A stretch of DNA of 32,000 nt from Candidatus Saccharimonadota bacterium (GTDB lineage: Bacteria; Pseudomonadota; Gammaproteobacteria; Enterobacterales; Enterobacteriaceae): the NCBI GenBank assembly GCA_036689225.1, contig CP144768.1, positions 95,306 to 127,305 of the forward strand, given 5' to 3'. The position numbers and the translations under genes were made by a program. Shown piece after piece: positions 1 to 32,000 of this stretch. The notes under the pieces are model-generated. The model did no database searches. It was not told the origin of the DNA and saw nothing but the letters and a program-made list of their open reading frames with translations. Within the stretch, counting starts at the first letter, position 1. The number at the start of each line of letters is the position of its first letter.

Positions 1-813
1 GATGTTAATATTAATATTCCTTCATTAGGAATAGAAATAATGTCTCCTCCTGGTATGGAAGATATGACTAATCAATTACAATCTATTTTTCGTAATTTGA
101 GTAGTAAAAAAAAAAAAATACATAAATTAAAAATAAAAGATGCTATGAATTTACTTATTGAAGAAGAATCATCTAAATTAGTTAATTTTGATGATGTTAA
201 ACGTAGAGCTATTGATTTAGTAGAACAACAAGGTATTGTTTTTATTGATGAAATTGATAAAGTTTGTAAAAGAGGAGAAATTAGTGATTCTGGTGTATCT
301 AGAGAAGGAGTTCAAAGAGATTTATTACCTTTAATAGAAGGTTGTACAGTATCTACTAAATATGGTGTTATTAAAACTGATTATATATTATTTATAGCTT
401 CAGGATCTTTTCAATTTTGTAGTCCTTCAGATTTAATACCTGAATTACAAGGTAGATTACCTATTAAAGTAGAATTAAGTGCTTTAACAAATAAAGATTT
501 TGAAAGAATTTTAGTTGAACCAGATATTTCTATTACATCACAATATAAAAATTTATTAAAAGTTGAAGGTGTTAAAATAAGTTTTACTAATGATGGAATA
601 AAGTCTTTAGCTAATATTTCTTGAAAGATTAATGAAAATACAGATAATATAGGTGCTAGAAGATTACATACAGTATTAGAAAAATTAATGGAAGATATAT
701 CTTTTAATGCTAATAAATATAAAAATAAATCAATTTTAATAGATTCTAAATATGTAAATTTAAAATTAAATAATTTAATTATAAGTGAAGATTTAAGTAA
801 ATTTATATTATAA
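1..813 (+). CDS. hslU: ATP-dependent protease ATPase subunit HslU (5'-truncated by window edge)
   Basis: Frame 1 is open from base 1. '[20 protein letters not shown]', '[14 protein letters not shown]', '[23 protein letters not shown]' and C-terminal 'EDLSKFIL*' track E. coli HslU. The TGA at 622-624 falls where E. coli has Trp (AAWQVNE), and the frame continues to TAA at 811-813. Confidence 0.95.
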
Positions 814-841
814 TTATTTATTATTTTTTTTTAATATTATA

Positions 842-886
842 TATATATAATATATATAATATATATAATATATATAATATATATAA
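842..886. repeat. Tandem repeat, 5 perfect copies of the 9-mer TATATATAA
   Basis: Read directly: units at 842-850, 851-859, 860-868, 869-877 and 878-886, just downstream of the hslU stop. Confidence 0.9.
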
Positions 887-955
887 ATTATATTTTAAAA
901 TATTTGGTATTTTTATTTATTTTATATTATATATTTGATAATATATTATATATTT

Positions 956-1231
956 ATGAAATTTAAAAATTGAAATAGAAATATAGCTATAAATATAGCT
1001 TTTAAAGAAAATATTATTTTAAATATATATTATTGAAGAATAATTTTTTATTTTAGATTTTATTATTTAAAAAATAAAATTATTCCTAATACAAGAAATT
1101 TATTAAATTTTTTAAATAAAAGATATAATTATAAATATAATAGTTTATATTTATTTAAATTATTTCCAAAAGGAGTAATAAAACAAATTACTAAAATTTC
1201 TTGTTTACCTAATAATATGCAATGTTTTTAG
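956..1231 (+). CDS. Hypothetical 91-aa protein, visible only under code 4 (two in-frame TGA)
   Basis: ATG at 956, TAG at 1229-1231, with TGA codons at 971-973 and 1034-1036. Translation begins MKFKNWNRNIAINIAFKENIILNIYYWRIIFYF and ends KISCLPNNMQCF. It has the same orientation as its neighbours. I recognise no family, and it could be a gene remnant. Confidence 0.3.
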
Positions 1232-1244
1232 TTAAATATAAATT

Positions 1245-1457
1245 ATGAAAAAAAAAATACATCCTAAAATTTTTAGTTTAAAAATAAGTTGTTCTTGTGG
1301 AAATATAATAAATATTTTATCTACATTAAAAAATAATTTTTTTGTAGATGTTTGTTATAAATGTCATTCTTATTATACAGGAAAACAAAAAACTTCCTTT
1401 TCTAAAGGAAGAATAGAAAATTTAAAAAAAAGATTTAATAATATAAATTATATATAG
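1245..1457 (+). CDS. rpmE: 50S ribosomal protein L31
   Basis: The 70-aa product 'MKKKIHPK...SCSCGN...DVCYKCHSYYTGKQK...GRIENLKKRFN' matches the L31 Cys motif and the E. coli RpmE layout. Confidence 0.95.
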   Translation: MKKKIHPKIFSLKISCSCGNIINILSTLKNNFFVDVCYKCHSYYTGKQKTSFSKGRIENLKKRFNNINYI

Positions 1458-1494
1458 TATATATTATATATAATATATATATATATATATATAT
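1458..1494. repeat. (TA)n microsatellite / self-complementary spacer between convergent rpmE and murA
   Basis: Read directly: TATATATTATATATAATATATATATATATATATATAT, with an uninterrupted alternating TA run at about 1474-1494. It abuts both stop codons and may act as a bidirectional hairpin terminator. Confidence 0.6.
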
Positions 1495-2753
1495 TAATTT
1501 ATTTTTATATTTAAATTTTTAAATTTTTCTATTATATTTTCATATCCTCTATATACATGATATATAGATTTTATTATTGTTTTACCATATGCAATACATC
1601 CTGCTAGTATTAATGTTATTGAACATCTTAAATCTTTTGCAATTATAGTTTTACCAAAAATTTTTTTTACTCCATAACATATAATTTTATTATTTATATT
1701 TTTTATTTTTGCACCCATTTTTTTTAATTCTTTAATATGTGAAAATCTTTTTTTAAATATATTTTCTATTATAATACTATTTCCTTTAGAAATAGAATTA
1801 AGTAATGTAAATTGTGGTTGCATATCTGTAGGAAAATTTGGATATGGATTAGTAATAATATTTACTGATTTACATCTTTTATTTTTCATATCTAACATTA
1901 TAAAATCATTTTTAATTTTAATTTTTGCTCCAGATAATTTTAATTTATTTATTATACATTTTAATAAATTAGGATTTGTATTATAACAAATTATTTTTCC
2001 TTTTGATATTGCGGATGCTAATAGATATGTTCCTGTTTCTATTCTATCTGGTAATATTTTATATATTATACATGATGATAATTTTTTAATTCCATATATA
2101 ATTATTGTATTTGTTCCTGCTCCATATATATTTGCTCCTGATTTATTTAAAAAATTTATTGTATCTATTATTTCAGGTTCTTTAGAAGAATTTTTTATTA
2201 TAGTTTTTCCTTTTATAAATATTGATGCTAATATACTTGTAATTGTAGCTCCTATACTTTTTTTTTTAAAAAAAATTATATTTGATTTTAATTTTTTATT
2301 TATTTTAGCTTTTATAATATTATTTTTATATTTTATTTTTACTCCTAAACATTTTAATGCATATAAATGTAAATCTATTGGTCTAGAACCTAGATTACAT
2401 CCTCCTGGAGTATTTAAAGTAATTTTTTTACATCTTATTAAAATTGGACTTAATAATCATATAGATGCTCTAATTTTTTTAATTAAATTTAATGGAAAAT
2501 AATTATTATTTATATTTTTTGAGTTTATTATTATAGTATTTTTTTCTCTTATTATTTTTATACCTATTTTTTTAAATAATTTTAAAGTTATATTTATATC
2601 TTCTATATTTGGTATATTTTTTATTGTTATTTCTTCTTTTATTAATAAAGAACTATATAATATTGGTAAAGCTGAATTTTTTGATCCTGATATTTTAACT
2701 TCTCCTTTTATTTTATTTGGTCCTAATATTATAAATTTATTTTTTTTTTTCAT
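1494..2753 (-). CDS. murA: UDP-N-acetylglucosamine 1-carboxyvinyltransferase
   Basis: ORFs 2457..2753 and 1494..1898 plus the sequence between them form one frame of 419 codons, the same length as E. coli MurA. 'GEVKISGSKNSALPIL', 'IRASIW(TGA)ALGPL', 'NPYPNFPTDMQPQFTLLN' and 'YHVYRGYENIIEKFKNLN' are conserved. It ends at TAA. Confidence 0.95.
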
Positions 2754-3516
2754 TATTATTTTTTATTATATTTAATATTTTAATAAAATTTTTTATTTTA
2801 AGTGAATAATTACCTATTAATAATCCATCTATATTTTTTTGTGTTATAATTTTTTTTATATTTTTTATATTTATTGAACCTCCATATAATATTTTAATAT
2901 TTTTAATATTTTTTTTACTTTTTTTATATATATAATTTTTAATATAAATATTTATTTTATTTATATGTTTTATATTTGCTATTTGTCCTGTACCTATAGC
3001 TCATATTGGTTCATAAGCTATTATTATATTTTTAAATATATTAATATTATTTTTTTTTATTATATATTTTATTTGATTTTTACATATTTTTAAACTTTTT
3101 TTATTTTTATAATCTTTTATATTTTCTCCTATACATAATATAGGAATTATTTTATTTTTTTGTGCTAATATAATTTTTTTTAATATAATTTTATTGTTTT
3201 CTTTATGATTTTTTCTTCTTTCTGAATGTCCAATTAATGTATATTTTATTCCAATATCTTGTAACATTATTGGAGATGTTTCTCCTGTATAAGGTCCTAT
3301 TAAATTTTTATCAATATTTTGTGATATTAAATTTATATTTTTATTTTTTTTAATTATTTTTTTTATTTTATATAAATATATTATTGGAGGTGCTATTAAT
3401 ATTAATATTTTATTATTTTTATTATATTTATTATATTTTATTAGTTTTTTAAAATATTTTTTTATAAATTTTAAATTTCCATTTAATTTTCAATTAGCTA
3501 TAATTATTTTTTTCAT
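2737..3516 (-). CDS. tpiA: Triosephosphate isomerase
   Basis: ATG at 3516 gives 'MKKIIIANW(TGA)KLNGN', then 'GPYTGETSPIMLQDIGIKYTLIGHSERR', 'LCIGE', 'AYEPIW(TGA)AIGTGQ' and 'YGGSIN'. My hand translation reaches TAA at 2737-2739, giving 259 aa. The 3' end overlaps the murA start by 17 nt in another frame. Confidence 0.92.
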
Positions 3517-3627
3517 ATTTTATATATTTTTAAATTAATAATATTTATATTATAATTTAATTTATTAAATTATTATAAATATGTTATATTATTATATAAA
3601 TAATTTATAATTTTTATTAAATATAAT

Positions 3628-4554
3628 ATGAAATATAAATCTGCTTTTTTAGATAGTATTAATAATTTTTTAAATATTAAAGAAAATGGAATATATATAG
3701 ATTGTACATTTGGTTGTGGTTATCATTCTCTTAAAATATTAAATTATTTAGGAAAAAAAGGTAAATTATATTCTTTTGATTGCGATTATGATTCTATTAA
3801 AATTGGAAAAAAAATAATTAAAGATAATCGTATAAAATTAATAAATGATAATTTTATTAATTTAGAATATTATATTAAATTATTTAATTTATATAAAAAA
3901 ATTGATGGTATTATTTTTGATTTAGGATTATCTTCTATACAATTGGATAATTCTATCAGAGGTTTTTCTTTTTTAAAAAATGGTCCTTTGGATATGAGAA
4001 TGAATCAAAAATTAGGTTTTCCTTTAAAAATTTGAATTAATAAAGCAAAAGAAAAAAATATTTATAATATAATAAAAAAATATGGACAAGATTATAATTC
4101 TAAAAGAATATCAAAAAATATATTTTTATATTGTAAAAATAAAATTTTAAAAACTACTAATGATTTATCTAATATAGTAAAATATTCTGTAAATAATTAT
4201 AAAGATTATAAAAGTAAAGCTAGAGTTTTTCAAGCTTTTAGAATATTTATTAATAATGAATTATTTAATTTAAAAAATATTTTATATAAATGTTATAAAT
4301 TTTTGTCTAAAAAAGGTAGATTAGTTATAATTAGTTTTAATTCATTAGAAGATAAAATAGTAAAAGAATTTATTAAAATAAAATCAGATAGTAATTATTC
4401 ATTAATTAATAATATACCTTTAACTATTAATCAAATTAATAATTTTAATCCACCTGAATTAATTAATTTAGGTAAATTTAAACCTTTAAAAAAAGATATT
4501 ATTATAAATAATAGAATAAGAAGTGCTATATTAAGAGTTGCAGAAAAAATTTAG
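3628..4554 (+). CDS. rsmH: 16S rRNA (cytosine1402-N4)-methyltransferase RsmH/MraW
   Basis: ORFs 3628..4035 and 4303..4554 share a frame and are joined through TGA at 4033-4035. 'GIYIDCTFGCGYHS', 'DGIIFDLGLSSIQLD', 'RGFSFLKNGPLDMRM', 'RVFQAFRIFINNEL' and 'GRLVIISFNSLEDKIVKEF' match RsmH. Confidence 0.9.
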
Positions 4555-4556
4555 TT

Positions 4557-6086
4557 TTGTTTAATAAGAGGTTTTTTTTGAAAAAAATTAATTTAAAAGA
4601 TATTTTATTTAAATATTTTAATACTGATAATTTTCCTAATATTTATATAAGTGACATAAAACTTGATAGTAGATTAATTAAAAAAAATAATTTATTTATA
4701 GCTATAAAAGGTTATAAATTAAATGGTAGAAATTATATAAATAATGCTATATTAAATGGAGCTATATCAATATTAACTTATTCTAATATAAATAAAAATT
4801 ATTATTTTTTAAATTTAAAATATAATATTTTTATGTTTTTTATTTTTAATTTAAATTATTTTTTATCTGAAATATCTGGCAATTTTTATAATAATCCAAG
4901 TAAAAAAATGTTTTTATTTGGTGTTACAGGAACTAATGGTAAAACAACTGTTGTTAATTTTATTTCTAATTGAATTTATTTATTAGGTTTAAAAAGTTCT
5001 GTTTTAAGTACTATAGGTAATGGTTTATATAATAATTTACATAATTCATTAAATACTACAGATTCTGCTGTTGAAATTCAATATGAATTAAATAATCAAT
5101 ATAATATGGGTTCTAAATTTACTTCTATTGAAGTATCTTCACATTCATTAATTCAACATCGTGTTAGATCATTATATTTTTCTTCTGTTATATTTACTAA
5201 TCTTACTTTAGATCATTTAGATTTTCATAAAAGTTTTAAAAAATATGAATTAGCTAAAAAAAAATTATTTTTTGAATTTGGAGTTAAAAATTTAATTATT
5301 AATATAGATGATCCTATTGGATTTAAATGATTTAGAAAATTATCACATAAATATGTTATTCCTGTAACATTTAATAAAAAATATATTATTTATTTTAAAA
5401 ATAGATGATTATATATTAAAAAAATTATTTCTTTTGGTTTTTTAAGAAAAATTTATTTTGAATCTTATTTAGGTAATGGTATATTAAATATTTTTTTTCC
5501 TGGTAATTTTAATATTATTAATGTTATGTTAAGTTTTACATCTTTATTATCATTAAATTTTAATTTTGATAGTTTATTACGTAAAAGTAAATATTTAAGT
5601 TTACCTAAAGGACGTATGGAGTTTTTTTTTTGTAAAAAAAAACCATTATTTATAGTTGATTTTGCTCATACTCCTGATGCATTAAAAAATATTTTATTAG
5701 AATCTAGAAAATATTGTTTAGGAAAATTATGATGTATTTTTGGTTGTACTGGTGATAGAGATAAAAATAAAAGATTTTTAATGGGATTTATAGCTAAAAA
5801 ATATTCAGATATAGTTGTAATAACTAATGATGATTTATATTCTGAAGATGAAAATTCTATTTTAAAAGATATAAAATTAGGTATATATAATTTTAATAAT
5901 GTTTATATTATATTAAATAGAAAGTTAGCAATTAAATTTTGTATTGAAAATGCTAATTATAATGATGTTATATTAGTAGCGGGTAAAGGTCATGAAAATT
6001 TTCAAATTTTATTAAATAAAAAAATAAAATATTCTGATAGATATTTTATAAAAAAATTATTATTTAAATCTTTATGAAAAAAATAA
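4557..6086 (+). CDS. murE: UDP-MurNAc-L-Ala-D-Glu:meso-DAP ligase
   Basis: Four track ORFs (4557, 5106, 5526, 5781) are all in frame 0 and joined by TGA codons. 'GVTGTNGKTT', 'IEVSSHSLIQHRV', 'FTNLTLDHLDFH', 'KGRMEFF', 'DFAHTPDAL', 'LW(TGA)CIFGCTGDRDKNKR' and 'VAGKGHENFQ' are conserved. Under code 4 the frame passes TGA 6075-6077 to TAA at 6084-6086. The start may be TTG 4557 or TTG 4578, the latter preceded by AAGAGG. Confidence 0.92.
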
Positions 6087-7426
6087 ATTTATTAGATATA
6101 GTTAATATTACTGATGCAATTTTAATAGGTAAAAATATATATATAGAAAATATTTGTATAGATACTAGAAATAAAAAAATTGTTAATTCTTTATTTATAA
6201 TTATCAGAGGTAATTATAATATAGATTTTTTATGTTATGATGCTATTAATAAAGGTGCTGTAGCATTACTTTTAGATTTATATTTATTTAAATATAGTAA
6301 TATACCTCAATTAATTGTTAAAGATACTAAAATATCTTTAGGAAAGATATCAAATTGATTAAGGAAAAAAAGTTCTATTAAAATAATTTGTGTTACAGGA
6401 AGTACAGGAAAAACCTCTGTAAAAGAAATTATTTATAATATTTTAAAACAGTCTAATAATGTATTATATAATATTTTTAATTTTAATAATGATTTAGGTG
6501 TATCTAATACTTTATTAAATTTACAATATTTTAAATATAAGTATGGAATATTAGAATTAGGTAGTAATTCTATTAATGATATTAATTATTTATCTAAAAT
6601 AGTTTTACCTGATATTTCTTGTATTACTAATATTTGTATTTCTCATTTAAAAGGATTTAAATTATTTAATAATATAATAATTGATAAAGGAAAAATATTT
6701 AAATATTTGTGTAAAAATGGTATAGCTATTATAAATAAAAATTATTTTTATTATAATTATTGAAATAAATATTTATTTAATAAAAAAGTTATATTTTATA
6801 ATTTTTTAGATATTTTAAAATGTAATGTATTTATTAATGATTTAAATTTTAGTATTTTTGGTACATATTTTACCTTAAATATTTTAGGATTTAAAAAAAA
6901 AATTTTTATTAAATTATTAGGTATTCATAATATTATAAATATTTTATTATCTGTTATAGTATCTTTATCATTAGAAATAAGTTTTAAAGATATTCAATTA
7001 GGTTTAGAAAGTTTACTACCTATTAAAGGTAGATTATATCCTATTTTTTTAAGTAAAACTAAAATAATTTTAGATGATTCTTATAATTGTAATCCTAGAT
7101 CTTTATATTTTGGTACTTTATTTTTACAAAAATGTAATGGTTATAAATTATTAGTTATTAGTGATATGTTAGAATTAAGTTATATGTCTTTATTTTATCA
7201 TAAATATATGGGTTTAATTATAAAAAATTTATATATTAATAAGATATTAAGTATAGGTAAATATAGTTATTATATTTCTAAATATAGTAAAATAGGAGAA
7301 CATTGTAATAATTTTAATATTTTATTATTTAAAATAAAAAAAATATTAAATTTTTATAATGAAGTTACTATTTTAATTAAAGGATCTAATTTATTTAATA
7401 TGAATAAAATAATTAATTTTTTATAG
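6074..7426 (+). CDS. murF: UDP-MurNAc-tripeptide:D-Ala-D-Ala ligase
   Basis: Frame 2 is continuous from ATG 6074 to TAG 7424-7426, with TGA at 6356 and about 6761, giving 450 aa (E. coli about 452). 'CVTGSTGKTSVKE', 'NNDLGV', 'ELGSNS', 'KGRLYPI', 'LDDSYNCNP' and 'ILIKGSN' match MurF. It overlaps the murE end. Confidence 0.9.
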
Positions 7427-7433
7427 GATAAAT

Positions 7434-8480
7434 ATGATAATTTTTTTTTTAAATTTATTTTTTTTTAATGTTTTTATTCCTTTTTTTTTATCTTTTATTT
7501 TTTCTTTTTTTTTTATAAAATATTTTATATTTTTTTTATGTAATTTAAATGTTTTTCAAAATATTCGTATTTTTATTCCTAAAAATCATTTTTTTAAAAA
7601 AAATATACCTACTATGGGTGGTATATCAATATTATTTTCTTTTTTTTTTATATTTTATATTTTTTTTTATAAAAAATATAATTTTGATATATTAATTTTA
7701 ATTTTATTTTTTGTTTTAAATAGTTTAATAGGATTTTTAGATGATTATTTAAAATGTTTTGTAAAAAATTCTAATGGATTATCTATATTTAATAAATATA
7801 TTTTGCAATCTTTTTTTTCTTTTTTATATATATATTATTTATATTATTATAGTTTTTTAAATATTAATTATTATATTTATTTATTTAAATATAAATTAAA
7901 TATAAGTTATATTTATATTTTATTTTGATATTTTATATTAGTTGGAACTTCTAATTCTGTAAATTTTACTGATGGTTTAGATGGTTTAGTTAGTTTTCCT
8001 TTAATTTTAAATTTTATATTTTTATTAATTGTTTCTGTAAGTGAATATTTTTTAATTTTTAATAATATTATTATTAATTATAATTATTTAATATTTATAA
8101 ATTATTTAATAATATTTATTAGTATAATTTTAGGTTCATTATTATCTTTTTTATATTATAATTTTTATCCTGCTAAAATTTTTTTAGGAGATGTAGGTTC
8201 TTTATCTTTAGGTTTTCTTTTAGCAGCAATTTTTATTTTATTAAATAAAGAATTTATTTTATTTATAAGTGGTTTTGTTTTTTTTATAGAATTTATTTCT
8301 GTTATATTGCAAATTTTTTGATTTAATTTTTTAAATAAAAGAATATTTTTAATGGCTCCATTACATCATCATTATGAATTATTAAATTATAAAGAACAGA
8401 ATATTGTATTTTTTTTTTGATTTTTATCATTTTTTTCATTTTTAATTTCACTATTTATATTTTTTAAATTTTATGTTTAA
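7434..8480 (+). CDS. mraY: Phospho-N-acetylmuramoyl-pentapeptide transferase
   Basis: 'IPTMGGISILFS', 'GFLDDYLK', 'W(TGA)YFILVGTSNSVNFTDGLDGL', 'FLGDVGSLSLG' and 'FLMAPLHHHYEL' are conserved. Frame 0 runs to TAA at 8478-8480 (348 aa). AGGA lies 6 nt upstream of the ATG. Confidence 0.93.
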
Positions 8481-9792
8481 TTATATTAATAAAAATATTG
8501 TTATTTTAGGTGTTGGTTTAACTGGATTATCATGTTTAAATTATTTTCTATCATTAAATATATTTCCTAAATTAATTGATTCTAATAAAATAAGTAATAT
8601 TTCTATTCCTAAAGGAATAAAATGTTGTTTTGGTTATTTAAATGAGAATTGAATATTAAATGCAGATTTAATTATTATTAGTCCTGGTATTAATTCTTAT
8701 AATAAAGTAATTATTAAAGCTAAAAAAATTGGTATAGAAATTATTAATGATATAGAAATATTTTGTAGATTAGTTAATAAACCTATTATTGCTATAACTG
8801 GAACTAATGGTAAAAGTACTGTAGTATCTTTATTATTTAATATTTTTAAATCTTATAATATTAAAGTATCATTAGGTGGAAATATTGGTATTCCAGTACT
8901 TAGTTTATTAAATGATAATAGTGATGTATATATATTAGAAATTTCAAGTTTTCAATTAGAATATATATATTCTTTAAAAGCTTTTTGTTCAGTTATTTTA
9001 AATGTTACATATGATCATATGGATAGATATCCTAATGGATTTCAAGACTATTTTTTTAGTAAATTTAAAATTTTTAATAATTCTAAATATTGTATAATTA
9101 ATTTTAATGAAAAAGAAACTTTATTTAAAAATCTTTTTGATAAAAAAATAATTACTTTTGGATATAATAAAGGAGATTATTATATTAAAAAAAAAAAAAA
9201 TTTTTATTTTTTATATTCATATAATAATTTTTATGTAAGTAATAAATTAATTTATTTAAAAGGTATTTTTAATTATTTAAATATTTTGGTTACTATTTGT
9301 ATTTCTGAAATTTTTAAAATTCCTAAAAATATAGTTTTATATAATTTAATTAATTTTATTGGTTTACCTCATAGATTTTCTATAATTAAAAAAAATAATG
9401 GAATTTTATGAATTAATGATTCTAAATCTACTAATATAGCTAGTACTTTAGCTGCTTTAAATAATTTATCTAATGTTAAAGGTAGAATATGATTAATAAT
9501 GGGAGGAGATAATAAAAATGTTGATTTTAATAAATTTTTAAAACCTAATTTATTATTATATAATAATTTATTTATTTGTTGTTATGGTAAAAGTAAAAAT
9601 ATTATATTTAATTTGATTCCTAAAATTTCTTTTAAATTTAATTTTTTATCTAATGTTATTAAATATATTTTAAATTATTTAAAATATAATGATGTAGTAT
9701 TATTTTCTCCAGGATGTTCTAGTTTAGATCAGTTTGTTAATTATAAAGAAAGAGGTAATGAATTTATAAAATTAGTTAATAAATATAATTAA
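8473..9792 (+). CDS. murD: UDP-MurNAc-L-Ala:D-Glu ligase
   Basis: ATG 8473 overlaps the mraY end. 'IVILGVGLTGLSC', 'AITGTNGKSTV', 'LEISSFQLE', 'ILNVTYDHMDRYP', 'GLPHRF', 'W(TGA)INDSKSTN' and 'FSPGCSSLDQFVNYKERGNEF' match MurD. The product is 439 aa. Confidence 0.93.
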
Positions 9793-9818
9793 AATTTTAA
9801 TTTATATATAATTATAGA

Positions 9819-10859
9819 ATGAATCGTATAATGATTATTACTGGAGGTACTGGAGGTCATATATTTCCTGGTTTAGTTATATCTAAATATTTAAAAAAAA
9901 AAAAATATAAAATAAAATGAATAGGTACTAAAAATGGTTTAGAATCTATTTTAGTTCCTAAAAATAAAATAGATATTGAATATGTATATATTCCTAATAT
10001 TTTAAGTTTTAAAAATATATTTTTATATATAAAATCTATATATATTATTATAAAAAAAATAAAATTGTGAAAACCAAATTTAGTTTTAGGATTTGGTGGT
10101 TATATTTCTTTTTTTGGAATTTTTTCATCTTGATTATGTAATATTCCTACTATTATACATGAACAAAATTCTGTTTTAGGATTATCTAATAGAATTTTAT
10201 ATTATATTGCTACAAAAAGTATTCAAGCATATAAAAATACTTTTCAATCAGATGTTATTATAGTAGGTAATCCTATTAGAGAAGAAATATTATCTATAAA
10301 ACCTCCTAATATTAGATTATTAAATCGTAAAGGTAATATAAATATATTAATAATGGGAGGTAGTCAAGGTTCTGAAATTATTAATAATATTATTTTTAAT
10401 ATTATTAATGTTTTAGATATAAATAAATATTCTTTTTTACATCAAGTTGGAATTTTAAATTATAAAAAAAATATAAAATTAATTAATAGTATTAAAAGAA
10501 AAAATTATGTATGTGTTGATTTTATATATAATATATATAAAGTTTATAATTGAGCTGATTTAATAATATGTAGATCTGGTGCATTAACTGTTAGTGAAAT
10601 TACTAGTATAGGTTTAGCAGCTATATTTATACCATTTGTACATAAAGATAATCATCAATATTTTAATGCAGAATTTTTATATAAAAAAAAAGCTGCTATT
10701 ATAATAAATGAATATGAATTAAATGAAATTTTATTAATTAATATTATATTAAAATTAAATAGAAAAAAATTGTTTAATATGTCTAATTTATCTTATTTAA
10801 ATAGGATTAAAAATCCTAATAAAAAATTTATAAAGGAAATATTTAATATTATTCAATAA
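9819..10859 (+). CDS. murG: UDP-GlcNAc:lipid I N-acetylglucosaminyltransferase
   Basis: '[15 protein letters not shown]', 'W(TGA)IGT', 'GFGGYIS', '[13 protein letters not shown]', 'IMGGSQGS' and 'W(TGA)[16 protein letters not shown]' match MurG. Frame 0 runs to TAA at 10857-10859 (346 aa). Confidence 0.92.
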
Positions 10860-10879
10860 TAATATGAAATTTTATTAAA

Positions 10880-12325
10880 ATGAACAATAATAATTTATTT
10901 TTTGGTATAAATAAAAAAAAATTTGTTATACATTTTATTGGTATTGGAGGTGTTGGTATGTCTTCAATAGCAGAATATATGTTTTTGTCCGGTTATAATA
11001 TAACTGGTTCTGATATATATATAAATGAAAGAACAAATTATTTATCTTCATTAGGAATTAAAGTATATAATTTTCATTCTAAAAATAATATTATAAATTG
11101 TAATTTAATTGTTTATTCTTCTGCTATTAATTGTTTAAATGAAGAAATTGTTTTTTCTAAAATTTATAATATTCCTATTATATCTAGAATTGAAATGTTA
11201 TATGAATTAACAAAATATAGTTATTTAATTACTGTTATTGGTACTCATGGTAAAACTACTGTTACTTCTATGATTTTTGATTTTTTTTTTAATTATGGTA
11301 TAAAAATTAATTGTATAAATGGAGGTAATATAAAGTCTATTAATTCTTATATTTATTTAAGTGATAGTAAATATTTTTTAATTGAATTAGATGAAAGTGA
11401 TAATTTATTTAATTTATTTAAACCTACTATAGTAGTTTTAACTAATATAGATTCTGATCATTTAAATAATTATAATAATAATATTAATAATTTAATTAAT
11501 TCTTTTTTAATTTATATTAAAAATATTCCATTTTATGGTTATCTTATAACTTGTTTAGATAATAATAATATTAAATTTATTTTAAAAAATAATTTTTTAA
11601 AATGTAAAATTATTACTTATGGTTTTAATAAAGATTCTGATTTTTTAATTAAAAATTTAATACAAAAAAAAAATACATGTAATTTTGATTTATGTATTAA
11701 TAAAAAAAAAATATATAATTTAAATATAAATATATTTGGTAAATATAATATTTTAAATGTTGTTTCTTGTATAACTTTATTTAATCAGTTTTATAAAATA
11801 AATTTATTAGATATTCAAAAATTTTTATATTTTTTAAAAGGTGTTAGTAGAAGATCTGAAATAATTGGTGAATTTTCTTTTTCATATAAAAATAAATTTT
11901 ATAATAATATATTATTTATATCTGATTATGGTCATCATCCTACTGAAATAAAATATATATTAAAATCTTTAAAAGAATCTTGAAATAGAAGAATAATAAT
12001 GATATTTCAACCTCATAGATTTAGTAGAACTAAAATGTTATTAAATTATTTTGCTAATGTTTTATATAAAGTTAATATTTTATTATTATTAAATATTTAT
12101 TCAGCTTTTGAAAGTAATAATAATTATAATATTAGTAGTAATAAATTATTTTCATTAATGTATGATTTATATAATTATAAAAATTGTATTTTAATTAATA
12201 ATGATAATGAAATTTTTGAATATTTATTAAATATTATTATTGATAATGATATTATTATATTTCAAGGAGCTGGTAAAGTTAATTTTATTTTATCAGATTT
12301 TATTTCAAATTATATAAATAATTAA
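10880..12325 (+). CDS. murC: UDP-N-acetylmuramate:L-alanine ligase
   Basis: ORFs 10880..11983 and 11999..12325 share frame 2 and are joined by TGA at 11981. 'HFIGIGGVGMSSIAE', 'GTHGKTTVTSM', 'DESD', 'LTNIDSDHL', 'DYGHHPTEI' and 'W(TGA)NRRIIMIFQPHRFSRT' match MurC. The product is 481 aa. Confidence 0.93.
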
Positions 12326-12352
12326 TTTTTATTAAATTTATAATAATTTTAT

Positions 12353-13273
12353 ATGAAAATTATAAATAATGTTGCTATATTTTTTGGTGGTAATTCTTCT
12401 GAAAGAAATATTTCTATAGAATCTGGTTATTCTATTTTTAGAATTTTATTAAAAAAAAAAATAAAAGTTTTTCCTGTAGATTTAAAATATTTTTCTTTAA
12501 ATGATTTTTTGAAAAAAAAAATAGATAAAGTTTTTATAGCATTACATGGAAAAATAGGAGAAAATGGAAATATACAAGGTTTTTTAGATTTTTTAAATAT
12601 TTCTTATACTGGAAGTGGAGTTTTTACTTCATCTTTATGTATAAATAAATATAATACTAAAAAATTTTTAAGTATATATAATATAAATGTATTACCTGAT
12701 TTTCTTTTAAAAAAAAATATAATTATTAAGAATAATTTTTTTAGATTATATAAAAAAATTTTATTTAAATTTAATGTTCCTTTTATATTAAAACCTAATG
12801 ATCATGGATCAAGTATAGGTTTAAATTTAATAAATAATTTTATTGATTTTAAAAATTATTTTAATAAAAATATTAATTTTTTTAATGATTTTATAGTAGA
12901 AAAATATATTTTTGGTGATGAATATACTGTTGCTATATTAGATGGTAAAATTTTATGTCCAATTAATATTAAATTTAATAATAAAATTTTTGATTATTAT
13001 ACAAAATATAAAAATATTAATAATTTTTCTTATTCTAATAATATTAAAATAAATATTAAAAATAAATTGATTGATATATCTAAAAATATATGAAAAATTT
13101 TAAATTGTAAAGGTTGTGTAAGAATAGATTATATTATAGATAAATTTAATAATATATGGTTTTTAGAATTAAATACTATTCCTGGAATGACTAATACTAG
13201 TTTAGTTCCAATTTGTGCTAAATTTTCTAATATTAGTTATTCTAAATTAATATTAAAAATTTTATATTGTTAA
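12353..13273 (+). CDS. ddl: D-alanine--D-alanine ligase
   Basis: '[19 protein letters not shown]', '[19 protein letters not shown]', '[13 protein letters not shown]', 'GDEYTVAIL' and, after TGA 13091, '[10 protein letters not shown]...[18 protein letters not shown]' match Ddl. The product is 306 aa, the same as E. coli DdlB. It ends at TAA 13271-13273. Confidence 0.92.
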
Positions 13274-13563
13274 TTTATAATTTTAATTTTTTTTATTTTT
13301 GGATAGTTTATTTTTTTTATTATTTTTTTATTTTTTTTAATTAAGTATTTTTTTATATTTTTGTTATTAGTTTTTATATATATATTATTTTTTTTTATAT
13401 TTATTATTTTATATTTTTTATTATTTTTTTTTAATAAAATATTGTTTATTTTTTTATTAATTTTTTTTATTAGTTTACTTTTTAATATTATTGAATATAA
13501 ATTACTTTTTTTTTTAAGATTATTAATTATTTTTTTAAATAATTTTGGTTTTTTATTTTTCAT
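13270..13563 (-). CDS. Hypothetical 97-aa Lys/Asn/Ile-rich basic protein (possibly a spurious ORF in a poly-T scar)
   Basis: The ORF runs from ATG 13563 to TAA 13270-13272, antisense to its flanking genes. No motif is recognisable. The plus strand here is strongly T-rich, as over real minus-strand genes in this window, but that bias alone also generates such ORFs. Confidence 0.2.
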
Positions 13564-13680
13564 TATTGTTTTTTAATTTATAATAATATATATTATAAAT
13601 TACCTTAAATATTAAATAATAATATATATTTTATATTATTATTATAAATTTTTTATTATATACAAATTTTATATATTATT

Positions 13681-16182
13681 ATGTTTATTAAATTATTTTC
13701 TAATATTTTTAATAATAAAAATAGAAAAAAAATTAATTATTTTTATAAAATTATAGATAAAATTAATAGTTTAAAAAATACTTTTTCTAAATATTCTGAT
13801 TATACTCTTAAAAGTAATACTAGTATATATTGTAAAATGTTAAATTATAATAATATTTATGATTTTTTACCTTATATATTTACAAATATATATGAATCTA
13901 TAAAAAGAGTTTTTGGAATTAGATTATTTGATGTTCAATTATTAGGAGCATTATCATTATATGATGGATATATTATTGAAATGAAAACAGGAGAAGGTAA
14001 AACTATTACTTCTACTTTATCTGCATATTTTTATTCTTTGTTTAAAAAAGGTGTTCATATTATAACTGTTAATGATTATTTAGCTAAAAGAGATTGAGAA
14101 AATAATAGTAAATTATTTAATTTTTTAGGTTTAAATGTTGGTTTAAATTTACCTAATATGTCATTGTTAGAAAAAAAAAAATCTTATTTATGTGATATTA
14201 CTTATGGTACTAGTAGTGAATTTGGTTTTGATTATTTACGCGATAATATGGTTTTATCTAAAAATGATAAAGTTCAAAGAAAAAAATTATTTTATGCTAT
14301 TTTAGATGAAGTTGATTCAATTTTAATAGATGAATCTAGAACTCCTCTTATTATATCTAATGATTCTGAATTTGTTAATAATTTTTATAAAAAAATAAAA
14401 GAAATTATTTTTAATTTTAAACCTGGATATAAAGAGAATTATAATGATAATTTGAATGATAAAGATTTTATAATTGATAAAAAATTAAATCAAATTTTTT
14501 TTACTGAAAAAGGTTTTATTAATATAGAAAAAATATTTATAAAAACTAATATAATTAATAAAAGAAAATTTTCATATAATATTAAAAATATTAATATTAT
14601 AAATTATACTATTTCTTTATTAAAAGCATATTATATTTATAAAAAAAATGTTGATTATTTAGTTAAAGATAATAAAATAATTATTATAGATGAAAATACT
14701 GGTAGAATGGTTCCTGATAGAAGATGATCTGATGGATTACATCAAGCTTTAGAAATTAAAGAAAATGTTAAAATAAATTGTGATAATAAAATATTAGCTT
14801 CTATTACTTTTCAAAATTATTTTCGTATGTATAAAAAAATATGTGGTATGACTGGTACTGCTATAACTGAAGCATCTGAATTTAATATAATTTATAATTT
14901 AGATACTATAGTTATTCCAACTAATAAACCTATGATTCGTATTGATTATAATGATTTAATTTATTTAACTGAAAAAGAAAAAATAGATTCTATAATATAT
15001 GATATAAAAAATAAACATATTAAAGGTCAACCAATATTAGTAGGTACTACATCTATTGAAAAATCAGAATATTTATCTTTTTTATTATCTAAAATTGGTA
15101 TAAAAAACAATGTTTTGAATGCTAAATATCATATGTTTGAAGCTAATATTATTTCTAAAGCTGGAAAATTAGGTTCTGTTACTATTGCTACTAATATGGC
15201 TGGTAGAGGTACTGATATAGTTTTAGGTGGTAATTTAATTGATGAAATATTTAAAATTAAAGATAAAAAATTAAATAAAAATAAAATAGATTTAATTAAA
15301 AAAAATTGAAAAAAAAATCATAATTTAGTAGTTTCTTTAGGTGGATTATATGTTATAGGTACTGAAAAATATGAATCTAGAAGATTAGATAATCAATTAA
15401 GAGGTAGATCTGGTAGACAAGGTGATCCTGGATCTTCTAGATTTTATTTATCTATGGATGATTCTTTAATGCGTATTTTTTCTTCTAAAAAAGTTATTTA
15501 TTATATGAGAAAATTAGGTATGAAATATGGTGAATTTATAGAACATCCATGAGTATCATTTTCCATTCAAAATGCTCAAAAAAAAGTTGAAAGTCGTAAT
15601 TTTGAAATACGTAAAAATCTTTTATATTATGATAATATTTATAATGATCAAAGAAAAATTATTTATTCTAAAAGAAATGATATATTATATTCGAAAAATA
15701 TATATAAATATATATGTAAATATATTAAAAATATAGTAAATAATTTTTTATTTTTATATTTTAATAATAGGATATTATTTAATAAATATTTTAAATATTT
15801 AAATGTTAAAATATTAAATTTATGATTAATTAATTATGATTTTTTTAAAATTTATAATTTTATTTTAAATAAAATAATATTTTTTTATAAAAAATGTAAA
15901 AAAAAAATTAATAAAAATATATTATATAAATTACAAAAAAATATAATGTTAAAAACATTAGATATTTTTTGAACAGAATATTTATATATAATTGATAATT
16001 TAAAAGAAGGTATAAATTTATGTATTTATGCTCAAAAAAATCCTAAACAAGAGTATAAAATAAAATCTTTTAATATTTTTATAAATATGTTAGATAATTA
16101 TTATATTGAAGTTATAAAAATTTTTTTAAATTTACCTACAGATTATAATAAATTATATAAATTTATAAATTTATATTTATAA
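13681..16182 (+). CDS. secA: Preprotein translocase ATPase SecA
   Basis: Frame 1 is continuous through several TGA codons. '[28 protein letters not shown]', '[18 protein letters not shown]', '[21 protein letters not shown]', 'W(TGA)[12 protein letters not shown]', 'GMTGTA', '[17 protein letters not shown]', '[37 protein letters not shown]' and '[11 protein letters not shown]' match SecA. TAA at 16180-16182 gives 833 aa, ending before the C-terminal Zn-binding tail of E. coli SecA. Confidence 0.95.
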
Positions 16183-16266
16183 AATTTTTATTTAAATTAA
16201 TTATTATTTTATGTTTATTTATTTATATAAAATTATGTATTTAATTTATTTATAAGAGAATTTATT

Positions 16267-17709
16267 ATGATTAAAAATAATTTTTTTTGTTTATTTTTAA
16301 TATTAATTTTATTTAATAATAATTATGTTTATAGTAATAAAAAAATAATTTTAAATTATTCTAAATTATTTAAAATTAATAATAATAATAATAATAATTG
16401 TAATTTTTTAAATAATGTTTGTTCTTCATTAGTTTTAATAAAATCACGAATATTTTCTTTTAAAAATATTTATTATAAATATAATAATATTTTAAATTTT
16501 AAATATTATTTAAATTTTTTAAAATATAAAAAATATAATAATAATTTTAATTTTTATATTAAAAAAAATAATTTTTTTAAAAAAAAAAATAGATCTTATT
16601 ATTATAGTTTTGGTACTGGTATTATTATTGATAATATTAATGGTTATATTATTACTAATAGTCATGTTATTGATATGAGTAATGATATATTAATAAAATT
16701 AAATGATGGTAGAGAATATTCTGCATTTTTAGTTGGACAAGATAAATATGTTGATATAGCTGTTTTAAAAATTAAAAATTTTAAAAATATTAATTCTATT
16801 AAAATAGGAAATTCTGATAATTTATATTTGGGGGAAAAAATTTTTTCTTTAGGTTATCCTTATAATTTAAATTTATCTATTACTTCTGGTATAATTTCTG
16901 GTTTAAATAGAAATAATATAGGTATACAAAAATATGAAAATTTTATTCAAACTGATTCTTTAATTAATTCTGGTAATTCAGGTGGTGCTTTAATAAATAT
17001 TAAAGGAGAATTAATAGGTATTAATACTGCTGCATTAGTTTCTAATAATGGAAATAATTTAGGTATAAGTTTTTCTATACCTATTAATATGATAAAAAAT
17101 ATTGTAAATCAAATTATTAAAATAGGAGAATCTAAACATATAAATTTTGGTTTTTTTGCTATTAATATAGATAATAATATAAAAAAAATAAAAAATATTT
17201 ATAATAATTTTGGAGTATTTATTACTTATATAAAAAAAAATTCTTTATTTAATAAATATAAAATATTTGTTGGTGATATTATATTATTTATTAATAATAA
17301 ATTTGTTTTATCTTTAGAAGATTTAAATTATAAATTATCTACATTTTTAGTAGGTGATTATATTAATATAGGTTTATTAAGAAAAAATAAATTAATATAT
17401 AAAAAAATATTTTTATTTAATGATGATAAAAATATTTATAATTTTGATATTTTATATAATAATTTTAAAAATTTAGGTTTAACTACATATAATTATTTAA
17501 ATTTAAATAAAAATAATATATATGGAGTATATATAAGTAAAATATTAAATAATAATAATTTTTTTAAAATTGGTGATATTATTATTAATATAAATAATAA
17601 AAATATTAATAATTTATTAGATTTAAGAAAAATTTTATATTTAAAACCTAAATTTATTTTAATAAAATTATTACGTAACAGAAAATTTATTTATTATTAT
17701 TTAAAATAA
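16267..17709 (+). CDS. degP: Periplasmic HtrA-family serine endoprotease (DegP/DegQ-like)
   Basis: A single 480-aa ORF with the N-terminal signal-like 'FFCLFLILILFNNNYVYS'. Catalytic triad contexts are 'TNSHVI', 'DIAVLKI' and 'INSGNSGGALIN'. The C-terminal half is PDZ-like but degenerate. I cannot assign DegP versus DegQ from sequence alone. Confidence 0.85.
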   Translation: MIKNNFFCLFLILILFNNNYVYSNKKIILNYSKLFKINNNNNNNCNFLNNVCSSLVLIKSRIFSFKNIYYKYNNILNFKYYLNFLKYKKYNNNFNFYIKKNNFFKKKNRSYYYSFGTGIIIDNINGYIITNSHVIDMSNDILIKLNDGREYSAFLVGQDKYVDIAVLKIKNFKNINSIKIGNSDNLYLGEKIFSLGYPYNLNLSITSGIISGLNRNNIGIQKYENFIQTDSLINSGNSGGALINIKGELIGINTAALVSNNGNNLGISFSIPINMIKNIVNQIIKIGESKHINFGFFAINIDNNIKKIKNIYNNFGVFITYIKKNSLFNKYKIFVGDIILFINNKFVLSLEDLNYKLSTFLVGDYINIGLLRKNKLIYKKIFLFNDDKNIYNFDILYNNFKNLGLTTYNYLNLNKNNIYGVYISKILNNNNFFKIGDIIININNKNINNLLDLRKILYLKPKFILIKLLRNRKFIYYYLK

Positions 17710-17724
17710 TTATAATTTTATAAT

Positions 17725-18828
17725 ATGTGTTTAAAAAATAATTTATCATTAAAATGAAGACCAAAATTTTTTAAAGATTTTACTGGTCATAGTTATATAA
17801 TTAAAATATTAATTAATAGTTTAAAATTTAATAAAATACATAATTGTTATTTATTTTATGGTTCTCATGGTGTAGGAAAAACTAGTTTAGCTAGAGTTTT
17901 TTCTAAAAGTTTAAATTGTATTAAAGGTATTAATTATAATTTTTGTGGTAAGTGTTTAAATTGTATAAATATTGATTTAAATAAATCTTCTGATGTAATA
18001 GAAATAGATGCAGCTTCTAGAACTAAAATAGATGATATTAAAGAAATTTTAGATAAAATTTATTATTTACCAATTTCTATGCGTTATAAAATATATATAA
18101 TTGATGAAATACATATGTTATCTCGTTATAGTTTTAATTTTTTATTAAAAATATTAGAAGAACCTCCTAAACATGTAAAGTTTATTTTAGCTACTACTGA
18201 AATTAATAAAATTCCTGATACTATTTTATCTAGATGTATATCTTTTTATTTAAAACCTTTAAATCAAAATAATATTATTAAAAGAATGAATTATATTTTA
18301 TTAAAGGAAAATATAAAAATAAATTTTAATATTTTAAAATTAATATCTTTATATTGTAAAGGTAGTATGAGAGATGCTTTGAATATTTTAGATAAATTAT
18401 TTATGTTAAATTTAAATAATAATTTTTCTATTAAAAATATATATTCATTATTAGATATAGTAAATTATAAATGAATATTATTATTAATGAAGTATTTGTT
18501 TATTAAAAATAAAAAAATATTTTTTTTATTATATAAATTAAATAATTTAGATATAAATTATAATAATTTTTTAGTAATTTTAATTGAAAATATTCATAAT
18601 TTATTATTTTTATTTTTATATCCAAATTATATAAATTATTTAGATAAACATTATATAAATATTAAAATTTTAATGAACTTAAAAAAATTAATAAATTTAA
18701 AAGATATTATATTTTATTATAAATTATTTTTATTATGTAAAAAAAATATATCAATTATTGATAATAAAAAAATTATTTTTGAATTTTATGTTATTAGAGC
18801 TTATATATATAAAAATTTTTTTTTATAG
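17725..18828 (+). CDS. dnaX: DNA polymerase III subunit gamma/tau, short form (domains I-III only)
   Basis: ATG 17725 gives 'LKW(TGA)RPKFFKDFTGH', then 'GSHGVGKTSLARVF', 'CGKCLNC', 'EIDAASRTKIDD', 'IYIIDEIHMLS', 'LLKILEEPPKHVKFILATTE' and 'ILSRC'. The frame continues across TGA 18472 to TAG at 18826-18828, giving 367 aa. Confidence 0.9.
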
Positions 18829-18914
18829 TTATTAATTTATAGTAAAAAAATATTTTATTTGTTAATATATTATTAAATTAAATTTATTTATTCAAATATA
18901 ATATAGGAAATATA

Positions 18915-20789
18915 ATGAAAAAAGAAATTCATGTTTTTAAATCAGAAATAAAAGAATTATTGAATATTATGATAAATTCTTTATATTCTAATAAAGAAAT
19001 TTTTTTAAGAGAATTAATTTCAAATTCTTCTGATGCTATAGATAAATTAAAATTTTATTATAATAATAATAATATAAATTTAAATAATGATTTTTTTATT
19101 AAAATTTATATAAATAATAATAATTTAATTATTAGTGATAATGGAATTGGTATGAATAAAAAGGAATTAATTAATAATTTAGGTAAAATAGCTAAATCAG
19201 GTACAAAAGAATTTTTAAATAAATATATTAATTTAAATAATAAAAATAATTTAAATATGATAGGCCAATTTGGTGTTGGTTTTTATTCTTCATTTATGGT
19301 ATCTAATGAAGTTTTTGTTCATACTAAATCTATTTATGATAAAGAAAATGGATATTTATGAAATTCTGATGGTCATGGTAAATATACTATTATTAAAAAA
19401 AAAAAAGATTATGTTGGTACTGATGTTATATTAAATATAAAAGATTCTTGTAAAAATTTTTTAATTGAATCTAATATAAAAAAAATTGTAATTAAATATT
19501 CTAATTATGTTAATGTTCCTATTAAAATTAAATATTTTAATAAAAAAGAAAATAAATATATATTAAAACAAATTAATATATCTAATGCTTTATGAATTGA
19601 AAATAAAAATAATATATCTAATAAAGAATATATTGATTTTTATCATTCATTGACTAATAATTTAGGAAATCCATTAATTTGATCACATAATAGAGTTGAA
19701 GGAAAAAATGATTATATTAGTTTAATTTATATACCTAGTATTTCTCCTTGAAATATATGAAATAGAGATGAATATAAAAATGGTATTAAATTATATATAA
19801 ATAGAATTTTTGTTATGGATAGTATTACTAAAATAGTACCTTTTTATTTAAGATTTATTCAAGGTATAATAGATACTAATGATTTACCTTTAAATATTTC
19901 TCGTGAAATATTACAAAATAGTGATTTTATTAATATTTTACGTGTTTCTATAACTAATAAAGTATTAAAAATGTTAAATAAATTATCTTTAAATAAAGAT
20001 AATTATTTTATTTTTTGAAAAGAATTTGGAAATATTTTTAAAGAAGGTTTAGCTGAAGATCAATCTAATAATTATAAAATATCTTTATTATTAAGATTTT
20101 CTTCTACTTATTATAATTCTGAAAAAAAATATGTTTCTTTAGAAGATTATTTAAATCGTATGATACCTGGTCAAGATAAAATTTTTTATATTATTTCTGA
20201 TAATTATTTATCTTCTTTTAATAGCCCTCATTTAGAAATATATCGTAAAAAAAATATAGAAGTATTATTAATGTATAATAGAATAGATGAATGAATGATG
20301 TCTTATTTAAATGATTTTAAAGGAATAAAATTTTGTTCTATAAATAAAAATGATATTAATATTTCTAATAATATTATTTCTTTAAATAAATCTGAAATTA
20401 TATATAATAATAAAAATAATTTAGATAATTTTATATTAAAAGTAAAAAATGTATTATTAAAATATAACATTAAAGATGTTATATTAACTAATAAGTTAGA
20501 TAATTTTCCTGTTGTTGTTACTACATCTGTTAATGAAATTAGTACTCAAATGTCTAAATTATTATCTGCTGTTGGAAAATCTATTCCTGAAATAAAATAT
20601 TTATTGGAAATAAATCCTAATCATATTTTAATAAAATATATTAGTAATATTAAAGATAATTTTTTATTTAAAAAATGAATTTATTATTTATTTTATCAAG
20701 CATTATTAATTGAAACTAATTCTTTAGATAATCCTACTAAATTTATTAATATTATTAATGATATATTATCTAAATTAATTATGAATTAA
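18915..20789 (+). CDS. htpG: Molecular chaperone HtpG (Hsp90)
   Basis: 'LYSNKEIFLRELISNSSDAIDKL', 'IGQFGVGFYSSFMV' and 'LPLNISREILQ' match HtpG. Frame 0 is joined over several TGA codons to TAA at 20787-20789, giving 624 aa, the same length as E. coli HtpG. AGGA lies upstream of the ATG. Confidence 0.95.
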
Positions 20790-21090
20790 TTTTTTATATT
20801 AATTAATTTTATTTTATTTTTTAAAAAAAATAAAATGTTAAAATTATTTTTAATTTAAAATTAATTTATTTATAATATTTTTTATATAAATCTTATTTAA
20901 GATATATTTAATAATTTAGTTTTAAATAATGTATAATTATTTTTTATAATATATTATAAAAAATATTTTTTATTTAATAATTATTTATTAATAATTTTAT
21001 TAAATATTATTTAAACTAAATTATTATTTTATATTTATTATTTTTTTATTATTATATATATAATATATAATAATTTTTTTTTAAAATATT

Positions 21091-22077
21091 TTAAATATTT
21101 TTTTTTTTTTTTATATTATTTAATATTTCTATATATATTTTTTTATTTTTTTTTATAAATTTTGATGAATTTATTTTACCTTGTCCTAATTTAATATTAT
21201 TATAATAATATCAAGTAGATTTTTTTTTTATTATATTATATTTAACTCCTACATTTAATATATCTTCATATATATTTATTCCTTTATTATATAATATTTG
21301 AAATTTTGCTTCTTTAAATGGAGAAGATAATTTATTTTTTACTATTTTTACTTTTATTTCATTTCCTATTATATTTTCTTTTTTTTTTATAATTCCTATT
21401 TTTCTTATATCCATTCTAATAGAAGAGTAAAATTTTAAAGCATTTCCTCCAGTAGTAGTTTCTGGATTACCAAATAATATTCCTATTTTTATTCTAATTT
21501 GATTTATAAATATTAATAATATATTAGATTTACATATATTTTTTGCTAATTTTCTCATAGCTTGACTCATCATTCTAGCAGATAAACCTATATGAGAATC
21601 TCCTATATTTCCTTCTATTTCTATTTTTGGTGTTAATGCTGCTACTGAATCTACTATTATTATATCTATAATTTTTTTTTTTGCTAATGAATTACAAATT
21701 TCTAAAGCTTGTTCTCCATTATCTGGTTGAGAAAATAATAATTTTTCTATATTAACTCCAATTTTTTTTGCATAATTTGGATCTAGTGCATGTTCTGCAT
21801 CTATAAATATACATTTTTTATTTTTTTTTTGTGCTGATGCTATTATTTCTAATGTTAATGTTGTTTTTCCAGATGATTCTGGACCATATATTTCTATTAT
21901 TCTACCTAAAGGTAATCCTCCTATACCTAATGCTATATCTAAAGATATAGAACCTGTTGATATTGTTTTTATATTTTTATATATTTTATTATTATTTAAT
22001 TTCATTATAGATCCTTTACCAAATTTATTTTCTATATATTTTATAGTATTATCTATTGATTTATTATTTTTATTCAT
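21091..22077 (-). CDS. recA: Recombinase RecA
   Basis: 'FGKGSIMKL', '[19 protein letters not shown]', '[10 protein letters not shown]', '[12 protein letters not shown]', 'LIFINQIR' and '[19 protein letters not shown]' match RecA. TGA 21211-21213 aligns with the Trp of E. coli 'GAWYSY'. The frame continues to TAA 21091-21093 (328 aa). Confidence 0.97.
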
Positions 22078-22173
22078 TTTTTTGTATATATGTAATAATT
22101 TATATATTATTATATAATATTAATATATTTAGTTAATATATAAATAATTTTATTTAATATAAATTTTAAAATT

Positions 22174-24858
22174 ATGTTTAAAAGTTTTAATGAAATACGT
22201 TATTTATTTATAGATTTTTTTAAATCTAAAAATCATTTTTTAATTGATAGTAGTTCTTTAATTCCTGAAGATAATAGTTTATTATTTACAAATGCAGGTA
22301 TGAATCAATTTAAAAATATTTTTTTAGGTTTAAAGAAAAGTTTATTTAAAGAAGTAGTTACTATACAACGTTGTTTAAGAGTAGGTGGTAAACATAATGA
22401 TATAAATAATATAGGATATACATATAGACATAATACGTTTTTTGAAATGATGGGAAATTTTAGTTTTAATTCTTATTTTAGAAAAGAATCAATTTTATAT
22501 GCTTGAGAATTATTAACTTCTAAAAAATGATTTGGATTAAATAAAAATAAATTAATTATTACTGTTAATATAAATGATTTTAAAACATATAAAATATGAT
22601 CTAATATAATTAATATAAATAAAAATAATATTTTTTTAGTTGGTAAAAAATGTATTAATATAAATAAAAATTTAGATAATTTTTGACAAATGTCAGAATT
22701 TGGTCCATGTGGATATAGTACTGAAATATATTATAATATTAATTCTATTAAAGATATTAATAATTTTTTATTATATAAAGATACTAATAAATATTTAGAG
22801 ATTTGAAATTTAGTTTTTATAGAATATAATATTATTAATAATAATAAAATTGTTTTTTTACCATATAAATCTGTTGATACAGGTATGGGTTTAGAAAGAA
22901 TATCTTCAGTTTTACAAAATGTTATTTCAAATTTTGATATTGATATATTTATAAAATTAAAAAAATATATTTCTAATTTTTTAGATATTAAATTAAATAA
23001 AAAAAATTGTTTTATTTTTAATTTAATTTCTGATCATTTAAGATCTATTATATATCTAATAATAGATAATGTATTACCTTCTAATGAATATAGAGGCTAT
23101 ATATTAAGAAAAATTATTAGAAGAACTTTAACTTATATTTATTTATTATTAAAAAATAAAAATTTTATTTTAAATAAATTATTATATTTTATTAAAGATT
23201 GATTTTTTTATTATTATAATATAAATAATAAAAATATTTTTTTAAAAATTAAAAATATAGTTTTAAAAGAAGAAGAAAAATATTTTAATAATTTATATAA
23301 TAATTTAAATATTTTATATTTTTATTTAAAAAAAATAAATAATAAAAATAATATTTTAGATGGAAAAATTGTATTTTTATTATATGATACTTATGGTTTA
23401 TATTTAGATATTATAATTGAAGTATGTAAATATAATAATATTAATATTGATTTTAAACAATTTTATTATTTATTAGATTTACAAAAAAAAAAATCTAAAT
23501 TAAATAGTTCATTTAATGATTTTAATTTAAATATTAATAATTTAAATAATATTAAAAAAACTAAATTTTTAGGTTATAATATTAATTGTTGTTATACTAA
23601 AGTTATTAATATATTTTATAATAATATTCAAATTGATTATTTTGATAAAATTAATAAAAAAATAATAATTATATTATCTAGTACTGTTTTATATCCTGAA
23701 TGTGGTGGACAAGTTGGAGATAGAGGTATTATATATAATAGTAATTTTAAATTTTTTGTTTATAATACTAAAATTTTAGGTAAATATATAATTCATATTG
23801 GTAAATTAGAATATGGATTTATTAAAATTAATAATTTAGTAAAAGTAAAATATGATAATAAATATAGATTTGATATATCTTGTAATCATTCAGTTTGTCA
23901 TATATTATTATATATTTTAAAAAAAATTTTTTCTAAAAATATTAAACAATGTGGTTCTTTTATAAAAAATAATTATTTTACTTTAGATTTTTATTATAAT
24001 TTTAATTTAGATAATATAAAAATATATAAAATAAATAAAAAAGTAAATGAAATAATATGAAAAAAATTAAATTTTTCAGAAAATTTTATAAAATTAAATG
24101 ATATAAATAAAAAATTTATATTTTTAAATAAAAAAAAATATGCTCGTATTGTTAGTTTTGGTAATTATATAAATGATTATTGTTGTGGTACACATATTAA
24201 TAATACTTGTAATATAAATTTATTTATAATTAAAAAACAATATAATATTTCTAATAATATAAAACGTATAAAAGCATTTACTAATTTATATGCATTAAAA
24301 TATATAAATAAAAATTTATTTTTTTTAAAAAATATTTATAAATTGTTATCTATAAATAAAAAAAATTTATATAAAAAAATATTATATATAAATAAATATA
24401 AAGTAGAAAATAAAAAAAAAGAAAAATTAATATATAATATATTAATCAATAATATTTTATCTCAAATATTAATAAATGATATTATTAAATATATTAAAAT
24501 AAATATTTTAATAAAAAGATTTTTTTATAATGATTTTTTAAATGAAAATATATTATTTATAATAATAAATAAATTAAAAGTTAAATTTAATTTATCATTA
24601 ATAATTTTTATATTAAAAATATGTAATATTAATAAATTAATTTTTTTTTTAAATAAAAATATATTATTTAATTTTAATTTAGATATTTTAAATAATAAAT
24701 TTATTAATATTAAATTTGATAGAATTATAAAAAAAAATAATTTTTTTATAGAATTTTTTAATATTTTATATTTGAAAGATAATTTTAATTTATCTAAAAT
24801 AATAAAATTTGTTAAATTTAAGTTGTTAAATTTTAATAAAAATATTATTATTAAATAA
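22174..24858 (+). CDS. alaS: Alanine--tRNA ligase
   Basis: Frame 1 is continuous through many TGA codons. '[17 protein letters not shown]', '[33 protein letters not shown]', 'FW(TGA)QM', '[15 protein letters not shown]', '[10 protein letters not shown]', an editing-domain 'NHSVCH' and 'CCGTH' match AlaRS. The product is 894 aa with a very degenerate, low-complexity C-terminal domain. Confidence 0.95.
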
Positions 24859-24870
24859 TAAGGATATAAA

Positions 24871-25056
24871 ATGCTTATTTTAACTCGTAGAATTGGTGAA
24901 ACATTAATTATTAAAGATGATATAATTATAACAGTTTTAGCAATTAAAGGTAATCAAGTACGTATAGGAATTAATGCTCCTAAAAATATTTCTGTTCATA
25001 GAAAAGAAATATATATAAAAATTATTAAAAAAAAAAAAAATATTTTAAATAAATAA
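24871..25056 (+). CDS. csrA: Carbon storage regulator / translational repressor CsrA
   Basis: '[48 protein letters not shown]' is near-identical in pattern to E. coli CsrA. AAGGA at 24860-24864 lies 6 nt upstream of the ATG. The position after alaS and before tRNA-Ser matches E. coli. Confidence 0.97.
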
Positions 25057-25076
25057 TTTTATATTTTTAATTATTT

Positions 25077-25162
25077 GGTGAGATGACCGAGTGGTTTAAG
25101 GTGCTCCTCTGCTAAGGGAGAATGCTTAAAAAGCATCGAGGGTTCGAATCCCTCTCTCACCT
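25077..25162 (+). tRNA. serV: tRNA-Ser (anticodon GCU), class II with long variable arm
   Basis: Hand-folded. Acceptor GGTGAGA/TCTCACC; anticodon stem CTCCT/GGGAG with loop CT-GCT-AA; variable arm ATGCTT..AAGCAT; T arm GAGGG-TTCGAAT-CCCTC. No CCA is encoded. This is one of only two GC-rich islands I noticed in the window. Confidence 0.95.
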
Positions 25163-25170
25163 TTTATAAT

Positions 25171-25243
25171 ACATCCGTAACTCAGTGGATAGAGTACTCG
25201 GCTACGAACCGAGTTGTCAGGGGTTCGAATCCTCTCGGATGTG
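25171..25243 (+). tRNA. argV: tRNA-Arg (anticodon ACG)
   Basis: Acceptor ACATCCG/CGGATGT; D arm ACTC..GAGT; anticodon stem CTCGG/CCGAG with loop CT-ACG-AA; T arm AGGGG-TTCGAAT-CCTCT. It closely resembles E. coli tRNA-Arg(ACG) as I recall it. A T7 run follows, and no CCA is encoded. Confidence 0.95.
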
Positions 25244-25259
25244 TTTTTTTAAAAATATT

Positions 25260-26339
25260 TTAAAATTTTAAAGTAAATCCTATTGATATTTTATCGTCAT
25301 TTTTATTATTTTTTTTATTTAAAAAATTATTTTTATTTAATTGATCTATTTTATAATCTATATATGCAGATAAAGATTTATTAAATTTATATATAGTTGC
25401 TATATTAAAATATTTTTCTGTATTTTTTTTTGATATATTATTTTTTTTTATATTATCTTGTTTTGTTTGTATATATCCTATAATAGGTGTAAATCCTGAT
25501 TTAAAATTATATTTTGCTACTATATTAAAATTATAGTTTTTTATTTTATTATTTATTTTTTTTTTATTAAAATTATCTCCTTGAGTATATGTTGTTGCTA
25601 AATATAATTTATTTAAATTATATCTTATACCAGTAGATCATATATTTTTATTTACATTATTATTATTTAATATAATATTTTTTTTATTTATATTTTTTTT
25701 TATATTATATTTTTTTGAAGTATATGAACTAGATAATTCAATACCATATTTAGTTTTTAAATTATAAGTAATACCTCATCCATTTTCTAAAGATTTTATA
25801 ATATTATTTGTATTATTATTTGAGTTATTTTTTTTTTGATATTGTAATATAAATGTTGAATTTTTTAATAAAGGTGTATTTTTATTAAAATTTATTTTTT
25901 TTTTATATGTAATTAAATTATTATTTATATTATTAATAATATTATTTTTATTATTTGGAAATATATTTATATATGATAATGTATTATTTATATTTTCATA
26001 ATTTTTTCCATAGCTTATTTTTCCTAAACAATTATCTTTTATACCTATATATAATAAATTTATATTAATATTATTATTTTTTTTATTTGTTTTATTATTT
26101 TTTTCTAAAATTGTTTTTATTTTTCCAAATGTAGTTATATTTTTATTTAATTTATTTTTTCCTTTAATTGATAAAATTAATGATTTATTTATTTTTTTAT
26201 CAAAATATTTATTTGATAATGATCCGTTAATATTTAATAAAAAATTTTTATTTTTTAAAATTGTAATTGATTTAGATGTTTGTATAGTTAATAATGATAT
26301 TATAATAAATATTAATGAATTTTTATTAATTATATTCAT
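25260..26339 (-). CDS. ompF: General outer-membrane porin (OmpF/OmpC family)
   Basis: The frame from ATG 26339 passes TGA 25776 and a second TGA to TAA 25260-25262, giving 359 aa. It has a signal-like N-terminus, 'LLYIGIKDNCLGKISYGKNY', 'LITYKKKINF', 'FILQYQ', 'W(TGA)STGIRYNLNKLYLATTY', 'GFTPIIGYIQTK', 'YFNIATIYKFNKSLSAYIDYKI' and a terminal 'IGFTLKF*' beta-signal Phe. It is adjacent to asnS, as E. coli ompF is. The ompF symbol rests on synteny only. Confidence 0.85.
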
Positions 26340-26421
26340 TTTTTTAAATTCCTTATATATTAATTATTATATATTTATTATATAAATATAATTAAATATT
26401 AACAATATTAATATTTTTTTT

Positions 26422-27771
26422 TTAAAAATTTATATAATTTGGATATCTTGGAAAAGGAATAACATCTTTTATATTTTTCATTTTAGTAATATACATTAAT
26501 AATCTTTCTATTCCTAAACCAAAACCACTATGTGGAATAGTACCATATTTTCTTAAATCTCTATATCATCAATATTTTTTTTTATTTAATTTTTTTTTTT
26601 TTATATTAATATCTAATAATTTTATATTTTCTTCTCTTTCTGAACCACCTATTATTTCTCCTACATTTGGTAAAATTATATCCATACATGATACTGTTTT
26701 ATTATTTTTGTTTAATTTCATATAAAATGGTTTTATATTTTTTGGATAGTTTGTAATAATTATAGGTAATTTAAAATATTTTTTTGTTAAATATTTTTCT
26801 ATTTCTGAAGAAAAATCCATACCTCAAATTATATTTTCTTTAAATATTTTTTCTTTTTTTTTTATTATTTTAAATATTTCTTTATATTTTATTTGTATAA
26901 AATTTTTGTCTATTATATTTAATAAATATTTATTTTTTTTATTTTTTATATATTTAAATATAAATTCTAAATCATTATAATTTTTTTTTGTTATTTTTTT
27001 TACACAATATGATAATATATTTTTTGATATTTTTATTATTTTGTTTATTTTAGCTAATACTATTTCTATTTCTAACATTAAAAATTCTGCTAAATGTTTA
27101 TTAGTATTTGAATTTTCTGCTCTAAATATTGGACCTATATTATATACTTTAGATAATGAACATGCATATGTTTCTAAATTTAATTGTCCTGATACAGTTA
27201 AATATGTTTTTTTATTAAAAAAATTTTTATTTTTTATTTCGAACATTTTACTATTACCTTCTGTATCTAAAGAAGTAATAATTGGTGTTGTTATTAAATA
27301 AAATTTTTTTTTTTGTAAATATTTATGAATATTATATATTAATGTATTTCTTATTCTAATTATTGATTCTATTAATGATGTTCTAGATCTTAAGTGTGAA
27401 TTTTTTCTTAAATATTCTAATGAATGATATTTTGCACTTATAGGATATTTTTTTTGATTAGAAATTTTTCCTAAAATTTTTATTTTAGTTGCATATATTT
27501 CTTTTTTTTTATTTTTTTTATTAATTTTAATTTTTCCATTAATTTTTAATGTTCATCCTGTATTTATTTTAAAAATATTTTTGTAATTTTTAATATATTT
27601 TTTTTTTATAATTATTTGAATAGGATTAATACATGAACCATCTTTTATATCTATAAAAAATATATTTATTTTTGAATATCTTATAGTTTTTACTCATCCA
27701 TATATTTTTATTATTTTATTTTTTTTTATTTTTTTTTTTTTATGTATTTTATTTATAGAAATATAATTCAT
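26422..27771 (-). CDS. asnS: Asparagine--tRNA ligase
   Basis: One frame runs from ATG 27771 through several TGA codons. 'IYGW(TGA)VKTIR', '[41 protein letters not shown]', 'W(TGA)[12 protein letters not shown]', '[11 protein letters not shown]', '[11 protein letters not shown]', 'W(TGA)W(TGA)[22 protein letters not shown]' and 'VIPFPRYP' match AsnRS. TAA at 26422-26424 gives 449 aa. Confidence 0.95.
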
Positions 27772-27788
27772 ATTTTTTCTCTTTTAAA

Positions 27789-28526
27789 TTATATATTAAT
27801 TATTTTATATTTTTTTAATCATATACATTTATTATTTTTTTTTTTAATATATTTTAAATATTTTATATGATTTTTAATATATTTTTTTTTTATTGTTTTT
27901 TTTTCGTTTTTATTTAAAATTATATTTTTATTATATTTTTTTTTTTTAGTTTTTATAATTATGTTTTTTTTTTTTATAAAATTAATTTTATTTTGTTTTC
28001 TTGTCATATTTAGATATACTATAGTTAATAATTTAGCATCTATTAATGCTCCATGTTTTTTTCTTTTTGATATATCTATATTATATCTTTTACATAATGC
28101 ATTTAAATTATTTTTTTTTCCTGGAAATAATTTTCTTGCTATTAATAATGTATCTGTAATTTTACATATTTTTTTTATATTTTTAATTTTATGATTTATT
28201 AATTTTAATTCATATTCTATAAATTTAATATCAAAATTTGCATTATGTATTATTAATTCTTTATTTTTTATAAAATTTATAAGTTTTTGAGCAATATCAT
28301 AAAATATTGGTTTATTTTTTAAAAAATTATTATTAATTCCATGTATTTTATATGCTTTATTATCTATTTTTTTTTTTGGATTTATATAAAAATGTATAAA
28401 ATTATTAGTTATTTTTCTATTTATTAATTCTATTGCTCCTATTTCTATTATTTTGTGTCCAACATAATGATTTTCTATTAAATTAATTCCTGTTGTTTCT
28501 ATATCTAATATAATTTGTTTATTCAT
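27789..28526 (-). CDS. dnaQ: DNA polymerase III epsilon subunit (3'-5' proofreading exonuclease)
   Basis: 'QIILDIETTGIN', 'GHKIIEIGAIE', 'YKIHGI', 'LIIHNANFDIKF', 'NLNALCKRYNID' and 'HGALIDAKLL' match the ExoI-III motifs. TGA 27819-27821 is read through to TAA 27789-27791 (245 aa). It is divergent from rnhA, as in E. coli. Confidence 0.93.
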
Positions 28527-28573
28527 TTGATTAATTTAGTTTATAATATTAATAATTTAAGTTAATTTTAAAT

Positions 28574-29056
28574 ATGTTAAAAATAAATATTTATACAGAT
28601 GGTTCATGTATTAATAATCCTGGACCTGGTGGTTGTGCTTCTATTATTAAGTTTATTAAAAAAGAAATTATATTAAAAGCTGGTTATTATTATACTACTA
28701 ATAATAGAATGGAATTAATGGCTTTTATATTATCTTTAAATTTTTTAATTAAAAATTTTTTTATAAATAATGATATTAATATATTTACTGATAGTTCTTA
28801 TTTGTATAATGGAGTAAATTTATGAATTAATTCTTGAAAAAAAAATAATTGAAAAACATCTAATAATAAATTTATTAAAAATATAGATTTATGAAATTTA
28901 ATATATAAAAATATAATTTTATTTAAAAATAAAATTAAATGAAATTTATTAAAATCTCATAATGGTAATTTTTATAATAATAAATGTGATAAAATTGCTT
29001 TTTTATCTGCTAAAAATCCAAAATTTATAGATAATTTTATATATTTTTCTTCTTAA
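28574..29056 (+). CDS. rnhA: Ribonuclease HI
   Basis: 'IYTDGSCINNPGPGG' and 'TTNNRMELMA' are followed by four TGA codons at E. coli RNase HI Trp positions: 'W INS W KKNN W K...DL W'. 'KSHNG' and 'NNKCDKIA' also match. TAA at 29054-29056 gives 160 aa. Confidence 0.93.
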
Positions 29057-29296
29057 TTTTTTTTTATTTTTTAAATATTTTATTTTTATTTATTTTTTTA
29101 AAAAAAATATATTAATTAAATTTTATTTTTATATTTTATTAATTTAATATTATATTAAAATTAATTATTTTTTTTTAAAAAATAAAATTATTTATTTTTA
29201 TATATGTAGTATTAAATATTATTTATTTTTTTAAAATTTTATTTTAAAATATTATAATTAAGTTTTTATAATTTTTAAATATAATATTGGGGTTTT

Positions 29297-30298
29297 ATGA
29301 CTATTAGAATAGGTATAAATGGTTTTGGTAGAATTGGTAGATTAGTATTTCGTAATTCTCAATTTAAAAAAAATATTAAAGTTGTAGCTATTAATGATTT
29401 AATTAAAATTGATTATATGGCTTATATGTTGAAATATGATTCAACACATGGTCAATTTAAAGATAATATTATTATTAAAAATAATAATTTATATGTTAAT
29501 GATAATAAAATATATGTAACTTCTTTTAAAAAACCTAGTGATATTCCTTGAAATAAATTTAATGTTGATGTAGTTATTGAATCTACAGGTATTTTTTTAA
29601 CTAAAGATTTATCTTATGGTCATATTTTAGCTGGAGCTAAATATGTTGTAATGACTGCTCCATCTAAAGATGATACTCCTATGTTTGTAATGGGTATTAA
29701 TCATTATAGTTATAATGGTCAAAGTATTGTTTCTAATGCTTCTTGTACTACTAATTGTTTAGCTCCAATAGTTAAAGTTATACATGATAATTTTAATATT
29801 ATTGAAGCTTTTATGACTACTATACATGCTGTTACTGCAACACAAAAAGTAGTAGATAGTTTTTCTTTAAAAGATTGGAGAGGTGGTAGAAGTGTTTTTG
29901 GAAATATTATTCCTTCTTCTACTGGTGCTGCTAATGCTATAGAACATATAATTCCTGATTTAAAAAATAAAATTACGGGTATGGCTTTTAGAGTACCAGT
30001 TTCTAATGTTTCAGTTATAGATTTAACTGTTAGATTAGATTCTGATGTTACTTATGATAAAATATGTTCTTCTATGTATGAAGCTTCTAAAAGTTATTTA
30101 AATGGTATTTTAGGTATTACATATGATGATGTTGTTTCAAGTGATTTTAATGGTGAAAAATTAGTTTCTATTTTTGATGCAAAATCTACTTTATTATTGA
30201 ATAGTAGGTTTATTAAATTAGTTTCATGATATGATAATGAAACAGCTTATTCTGAAAAAGTATTAGATTTAGCATCTTATATATATTATTATAATTAG
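29297..30298 (+). CDS. gapA: Glyceraldehyde-3-phosphate dehydrogenase A
   Basis: '[15 protein letters not shown]', '[11 protein letters not shown]', '[12 protein letters not shown]', '[10 protein letters not shown]', 'WRGGR', 'IIPSSTGAA', '[16 protein letters not shown]' and 'W(TGA)YDNE' match GapA. The product is 333 aa, ending at TAG 30296-30298. GGGG lies 4 nt upstream of the ATG. Confidence 0.96.
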
Positions 30299-30314
30299 TT
30301 TATTATTTGTACTT

Positions 30315-30370
30315 ATGAATTATTTAATTATATTTTATATATTAATAATTTATTTAATTAAATAATTCAT
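30315..30370. terminator. 16-bp inverted repeat between convergent gapA and the protelomerase gene (candidate bidirectional terminator)
   Basis: Read directly: ATGAATTATTTAATTA (30315-30330) is the exact reverse complement of TAATTAAATAATTCAT (30355-30370), with a 24-nt loop. It sits in the 81-bp gap between two stop codons. The stem is almost entirely A/T, so its function is uncertain. Confidence 0.35.
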
Positions 30371-30379
30371 TTGTATTAT

Positions 30380-31945
30380 TTATTTATTTTCTATTATTTT
30401 TCTTCTTATTATTTTATATCTTCCTTTAATTTTTTTTTGATTTATTTTTTTTGATATAAATTTTATATATTTTTTTATTAATATTGTATTAAATCCAAAT
30501 TTTCTTAATAAATAATTATTTATTAATTGTTCATTATTTTTTAATATTATTTTTTTTGTTATTTCATGTATTTTATATGCATTTTTTCTTTTTATTATTT
30601 TATATAATTTTTTATCTAATTTTAATAATTTTTTATATTTTTTATTTTTATTTTTTTTTGGTTGTCATTTTTTATTAAAATTAATTAATTTAAATTGTTT
30701 ATAATATAATTGACTATTTATATTATTATGACCTAATATTTTATAGAAAAACATATCCTCATCATATTTTTTTCATTTTTTATCTTTTGTAAATCATTTT
30801 TCAAAACATATTCTACTATATATAGATCTTGTGTCTTTAAATGTTCTTTTTTCATTATTAAAAAAGGATTTTGATATTTTATTAAATGTATTTGATAAAT
30901 AATTACTTATTTGATAATTTTTTGATAAATATTTATTTTTTTTTTTTTTTATATTATTTATTATTTTTTTTAATATTTTGTTGTTTCTTATTTTGTTAAT
31001 TTTTTTTATAAATAGTTTTGGTTTACATAATAAATATATATTATATTTTTTTTTATTTTTTATTTTAGCTTGTCCTTTAAATTCTATTTTATAATTTTTA
31101 TTTATTATTTTAAATTTACCTATTTTTATTATTTCTATCATTCTTCTTCCAGATACTGCTGATAATGCAAATGATAAATGTGCTATATTTTTAATATTAT
31201 TAAGTTTAGTATTACTATTTAATATATTAAATATTTCTTGTATGTAATTTTTATAATTTATTAATATAATATTACTTTTTTTATTTTTTAGTTTTTCATA
31301 TGACATTTTTTTTGAAATTAAAAGTTTTCTTTTATCTACTTTTAAATGAAATAATATTTCGTGATTTATTTTTATGTTTTTTATAATTTTTTTAATTTTT
31401 TTACCTTGTTGTATTTTATTAATTATATATTTATTTGATGTATATCATTTTTGATTAATAATATTGTTTAATTCTTTTTTTCATTCAGGAAATTTATTTA
31501 TTGAATATTTTATTATTTTTAAATTATTTTTAGTAGAATATATTTTGATTTTATTAATTTGTTTTATTATATTATTTATAAGTTCTAATTTTTTTAATAA
31601 TTTTTTAAATTCTATATTTATATTTTTTGTATTATTTATTTTATTTATATAATCTATTTCTTTTTTATAATATGAAAAATTTTTTTTTAGATATTTTATT
31701 TTTTTTTTAAAACTATGATGTTTTATATTTAAAAATTGTTTTCTTGATCTAGATATATATGTTATATAACTATTTATTGATAATTTTTTATCTTTTATTT
31801 TTTTTTTAAAATTTATTGCTTCTTTTTTATATAATTTATTTTTTTCTGTTTGTAATATATTTTTTGTTTCTATTTTTTTTATATTTTTATTTAATTTTTT
31901 AATTAATATATTTATATTTTCTTTCATAATTATATATTGTAACAT
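30380..31945 (-). CDS. tel: Protelomerase / telomere resolvase, TelN/TelK (N15-phage) type tyrosine-recombinase-fold enzyme
   Basis: Track ORFs 31481..31945 and 30794..31306 plus flanking sequence form one frame under code 4, with 5 in-frame TGA codons and TAA at 30380-30382 by my hand translation. It gives 521 aa from ATG 31945, or 515 aa from the likelier start ATG 31927 ('MKENINILIKKL'). The blocks 'YISRSRKQF..HHSF', 'NKFPEW', 'INHEILFHL', 'LSFALSAVSGRRMIEI', 'FKGQAK', 'FKDTRSIYSRI' and 'DEDMFFYKILGHNNINSQLYYKQFKLINF' correspond to conserved TelN/TelK blocks as I recall them, with the RxxE, K, R, H and nucleophile Tyr contexts. Confidence 0.88.
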
Positions 31946-32000
31946 ATTTAATAAATATACATATGTATATTTATTAAATATGTTACAATATATAATTATG
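31925..32000. repeat. Perfect palindrome of at least 76 bp (dyad between 31962 and 31963), truncated by the window edge; candidate telomere-resolution site or hairpin-telomere read-through
   Basis: I checked it base by base: position 31925+k is complementary to 32000-k for all 38 pairs, with no mismatch. The core is AATATAC-ATAT-GTATATT. Both candidate start codons of the adjacent protelomerase gene lie in the left arm. Confidence 0.9.

Follow-up and report, generated by a model that had tools for sequence, protein, structure and literature searches.

Tryptophan at UGA in a Candidatus Stammera genome with one tRNA-Trp(CCA) gene and no release factor 2

Gene content and origin of the window

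The window analyzed here, a stretch of 32,000 nucleotides, comprises bases 95306-127305 of a genome of 268,407 bp that forms a single contig of 14.8% GC. Its genes (Table 1) resolve only when UGA is translated: under translation table 11 they fall into 64 fragments of at least 40 aa, whereas table 4 yields 25 full-length protein genes, and the share of the window covered by ORFs of at least 100 aa is 46% and 91%, respectively. The ancestral stop codon retained inside murE was recognized by direct comparison of the junction with murE/murF of E. coli; translation past this TGA ends at a TAA three codons later. The protelomerase-like gene at the far end of the window is recoded in the same way as the housekeeping genes.

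Table 1. Features of the window, with in-frame TGA codons and the E. coli residues they face (w = TGA)
Feature	Position	Strand	Remarks
hslU, 3' part	1..813	+	65% identity to E. coli HslU; 1 TGA, on E. coli Trp; stop TAA
tusE / DsrC-like	935..1231	+	Pfam PF04358 DsrC, E 8.6e-18; 2 TGA; stop TAG; frame open only if TGA is sense
murA	1494..2753	-	1 TGA on E. coli Trp ('RASIwLL'); stop TAA
tpiA	2737..3516	-	2 TGA, both on E. coli Trp
rsmH	3628..4554	+	1 TGA on Trp; stop TAG
murE	4557..6086	+	5 TGA: four on E. coli Trp, the fifth a read-through ancestral stop
Relic of ancestral UGA stop in the murE/murF ATGA overlap	6075..6077	+	murE stop in E. coli; here read through: TTA TGA AAA AAA TAA
murF	6074..7426	+	2 TGA, both on Trp; stop TAG
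mraY	7434..8480	+	3 TGA opposite E. coli A, S, W
murD	8473..9792	+	3 TGA opposite W, W, H
murG	9819..10859	+	4 TGA opposite W, Y, W, W
murC	10880..12325	+	1 TGA opposite E. coli P
ddlB	12353..13273	+	1 TGA on Trp; one TGG ('NIWFLE')
secA	13681..16182	+	6 TGA opposite A, W, W, W, F, W
degP/htrA-family protease	16267..17709	+	NCBIfam TIGR02037, E 5e-94; no TGA, no TGG
dnaX, short form	17725..18828	+	2 TGA opposite W, Q; stop TAG
htpG	18915..20789	+	8 TGA, all on E. coli Trp
recA	21091..22077	-	1 TGA on Trp ('STwYYY')
alaS	22174..24858	+	7 TGA: five on Trp, one opposite a gap, one opposite R
csrA	24871..25056	+	No Trp codon
tRNA-Ser(GCU) and tRNA-Arg(ACG)	25077..25244	+	serV-argV arrangement, 3' of csrA as in E. 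coli
OmpC/PhoE/OmpF-family porin	25260..26339	-	2 TGA opposite D, W; NCBIfam porin models E 1e-27 to 1e-34, all below cut-offs
asnS	26422..27771	-	5 TGA opposite W, C, W, W, W, including tandem 'wwYRDL'
dnaQ	27789..28526	-	1 TGA, in unaligned C-terminal tail
rnhA	28574..29056	+	5 TGA, all on E. coli Trp
gapA	29297..30298	+	2 TGA on Trp; one TGG ('KDWRGG'); stop TAG
Protelomerase-like gene	30380..31945	-	Pfam ResT/TelK catalytic, muzzle and stirrup domains; 5 TGA

The source of the window is a species of Candidatus Stammera, a leaf-beetle gut symbiont with a tiny and very AT-rich genome. Candidatus Stammera is an extracellular gut symbiont of cassidine leaf beetles and belongs to the Enterobacterales. 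In size and GC content the genome lies within the range published for the genus (0.22-0.34 Mb, GC 13.9-20.4%; PMC13462651). Its HtpG has Candidatus Stammera capleta as closest named match (80% identity), and an identity of 80-82% to the nearest sampled relatives of the genus marks a separate species-level genome. In a tree based on this single gene, the 45 genomes of the genus form a single clade (100/100) to the exclusion of E. coli, the Plautia symbiont and Dasytiphilus; the genome analyzed here lies deep within the genus, in a crown clade. Judged by its E. coli-like gene order and by the grouping of HtpG with Enterobacterales symbionts and E. coli, the genome is that of an Enterobacterales lineage. 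An earlier note on this DNA had proposed both this placement and an E. coli-type synteny, and the latter was recovered against the gene tables of E. coli K-12.

UGA at tryptophan positions

In-frame TGA codons occur in 23 of the 25 protein genes of the window, degP and csrA being the exceptions, and account for 70 of the Trp codons, with TGG at only two. These two sites, in ddlB and gapA, are the very ones that the earlier note had cited for rare TGG. Its further claims that genes are broken at TGA only, at Trp positions, and terminate at TAA or TAG hold as well: TGA is the sole interrupting codon, and the 25 terminators are TAA (20) or TAG (5), never TGA.

Orthologues from E. coli K-12 were aligned with TGA scored as X, which leaves the alignment unbiased by these codons. 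In the window, 49 of 61 alignable TGAs stand opposite an E. coli Trp (binomial P ~1e-84, with the Trp share of aligned columns, 1.1%, as null). The motifs named beforehand for TpiA ('ANwKLNG' and 'EPIwAIGTG'), AsnRS ('wwYRDL'), RecA ('TwYYY') and GapA ('SwYDNE') were all found. For RNase HI the predicted placement on Trp was right, although five TGAs rather than four are present, all opposite E. coli Trp; for MurA the Trp position was right, whereas the string that had been quoted is that of E. coli, the actual one being 'ASIwLLSPIL'.

The same picture extends to the whole genome, where 80 of 108 alignable TGAs face an E. coli Trp (~1% expected by chance; binomial P ~5e-132) and the E. coli Trp columns hold TGA 80 times and TGG once. 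Trp codons number 557 TGA and 24 TGG, which puts TGA at ~96%, and 76% of the ORFs carry TGA. Coverage by ORFs rises from 51.6% under table 11 to 88.2% under table 4, and stop codons are TAA (209) or TAG (16). Highly expressed genes are recoded as well, with seven TGAs in rpsA (six on Trp) and four in rpsB (three on Trp). The 26% of aligned TGAs that lie off E. coli Trp are of a kind expected at diverged positions, and TGG shows such alignments too.

Release factors

One gene with an RF-1 domain is present in the genome, and it is prfA: it scores 419.8 bits with NF001859 (cut-off 400), only 261 with the prfB model (cut-off 370), and carries the motif PET. RF1 reads UAA and UAG. Neither prfB nor a relic of it was found when the genome was searched by tblastn with four Stammera RF2 proteins, RF1 being the only match present. 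Relatives have the order pth-prfB-lysS, whereas pth and lysS abut in this genome; prfB (RF2) is thus cleanly deleted between the two, the loss for which the earlier note had advised looking. Since the marker-based completeness estimate is 89.8%, statements on gene absence depend on the genome being one contig and on the syntenic slot being empty.

A single tRNA-Trp and the decoding of UGA

ARAGORN and Infernal alike detect 29 tRNAs, including a single tRNA-Trp with the anticodon CCA, and neither program found a UCA-anticodon tRNA or a tRNA-Sec anywhere in the genome. The tRNA-Trp(UCA) for which a search had been suggested is therefore not part of this system, which has tRNA-Trp(CCA) only. At relaxed thresholds a 'tca' match appeared, which was rejected as a tRNA: it is antisense to an S21-like reading frame and has no tRNA-like fold.

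Aligned to RF00005 with Infernal, the D arm of the tRNA-Trp consists of G10-C25, U11-A24, U12-A23 and U13.G22. The anticodon stem has 5 bp, contains G30.U40 and has A27-U43 paired, so that the unpaired 27:43 of the Blastocrithidia / Zinderia type (4-bp anticodon stem) is absent from the tRNA-Trp of this genome; a 27:43 mismatch occurs in the relatives G012 and G018 (G.A) and G019 (U.U). A 5-bp stem has been reported for Stammera (PMC13092985). The alignments to RF00005 and to E. coli trpT both reveal the layout of the E. coli Hirsh suppressor, namely a CCA anticodon combined with U11-A24, where wild-type E. coli tRNA-Trp has U11.G24. Because U11-A24 is common to the tRNA-Trp of all 45 genomes of the genus, including the standard-code genome G003, and also occurs in 5 of the 28 tRNA-Trp genes examined from the order, it is not specific to recoded lineages and is at most permissive, not a trigger.

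These features suggest how UGA may be decoded. Without a competing RF2, the near-cognate tRNA-Trp(CCA) would read UGA through a C34-A wobble mismatch, probably assisted by U11-A24 in the D arm, the configuration created by the Hirsh mutation G24A, and probably also by i6A37, as miaA is retained (trpS and tilS are present as well). Strong mutation pressure from G/C to A/T would then have turned TGG into TGA almost completely. Judging from the tRNA gene, we give about even credence to an unedited CCA with Hirsh-type decoding of UGA; reading 96% of the Trp codons by a C-A mismatch would be unusually inefficient.

Alternative readings

A fragmented table-11 ORF list is all that speaks for true stops, that is, for pseudogenes or assembly errors in a decaying genome. 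Interruptions are only ever TGA, never TAA or TAG; 557 of them sit at conserved Trp sites, also in ribosomal proteins and aminoacyl-tRNA synthetases, and in-frame TGA recurs in the HtpG of 39 of the 45 genomes of the genus. Placement on conserved Trp and the genome-wide statistics refute this reading, whose probability we regard as negligible. Hardly more credible is another amino acid at UGA, be it Gly (table 25), Cys, Arg or selenocysteine. A few aligned TGAs do stand opposite R (3), C (2) or A (2), but Trp, with only 1.1% of columns, is the residue opposite 80 of 108, while Gly, with 7.8% of columns, is not enriched opposite TGA, and neither a UCA-anticodon tRNA nor a tRNA-Sec was found; at the level of what selection has kept, a non-Trp meaning is refuted. 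It is also very improbable that UGA serves two purposes, coding for Trp within genes and terminating some of them. Among 27 orthologue pairs reaching the E. coli C-terminus, two (murE and dnaQ) have a TGA only a few codons away from where the end is expected, but both are short read-throughs to a TAA that follows within 2-9 codons, the murE TGA being the ancestral stop now read through; TAA or TAG comes first at the other 25 ends, and the genome has no RF2 that could recognize UGA. The reading of UGA as Trp under table 4 is thus supported as the only one that fits, because TGA is the sole interrupting codon, coincides with a conserved Trp at 74-80% of the alignable sites and never forms a gene end, and because RF2 is absent. 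The earlier note's proposal consequently stands for the whole genome.

A further alternative accepts table 4 and differs in the decoding, which would be cognate if C34 of the tRNA-Trp were altered post-transcriptionally to pair with A, either by C-to-U editing as in trypanosomatid mitochondria or by a lysidine-like modification through the retained TilS. Trp codons are 96% TGA, yet the sole tRNA-Trp gene encodes CCA; tilS is retained and is itself rich in TGA (12); and C-to-U editing of tRNA-Trp C34 has precedent outside this system, where it is an established route (PMC8677022). Against this, the leftover TGG codons would still need to be read. We know of no bacterial precedent for C34 editing or lysidine-like modification of tRNA-Trp. 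The determinants of TilS are C4-G69 and C5-G68, to which the acceptor stem of this tRNA-Trp (G4-C69, G5-C68) is unlike. An altered C34 appears rather unlikely, if worth considering. The code, the organism and the loss of RF2, taken jointly, we hold to be nearly certain, and the full account of a Stammera species with table 4, RF2 lost and, as its less certain part, near-cognate decoding of UGA is very probably the best explanation.

Order of codon capture within the genus

Across the 45 genomes of the genus, htpG contains 0-9 TGA codons. The genome G003 has the standard code, with A24, RF2, UGA stops and no in-frame TGA, and PMC13695967 describes a basal lineage that uses the standard code. 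The genome G019 and the group G006/G011/G020/G047/G055 have kept prfB with intact SPF and GGQ motifs and with TGA at its own Trp sites. In the five genomes of that group, G019 lying outside the tested pairs, dN/dS of prfB equals that of htpG; among the relatives with UGA as Trp, some thus retain prfB under purifying selection. According to the earlier note, an intact prfB together with tRNA-Trp(CCA) only would speak against UGA as Trp. This rule does not hold up: the present genome itself has CCA only, and TGA still stands at conserved Trp in sister species whose prfB looks intact and in which CCA alone is found at the orthologous tRNA-Trp gene.

We tentatively propose, as a possibility less probable than its opposite, that a near-cognate tRNA alone sustains the code. 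In this scheme the Stammera ancestor would have evolved a natural Hirsh-type tRNA-Trp (CCA, U11-A24) at a time when UGA still served as a stop codon, before the reassignment; this tRNA would have made UGA leaky, and the leaky codon would have been captured as Trp before RF2 was lost. This order fits the sequence from G003 (A24, standard code) through recoded relatives that keep prfB to the present genome (prfB lost, ~96% converted).

Related systems

UGA as Trp has been on record for Stammera since Salem et al. (2017), as cited in table 1 of PMC8629427 and table 2 of PMC10540940. The earlier note had implied a new lineage for this code, which does not hold, as Stammera has been on table-4 lists since that study. 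Recoding, prfB loss and tRNA-Trp(CCA) in this genus are already published (Salem 2017; Codetta 2021; Manzano-Marín 2023; gTranslate 2026). The references for Candidatus Stammera capleta (~0.27 Mb, GC ~15%, UGA as Trp in most genes; Salem et al., 2017; PMC8629427; PMC10540940; gTranslate, PMC13695967) share with the present genome the absence of prfB, the trnW CCA and the 5-bp anticodon stem; the code is identical, while the genomes differ at species level.

Candidatus Zinderia insecticola (Betaproteobacteria) likewise combines UGA as Trp, loss of RF2 and extreme AT content with tRNA-Trp(CCA) only (PMC10540940), but the anticodon stem of its tRNA-Trp has 4 bp, the proposed cause of UGA reading (PMC13092985), in contrast to 5 bp here. 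Candidatus Hodgkinia cicadicola, Candidatus Nasuia deltocephalinicola and Mycoplasmatales also read UGA as Trp, with RF2 lost in Hodgkinia and Nasuia, but possess a cognate tRNA-Trp(UCA), which this genome does not. The leech symbiont Candidatus Providencia siddallii PSAC (Gammaproteobacteria, Enterobacterales) resembles it in UGA as Trp and tRNA-Trp(CCA) only (PMC10540940), yet has kept prfB, which contains UGA, and carries UGA in ~20% of its genes, whereas prfB is lost here and TGA occurs in 76% of ORFs; some sister species of Stammera resemble PSAC in keeping prfB. The E. coli Hirsh UGA suppressor (tRNA-Trp G24A) shares the CCA anticodon and U11-A24 in the D stem. In Stammera, U11-A24 is natural, genus-wide and apparently older than the code change, C13 is replaced by U13, and the effect on UGA reading is putative.

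Significance

No new table-4 lineage is added by this analysis, as Stammera already figures in the standard lists of such lineages. What is added is the genus-wide presence of U11-A24 in tRNA-Trp, including a standard-code genome, and prfB under purifying selection in some recoded relatives. For annotation, table 4 is required, as otherwise ~76% of the genes look broken. Nearly all Trp codons of Stammera are read with a tRNA whose gene encodes CCA, and the worth of further study lies in how such an unchanged tryptophan tRNA reads UGA. If the proposed order of events is true, Stammera would represent a graded natural series of codon reassignment through an 'ambiguous intermediate'. As its species range from the standard code through partial to full conversion, the last both with and without RF2, the genus offers a natural system for the order of stop-codon capture.

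Reading of in-frame UGA as tryptophan

Read with translation table 11, the window falls into 64 fragments of at least 40 aa; table 4 yields 25 full-length protein genes, together with tRNA-Ser(GCU) and tRNA-Arg(ACG), and the coverage by ORFs of at least 100 aa is 46% under table 11 versus 91% under table 4. Within these 25 genes, TGA occurs in frame 70 times and TGG only twice, with at least one TGA in 23 of them, which confirms the interruption of genes at TGA described in an earlier note. The window spans positions 95306-127305 of a single-contig genome of 268,407 bp with a GC content of 14.8%, and a switch from table 11 to table 4 raises ORF coverage across this whole genome from 51.6% to 88.2%. 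TGA is present in 171 of the 225 non-overlapping ORFs of at least 100 aa, which contain 557 TGA and 24 TGG codons in total and end at TAA (209) or TAG (16).

To assess which residue is encoded, every symbiont frame running from stop to stop was aligned to the E. coli orthologues, taken from nine K-12 MG1655 regions. TGA was scored as X and thus had no influence on the alignment, and lower-scoring overlapping matches were discarded before the tally to remove antisense-frame artefacts. In the window, 49 of 61 aligned TGAs (23 orthologue pairs) fall on an E. coli Trp, as do 80 of 108 (43 pairs) genome-wide; given that Trp makes up 1.1% of the aligned columns, this corresponds to P ~1e-84 and ~5e-132, respectively. 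Conversely, the symbiont codon at E. coli Trp columns of the 43 pairs is TGA 80 times and TGG once. The reading of UGA as Trp is therefore supported both locally and genome-wide. Removal of antisense-frame matches altered this tally little; in a standard-code relative (G003), six TGAs apparently on Trp proved to be antisense ORFs aligned to antisense frames, and none was left after removal. No avoidance of TGA was seen in highly expressed genes: the ribosomal protein genes rpsA and rpsB contain seven and four TGAs, of which six and three, respectively, fall on Trp. The Trp motifs quoted in the earlier note are all present, although RNase HI carries TGA at five Trp positions instead of four, and the string given for MurA, whose Trp site is present, is that of E. 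coli.

All 25 window genes terminate at TAA (20) or TAG (5), as the earlier note had found for those it traced. For 27 orthologues the alignment extends to the E. coli C-terminus, and in 25 of these TAA or TAG is reached without an earlier TGA. Among the exceptions is murE, which in E. coli stops at the TGA of its ATGA overlap with murF. This overlap is kept here and the murE frame continues as TTA TGA AAA AAA TAA; judged from the sequence, this TGA is a captured ancestral stop.

Phylogenetic placement and features of the window

In a back-translated search, the closest named match of the window HtpG is 'MAG: Candidatus Stammera capleta' (80% identity), followed by other Enterobacterales insect symbionts (45-48%). 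A maximum-likelihood tree of HtpG recovers the 45 genomes of the genus as monophyletic (100/100) with respect to E. coli, a Plautia symbiont and Dasytiphilus, and places this genome in a crown clade; as a single-gene tree, it places deep nodes only roughly.

The E. coli-like gene order that had been claimed holds against K-12 MG1655 for every arrangement named (see the table). The dcw cluster lacks ftsL, ftsI, ftsW, ftsQ, ftsA, ftsZ, lpxC and secM at the sites that these genes occupy in E. coli. In another part of the genome, a PBP/SEDS pair has just 21-29% identity to FtsI and FtsW and may represent MrdA/RodA. Between ddlB and secA lies a lysine-rich ORF of 97 aa that has neither TGA nor TGG and no Pfam match, and which may not be a gene. 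While recA, recX, alaS and csrA all share one strand in E. coli, recA of the window lies opposite to alaS-csrA, and recX is missing. At the window end, a protelomerase-like gene with five in-frame TGAs sits among housekeeping genes; Pfam identifies in it the catalytic, muzzle and stirrup domains of ResT/TelK.

Positions of the features discussed (L-numbers are locus handles, G-numbers genome handles)
Feature	Sequence	Position	Remark
dcw cluster: rsmH-murE-murF-mraY-murD-murG-murC-ddlB-secA	window	3628-16182	order matches E. coli
end of murE frame	window	6072-6086	
97-aa ORF	window	13270-13563 (-)	
recA and alaS-csrA	window	21091-24858	
alaS-csrA-serV-argV	window		order matches E. coli
dnaX..htpG	window		order matches E. 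coli
porin-asnS	window		order matches E. coli
dnaQ, rnhA	window		divergent pair, matches E. coli
protelomerase-like gene	window	30380-31945 (-)	
PBP/SEDS pair	genome	60652-63565	
tRNA-Trp(CCA)	genome; L015	255783-255855; 1501-1573	non-canonical U49.C65 at T-stem base; first acceptor pair G1.U72
prfB of G006, G047, G011, G020, G055	L073-L077	about 1450-2550 of each locus	
prfB of G019	L071		
RF2 of G003 and sister G057	L067, L068		NPF, not the canonical SPF codon-recognition motif
tRNA-Trp of G019	L050		
chromosome of G019	L153-L167		
tRNA-Trp of G037	L098		U11.U24 mismatch

Release factors and tRNA-Trp

The genome encodes one gene with an RF-1 domain, which is prfA (419.8 bits with NF001859, cut-off 400; 261 bits with the prfB model, cut-off 370) and whose codon-recognition tripeptide is PET. 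Searches of the genome by tblastn with four Stammera RF2 queries returned prfA only, and pth adjoins lysS directly, where relatives have the order prfA / pth-prfB-lysS. The loss of prfB, one of the checks suggested earlier, is thus borne out. Another, a tRNA-Trp with a UCA anticodon, came out negative: the same 29 tRNAs are predicted by ARAGORN and by Infernal, and tRNA-Trp(CCA) is the only tRNA-Trp among them. The net outcome is a lost prfB and an unchanged tRNA-Trp anticodon.

With RF2 gone, UGA would be left without a competitor and would then be read by the near-cognate tRNA-Trp(CCA), which is probably how decoding proceeds; editing or modification of C34 of this tRNA is a live rival. The anticodon loop CUCCAAA is the same as in E. 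coli, and miaA (i6A37), trpS and tilS are kept. A hidden tRNA(UCA) was rejected: relaxed ARAGORN settings gave 217 calls, mostly spurious, and their 'tca' candidate is antisense to an S21-like reading frame, forms no cloverleaf fold (-4.3 kcal/mol) and is not recovered by Infernal. A ribosomal suppressor was likewise dismissed: in the 16S rRNA, the 530 loop, the h44 decoding sites and helix 34 with its C1054 are all identical to those of E. coli. A 4-bp anticodon stem is ruled out, since the Infernal alignment gives five pairs from A27-U43 to U31-A39, including G30.U40.

In the same alignment the D stem consists of G10-C25, U11-A24, U12-A23 and U13.G22, whereas wild-type E. coli tRNA-Trp has U11.G24; G24A in the latter gives the classical Hirsh UGA suppressor, which PMC13092985 mentions by name. 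G24 is also found in two members of the same family with larger genomes, and 28 tRNA-Trp genes across the order comprise 22 with G24, five with A24 and one with U24. As U11-A24 is found in all 45 genomes of the genus, including the standard-code G003, A24 is derived, predates the reassignment and is permissive at most; as the trigger of the reassignment it was rejected. The tRNA-Trp of G037, a symbiont from another family of the order with a genome of 0.3 Mb, has U24 and thus a U11.U24 mismatch, a further altered D stem in a tiny genome; G037 also has a high-scoring prfB match above the model cut-off.

Retained prfB and graded recoding in the genus

Among the 45 genomes, 14 keep a second, prfB-like release-factor gene. 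In five of them (G006, G011, G020, G047 and G055), prfB has intact SPF and GGQ motifs and two to five in-frame TGAs at its own conserved Trp sites, and HtpG likewise has TGA at conserved Trp sites although prfB is kept. The dN/dS of these prfB genes (0.19-0.33) equals that of htpG for the same pairs, so RF2 seems to be under selection in genomes where UGA encodes Trp. Retention of prfB in table-4 relatives suggests, with the ordering taken from one gene tree, that the reassignment preceded the loss of RF2 and that several losses of prfB took place.

HtpG contains no TGA in six of the 45 genomes, G057 among them, and two to nine in the remaining 39. This count alone was rejected as a code marker, since it wrongly classed G019 as standard-code; genome-wide, G019 has 25 TGAs on Trp, no gene end at TGA among the orthologues, and a single TGA in prfB, at a conserved Trp. 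The standard code of G003 was verified in its orthologues: 48 contain no in-frame TGA, conserved Trp is encoded by TGG 93 times, and 4 of 30 have TGA where their end is expected. In whole-chromosome tallies of three relatives and this genome, the TGA share at conserved Trp columns is 0% in G003, 27% in G019, 77% in G012 and 99% in this genome. G019 looks like an early-stage recoded genome. Its tRNA-Trp has a U27.U43 mismatch that leaves a 4-bp anticodon stem; G27.A43 is found in the tRNA-Trp of G012 and of G018.

That UGA encodes Trp is an already known finding, credited for Stammera to Salem et al. (2017) in the Codetta table of known codes (PMC8629427). The absence of prfB, a CCA trnW and UGA in 62% of CDS have been reported for Stammera (Manzano-Marín et al., 2023; PMC10540940), and a 2026 NAR paper describes its tRNA-Trp as CCA with a 5-bp stem and proposes no mechanism for it (PMC13092985). 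The gTranslate study reports that a basal lineage uses the standard code, that some of the table-4 assemblies contain prfB and that tRNA-Trp(UCA) is always lacking (PMC13695967). Neither the U11-A24 state nor selection acting on prfB where it is kept is mentioned in the literature searched, which is not proof of novelty. What remains of modest interest is the mechanism by which UGA is decoded and the graded series of recoding within the genus.

Follow-up and report, generated by a model that had tools for sequence, protein, structure and literature searches.

The combination of a missing FtsZ with retained peptidoglycan (PG) and Rod genes is already known from Chlamydia and from Wolbachia supergroup J, and the genome analyzed here joins them. 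For the Chlamydiaceae, division without FtsZ that depends on MreB and shows a PG ring at mid-cell is described in the work of Pilhofer (2013) and Liechti (2016), as cited in later articles (PMC8406291; PMC10591338). Wolbachia of supergroup J are without FtsZ and nearly all of the E. coli-type divisome and keep MreB, RodA, PBP2, and most lipid II genes, while in supergroups B, C, and D FtsZ is kept and FtsW, FtsI, FtsL, and FtsB are gone (Harpring & Cox 2023, PMC10591338). The 'peptidoglycan-intermediate' bacteria are host-associated, have no class-A PBPs (aPBPs), and build a thin PG-like wall with a SEDS/bPBP synthase; several gammaproteobacterial insect symbionts, e.g., Baumannia Hc, are listed among them, and Stammera lies outside that data set (Atwal et al. 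2021, PMC8406291). No description of an FtsZ-less, Rod-only pattern in Stammera could be found in the literature.

The window, a stretch of 32,000 nucleotides, belongs to a genome of 268 kb on a single contig with 15% GC content, in which UGA encodes tryptophan (code 4). The organism is most likely Candidatus Stammera capleta, a gammaproteobacterial gut symbiont of a tortoise beetle. Like the Chlamydiaceae, it has no FtsZ and no class-A PBP, together with a complete lipid II pathway, MreB, RodA, and PBP2. Chlamydia keeps FtsK, FtsQLB, FtsW/FtsI, RodZ, and AmiA and makes its own DAP, whereas none of these proteins, no amidase, and no DAP pathway could be found in the window genome. Stammera also lives largely outside cells, in contrast to the obligately intracellular Chlamydia. 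The gene set resembles that of Wolbachia supergroup J, and supergroups B, C, and D resemble the FtsZ-positive stage of Stammera; however, supergroup J is without MurJ (PMC10591338), which is present here, and Wolbachia is an intracellular alphaproteobacterium. Unlike in Wolbachia, the Stammera series lies within one genus, comprises at least five independent FtsZ losses, and has an extra terminal stage without PG. The window genome shows the peptidoglycan-intermediate combination of no class-A PBP with a SEDS/bPBP pair and the lipid II pathway, but aPBP loss is the sole criterion of that class, and here FtsZ is missing as well, along with the divisome SEDS/bPBP pair.

The dcw cluster of the window

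The gene order rsmH-murE-murF-mraY-murD-murG-murC-ddl-secA was collinear with the E. coli dcw cluster (NC_000913, 89.6–111 kb), and the mur, mraY, and ddl genes downstream of rsmH identify the locus as dcw. In comparison to E. coli, mraZ, ftsL, ftsI, ftsW, ftsQ, ftsA, ftsZ, lpxC, and secM were cleanly excised; the interleaved ftsL, ftsI, ftsW, ftsQ, ftsA, and ftsZ were found neither in the cluster nor elsewhere in the genome. Based on the curated NCBIfam cut-offs, which were also used for the Rod components, nine of nine dcw/secA genes could be assigned to the expected families, MurF alone scoring just below its cut-off (Table 1). Under code 11, the same genes were split into fragments at TGA.

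Table 1. Features of the dcw region, with positions in the window and bit scores against NCBIfam cut-offs
Feature	Position	Strand	Product and evidence
murA	1494-2753	-	UDP-GlcNAc enolpyruvyl transferase, catalyzing the first step committed to PG; 46% identical to E. coli MurA in tblastn (E 1e-131)
tpiA	2737-3516	-	triose-phosphate isomerase; ORF and TIM signature AYEPIWAIGTG read in translation only
tpiA-rsmH spacer	3517-3627		111 nt, too short for mraZ
rsmH	3628-4554	+	16S rRNA m4C1402 methyltransferase; TIGR00006, 272.8 bits vs 154.3
murE	4557-6086	+	TTG start; TIGR01085, 437 bits vs 257; NF001126, 409.6 vs 373
murF	6074-7426	+	full-length match to NF008041 (E 4e-104); 276.7 bits for TIGR01143, slightly below 288.6
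mraY	7434-8480	+	TIGR00445, 248.8 bits vs 192
murD	8473-9792	+	TIGR01087, 331.4 bits vs 212
murD-murG junction	9793-9818		26 nt, former ftsW site
murG	9819-10859	+	TIGR01133, 278.2 bits vs 250
murC	10880-12325	+	TIGR01082, 399.7 bits vs 335
ddl	12353-13273	+	D-Ala-D-Ala ligase; NF002378, 289.3 bits vs 243
ddl-secA spacer	13274-13680		407 nt, A/T-rich; once the site of ftsQ-ftsA-ftsZ-lpxC-secM
secA	13681-16182	+	NF009538, 983 bits vs 814

The initial annotation had described an intact set of murA, murC, murD, murE, murF, mraY, murG, and ddl, closed junctions where the division genes would be, and a missing mraZ. Its junction lengths (2 nt between rsmH and murE, and those of the other three intervals in Table 1) agreed exactly with the ORFs under code 4, and the absence of ftsL, ftsI, ftsW, ftsQ, ftsA, ftsZ, and lpxC from the cluster was borne out. 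The eight genes were full-length with the catalytic motifs kept, including C115, D305, and R397 of MurA, D115, D116, D267, and the HHH motif of MraY, and the GGTGGH loop of MurG. Upstream of rsmH, tpiA stands where mraZ would be, and mraZ was without a tblastn match both in this genome and in four further whole chromosomes of the genus. The ddl-secA spacer consisted almost entirely of A/T, and no ftsA or ftsZ remnant was detectable in it, also with Stammera FtsA and FtsZ as queries. Its sole ORF, of 97 amino acids on the minus strand, had no family match and was not conserved among congeners.

Whole-genome search for division and wall genes

HMM and tblastn searches were conducted under code 4 in six frames, independently of annotation, on the assembled single contig; unassembled plasmids, if any, lie outside this sequence. 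E. coli proteins and, additionally, Stammera FtsZ and FtsA served as tblastn queries. The FtsZ_C and Tubulin HMMs produced no candidate at E ≤ 1 in the whole genome, an absence shared with the Chlamydia-type FtsZ-less dividers. The FtsA HMM matched only MreB and a DnaK-like gene, and the Stammera FtsZ and FtsA queries gave no match. Neither method revealed ftsQ, ftsL, ftsB, ftsN, ftsK, ftsE, ftsX, ftsW, ftsI, zipA, or minCDE in the genome. The initial annotation had considered the SEDS/bPBP and Z-ring genes either relocated or lost; since no intact ftsZ, ftsA, ftsW, or ftsI lies elsewhere in the genome, these genes are lost and not rearranged, while one SEDS/bPBP pair, RodA and PBP2, remains. 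The divisome (FtsZ, FtsA, ZipA, FtsQLB, FtsW, FtsI, FtsN, FtsK, FtsEX, and MinCDE) was deleted from the genome, not moved. The absence of lpxC extended to the entire lipid A/LPS pathway, as lpxA, lpxB, lpxC, lpxD, and lpxK were all missing in whole-genome tblastn.

Class-A PBPs were likewise absent genome-wide, with no match to the Transgly HMM or to mrcA and mrcB in tblastn, and the Amidase_3, SLT, RodZ_C, FtsK, MreD, YceG, and NLPC_P60 HMMs found nothing in the genome. A single weak M23 match was located inside rpoC; no PG hydrolase besides DacA was recognizable in the whole genome. Genes for UDP-GlcNAc, isoprenoid units, fatty acids/phospholipids, and meso-DAP were not found in the genome.

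In contrast to these losses, murB, murI, alr, murJ, uppS, dacA, and mreC could be detected by whole-genome tblastn, and the set for lipid II synthesis and flipping (MurA-G, MraY, Ddl, Alr, MurI, MurJ, and UppS) is complete and, as judged by its residues, catalytically intact. The genome holds exactly one SEDS and one bPBP gene, adjacent to each other at C1:60652-63502, which contradicts the earlier picture of lipid II made without a polymerase. The SEDS gene is rodA (C1:60652-61731; TIGR02210, 368.7 bits vs cut-off 336.7) with W102, D159, and D262 conserved; as a relocated FtsW it failed the FtsW model (263.8 vs 337.5). The bPBP is PBP2 (TIGR03423, 576 bits vs 455) with S330, K333, S387, D389, and K544-S-G conserved (SxxK, SxD, and KSG motifs), and the FtsI model was missed by far (114 vs 737). 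The adjacent mrdA-mrdB-dacA follow the E. coli order, the ancestral locus of the elongation pair. MreB (PF06723, 485.7 bits, E 4e-147; TIGR00904, 544 bits vs 366) was 82% identical to the E. coli protein, the highest among about 30 proteins compared. MreC was full-length, with 71 bits under the equivalog cut-off of 92.75, and was followed by just 263 nt; the MreD and RodZ_C HMMs had no match in the genome. The Rod complex MreB-MreC-RodA-PBP2 with the carboxypeptidase DacA is the one wall-building machine that was kept, each gene at its ancestral locus.

The MurE position of the meso-DAP-type DNPR motif (E. coli 413-416) reads DDLY here, while R390, G465, and E469 were conserved. In DNPR, Asn and Arg contact mDAP at its distal carboxylate (Ruane et al. 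2013, PMC3829189). Among the 32 PG-positive Stammera, the motif was DD[L/V/P/T][Y/H] in 31 and DNTY in G021, so that Arg was replaced by Tyr or His in every one. MurE is thus without the Arg by which meso-DAP would be recognized at its distal carboxylate, and the third stem residue is probably an amino acid available from the host, such as L-lysine.

Stepwise erosion across the genus

A survey of 45 species-level genomes of Candidatus Stammera, with losses counted under a loss-only model on a careful tree of the genus, revealed ftsL, ftsI, ftsW, ftsQ, lpxC, and mraZ to be missing at the dcw locus in all 45. FtsZ was present in 14, always alongside the PG and Rod module, and ftsZ, with or without ftsA, lay exactly between ddl and secA; pseudogene remnants of ftsZ occupied the same site in G011 and G049. 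By this count, FtsZ was lost at least five times. The PG and Rod module was present in 32 genomes, each with a single SEDS gene, a single bPBP gene, MreB, and the mur cluster, and was lost at least three times, the remaining 13 having none of it; FtsZ without the module occurred in none of the 45. Eighteen FtsZ-less species had an intact module, some of which share approximately 55–60% SecA identity with the window genome. The 13 congeners without FtsZ, MreB, and PG genes include G013, nested in the window genome's clade. The genus ancestor had already lost the late divisome; FtsA, the amidase, and FtsZ went next, repeatedly, and the PG and Rod module disappeared last and all at once; the window genome represents the most stripped wall-retaining stage of this ordered series.

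Growth and division of the FtsZ-less cell

The gene content makes it fairly likely that this FtsZ-less cell with an eroded dcw cluster grows and constricts by the Rod complex on host-fed precursors. As the Rod complex is the only synthase left, PG would be solely Rod-made. Wall synthesis for constriction and separation would be done by MreB-guided RodA/PBP2, comparable to the proposal for Chlamydia and Wolbachia supergroup J, and the missing UDP-GlcNAc, isoprenoid units, lipids, and diamino acid would be supplied by the host. DacA as the sole PG hydrolase found for splitting or enlarging a sacculus, the MreC score below its cut-off, and the absence of MreD and RodZ speak against this reading.

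A far-reaching version of this Rod-based reading, which we consider doubtful on the whole, is that Stammera forms a natural, replicated division knockout series. FtsZ would become dispensable after the loss of FtsW/FtsI and FtsQLB, the bare MreB-MreC-RodA-PBP2-DacA set would be all that a walled gammaproteobacterium needs in order to grow and split, and MurE would be re-specified off meso-DAP (DNPR to DDxY). If true, the series would run from FtsA, FtsZ, amidase, and Rod through FtsZ and Rod to Rod only and finally to nothing, with at least five independent FtsZ losses. The Rod-only set, without FtsK, RodZ, amidase, or any other recognizable autolysin, would be the smallest known apparatus for building a wall and dividing, and a non-DAP wall made from host amino acids would remain unseen by the insect DAP-type PG sensors (IMD pathway).

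Less likely than Rod-based constriction, though to be taken seriously, is a wall kept only for envelope integrity or shape, e.g., in the extracellular egg-caplet stage, with division free of FtsZ and PG through L-form-like scission or host squeezing. The 13 congeners that persist without FtsZ, MreB, RodA, PBP2, and mur genes, one of them within the window genome's clade, speak for it, since their propagation means that division in the genus is possible without known machinery and that the Rod complex need not divide here. No septal hydrolase or amidase was found in the genome, and in published TEM the Stammera cells are pleomorphic and the symbiotic organ is muscular and squeezing (PMC11059521). 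However, L-form-type division needs excess membrane synthesis, for which the fatty-acid/phospholipid genes are missing; a closed sacculus would prevent blebbing, so a patchy wall would be required; and both the top conservation of MreB and the intact module of the 18 FtsZ-less species disagree with it.

That the PG and Rod genes no longer function and are en route to deletion, in an effectively wall-less cell, appears quite improbable. The repeated loss of the module, the MurJ changes R18K and R24K, and the altered MurE motif would fit it, as would dN/dS values that in some pairs climb to 0.6–0.7 (ddl, murC, and murE); but the range for the mur genes (0.15–0.7, by the Nei-Gojobori method, which is unreliable at 15% GC) did not exceed that of the essential secA. 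The genes, about 18 in number, were all full-length with intact catalytic motifs, and the module was all-or-none in the 45 genomes, the exceptions being G012/G018 with a murG fragment and G041 with murJ, which indicates that the pathway is selected as a unit up to its abandonment. The MurE change was fixed genus-wide, FtsZ-positive species included, and thus points to an old, stable state. Hardly any weight falls on an assembly or annotation artefact, or on division genes carried by the host genome or by a replicon missing from the assembly. Marker completeness was 89.8%, a usual value for tiny genomes, and congener assemblies had 2–3 contigs as opposed to one here; but the searches did not depend on annotation, and the junction at which every FtsZ-positive congener carries ftsZ was contiguous here across the short spacer. 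An identical ddl-secA junction was present in fifteen other genomes, and the decaying ftsZ remnants of G011 and G049 show the deletion under way.

Division genes and the dcw cluster of G000

The studied genome (G000), most likely of Candidatus Stammera, consisted of one contig (C1) of 268,407 bp with 14.8% G+C content, and the window covers C1:95306-127305; genome sizes of 0.2–0.3 Mb are given for Stammera in the literature, and NCBI places the genus in Enterobacterales. The ORFs of the window were unbroken only when TGA was read as Trp (code 4), and re-deriving them under this code reproduced every gene coordinate of the initial annotation. The intergenic gaps proved too small for the genes expected there, namely ftsL and ftsI between rsmH and murE (2 nt), ftsW between murD and murG (26 nt), ftsQ-ftsA-ftsZ-lpxC-secM between ddl and secA (407 nt), and mraZ between tpiA and rsmH (111 nt). 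The ddl-secA spacer was nearly all A/T. Its single ORF, 97 amino acids long and on the minus strand, had no family match and was unconserved in 44 congeners; we regard it as having arisen by chance in A/T-rich sequence.

Positions of features in the window (no prefix) and on contig C1 of G000
Feature	Position	Strand	Remark
rpoH-hslV-hslU	C1:93347-96118		Adjacent; runs into window 1-813
murA	1494-2753	-	Upstream of rsmH
tpiA	2737-3516	-	Upstream of rsmH
rsmH	3628-4554	+	Expected NCBIfam family, above curated cut-off
murE	4557-6086	+	Expected NCBIfam family, above curated cut-off; 509-aa product
murF	6074-7426	+	Full-length NCBIfam match, slightly below cut-off
mraY	7434-8480	+	Expected NCBIfam family, above curated cut-off
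murD	8473-9792	+	Expected NCBIfam family, above curated cut-off
murG	9819-10859	+	Expected NCBIfam family, above curated cut-off
murC	10880-12325	+	Expected NCBIfam family, above curated cut-off
ddl	12353-13273	+	Expected NCBIfam family, above curated cut-off
97-aa ORF	13270-13563	-	Rejected
secA	13681-16182	+	Expected NCBIfam family, above curated cut-off
DegP-like periplasmic protease	16267-17709
OmpF/PhoE-type porin	25260-26339	-
mreB	C1:19989-21032
SEDS gene	C1:60652-61731
Class-B PBP gene	C1:61736-63502		Adjoins SEDS gene
acpP	C1:169419-169652
Peptidase_M23 match	C1:215242-215430		Rejected
bamA	C1:237164-239395
uppS	C1:239583-240257

Genes were called absent when neither the named HMMs nor E. 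coli queries gave a match. The queries were E. coli K-12 proteins (loci L008-L024 and L069-L072), compared by tblastn under code 4, which placed rsmH, murE, murF, mraY, murD, murG, murC, ddl, and secA inside the window. Across the whole of G000, the same search gave no match to mraZ, ftsL, ftsQ, ftsA, ftsZ, lpxC, and secM, to ftsK, ftsN, ftsB, ftsE, ftsX, zipA, zapB, minC, minD, and minE, to mrcA, mrcB, amiA, and rlpA, or to lpxA, lpxB, lpxD, lpxK, kdsB, kdsD, lptA, lptC, and lolA. In six-frame searches of G000, the FtsZ_C and Tubulin HMMs returned zero candidates at E ≤ 1, and the FtsA HMM matched only MreB and a DnaK-like gene. FtsZ and FtsA of congeners were likewise without a match in G000, while FtsI and FtsW queries matched weakly at one place alone, 60–63 kb. 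Many 'FtsA' matches of E~1e-6 within mur genes, obtained by tblastn without composition correction, were K/N/I-composition artefacts and were ignored; after their removal, only ftsZ remnants in the congeners G011 and G049 were at the right place with real identity. The division genes had been described as either relocated or lost; loss is upheld and relocation is not, as ftsZ, ftsA, ftsW, and ftsI were found nowhere in G000.

In E. coli, rpoH adjoins ftsX-ftsE-ftsY and hslVU adjoins ftsN; both of these division-related neighbour sets were missing beside the adjacent rpoH, hslV, and hslU of G000. The SRP receptor gene ftsY had no tblastn match in G000 and was matched in loci of the congeners G019 and G060.

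Elongation machinery, envelope functions, and stem peptide

The initial annotation took the SEDS/bPBP pair to be relocated or lost; one such pair, that of the elongation machinery, was found intact outside the window. G000 contained exactly one SEDS gene and exactly one class-B PBP gene, followed by a dacA homologue, corresponding to the E. coli mrdA-mrdB-(rlpA)-dacA order. The SEDS protein passed the RodA equivalog (368.7 bits vs a cut-off of 336.7) but failed that of FtsW (263.8 vs 337.5), and the bPBP passed the PBP2 equivalog (576 vs 455) but was far below that of FtsI (114 vs 737). MreB shared 82% identity with its E. coli homologue, the highest among about 30 proteins compared, followed by HslV (71%), with SecA at 48%; mreC followed mreB. 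MreD, RodZ, and FtsK were not found in G000 by HMM searches. By gene content, the divisome is absent, and RodA/PBP2, accompanied by MreB and MreC, is the sole PG synthase.

The remaining lipid II genes, namely murB, murI, an alr/dadX homologue, murJ, and uppS, were dispersed over the chromosome. Catalytic residues were conserved in PBP2, RodA, DacA, MraY, MurG, MurA, MurB, MurI, and UppS, and two of the four essential arginines of MurJ were lysines. The mur genes had dN/dS values of 0.15–0.7, in the same range as secA (Nei-Gojobori, close congeners); this statistic is weak at 15% GC, where compositional saturation of synonymous sites limits the support it can give.

HMMs for Amidase_3, SLT, YceG/MltG, and NLPC_P60 had no match in G000, and DacA was the only PG hydrolase found. 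A Peptidase_M23 match of 20.5 bits, at first a candidate septal hydrolase activator, proved to fall within rpoC and was discarded. HMM searches of G000 revealed neither a class-A PBP nor any further glycosyltransferase-51 domain. Genes for precursor supply were missing: in tblastn searches of G000, glmS/M/U, dapA/B/D/E/F, dxr/ispD/F/H, fabD/F/G/H/Z, plsX/Y, cdsA, and bacA were without a match. Since acpP and uppS are kept and the fatty-acid and MEP-pathway genes were not found, the substrates of these two gene products must be imported. A DegP-like protease, an OmpF/PhoE-type porin, and BamA were kept, and no matches to lipid A/LPS synthesis, Lpt, Lol, or lipoprotein signal peptidase genes were obtained in G000; this combination points to a putative outer membrane lacking LPS.

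In E. coli MurE, the Asn and Arg of the DNPR motif (residues 413–416) read the distal carboxylate of meso-DAP, while the Lys-adding MurE of S. aureus has DNPA (PMC3829189). The motif was DDLY in G000 MurE, near residue 440 of 509. All 32 PG-retaining Stammera had Tyr or His in place of the Arg; 31 had the motif DD[L/V/P/T][Y/H], and G021 had DNTY. Other DAP contacts were conserved. Since the MurE motif is altered and G000 has no DAP pathway, a non-DAP stem peptide is suggested, and we infer that its third residue has probably changed from DAP. Insects are not known to make DAP either; together with the altered motif, this raises the concrete biochemical question of which residue occupies stem position 3. 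Insect immune recognition tells DAP-type from Lys-type PG; the identity of this residue bears on such recognition, possibly on IMD sensing.

Stepwise erosion across the genus

Each of the 45 species-level genomes of the genus yielded a SecA gene, from which the 17 kb upstream was examined. At the dcw locus, ftsL, ftsI, ftsW, ftsQ, lpxC, and mraZ occurred in none of the 45. The arrangement ddl-ftsA-ftsZ-secA, with both division genes open, was present in 10 genomes, and ftsZ without ftsA in four, two of which had a decayed C-terminal FtsA-binding peptide of FtsZ. In G048 and G008 (loci L032 and L062), ftsZ was kept, ftsA and the amidase were gone, and the FtsA/ZipA-binding IPxFLRK at the end of FtsZ was swapped for an unrelated K/N-rich sequence with the GTP-binding signature intact; this FtsZ is predicted to have no known membrane tether. 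An open ftsA without ftsZ occurred in two genomes, one of them G011 with an ftsZ pseudogene remnant (E 1e-33). In 16 genomes, including G000, ddl stood directly before secA, and the 1.2-kb ddl-secA spacer of G049 still contained an ftsZ remnant (E 1e-10). The remaining arrangement, rsmH-secA with every mur gene gone, was found in 13 genomes, two of which had a murG fragment.

Genus-wide HMM searches were in full agreement: the same 32 genomes each had a single SEDS gene, a single bPBP gene, MreB, and the mur cluster, and none of these occurred in the other 13. FtsZ (14/45) and the AmiA-type amidase (19/45) occurred only among the 32 genomes bearing the PG and Rod module. Rod and lipid II genes only were present in 11 genomes, and G000 is a member of this most stripped wall-retaining class. 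The whole-chromosome comparison covered five genomes; in two independent PG-less lineages, murA-G, mraY, ddl, alr, murI, murB, uppS, rodA, pbp2, dacA, mreB, and mreC were lost together, and murJ was kept in one of the two. G041 (locus L126, C1 about 223 kb) otherwise had no mur, mrd, or mre genes, yet gave a strong murJ match (285 bits), which would be an orphan flippase gene or have been co-opted for a different function.

A tree of SecA, HslU, and RsmH was constructed by a careful IQ-TREE search with E. coli as the outgroup. With branches below 95 collapsed, the loss-only count on this tree gave at least five losses of ftsZ, at least four of ftsA, at least four of the amidase, and at least three of the PG and Rod module. 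Unrooted parsimony with regain allowed gave just three changes for ftsZ; regain was rejected and the loss-only count used because every ftsZ occupies the same ddl-secA position.

The SecA frames of G003, G057, G021, G002, and G060 (loci L045, L046, L048, L053, and L058) contained zero in-frame TGA codons, and those of all others contained 1–6. These five are early-branching, and their RodA, PBP2, and amidase frames were also mostly without TGA. UGA may thus have been reassigned to Trp inside the genus and not in its ancestor.

Division without FtsZ

The means by which bacteria lacking FtsZ divide have been studied mostly in Chlamydia, which is difficult to manipulate. In G000, PG would be made, and any wall synthesis accompanying division would be performed by the Rod complex, like the proposals for Chlamydia and Wolbachia supergroup J; we regard this as reasonably probable. 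The wall might instead serve integrity only, with division proceeding without any machinery or with host assistance. The 13 congeners without PG, MreB, and FtsZ must divide in one of these ways, and published TEM images show pleomorphic cells and a contractile organ (PMC11059521); for G000, this main alternative appears less probable. The absence of an autolysin is explained by neither Rod-based division nor a wall for integrity only.

The basic facts are ordinary, being a public genome with the gene content expected for a 0.27-Mb symbiont. FtsZ-less bacteria keeping MreB, RodA, and PBP2 are an already known kind, which G000 resembles (Wolbachia supergroup J, PMC10591338). Wolbachia B/C/D, with FtsZ and without FtsW/FtsI, represent an earlier stage, as in FtsZ-positive Stammera (PMC10591338), and the aPBP-less 'PG-intermediate' class is likewise known (PMC8406291). 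In the literature, Stammera cell-wall genes are part of the accessory genome, and murD, murE, ddl, and bamA are kept in some strains and missing in another. No paper joining Stammera with ftsZ or treating its mreB was found in the searchable literature. What this case adds is a series of losses replicated within one genus, together with the altered MurE; the kind itself is known.

Sister species of Stammera stand one step apart, the step being FtsA, the amidase, FtsZ, or the entire wall, and the losses are independently replicated. Their order was strict, in that FtsZ never outlasted the Rod/PG module, which was itself all-or-none; this provides a testable rule for envelope erosion in genome reduction. 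Egg caplets hold Stammera in an extracellular state, and it has been swapped between host species in published work (PMC12905250), which makes labelling, antibiotic treatment, and cross-infection practicable.

Follow-up and report, generated by a model that had tools for sequence, protein, structure and literature searches.

A phage-type protelomerase gene beside a palindromic site at the replication terminus suggests a linear, hairpin-ended chromosome in Candidatus Stammera capleta

Gene content of the telK locus

The window analysed here is a 32-kb stretch of DNA from Candidatus Stammera capleta, a tortoise-beetle gut symbiont, with a GC content of 14% and a genetic code in which TGA is read as Trp (in-frame TGA to TGG ratio of 70:2 over all called genes in the window). 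The features discussed below are the following.

29297..30298, plus strand: gapA, the outermost housekeeping gene on this arm of the chromosome, convergent with telK (Pfam Gp_dh_N/Gp_dh_C; synteny across loci)
30309..30376, no strand: stem-loop GAATTATTTAA...TTAAATAATTC, within the 81-bp spacer between gapA and telK
30380..31927, minus strand: telK, predicted N15/phiKO2-type protelomerase (telomere resolvase), 515 aa in code 4
31928..31945, minus strand: possible N-terminal extension MLQYII of telK, from an upstream in-frame ATG
31925..32000, no strand: perfect palindrome, dyad centre 31962/31963, arms of at least 38 bp, cut by the end of the window
31937..31962, no strand: putative telomere core half-site TTGTAACATATTTAATAAATATACAT, on the telK side, ending at the dyad centre

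The genes near telK are gapA, rnhA, dnaQ, asnS, a porin gene, alaS, recA, htpG, dnaX, degP, secA and the mur/ddl cluster. Besides telK, no phage genes were found in the 32-kb window or in the 10-kb flanks of the related loci, all other genes there being bacterial housekeeping genes, which agrees with the claim of an earlier note on this DNA that telK is the only non-housekeeping gene. The repA, partition, repressor and structural genes that surround telN in an N15-like linear plasmid prophage are not present around telK. The same note placed the gene beside gapA, which holds in the window but is not a fixed arrangement, since in other Stammera the gene is found on the other arm of the chromosome or, within terminal inverted repeats, on both.

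The stem-loop between gapA and telK has a predicted RNA folding energy of -18.1 kcal/mol (z = -5.2; equally stable shuffles, 0/200) and is probably a bidirectional terminator for the two convergent genes. Its motif recurs close to chromosome ends, in the flanks of loci L021, L022, L026, L027, and L030. A promoter scan around telK gave fewer hits than shuffled sequences and was uninformative at 89% AT.

The telK product is a TelK/TelN-type protelomerase by sequence and predicted fold

The telK reading frame ends at a TAA codon (30380-30382) and has two candidate ATG start codons, at 31945 (521 aa) and at 31927 (515 aa). The 515-aa form is common to the homologues and identical to NCBI protein P0001, and the MLQYII extension is probably untranslated, because the homologues begin with MKENIN or MNKNIN. 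The frame contains five in-frame TGA codons and no TGG, and two of these TGA positions, W149 and W385, align with invariant Trp residues of the family, bearing out the description of a minus-strand frame of 515-521 aa that depends on TGA being read as Trp.

All three TelK domains exceed the Pfam gathering score, which was used as threshold: the N-terminal TelK_muzzle (PF20849, E=8.7e-13, 48.8 bits against a cut-off of 27), the catalytic domain ResT-TelK_cat (PF16684, E=1.2e-23, 84.1 bits against 27, covering profile positions 1-181 of 181), and the C-terminal TelK_stirrup (PF20818, E=9.6e-7, 29.3 bits against 27). The protein matches the sequence of the TelK crystal structure 2v6e over residues 27-497 (E=1.5e-86) and shows 33% identity with N15 TelN over 512 aa (E=5e-104). 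The TelN blocks quoted in the earlier note, YMSRARKRF..HHSF, FALAAVSGRRMIEI, FSGQAKK, KDSRAIYARI, and DEDVFFMEILGHDDENTQLHYKQFKL, all align with the telK product as it had claimed.

The complete catalytic set (5/5) is found in the telK product, where R262, K288, R367, H400, and Y409 align with R275, K300, R383, H416, and the nucleophile Y425 of TelK. TelK residues are given here in the chain numbering of 2v6e minus an offset of 20 residues, which we take to yield the published numbers. The AlphaFold2 model of the telK product has a mean pLDDT of 89.5, and its best PDB match in Foldseek is TelK itself (2v6e_A, E=1.1e-27, TM 0.72/0.70, 524 aligned columns), TelA (E=4e-8) and ResT (E=2e-5) being more distant. 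The profile search of the code-4 translation and the structural comparison with the TelK-DNA complex, both proposed in the earlier note, thus came out in favour of its assignment, and so did the alignment of the catalytic Arg, Lys, His, and Tyr positions. The last C-terminal domain of the phage enzymes, of about 100 aa, is absent from the telK product; relatives with this domain (PF22853) are 616-638 aa long. As judged from its sequence and its model, telK encodes an intact TelK/TelN-type protelomerase, which is presumably active.

A palindrome with a conserved core lies at the 5' end of telK

The second-longest palindrome of the window has arms of 14 bp, the longest ones in 20 shuffled sequences have arms of 9-16 bp, and arms of 38 bp or more would be expected at 2e-12 centres in the window. 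The right arm (31963-32000) is the mirror image of the sequence on the telK side. Only the inner 26 bp or so of each arm form a conserved site, the remainder mirroring unique telK-side sequence. The right arm would represent the strand that comes back from a hairpin, or else a telomere junction after replication, as picked up by the assembly, and most of the recorded palindrome is not a long uncut site. The earlier note had the gene starting inside a perfect palindrome of at least 76 bp: the palindrome is indeed perfect, with 38-bp arms, but the start shared with the homologues, at 31927, places only the start codon in the visible arm.

The core at 31937..31962 is a putative binding and cleavage site of the telK product, with cuts predicted at TATA^CAT|ATG^TATA from the analogy with phiKO2 TelK. 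Core positions -2, -4 to -7, -9, -17 to -21, and -24/-25 are invariant among 18 chromosome ends from 11 Stammera genomes. Aligned in register with the telL half-site of N15 telRL, the core is equal at 15/28 positions, a score reached by 0.05% of the 28-mers of the window. In the genomes where the dyad was mapped, it lies 35-100 bp upstream of telK.

telK is retained across Stammera

All of the approximately 32 Stammera genomes examined have kept telK. The homologues are 44-79% identical and are carried by chromosomes of 212-314 kb. Crude dN/dS values against the nearest species are 0.33-0.43, close to those of gapA and alaS in the same genomes. The full catalytic set is kept in all aligned lineages other than that of CP144771.1, whose TelK (P0014) is substituted at 4/5 catalytic positions, namely the nucleophile Tyr, both Arg, and His. 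This lineage shows an unchanged assembly signature at the site, indicating that the signature alone does not require an active enzyme.

Related assemblies break or fold back at the dyad

More than 30 independent Stammera assemblies, from at least 30 host species, end, are joined by Ns, or fold back exactly at this locus. An NNNNN join is found at the telK/dyad locus in 20 records, seven older records stop at the 5' end of telK or within it, contigs of L013, L021, and L027 start 0-3 nt from the dyad, and the starts of three independent Logan contigs lie 0-10 nt from its centre. Six genomes (L005, L009, L011, L020, L024, and L036) have two fold-back palindromes each. Between the members of each pair, the terminal 26 bp are identical at 25-26 positions, whereas only 8-15 of the 19 subterminal bp agree. 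Two such self-mirrored sequences do not correspond to a circular junction, because a circle would give a single arrangement of the form arm1-core|core-arm2. On the question of the earlier note whether the other end carries the same half-site, these six related genomes give a positive answer; the window itself shows one end.

The fold-back arms in the related records, found in part by self-comparison with megablast at 88% identity or more (low-stringency blastn was swamped by AT-rich noise), measure 29-125 bp, L022 being an exception with arms of 1718 bp. We considered a pure fold-back artefact for this palindrome of 2 x 1718 bp and rejected it. The far end of the contig has a direct overlap with the palindrome, and the match, interrupted by indels, extends from there to no more than 12 bp from gapA, which favours a genuine terminal inverted repeat. 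Terminal inverted repeats reach up to about 2 kb in some Stammera species.

Two records pass through the locus. L035 (CP043973.1) reads through a single site with different flanks, and L006 (CP144787.1) passes from ruvC into telK without a recognisable palindrome and without an N-join; each of the two may reflect a real junction of a circle or a join made during curation. Illumina adapter sequence was left at two contig ends, which we considered as proof of physical termini and set aside as weak evidence, since the adapter of L034 sits inside telK, even if that of L019 is 8 nt from the tip. Host retroelement DNA is fused to telK in the record of L003, and the joins of L002, L004, and L040 are inside telK, away from the dyad. 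A search of the telomere region against the PLSDB plasmids for ends shared with a Stammera plasmid gave no match, possibly an effect of the low-complexity filter.

The site coincides with the replication terminus

At 23/23 loci, the sign of GC skew switches at the site, from positive on its left to negative on its right, and in the window the skew amounts to +0.22 running toward the site. Where a record had been rotated by its authors to an oriC placed by skew, the site is found at 0.447-0.491 of its length. The telK site therefore sits at the skew-defined replication terminus, and the origin is internal. In the supplement of the 50-genome preprint, there are no occurrences of xerC, xerD, ftsK, parC, sbcC, or recB.

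Discussion

An intact protelomerase gene lies beside its target site at the terminus, and assemblies break or fold back exactly there, which makes a hairpin-ended linear chromosome the most likely explanation. In our view, Stammera capleta is likely to have one linear, double-stranded chromosome that is covalently closed by a hairpin at either end, the ends being made and kept by a domesticated N15/phiKO2-type protelomerase. This is what the earlier note had proposed from one window, which alone is no proof; the related genomes support it strongly. The closed ends, the positions of cleavage, and the activity of the enzyme are what we infer. Replication would start at the central oriC and run to both ends and around the hairpins, giving inverted-repeat junctions, i.e. 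perfect palindromes. TelK would bind the terminal sequence of about 26 bp on either side of the dyad, cleave at staggered positions some 3 bp to the left and right of the centre, and reseal each strand to its own complement, and this resolution would restore two hairpin-ended monomers. The window would then represent one chromosome end, with gapA, followed by telK pointing inward from the tip, followed by the telomere.

Other explanations of the same records have to be weighed. The chromosome might be circular, with telK and the palindrome being an inert or repurposed relic of an N15-like prophage and the breaks reflecting the failure of short-read assemblers at palindromes. Palindromes do disturb assembly, and long perfect ones in a circle would leave a similar pattern. 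Two records (L035 and L006) cross the region, and the chromosomes were treated as closed, with oriC set in each record, in the main comparative-genomics preprint (50 genomes). Nevertheless, the 150-nt reads and the largest k-mers of MEGAHIT exceed a palindrome of 52-76 bp in length, so that an arm1-palindrome-arm2 junction, if real, should assemble, and six genomes instead have two self-mirrored sequences, one per arm. The other phage genes are gone, a relic would not retain all catalytic residues and a housekeeping-like constraint throughout the clade, and an intact enzyme with its site would linearise any circle anyway, all of which makes such a relic very unlikely. N15 telN mutants form circular head-to-head dimers, and a similar unresolved replication product, with the palindromes as permanent L-L' and R-R' junctions, would give the identical pair of self-mirrored junctions in assemblies. 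The lineage of CP144771.1, which shows the signature with a TelK devoid of the nucleophile Tyr, both Arg, and His, fits this possibility. We find it highly improbable, given the full catalytic set in the enzyme of the window and in all other aligned lineages, and contigs that stop 0-3 nt from the dyad suit tips better than continuous junctions.

We give hardly any credence to library or assembly artefacts, such as inverted chimeras, adapter read-through, or curation joins, that would fall by chance in an AT-rich spacer. The adapters at the contig ends of L019 and L034, the retroelement fused to telK in L003, and the joins of L002, L004, and L040 inside telK rather than at the dyad speak for such artefacts. 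Random errors, however, would not recur at one orthologous point, and here a single locus is hit in about 30 independent samples and in three pipelines (older records, MEGAHIT, and Logan), where a protelomerase gene, a conserved N15-like dyad, and the switch in skew are found together.

Taking the linear, hairpin-ended chromosome as the preferred reading, we tentatively propose a broader scenario, which is possible but on balance doubtful as a whole. A Stammera ancestor would have acquired, at its replication terminus, a protelomerase gene together with its tel site from an N15-like prophage and would have had a hairpin-ended linear chromosome since, now of 0.21-0.31 Mb in the records examined. 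Linearity would have taken over dimer resolution by XerCD/dif and final decatenation, allowing the loss of those genes, and the ends would be dynamic, with terminal inverted repeats from 26 bp to about 2 kb and telK moving between arms. We know of no bacterium in which a linear chromosome is smaller than this one would be.

To our knowledge, few bacterial lineages (Borrelia, Agrobacterium, and some phytoplasmas) have linear chromosomes with hairpin ends, and the one cellular chromosome so far known to us with an N15-type system is that of a laboratory construct in E. coli. If correct, our reading would make Stammera, an obligate insect symbiont, a naturally occurring and anciently fixed example, with a phage enzyme domesticated as core chromosome-maintenance machinery, and would offer a natural test of whether a genome under reduction can shed its terminus functions once it is linear. 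It would also mean that the approximately 50 deposited Stammera genomes, now rotated and N-joined as circles, need another representation, and that some records have fold-back duplications, adapter, or host DNA at their real ends. The hypothesis is directly testable, since the beetles are in culture. A linear or hairpin-ended Stammera chromosome is not mentioned in the literature searched, whose reach did not extend to the founding papers (Cell 2017, Curr Biol 2020).

Comparison with known systems

The closest counterparts are TelN of N15 and TelK of phiKO2, which belong to the same family as the Stammera enzyme and have the same domain order (muzzle, catalytic, stirrup). The order and orientation of the telRL-telN region, with the dyad directly upstream of the gene, are also the same. 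The half-sites share TATAC next to the centre, whereas the central GCGC of N15 is ATAT in Stammera, and the distance from the dyad to the start codon is 35-100 bp in Stammera compared to about 190 bp in N15/phiKO2. The C-terminal domain PF22853, present in free-living relatives, is missing from the Stammera enzyme. N15 and phiKO2 are linear plasmid prophages of Enterobacterales with an anti-repressor gene after the protelomerase gene, whereas the Stammera gene has no phage context and lies on the only chromosome of the cell. Unlike in N15/phiKO2, the two ends in Stammera need not come from one telRL site.

Borrelia with ResT and Agrobacterium with TelA also have cellular hairpin-telomere replicons, with an internal origin and a resolvase acting after replication, and the fold of these enzymes is related to that of Stammera. 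Nevertheless, ResT and TelA belong to other subfamilies with much lower similarity, and the Stammera enzyme clearly belongs to the enterobacterial phage branch. According to PMC13293297, the linear replicon of Agrobacterium is a secondary chromosome (chromid).

Candidatus Phytoplasma mali resembles Stammera as a host-restricted bacterium with a small, very AT-rich chromosome and terminal inverted repeats, and its covalently closed hairpin ends were shown experimentally (Kube et al. 2008, PMC2459194). It differs in being a Mollicute with a chromosome of 602 kb, large terminal inverted repeats, and unconvincing resolvase candidates (12-14% identity; PMC2459194). In Stammera, the resolvase is unambiguous and the hairpins are putative.

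The engineered linear E. coli has the same type of enzyme as Stammera, and likewise at the terminus. An E. coli chromosome carrying an N15-type protelomerase and its site in the terminus region becomes a viable, hairpin-ended linear molecule in which dif/XerCD is dispensable (Cui et al. 2007, EMBO Rep, as described in PMC12624138). The linear E. coli is an artificial construct, whereas the Stammera arrangement is natural and common to the most divergent lineages sampled.

Gene content and the protelomerase

Protein and locus searches assign the window to Candidatus Stammera capleta, which lives in cassidine leaf beetles as their pectinolytic symbiont. Its protelomerase is identical to NCBI protein P0001, carried on a 268,407-bp contig, and relatives of the protein sit on S. 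capleta 'chromosome' records of 212-314 kb. The window has an A+T content of 86% and is readable only with TGA as Trp, in-frame TGA outnumbering TGG by 70 to 2 in the called genes. Apart from telK, these are housekeeping genes of the usual enterobacterial kind: hslU, a gene similar to DsrC/TusE, a mur-ddl cluster, secA, degP, dnaX, htpG, recA, alaS, a porin gene, asnS, dnaQ, rnhA and gapA. The remaining features are as follows.

13270-13563, minus strand: Lys-rich ORF of 97 aa without family match, between ddl and secA
27742-28302, plus strand: Phe/Ile-rich ORF without family match, antisense to dnaQ
30309-30376: AT-only stem-loop between gapA and telK
30380-31927, minus strand: telK, ORF of 515 aa
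31374-31652, plus strand: Phe/Ile-rich ORF without family match, antisense to telK
31962/31963: centre of a palindrome (the dyad)

In a genome this AT-rich, the two antisense ORFs have most likely arisen by chance.

That telK encodes a protelomerase is essentially certain. The product exceeds the gathering score for each of the three Pfam domains of the TelK branch, aligns with the TelK crystal sequence 2v6e over residues 27-497 (E=1.5e-86), and shares 33% identity with N15 TelN over 512 residues. Its R262, K288, R367, H400, and Y409 align with R275, K300, R383, H416, and the nucleophile Y425 of TelK. The best PDB match of its AlphaFold2 model, built on 18 homologues (mean pLDDT 89.5), is DNA-bound TelK (E=1.1e-27, TM 0.72), followed by TelA and then ResT. 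All five Trp residues are encoded by TGA, two of them on Trp columns of the alignment that do not vary, free-living relatives included. A start at the upstream ATG (31945) would lengthen the protein by six residues; homologues begin at MKENIN. The free-living relatives measure 616-638 aa and carry PF22853, and the telK product stops where the last domain of the phage enzymes begins. By every testable criterion the protein is a member of the TelK/TelN family, with a predicted cutting activity. The earlier note had recognized TelN-like conserved blocks in an ORF that requires TGA to be Trp, and exactly those blocks align with N15 TelN; the profile, structure, and catalytic-position comparisons that it proposed all bear this reading out.

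The gene and its catalytic residues are kept in all aligned lineages but one. The crude dN/dS of telK against the nearest species is 0.33-0.43, compared to 0.37-0.64 for gapA and about 0.52 for alaS in the same genomes, which indicates a constraint comparable to that on these two genes.

The telomere-like palindrome

The dyad has perfect 38-bp arms that reach the window end; no other window palindrome has arms longer than 14 bp, and shuffled sequence gives 9-16 bp. The perfect palindrome described earlier is present. Set against other Stammera, its arms are conserved only over their inner ~26 bp. Across 18 chromosome ends, many positions of the core half-site, TTGTAACATAT(A/T)TA(A/T)AAATATA(C/T)A(T/A), do not vary. 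With the dyad centre as the starting point of the alignment, the half-site equals that of N15 telL at 15 of 28 positions, including TATAC beside the centre, a score equalled by only 0.05% of window 28-mers.

Outside the core, the mirror arm is a copy of unique telK-side sequence, and related records overshoot the dyad by 29-125 bp (1718 bp in locus L022). For these reasons, we read 31963-32000 as the probable return strand of a hairpin, or a replicated junction, caught by the assembly, rather than as a long uncut site. Past base 32000, the source record is predicted to overshoot briefly, reach an N-join, and go on into the other arm.

The distance from dyad to telK is 35-100 bp in Stammera with a mapped dyad. 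In the window, the start codon lies only 35 bp from the dyad centre (31925-31962), so that any telK promoter would be inside the telomere or its mirror copy, and telK expression would depend on whether a hairpin or a replicated junction is present; a consensus promoter scan, which gave fewer hits than shuffled sequence, is uninformative at such a base composition. On the other side of the gene, the conserved stem-loop (GAATTATTTAA...TTAAATAATTC; -18.1 kcal/mol, z = -5.2) is probably a terminator; a G+C-based terminator scan detected none. Similar stem-loops occur near chromosome ends of other species, in the flanks of L021, L022, L026, L027, and L030.

Two probable ends at the replication terminus

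Six related genomes (L005, L009, L011, L020, L024, L036) have two adjacent palindromes, separated in most by an N-run. Each is a perfect mirror of its own arm's subterminal sequence, and the paired palindromes agree at 25-26 of the 26 terminal bp and at only 8-15 of the next 19. The earlier note had asked whether the other end carries the same half-site, and in these six genomes it nearly does. Reads around a hairpin, or across replicated L-L' and R-R' junctions, would yield such a pair of self-mirrored sequences, whereas a circle would give arm1-core|core-arm2. In each of the 23 loci that include both arms, GC skew is positive on the left side of the site and negative on its right side (+0.22 running toward the site in the window), and the site falls at 0.447-0.491 of oriC-rotated records. 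This places the replication terminus at the site, where a linear replicon with a central origin should have its ends.

Assemblies also break here. A run of NNNNN occupies the exact locus in 20 records of the CP1447xx-CP1448xx series. According to the paper behind them, the chromosomal contigs from MEGAHIT first went through curation, and GC skew then supplied the oriC to which they were rotated, so the N-runs are most likely the places where the contigs originally ended. Seven older records (CP024013, CP0439xx) stop at or just within the telK 5' end, three independent Logan assemblies of public runs begin 0-10 nt from the dyad centre, and several MEGAHIT contig ends lie 0-3 nt from it. The earlier note had asked whether this locus is at a contig end; related records end, are N-joined, or start here.

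Some deposited ends contain foreign sequence. An Illumina TruSeq adapter remains at original contig ends in CP144850.1 (L019 9795-9830), 8 nt from the hairpin tip, and in CP043980.1 (L034 1-39), inside telK. CP043985.1 ends (L003 1-855) in ~850 bp that are GC-rich, do not belong to Stammera, and hold an ORF of 256 aa. This stretch, probably host DNA and possibly a retroelement, is fused to a 5'-truncated telK, which accounts for the odd N-terminus of protein P0003 (MISHPSETIKQH...).

Linear or circular

The pairing of protelomerase gene and palindrome noted earlier is confirmed, and a hairpin-ended linear chromosome is, with good probability, the best explanation of these sequence data. An intact enzyme with its own site would linearize a circle in any case, and E. 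coli engineered with such an enzyme and site is viable (Cui et al. 2007, as summarized in PMC12624138). Two records depart from the pattern: CP043973.1 (L035 9840-9910) passes through one site with different flanks on each side and no N-join, and CP144787.1 (L006 9700-10000) has neither a recognizable tel dyad between ruvC and telK nor an N-join. Either may be a join made during curation or a truly circular form.

The lineage of CP144771.1 has a full-length TelK homologue, P0014 (L046 10001-11554, and Logan contig L047; 517 aa, 50% identity to the window protein), in which four of the five catalytic residues are replaced: the equivalents of R275, R383, H416, and Y425 are K, I, Y, and Q (GRR>GRK, KDTR>KDSI, ILGH>IIGY, YYKQF>YQKKF), and the DEDMFF block is also gone. 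The record keeps the assembly signature: it folds back with arms of 115 bp and carries csp again, inverted, at its other contig end. This could be explained by an undetected second telK allele, a head-to-head circular dimer, or retention of the protein for catalysis-independent telomere protection, a role recently shown for TelN (PMC12624138).

Variable ends

Among loci L001-L040, two arrangements occur. The gene telK is convergent with gapA in the window and in roughly half of the records (about 16); in about 12 others, gapA has its own telomere within ~120 bp, and telK lies on the opposite, aspS-ruvC arm. The telK arm differs even between close relatives (77-79% TelK identity), and two independent Logan contigs, one per type, have telK on the same arm as their NCBI counterparts.

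Terminal inverted repeats occur in several genomes, from a 26-bp core up to about 2 kb, in some cases with telK inside. In L046, L017, L021, L030, and L032, the region downstream of telK reappears, inverted, at the end of the telK-less arm, and a csp gene is seen within it in L046, L017, and L030; a 2,270-bp Logan unitig of L046 reaches exactly from the tip to csp. The fold-back of L022 is directly overlapped by the far contig end, which goes on, with indels, to within 12 bp of gapA, so that a real terminal inverted repeat is more likely there than a pure fold-back artefact. Shorter inverted duplications are found in L002 and L040. We infer that occasional copying of one end onto the other may produce two copies of telK, and that later loss of one of them would shift the gene between arms.

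Two subterminal genes look unusual. In CP144769.1, gapA lies beside the chromosome end (L002 11522-12487) with 60% identity to the window gapA and a crude dN/dS of about 1.1, compared to 77-89% identity for other genes of this record, which may mean that this subtelomeric gene is decaying or under relaxed selection. On the other arm, ruvC is the last or second-to-last gene (L046 9030-9517, L048 1603-2079, L049 2001-2480); in L046, it is broken into two ORFs (45 and 129 aa) and is possibly a pseudogene.

Comparison with known systems

A protelomerase-capped chromosome is apparently unreported for Stammera so far. A search outside the 2017 and 2020 genome papers yielded no link of Stammera to a protelomerase, telomere, hairpin, or linear chromosome of its own, and the main comparative Stammera study does not use these words.

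We rejected an N15-like prophage as the identity of the locus because no other phage gene is present in the window, as the earlier note had seen, or in the 10-kb flanks of the related loci. As in N15 and phiKO2, the site is directly upstream of the gene, but at 35-100 bp instead of about 190 bp, and the Stammera enzyme ends before the last domain of the phage enzymes. The closest functional parallels are the engineered linear E. coli chromosome, the linear replicons of Borrelia and Agrobacterium, and Candidatus Phytoplasma mali (PMC2459194), whose linear chromosome has hairpin ends and bears terminal inverted repeats. Stammera would represent a natural, clade-wide case of a known mechanism in an unexpected place.

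Follow-up and report, generated by a model that had tools for sequence, protein, structure and literature searches.

The window, by which we mean the whole 32,000-nucleotide stretch of DNA analysed, ends in a perfect palindrome that we interpret as the hairpin telomere of a linear Candidatus Stammera capleta chromosome. From the sequence comparisons set out below we put the probability of this reading at about 85%. The telomere is most likely generated by a phage-derived protelomerase, the gene for which (tel) begins only 35 bases away. The mechanism would be the known one of N15 type, while the setting appears to be undescribed, namely a domesticated phage telomere system serving a symbiont chromosome of 0.21-0.31 Mb. 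The argument turns on the following features of the window.

29297-30298, plus strand: gapA, the final housekeeping gene before tel, from its code-4 translation.
30383-31927, minus strand: tel, a TelK/TelN-type protelomerase of 515 amino acids read in code 4, from its matches to Pfam and PDB 2v6e.
31925-31962, plus strand: left half of the palindrome, on the side of the chromosome; the last 38 bp of the arm that carries tel, up to the putative tip.
31963-32000, plus strand: right arm of the palindrome, an exact mirror of the left with 38/38 complementarity.
31937-31988, no strand: predicted Tel recognition site of 52 bp, telRL-like, comprising two 26-nt half-sites (TTGTAACATATTTAATAAATATACAT and its mirror), from the pattern at the relatives' chromosome ends.
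31960-31965, no strand: central 6 bp CAT/ATG (here and below the slash marks the dyad), the predicted staggered cut and hairpin turn, by homology with TelK.

The window has a G+C content of 14%, with GC skew positive over nearly all of the plus strand, and it is most likely one chromosome end of Ca. Stammera capleta, an extracellular, pectinolytic gut symbiont of tortoise beetles. Related loci in public genomes lie without exception (30/30) in Ca. Stammera capleta chromosomes, of 212-314 kb; this comparison set consists of relatives, and the window's own record is not among them. Calling of open reading frames with the standard code (table 11) split every gene, and that code was rejected. When TGA was read as Trp (code 4) the lengths of the reading frames approximately doubled and full-length housekeeping genes were restored. 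From the translations these include hslU, murA, tpiA, rsmH, a mur/ddl cell-wall cluster, secA, degP, dnaX and htpG, followed by recA, alaS, a porin gene, asnS, dnaQ and gapA, and the order gapA-dnaQ-asnS-porin-alaS-recA is kept in the relatives. On one side tel is thus flanked by gapA, dnaQ and asnS, and on the other by the chromosome tip. The position of gapA beside tel shows the telomere to be part of the chromosome rather than of a prophage or plasmid. No ParA/Sop, repA, antirepressor or virion genes were found near tel, either in the window or in the flanks of the relatives' genes. The possibility that the tel module is an N15-like telomere phage or linear plasmid carried as a prophage was considered, and is ruled out by the housekeeping flanks.

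The segment 31925-31962 is complementary to 31963-32000 at all 38 positions with a spacer of 0 nt, so that the dyad lies between 31962 and 31963, and only the end of the window truncates the symmetry. An earlier note on this DNA had described exactly this palindrome, and its readings of the center (AATATAC-ATAT-GTATATT) and of 31980-32000 (ATGTTACAATATATAATTATG) are both borne out. The runner-up among perfect palindromes in the window has arms of 14 nt. In 200 first-order Markov simulations of the window at 14% GC the longest arm averaged 11 nt and never exceeded 16, so a palindrome of 38 + 38 nt is far beyond chance. Perfect palindromes of at least 18 nt are also rare elsewhere in the related loci, and unrelated to the half-site where they occur. 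As single-stranded DNA the 76-nt palindrome is computed to fold into one hairpin of -29.3 kcal/mol, with z = -12.5. A search of the window for a further copy of the 26-nt half-site, allowing up to three mismatches, found none, where 0 would be expected.

In each arm the 12 nt farthest from the dyad fall beyond the conserved half-site and contain the start codon of tel, and the right arm would thus be a mirrored copy of the tel-side flank and not the second arm of the chromosome. Most likely it is the same DNA read back around the hairpin tip, stopping at the end of a contig. When a hairpin-capped fragment is ligated it forms one continuous strand that is read down the arm and then back up. We take base 32000 to be the end of a contig, at which either a record stops or a run of Ns begins, because a tile boundary would be very unlikely to fall by chance so near the dyad (a few tens of bases), and because overshoots of 37-38 nt are also found in two of the relatives (L007 and L010). 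One might speculate that 38 nt is the overshoot of a de Bruijn contig built with k=77, i.e. (77-1)/2; the overshoots in relatives (29-124 nt, and one of 1718 nt) fit such k-mer arithmetic only partly.

The tel reading frame starts within the palindrome arm, at a codon 35 nt from the dyad. The encoded protein matches the Pfam families TelK_muzzle, ResT-TelK_cat and TelK_stirrup (PF20849, PF16684 and PF20818), in each case over the cut-off, and its residues 33-503 match PDB 2v6e, the TelK chain of the phiKO2 crystal structure, with E=1.2e-86. A search of NCBIfam with the same protein gave no match. TelK was the only match among solved structures up to E = 1, with no TelA or ResT chain. The nearest relatives outside Stammera are proteins of 616-638 amino acids, lengths like those of the phage enzymes, with ~35% identity. 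We aligned Tel with TelK, TelN and PY54 Tel, using the sequences in the phage records. Stammera Tel has 34% identity to both TelK of phiKO2 and TelN of N15, and is of the same family, with the three domains and the same catalytic pentad in common. Tel residues R262, K288, R367, H400 and Y409 align with R275, K300, R383, H416 and Y425 of TelK, which we take to be its catalytic residues. The alignment also shows that an acidic C-terminal region of ~110 amino acids, present in the phage enzymes, is missing from the Stammera protein.

Orthologues of Tel occur throughout Stammera and are full-length (493-524 codons) in 17 of the 18 genomes checked. Each column of the catalytic pentad is either invariant or conserved to at least 90% across 15 Stammera orthologues, dN/dS for the gene is 0.2-0.4, and its rate of divergence is about that of gapA or alaS. 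Taken together, the intact orthologues, the conserved pentad, the dN/dS values and the pace of divergence argue that tel is functional and under selection, and not a decaying prophage relic. A promoter scan around the gene returned 22 promoter-like sites, compared with 26 expected in shuffled sequence, and a terminator scan of the same region found no terminators.

A conserved half-site of 25-27 nt, TGTAACATA running on to the dyad, was found among the 30 related Stammera chromosomes. It is found only beside tel and, in eight genomes, at the opposite chromosome end too; we found no copy elsewhere in the ~650 kb of loci. Seven of these genomes (L005, L009, L010, L013, L015, L018 and L029) have the half-site at both ends with unlike flanks, and L001 has a looser pair; a search with the half-site pattern places it at both ends in L005, L009, L010, L015, L018 and L029. 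The inner 25-27 nt are common to both ends, reading ATTGTAACATATATAATAAATATACAT up to the dyad in L009 and TGTAACATATTATATAAATATATAA in L018, and the flanks of a genome's two ends diverge directly outside the half-site. The proposal in the earlier note, a protelomerase target or hairpin telomere beside tel, is upheld on both counts, by the TelK-family gene and by a site conserved at Stammera chromosome ends. Its emphasis on an N15-like TATAC-N4-GTATA core survives in part, for the core is present in the window and its closest relatives, but is not conserved across Stammera. Among the strains the centers are TATACAT/, TATATAA/TTATATA, TATACAA/ and CATTATATAT/. In contrast to this variable center, C20 and G24 (counted from the dyad) hold their distance even in the most divergent pair, that of L013. 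This makes the outer box containing C20 and G24 a better candidate than the core for the determinant recognized by Tel.

The deposited records of the relatives reveal how such ends have been handled. The newer ones (CP1447xx-CP1448xx) have tel in their interior, beside a run of exactly five Ns. For these genomes MEGAHIT assembly was followed by scaffolding and curation of the contigs, and 'OriC sites were then set' from GC skew (bioRxiv 10.1101/2023.12.12.571295). By this pipeline the records were rotated as if circular, and NNNNN marks the join of two original contig ends. Upstream of tel the sequence runs from arm A through the half-site and, beyond the dyad, into the mirror of arm A, then NNNNN, then the mirror of arm B, the dyad, the half-site and tel. 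The junctions seen in the assemblies are consequently A-A' and B'-B, and never A-B. Palindromes of at least 20 nt that border a gap or record edge are perfect exactly up to that edge in 15 of 15 cases, with arms of 29-124 nt, and of 1718 nt in L017. This favors the second of two readings in the earlier note, that the assembly had passed around a hairpin tip; the mirror copy of tel that it predicted on that basis is seen complete in one relative's record, within the 1718-nt palindrome of L017. In two older records lacking Ns (L005 and L015) the two overshoots are directly abutted, and the record of L027 begins 29 nt before its dyad, a parallel to the 38 nt of the window. In an independent Logan assembly of raw reads (SRR23946976), the start of a 20-kb contig coincides exactly with the dyad of L014's tel-side palindrome. 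Of the loci carrying both arms, all 24 show a reversal in the sign of GC skew at the join, indicating that the chromosome ends are where replication terminates. Against hairpins, about half of the related records have no assembled palindrome, their ends being truncated or missing, and the depositors handled the chromosome as circular. The deposited ends also contain foreign sequence in places: in L014 arm A terminates in an Illumina adapter, and in L003 GC-rich sequence resembling host DNA is fused to tel.

The ends of these chromosomes appear to be dynamic. The gapA arm carries tel in the window and in 15 loci; in ~13 loci the gene is on the other arm, next to ruvC, two class-II aminoacyl-tRNA synthetase genes, argS, prmC and prfA. 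The gene switches arms even between close relatives. Inverted homology was found in six of the relatives, two of which (L002 and L004) are among the closest to the window strain.

L017: inter-arm, 1718 nt at 100%, then 233 nt at 96% and 70 nt at 93%.
L004: inter-arm, 141 nt at 100% and 149 nt at 93%, with pieces of tel on both sides of the gap.
L002: inter-arm, 141 nt.
L016: inter-arm, 487 nt at 94%.
L021: inter-arm, 229 nt at 93% that overlap a cold-shock-protein gene, and 117 nt at 82% at the 3' end of tel.
L026: inter-arm, 194 nt at 95%.

It looks as though terminal inverted repeats expand, one end being copied onto the other, and then decay, and such turnover would account for the presence of tel on different arms. 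Repeats of 25 nt to ~1.9 kb would then be the means by which the gene moves between the arms of close relatives. Simple inversion of a tel cassette was considered as the cause, and set aside in favor of repeat turnover because there are intermediates with tel sequence on both arms.

Junctions of the type A-A' and B'-B with a common inner site, and never A-B, are what would be expected if covalently closed hairpin ends, or replicated telomere junctions, had been sequenced. Combined with an intact TelK-type enzyme, this pattern makes a linear chromosome with hairpin telomeres the best explanation. Replication would begin at an internal origin and proceed down both arms. On rounding each hairpin it would create an inverted-repeat junction, in which flank and half-site are followed across the dyad by the mirrored half-site and flank. 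A Tel dimer would bind the ~52-bp palindrome and cut both strands 6 bp apart around the dyad using Tyr409, by homology presumably as TATA^CAT/ATG^TATA, where the carets mark the cuts. Structural work on the TelK-DNA complex reportedly shows cuts 6 bp apart around the dyad. Each strand would then be rejoined to its own complement, regenerating two hairpin telomeres. On balance we lean towards a fuller account, in which this is a natural linear enterobacterial chromosome with dynamic ends, an N15-like module having been domesticated at its terminus and kept under selection throughout the lineage, its linearity masked by NNNNN in the records and XerCD/dif perhaps rendered dispensable. The loss of any need for chromosome-dimer resolution by XerCD/dif may be a consequence of linearity that suits extreme genome reduction.

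The junctions also bear on whether the chromosome might be circular after all, carrying at its terminus a bounded telRL-like site that is left over from, or a regulatory target of, a phage tel gene in domestication or decay, with assemblies breaking there merely because palindromes assemble poorly. Deposition of the records as circular, rotated to oriC, agrees with a circle, the skew switch at the site is equally compatible with a circular terminus, and the 37 nt shared by the ends of L005 make a joined telRL-like form conceivable. Yet at both ends the symmetry passes beyond the half-site into arm-specific flank, and the assemblies never show an A-B junction. The Logan contig crosses the half-site to the dyad unbranched, whereas a second exit from the site would break the contig. 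Moreover, an intact and selected tel beside a cleavable site would linearize a circle anyway, and we regard a circular chromosome as very improbable. Even less credence can be given to a technical origin, in which the library or the assembler produced chimeric fold-backs at ordinary contig breaks or at an open double-strand end. The adapter in L014 and the host-like DNA in L003 are visible imperfections of deposited ends, and overshoot lengths that range from 29 to 1718 nt would suit such an origin. A random event, however, would not center the symmetry on a conserved half-site of 25-27 nt. Strains sequenced independently, in several studies and with several assemblers, have their dyad at one and the same conserved sequence, as do both ends of a single genome, and a conserved gene for a hairpin-forming enzyme always adjoins it.

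A different question is whether the right arm of the palindrome is genuine sequence, the chromosome having a true long terminal inverted repeat with tel at both ends and the real ends lying tip to tip in the record. The molecule would still be linear with hairpins, and this is a sub-variant of the hairpin-telomere explanation and not a rival to linearity. The inverted homology in L017, L004, L002, L016, L021 and L026 speaks for it, the more so as L002 and L004 are so close to the window strain, and as a true repeat the palindrome could extend far past 38 nt. Its visible extent in the window is just 38 nt, however, and in L009, L010, L018 and L029 the ends share only 25-27 nt. A long repeat in the window strain is thus unlikely, though a good deal short of implausible, and read-back around the hairpin tip is preferred for the right arm.

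The arrangement of gene and site can be compared with those of the telomere phages. In the fetched records of N15, phiKO2 and PY54, tel lies directly downstream of the palindromic target, as it does in Stammera. The telRL of N15 is 56 bp in length and ends 164 nt upstream of telN, and that of phiKO2 ends 165 nt upstream of tel, compared with a site of ~52 bp in Stammera; from dyad to start codon the distance is 192 nt in N15 and only 35 nt in Stammera. The N15/phiKO2 core that the earlier note had given, ATTATAC-GCGC-GTATAAT, is as found in the phage records, so that GCGC occupies the center where the window has ATAT. The half-site is 26 nt in Stammera and 28 nt in N15 and phiKO2, and Stammera and N15 have TATAC (positions 3-7 from the dyad) and ACA (19-21) in common. 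Agreement extends to 15 of 28 positions, in an AT-rich background and with a core that varies among Stammera strains, and the resemblance to telRL of N15 is suggestive but weak. The surroundings are quite different, ParA-like and antirepressor genes flanking tel in N15 and phiKO2, and chromosomal housekeeping genes flanking it in Stammera.

Agrobacterium tumefaciens TelA and Borrelia ResT are chromosome-encoded resolvases that maintain hairpin telomeres, acting on the replicated inverted-repeat junction. Stammera Tel would have a role like theirs, but it belongs to the phage TelK/TelN-type subfamily. Hairpin-ended linear bacterial chromosomes are known to us from Borrelia and Agrobacterium, and if the present reading is true an insect symbiont joins these few bacteria. 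We know of no earlier case in which a phage enzyme of the TelN/TelK type serves a main chromosome. In its proposed role the Stammera system most closely matches the Escherichia coli chromosome that was linearized artificially by inserting N15 TelN/telRL at the terminus (Cui et al. 2007, as it is cited in PMC12624138). In that engineered strain, likewise, an enterobacterial chromosome has hairpin ends at its replication terminus made by a phage protelomerase. Stammera would be its natural counterpart, differing in that the system is conserved across a symbiont lineage with genomes of 0.21-0.31 Mb.

Our search of the literature found no description of a protelomerase, hairpin or linear chromosome in Stammera, although a mention in the 2017 Cell or 2020 Current Biology papers is possible. 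Neither the paper on 50 Stammera genomes nor a 2026 Stammera paper mentions a protelomerase, telomere resolvase, hairpin or linear chromosome. If our reading is right, ~50 Stammera genomes would appear to have been deposited with the wrong topology. It raises the question of why a phage gene of 1.5 kb has been retained in one of the smallest extracellular bacterial genomes, in a symbiosis to which the title of the genome paper gives a Paleocene age, and whether linearity is replacing functions in dimer resolution or decatenation. The predicted enzyme, a compact protelomerase of 515 amino acids specific for an AT site, is also a possible tool for making closed linear DNA.

A linear chromosome with terminal inverted repeats is found in another host-dependent bacterium, Candidatus Phytoplasma mali (PMC2459194). 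Its genome is likewise AT-rich and reduced, but it belongs to an unrelated lineage, the Mollicutes.

Among the newer Stammera records in a set of 30 related chromosome loci (L001-L030; coordinates are locus positions), a run of exactly five Ns adjoins tel, the TelK/TelN-type protelomerase gene, at a locus position of about 9800-10000. The flip in GC skew coincides with this run. The five Ns are the junction of two true contig ends, the records having been rotated to oriC as if circular, and the topology of these records as deposited is probably wrong. Examples are:

L009 9825-9829, five-N run beside tel
L029 9911-9915, five-N run beside tel
L017 11655-11659, five-N run beside tel

The independently assembled 20-kb contig L034 (Logan contig SRR23946976_74745, from raw reads) has its first base exactly at the tel-side palindrome centre of L014 (L034 1-60), and in the assembly graph the palindrome has a single exit. 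In the deposited chromosome L014 itself (CP144850.1) we find the Illumina adapter AGATCGGAAGAGCACACGTCTGAACTCCAGTCAC at 9797-9830. The adapter starts directly after ...GTTACATAATAATACAT; on the non-tel arm the dyad would be expected about 7 nt further on. NNNNN follows the adapter. Many fragments apparently stopped at one fixed point close to the tip, as is expected for a physical terminus. At the end of CP043985.1 (L003 1-870), about 870 nt of 39-51% GC is joined to a tel truncated at its 5' end. It contains an endonuclease-like ORF (…LLVGGDFNAKSEEWG…GSDHQYIRF…) that looks like a non-LTR retrotransposon, and the stretch is probably host beetle DNA, with a chimeric junction at the telomere.

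The two chromosome arms share sub-terminal inverted homology of 0.14-1.9 kb at 82-100% identity in six loci:

L017 8008-12021, sub-terminal inverted homology
L004 9256-10177, sub-terminal inverted homology
L002 9854-10140, sub-terminal inverted homology
L016 9446-12045, sub-terminal inverted homology
L021 9531-11861, sub-terminal inverted homology
L026 9801-11864, sub-terminal inverted homology

This homology takes in tel, whole or as remnants; in L021 a cold-shock-protein gene is covered too. In some strains tel is linked to the gapA arm, in others to the opposite arm, and the arm can differ between close relatives. The homology between the arms and the switching of tel suggest that there are terminal inverted repeats which grow and decay over time.

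Stammera Tel (515 aa; window 30383-31927, minus strand) stops soon after the stirrup domain and lacks the acidic C-terminal region of about 110 aa found in TelN, TelK and PY54 Tel. Its start codon lies 35 nt from the chromosome tip in the window, leaving scarcely any space for a conventional promoter; in relatives the distance is 35-100 nt. TGA encodes Trp across the whole window (genetic code 4). Under standard bacterial ORF calling nearly every gene is broken up, so that its proteins are missed by tools assuming table 11.

The second-longest perfect palindrome of the window (20938-20965, with 14-nt arms and the dyad after 20951) is located in the intergenic gap between htpG and recA, and may be a bidirectional terminator.

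Follow-up and report, generated by a model that had tools for sequence, protein, structure and literature searches.

A phage-type protelomerase gene and an adjoining palindrome suggest that the chromosome of Candidatus Stammera capleta is linear, with hairpin telomeres

The window, i.e. the whole stretch of 32,000 nucleotides that was analysed, comes from the clade of Candidatus Stammera capleta, the gut symbiont of tortoise beetles. On its reverse strand it carries a gene, tel, encoding a protelomerase (telomere resolvase) and, beside the start of this gene, a perfect palindrome that is a predicted telomere. Judged from these features, the chromosome of Stammera is most likely linear with hairpin telomeres, though it was deposited as if circular. 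The reading favoured here is given a probability of about 0.8: the protelomerase would be functional and phage-derived, its gene would have been captured before the sampled lineages diverged and before UGA was reassigned and kept vertically since then, and the chromosome would be linear, with hairpin telomeres.

The tel gene occupies positions 30380..31927 (−), i.e. 1.55 kb, from an ATG at 31927 to a TAA at 30380-30382, and encodes 515 amino acids under genetic code 4. Its frame includes five TGA codons, no TGG and no internal TAA or TAG; each of the five alternative frames over these positions contains 11 to 79 TAA/TAG stops. The initial annotation had described the frame as intact over about 1.55 kb and had named overlooked TAA/TAG stops as evidence that would speak against it; none was found in the 515 codons. 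The encoded protein is a 100% match to an NCBI protein (P0001) from a contig of 268,407 bp. Residues 27-497 were aligned to the structure of TelK (PDB 2v6e; E=1.5e-86). Three Pfam domains were found, each with a cut-off of 27 bits: ResT-TelK_cat (PF16684; 84.1 bits; residues 219-412, covering the complete profile, 1-181), TelK_muzzle (PF20849; 48.8 bits) and TelK_stirrup (PF20818; 29.3 bits). The catalytic residues R275, K300, R383, H416 and Y425 of TelK are aligned respectively to R262 (codon 31142-31144), K288 (31064-31066), R367 (30827-30829), H400 (30728-30730) and Y409 (30701..30703, matching the TelK nucleophile Tyr425), all on the (−) strand. By domain content and alignment, the product of the window gene is a complete protelomerase of the TelK/TelN type with intact catalytic residues. 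We infer that it cleaves and joins DNA, which would give covalently closed hairpins.

The five in-frame TGA codons lie exactly where the initial annotation had placed them, and all are on the (−) strand. They encode Trp149 (KFPEW; 31481..31483), Trp161 (NQKW; 31445..31447), Trp378 (FEKWF; 30794..30796), Trp385 (DKKWK; 30773..30775) and Trp421 (NKKWQP; 30665..30667). Trp149 is Trp in TelN, TelK and the PY54 Tel, as it is in each Stammera orthologue whose aligned part includes this column; Trp161 is Trp in TelN and TelK; Trp385 is Trp in 24/24 aligned protelomerases; Trp421 is Trp in TelN, TelK and the PY54 Tel. Four of the five columns are therefore Trp in both TelN and TelK (hypergeometric P=1.3e-7), as had been proposed from the TelN motifs YPDW, SDDW, DPRW and SRTWRP, which match N15 TelN exactly in the aligned columns. 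The fifth, Trp378, is Phe in TelN and TelK but Trp in the PY54 Tel and in the aligned Stammera orthologues except L016. The same codon usage is found throughout the window, whose 24 ORFs contain 71 TGA against 2 TGG.

The composition of tel is that of a host gene, as the initial annotation had stated on the basis of its richness in Lys, Asn and Ile. Its GC content is 10.6%, its GC at third codon positions (GC3) 3.1% and its Lys+Asn+Ile fraction 56%, against means of 15.1%, 2.6% and 42% for 22 host genes; the GC content of the window is 14%. Fractions of synonymous codons in tel are correlated with those of the host genes (r=0.90). By comparison, phage telN has a GC content of 45%, and its GC3 is 46% in N15 and phiKO2.

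Comparison with other lineages gives an order to these changes. The tel genes of three standard-code Stammera loci (L008, L014 and L015, the three sampled loci on which this comparison rests) have six TGG and no TGA at the homologous columns, whereas in the recoded lineages the Trp columns that are TGG in these three are TGA alone. The flanking genes show the same split. A basal Stammera lineage using code 11 has been reported independently (bioRxiv 10.64898/2026.05.24.727570). Since TGG occupies the same Trp sites in the three standard-code loci, tel is older than the UGA reassignment and was recoded in place. Of the earlier proposal that the gene evolved in this lineage after or during the reassignment and under selection, selection is thus retained and the timing is not: tel predates the code change.

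The locus is chromosomal. The convergent housekeeping gene gapA (29297..30298 (+); Gp_dh_N and Gp_dh_C domains) ends 81 bp from the tel stop codon, and the neighbours are gapA, rnhA, dnaQ, asnS, a porin gene, alaS and recA. At least 15 tel orthologues were found, on NCBI contigs of 212-314 kb, all between a gapA arm and a ruvC/aspS arm; the synteny of the window is repeated in at least 11 other Stammera chromosomes. The Stammera proteins form one clade (200/200 neighbour-joining bootstraps) nested among enzymes of the N15/KO2/PY54 type, which is the placement that the initial annotation had proposed to look for. The tree was built by neighbour joining on Kimura distances, not by maximum likelihood, and the branching inside the Stammera clade is not reliable: the standard-code trio L008, L014 and L015 is monophyletic in just 117/200 bootstraps. 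The phage loci were used solely to obtain complete Tel sequences and tel sites, tblastn having covered 14-28% of the query. Vertical inheritance of tel within Stammera, with recoding like that of the host genes, is supported by these comparisons of sequences.

Two other origins of the open frame were weighed. That tel is a recent prophage, a phage-plasmid gene or a co-assembled contaminant is scarcely conceivable. Its closest characterised relatives are indeed the phage-plasmid enzymes of N15, phiKO2 and PY54, but identity to the phage enzymes is merely 30-36%, the Trp codons are TGA, which are terminators under the standard code, and the GC3 of 3% is far from the 30-46% found across phage genes. 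The synteny is clade-wide, and no phage gene (partition, replication, immunity or structural) was found among the neighbours in the window; the phage tel genes have a ParA-like gene as neighbour, with anti-repressor or repA genes further out. A contaminant and a recent prophage were rejected on the TGA Trp codons, the GC3, the host neighbours, the synteny and the low identity to phage enzymes. The view that tel is an ancient domesticated resident, already put forward in the initial annotation, is supported by recoding, amelioration, synteny and constraint. A decaying pseudogene or neutral relic, open by chance, is very improbable as well. It would fit the fact that tel is the most A+T-rich and Lys-rich gene within the window, the dN/dS values of up to 0.69 in some pairs and the several active-site substitutions in one orthologue (L008). 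Against it, an open frame of 515 codons has a chance of about 5e-28 (from base composition), the frame is open in 11/11 full-length loci examined, and L008 is the one orthologue in which catalytic residues are not conserved. The NG86 dN/dS of tel is 0.28-0.69, within the range of the neighbouring alaS, aspS, gapA and dnaQ, a crude estimate at 3% GC3 that is meaningful solely relative to these genes; the test of constraint across relatives suggested earlier thus gave a rate like that of adjacent housekeeping genes. The open frame, the conserved catalytic residues and the neighbour-like rate led to rejection of the pseudogene.

The palindrome occupies positions 31925..32000 and consists of two 38-nt arms, 100% complementary and without spacer. 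Its centre (31962/31963) lies 35 nt upstream of the tel ATG, which is overlapped by the inner arm. The outer arm reaches the edge of the window exactly (32000), so that the visible 76 bp are a minimum extent; the window shows this one palindrome. The palindrome is predicted to be a telomere: either a hairpin tip that was read through or the target site of tel. The initial annotation had dealt with the domestication of tel; the adjoining palindrome and the probable linearity go beyond it. Each arm contains the motif ATATGTTACAATA (31935..31947 (−); mirror copy at 31978-31990 (+)), conserved as WATATGTTWCAATA in nine Stammera loci; this arm motif (AAATATGTTAC) and AAATAGGTTAC in the tel site of PY54 share the same register. 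The dyad core TATAC-(4 bp)-GTATA is common to Stammera (TATACATATGTATA) and N15 (TATACGCGCGTATA); the centre of the site is A/T in Stammera and CGCG in the phage sites. In register, 18 of 34 positions of the Stammera site match the PY54 site; shifted registers give a mean of 9.8. Similarity to the telRL sites of N15 and phiKO2 is modest (15/34 and 14/34), the phiKO2 value being no better than some shifted registers. Homology of the site thus rests mainly on the dyad core (TATAC..GTATA), the PY54 match and the conserved position upstream of tel.

The same point of the chromosome is a discontinuity in the relatives. In L001, L006 and L007, a join written as NNNNN is placed 1-2 nt away from the centre of the palindrome, and L017 has one close to it. 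Perfect palindrome arms in the relatives measure 37-124 nt. Two complete palindromes are found in each of L004, L005 and L015: the members of a pair share the core (ATTGTAACATAT...ATACAT, or a lineage variant of it) and have different, end-specific flanks. Their arms stop exactly at NNNNN in L004 and L015. One fold-back, of 115 nt, is present in L008; fold-back arms ending at the join measure 41-124 nt in L004, L008 and L015, and in L008 and L015 these arms repeat the first 16-63 nt of tel itself as the reverse complement. Independent Logan contigs (L016, L019 and L021) and the NCBI record CP043978.1 (L020) begin 19-53 nt upstream of tel, and CP043985.1 ends inside tel. In 9/9 loci profiled, the sign of the GC skew changes at the junction, from + to −. 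Public Stammera records are labelled chromosome or complete genome. In the source study, single MEGAHIT contigs were obtained, their start was then reset to oriC by GC skew and they were handled as circular; the joins were therefore placed in the middle of the records.

A circular chromosome, with Tel and the palindrome as a phage remnant that disturbs short-read assembly, or with Tel repurposed for DNA binding or regulation, is unlikely. The deposition of the records as single chromosomes, handled as circular, would agree with it, and so would L014, which has an intact tel, yet neither palindrome, nor motif, nor gap between ruvC and tel. The loss of active-site residues in the L008 Tel and the catalysis-independent role of TelN in end protection (PMC12624138) point the same way, and contig ends that fold back might in principle have been created by the assembler. 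But a palindrome with 38-nt arms should not halt assemblers that use 150-nt reads, and independent assemblers stop at the same point. Nor can such a palindrome give rise to two palindromes with different flanks, or to fold-backs of 41-124 nt whose sequence is specific to the flank and contains the 5′ end of tel as its reverse complement. Finally, an enzyme whose active site is intact, next to a perfect target, would be expected to linearise a circle, which was done on purpose in E. coli (Cui et al. 2007, described in PMC12624138). For the linear chromosome, covalently closed ends and a linear topology in vivo are what we infer from these contig ends and from the gene.

The following sequence of events would account for the locus. 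An ancestor of Stammera would have taken tel from an N15-like phage-plasmid before the sampled lineages diverged and before UGA came to encode Trp. The gene would since have been inherited vertically, with TGA replacing TGG in situ at its Trp codons and its composition pushed to the extreme A+T content of the host. The cognate palindromic target would have arrived with tel and would remain directly upstream of the start codon, like telRL in N15. An active protelomerase would convert any such palindromic site into two covalently closed hairpins; with an active protelomerase and a cognate target, the Stammera chromosome is most likely linear. Replication would proceed from a central oriC to both ends and continue through the hairpin turns. 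At each palindromic junction thus duplicated, Tel would make cuts six base pairs apart and join every strand to its own complement; the hairpin telomeres would be restored and the daughter chromosomes separated.

The nearest known systems are the linear plasmid prophages N15 (TelN/telRL), phiKO2 (TelK) and PY54 (Tel). Their enzymes have the muzzle, catalytic and stirrup domains and the active-site residues of the Stammera Tel, and the order palindrome then tel is that of N15, phiKO2 and phiHAP-1. Judged from the alignment to TelK, which ends at residue 534 of 640, the Stammera Tel lacks the last ~90-115 residues of the phage enzymes; unlike the phage genes, its gene uses code 4, has 10.6% GC and is accompanied by no partition, replication or repressor gene. 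It would serve a bacterial main chromosome, whereas the phage enzymes serve prophages of 46-52 kb. Among bacteria, the linear chromosome (chromid) of Agrobacterium tumefaciens C58, with TelA, and the Borrelia replicons, with ResT, have hairpin telomeres, and a resident resolvase resolves their replicated junctions after bidirectional replication from an internal origin (PMC10686437, PMC5388405). TelA and ResT belong to distant subfamilies without the muzzle/stirrup arrangement of TelK, whereas the Stammera enzyme is of the enterobacterial phage type. The host also differs from Agrobacterium and Borrelia: Stammera is an obligate symbiont of insects, is passed on vertically and has a genome of 0.21-0.31 Mb. 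An E. coli genome linearised at its terminus with N15 tos/telRL and TelN was viable, and dif/XerCD was dispensable (Cui et al. 2007, summarised in PMC12624138). The engineered site of N15 type lies in the terminus region, and the Stammera junction likewise lies at the GC-skew terminus. In E. coli the linear state is recent and man-made; in Stammera it would be of natural origin and older than both the divergence of the sampled lineages and the code change.

It is probable that Stammera capleta is the first obligate insect symbiont, and has the first natural gammaproteobacterial main chromosome, to be kept linear, with hairpin telomeres, by a domesticated protelomerase of the N15/PY54 type. The telomeres would lie at the replication terminus, and the arrangement would have persisted through the whole radiation, including the code change. 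The tip with tel would be able to move between chromosome arms through near-identical subterminal csp repeats, and the published circular maps would be artefacts of joined contig ends. We know of no other natural gammaproteobacterial main chromosome with hairpin telomeres. Nothing in the literature searched links Stammera to a protelomerase, telomeres or a linear chromosome, though the original genome papers (Cell 2017; Current Biology 2020) may mention one.

If this is true, a tiny-genome insect symbiont joins Borrelia and Agrobacterium among the few bacteria with hairpin telomeres, and a maintenance module of a phage-plasmid has turned into an essential chromosomal function, a natural parallel to the E. 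coli genome linearised by engineering. A linear chromosome might also account for the ability of such a reduced genome to do without resolving chromosome dimers. The topology bears on genome assembly, on the assignment of oriC and terminus and on which genes for replication and segregation a shrinking genome can dispense with; the 50-odd deposited Stammera chromosomes merit re-examination as linear and hairpin-ended. The gene itself, acquired horizontally, is a natural recoding experiment in three stages: 45% GC and TGG in its phage relatives, 14-17% GC and still TGG in Stammera with the standard code, and 10-15% GC and TGA in recoded Stammera.

The protelomerase gene of the window, tel (31927..30380, minus strand), runs from an ATG at 31927 to a TAA at 30380-30382 and encodes 515 residues under table 4 (UGA read as Trp). 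Its frame contains five TGA codons (31481-83, 31445-47, 30794-96, 30773-75 and 30665-67), exactly those listed in the initial annotation. Neither TGG nor internal TAA/TAG was found when the whole ORF was read under table 4, and the intact frame of about 1.55 kb claimed there is thus borne out. The remaining five frames carry 11-79 TAA/TAG stops over the same 1.55 kb. The probability of 515 stop-free codons, calculated from base composition, is ~5e-28; the openness of the frame is therefore not due to chance. Four of the five TGA codons correspond to a Trp column in both TelN (N15) and TelK (phiKO2) (hypergeometric P=1.3e-7). The fifth (aa378) aligns with Phe in these two enzymes and with Trp in PY54 Tel. 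The TelN motifs given in the initial annotation (YPDW, SDDW, DPRW, SRTWRP) are the exact N15 sequence at the aligned columns.

Three protelomerase domains were found in Tel by Pfam, each above its curated threshold of 27 bits: ResT-TelK_cat (84.1 bits), TelK_muzzle (48.8) and TelK_stirrup (29.3). A PDB sequence search retrieved phiKO2 TelK (2v6e; E=1.5e-86, residues 27-497 aligned). In a 24-sequence alignment, R262, K288, R367, H400 and Y409 of Tel correspond to R275, K300, R383, H416 and Y425 of TelK, the last of which is the nucleophile. An NCBI protein encoded by a 268,407-bp contig matches Tel with 100% identity. [quoted passage not shown]

The host, Candidatus Stammera capleta, lives extracellularly in tortoise beetles as a pectinolytic symbiont, and its use of code 4 is known. 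The window (GC 14%), read in this code, is densely filled with ordinary bacterial genes, including those for DegP, a porin, RecA, DnaQ, RNase H and GapA (Pfam). Its 24 ORFs contain 71 TGA and 2 TGG as Trp codons; UGA recoding is nearly complete, not total. The two residual TGG are found in gapA (29297-30298) and in an ORF at 12353-13273, presumably ddl-like given its position. A Lys-rich ORF of 97 aa without Pfam match (13270-13563, minus strand), located upstream of an 833-aa ORF (13681-16182) that by eye is taken to be secA-like, may be spurious or may encode a small basic protein. The composition of tel is host-like, as initially proposed: GC is 10.6% and GC3 3.1% (host-gene means, 15.1% and 2.6%; phage telN, 45% and 46%), and synonymous codon fractions correlate with those of host genes (r=0.90).

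A contaminant or a recent prophage had been dismissed at the outset, and the orthologous loci (given here by L numbers, from other Stammera records or contigs) agree. Fifteen Tel orthologues (45-78% identity) come from NCBI contigs 212-314 kb long. At all loci fetched, tel lies between a gapA-rnhA-dnaQ-asnS-porin arm and a ruvC-aspS-argS-prmC-prfA arm, and no phage gene was found beside it at any of them. In N15, phiKO2, PY54, VP882 and phiHAP-1, tel is adjoined by a ParA-like partition gene, with an anti-repressor gene or repA further out. Stammera Tel proteins form a single clade (200/200 NJ bootstraps) with a long stem, nested among enterobacterial N15/KO2/PY54-type enzymes. Selection on tel, also claimed initially, is consistent with its dN/dS (0.28-0.69 by the crude NG86 method), which falls within the range of neighbouring housekeeping genes (0.16-0.83) compared between the same pairs of genomes. 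Amino-acid identity between the window and L004 is 78% for Tel, 76% for AlaS and 79% for GapA.

The timing relative to the code change can be refined. The standard code is used in L008 (CP144771.1), L014 (CP144787.1) and L015 (CP144793.1), the three loci from the largest genomes, whose flanking genes contain 32-33 TGG and 0-1 TGA. Their tel genes carry six TGG and no TGA; recoded lineages have TGA at the same alignment columns. Tel was therefore resident before UGA reassignment and was then recoded in situ: the conclusion of the initial annotation stands, with its 'after (or during)' the reassignment refined to 'before'. A basal code-11 Stammera lineage has been reported independently in a preprint (10.64898/2026.05.24.727570). 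Tel is almost certainly a recoded, ameliorated, vertically inherited and constrained gene.

A perfect palindrome adjoins tel (31925-32000; two 38-nt arms, 100% complementary, no spacer, centre at 31962/31963). The inner of its arms overlaps the tel start codon; the outer one stops exactly at the window edge. This order, with the palindrome preceding tel, recurs in N15 (telRL-telN) and at the phiKO2 and phiHAP-1 sites. The dyad core, AATATACAT|ATGTATATT here and ATTATACGC|GCGTATAAT in N15, shares TATAC, 4 central bp and GTATA. Outward of it, AAATATGTTAC is in register with AAATAGGTTAC of PY54, whose site shows 18/34 in-register identities with the palindrome (mean of shifted registers, 9.8). 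Nine Stammera loci carry the arm motif WATATGTTWCAATA at the corresponding position.

Assemblies repeatedly break or fold back at this site. L001, L006 and L007 each have an NNNNN join 1-2 nt away from the dyad centre; in L017 the join is close to it. A pair of complete palindromes that share their core and differ in their flanks was found in each of L004, L005 and L015, and one palindrome in L008. Perfect arms reach exactly to NNNNN in L004 (41 and 50 nt), L015 (55 and 124 nt) and L008 (115 nt); L005 has no NNNNN and arms of 78 and 37-41 nt. In L008 and L015, reverse-complemented tel sequence forms part of the arm (the first 16 and 63 coding nt, respectively). Such variable-length, flank-specific fold-backs are produced by read-through of a hairpin tip or of a replicated telomere junction; a circle with an invariant protein-binding palindrome would not give rise to them. 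Independently assembled Logan contigs start 53 nt (L016), 48 nt (L019) and 19 nt (L021) upstream of tel, and record CP043978.1 (L020) begins 39 nt upstream. CP043985.1 (L002, 1-850) terminates inside tel, its last ~850 bp, GC-rich and judged by eye to be insect retroelement-like, being fused into the tel 5' end. The arrangement suggests that the assembly is chimeric at a chromosome end. The record is deposited as a 'complete genome', and the fusion gives its annotated NCBI protein P0003 an artificial N-terminus (MISHPSETIKQHRN...). In L003 (CP144815.1), an NNNNN gap lies within tel at ~9948 and the N-terminal ~230 codons are absent from the record; P0015 (316 aa, encoded by a contig of 304,518 bp) is similarly truncated. 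Both look like assembly problems at the locus rather than pseudogenes. In the two L015 palindromes, 2-3 bases at the dyad centre are not complementary (5750-5753 and 5936-5940), and the central sequence differs from that of the window's group, ATACAT|ATGTAT.

In the study behind most records (Illumina reads, MEGAHIT), 27/50 genomes gave single chromosomal contigs, and record starts were placed at oriC using GC skew. Contig ends were therefore joined mid-record, where tel is found (109-156 kb within records of 213-314 kb). GC skew changes from + to - at the junction in 9/9 loci profiled; this site is the replication terminus.

Two loci fit this picture less well. From ruvC to an intact tel in L014 (5728-6001), the palindrome, the WATATGTTWCAATA motif and the N gap are all absent; GC skew nevertheless flips in this interval. 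Curation removed the telomere, or else the lineage itself is different. In L008 (6001-7554), the tel frame is intact (517 codons), but Tel has SGRK for SGRR, Ile and Tyr at the equivalents of R383 and H416, and a nucleophile Tyr shifted by one position. This record still carries the clearest fold-back, the perfect 115-nt one at the telomere. This combination could be explained by catalysis-independent capping, a role described for TelN (PMC12624138), or by a second tel copy.

A TelK-type active site and a perfect cognate palindrome suffice to linearise a circle with hairpin ends, as established by the biochemistry of the family. The E. coli chromosome has been deliberately linearised with N15 TelN and telRL (Cui et al. 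2007, described in PMC12624138). The Stammera chromosome is probably linear with hairpin telomeres (probability about 0.75-0.8). Since an intact TelK-type active site lies beside a perfect palindrome, a scheme can be proposed in which Tel is predicted to be active: replication would be bidirectional from a central oriC and would pass around the hairpin ends, giving inverted-repeat junctions that Tel would resolve into new hairpins. The system would belong to the known hairpin-telomere replicons kept by a telomere resolvase. Its nearest relatives are TelN, TelK and PY54 Tel of phage-plasmids in sequence, and Agrobacterium TelA, Borrelia ResT and engineered linear E. coli in role. Host and history are new: an obligate insect symbiont with a genome of 0.21-0.31 Mb, and a domesticated phage module at the replication terminus, retained across a change of genetic code. 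No link of Stammera to a protelomerase, telomeres or a linear chromosome was found in the literature searched, which did not include the two original genome papers.

The gapA arm carries tel in the window and in L001, L006, L008, L014, L017 and L020, the ruvC/aspS arm in L004 and L005 (the closest relatives of the window) and in L007, L015 and L016. It follows that the terminal tel segment has repeatedly moved from one arm to the other. An inverted pair of cold-shock (csp) genes, 99% identical in DNA within each genome, flanks the tel/telomere junction in L007 (5506-5718 and 7779-7991) and L001 (9778-9961 and 11643-11885); no csp lies between tel and gapA in the window. These copies look like subterminal inverted repeats homogenised by recombination, and recombination between them would swap terminal segments between arms.
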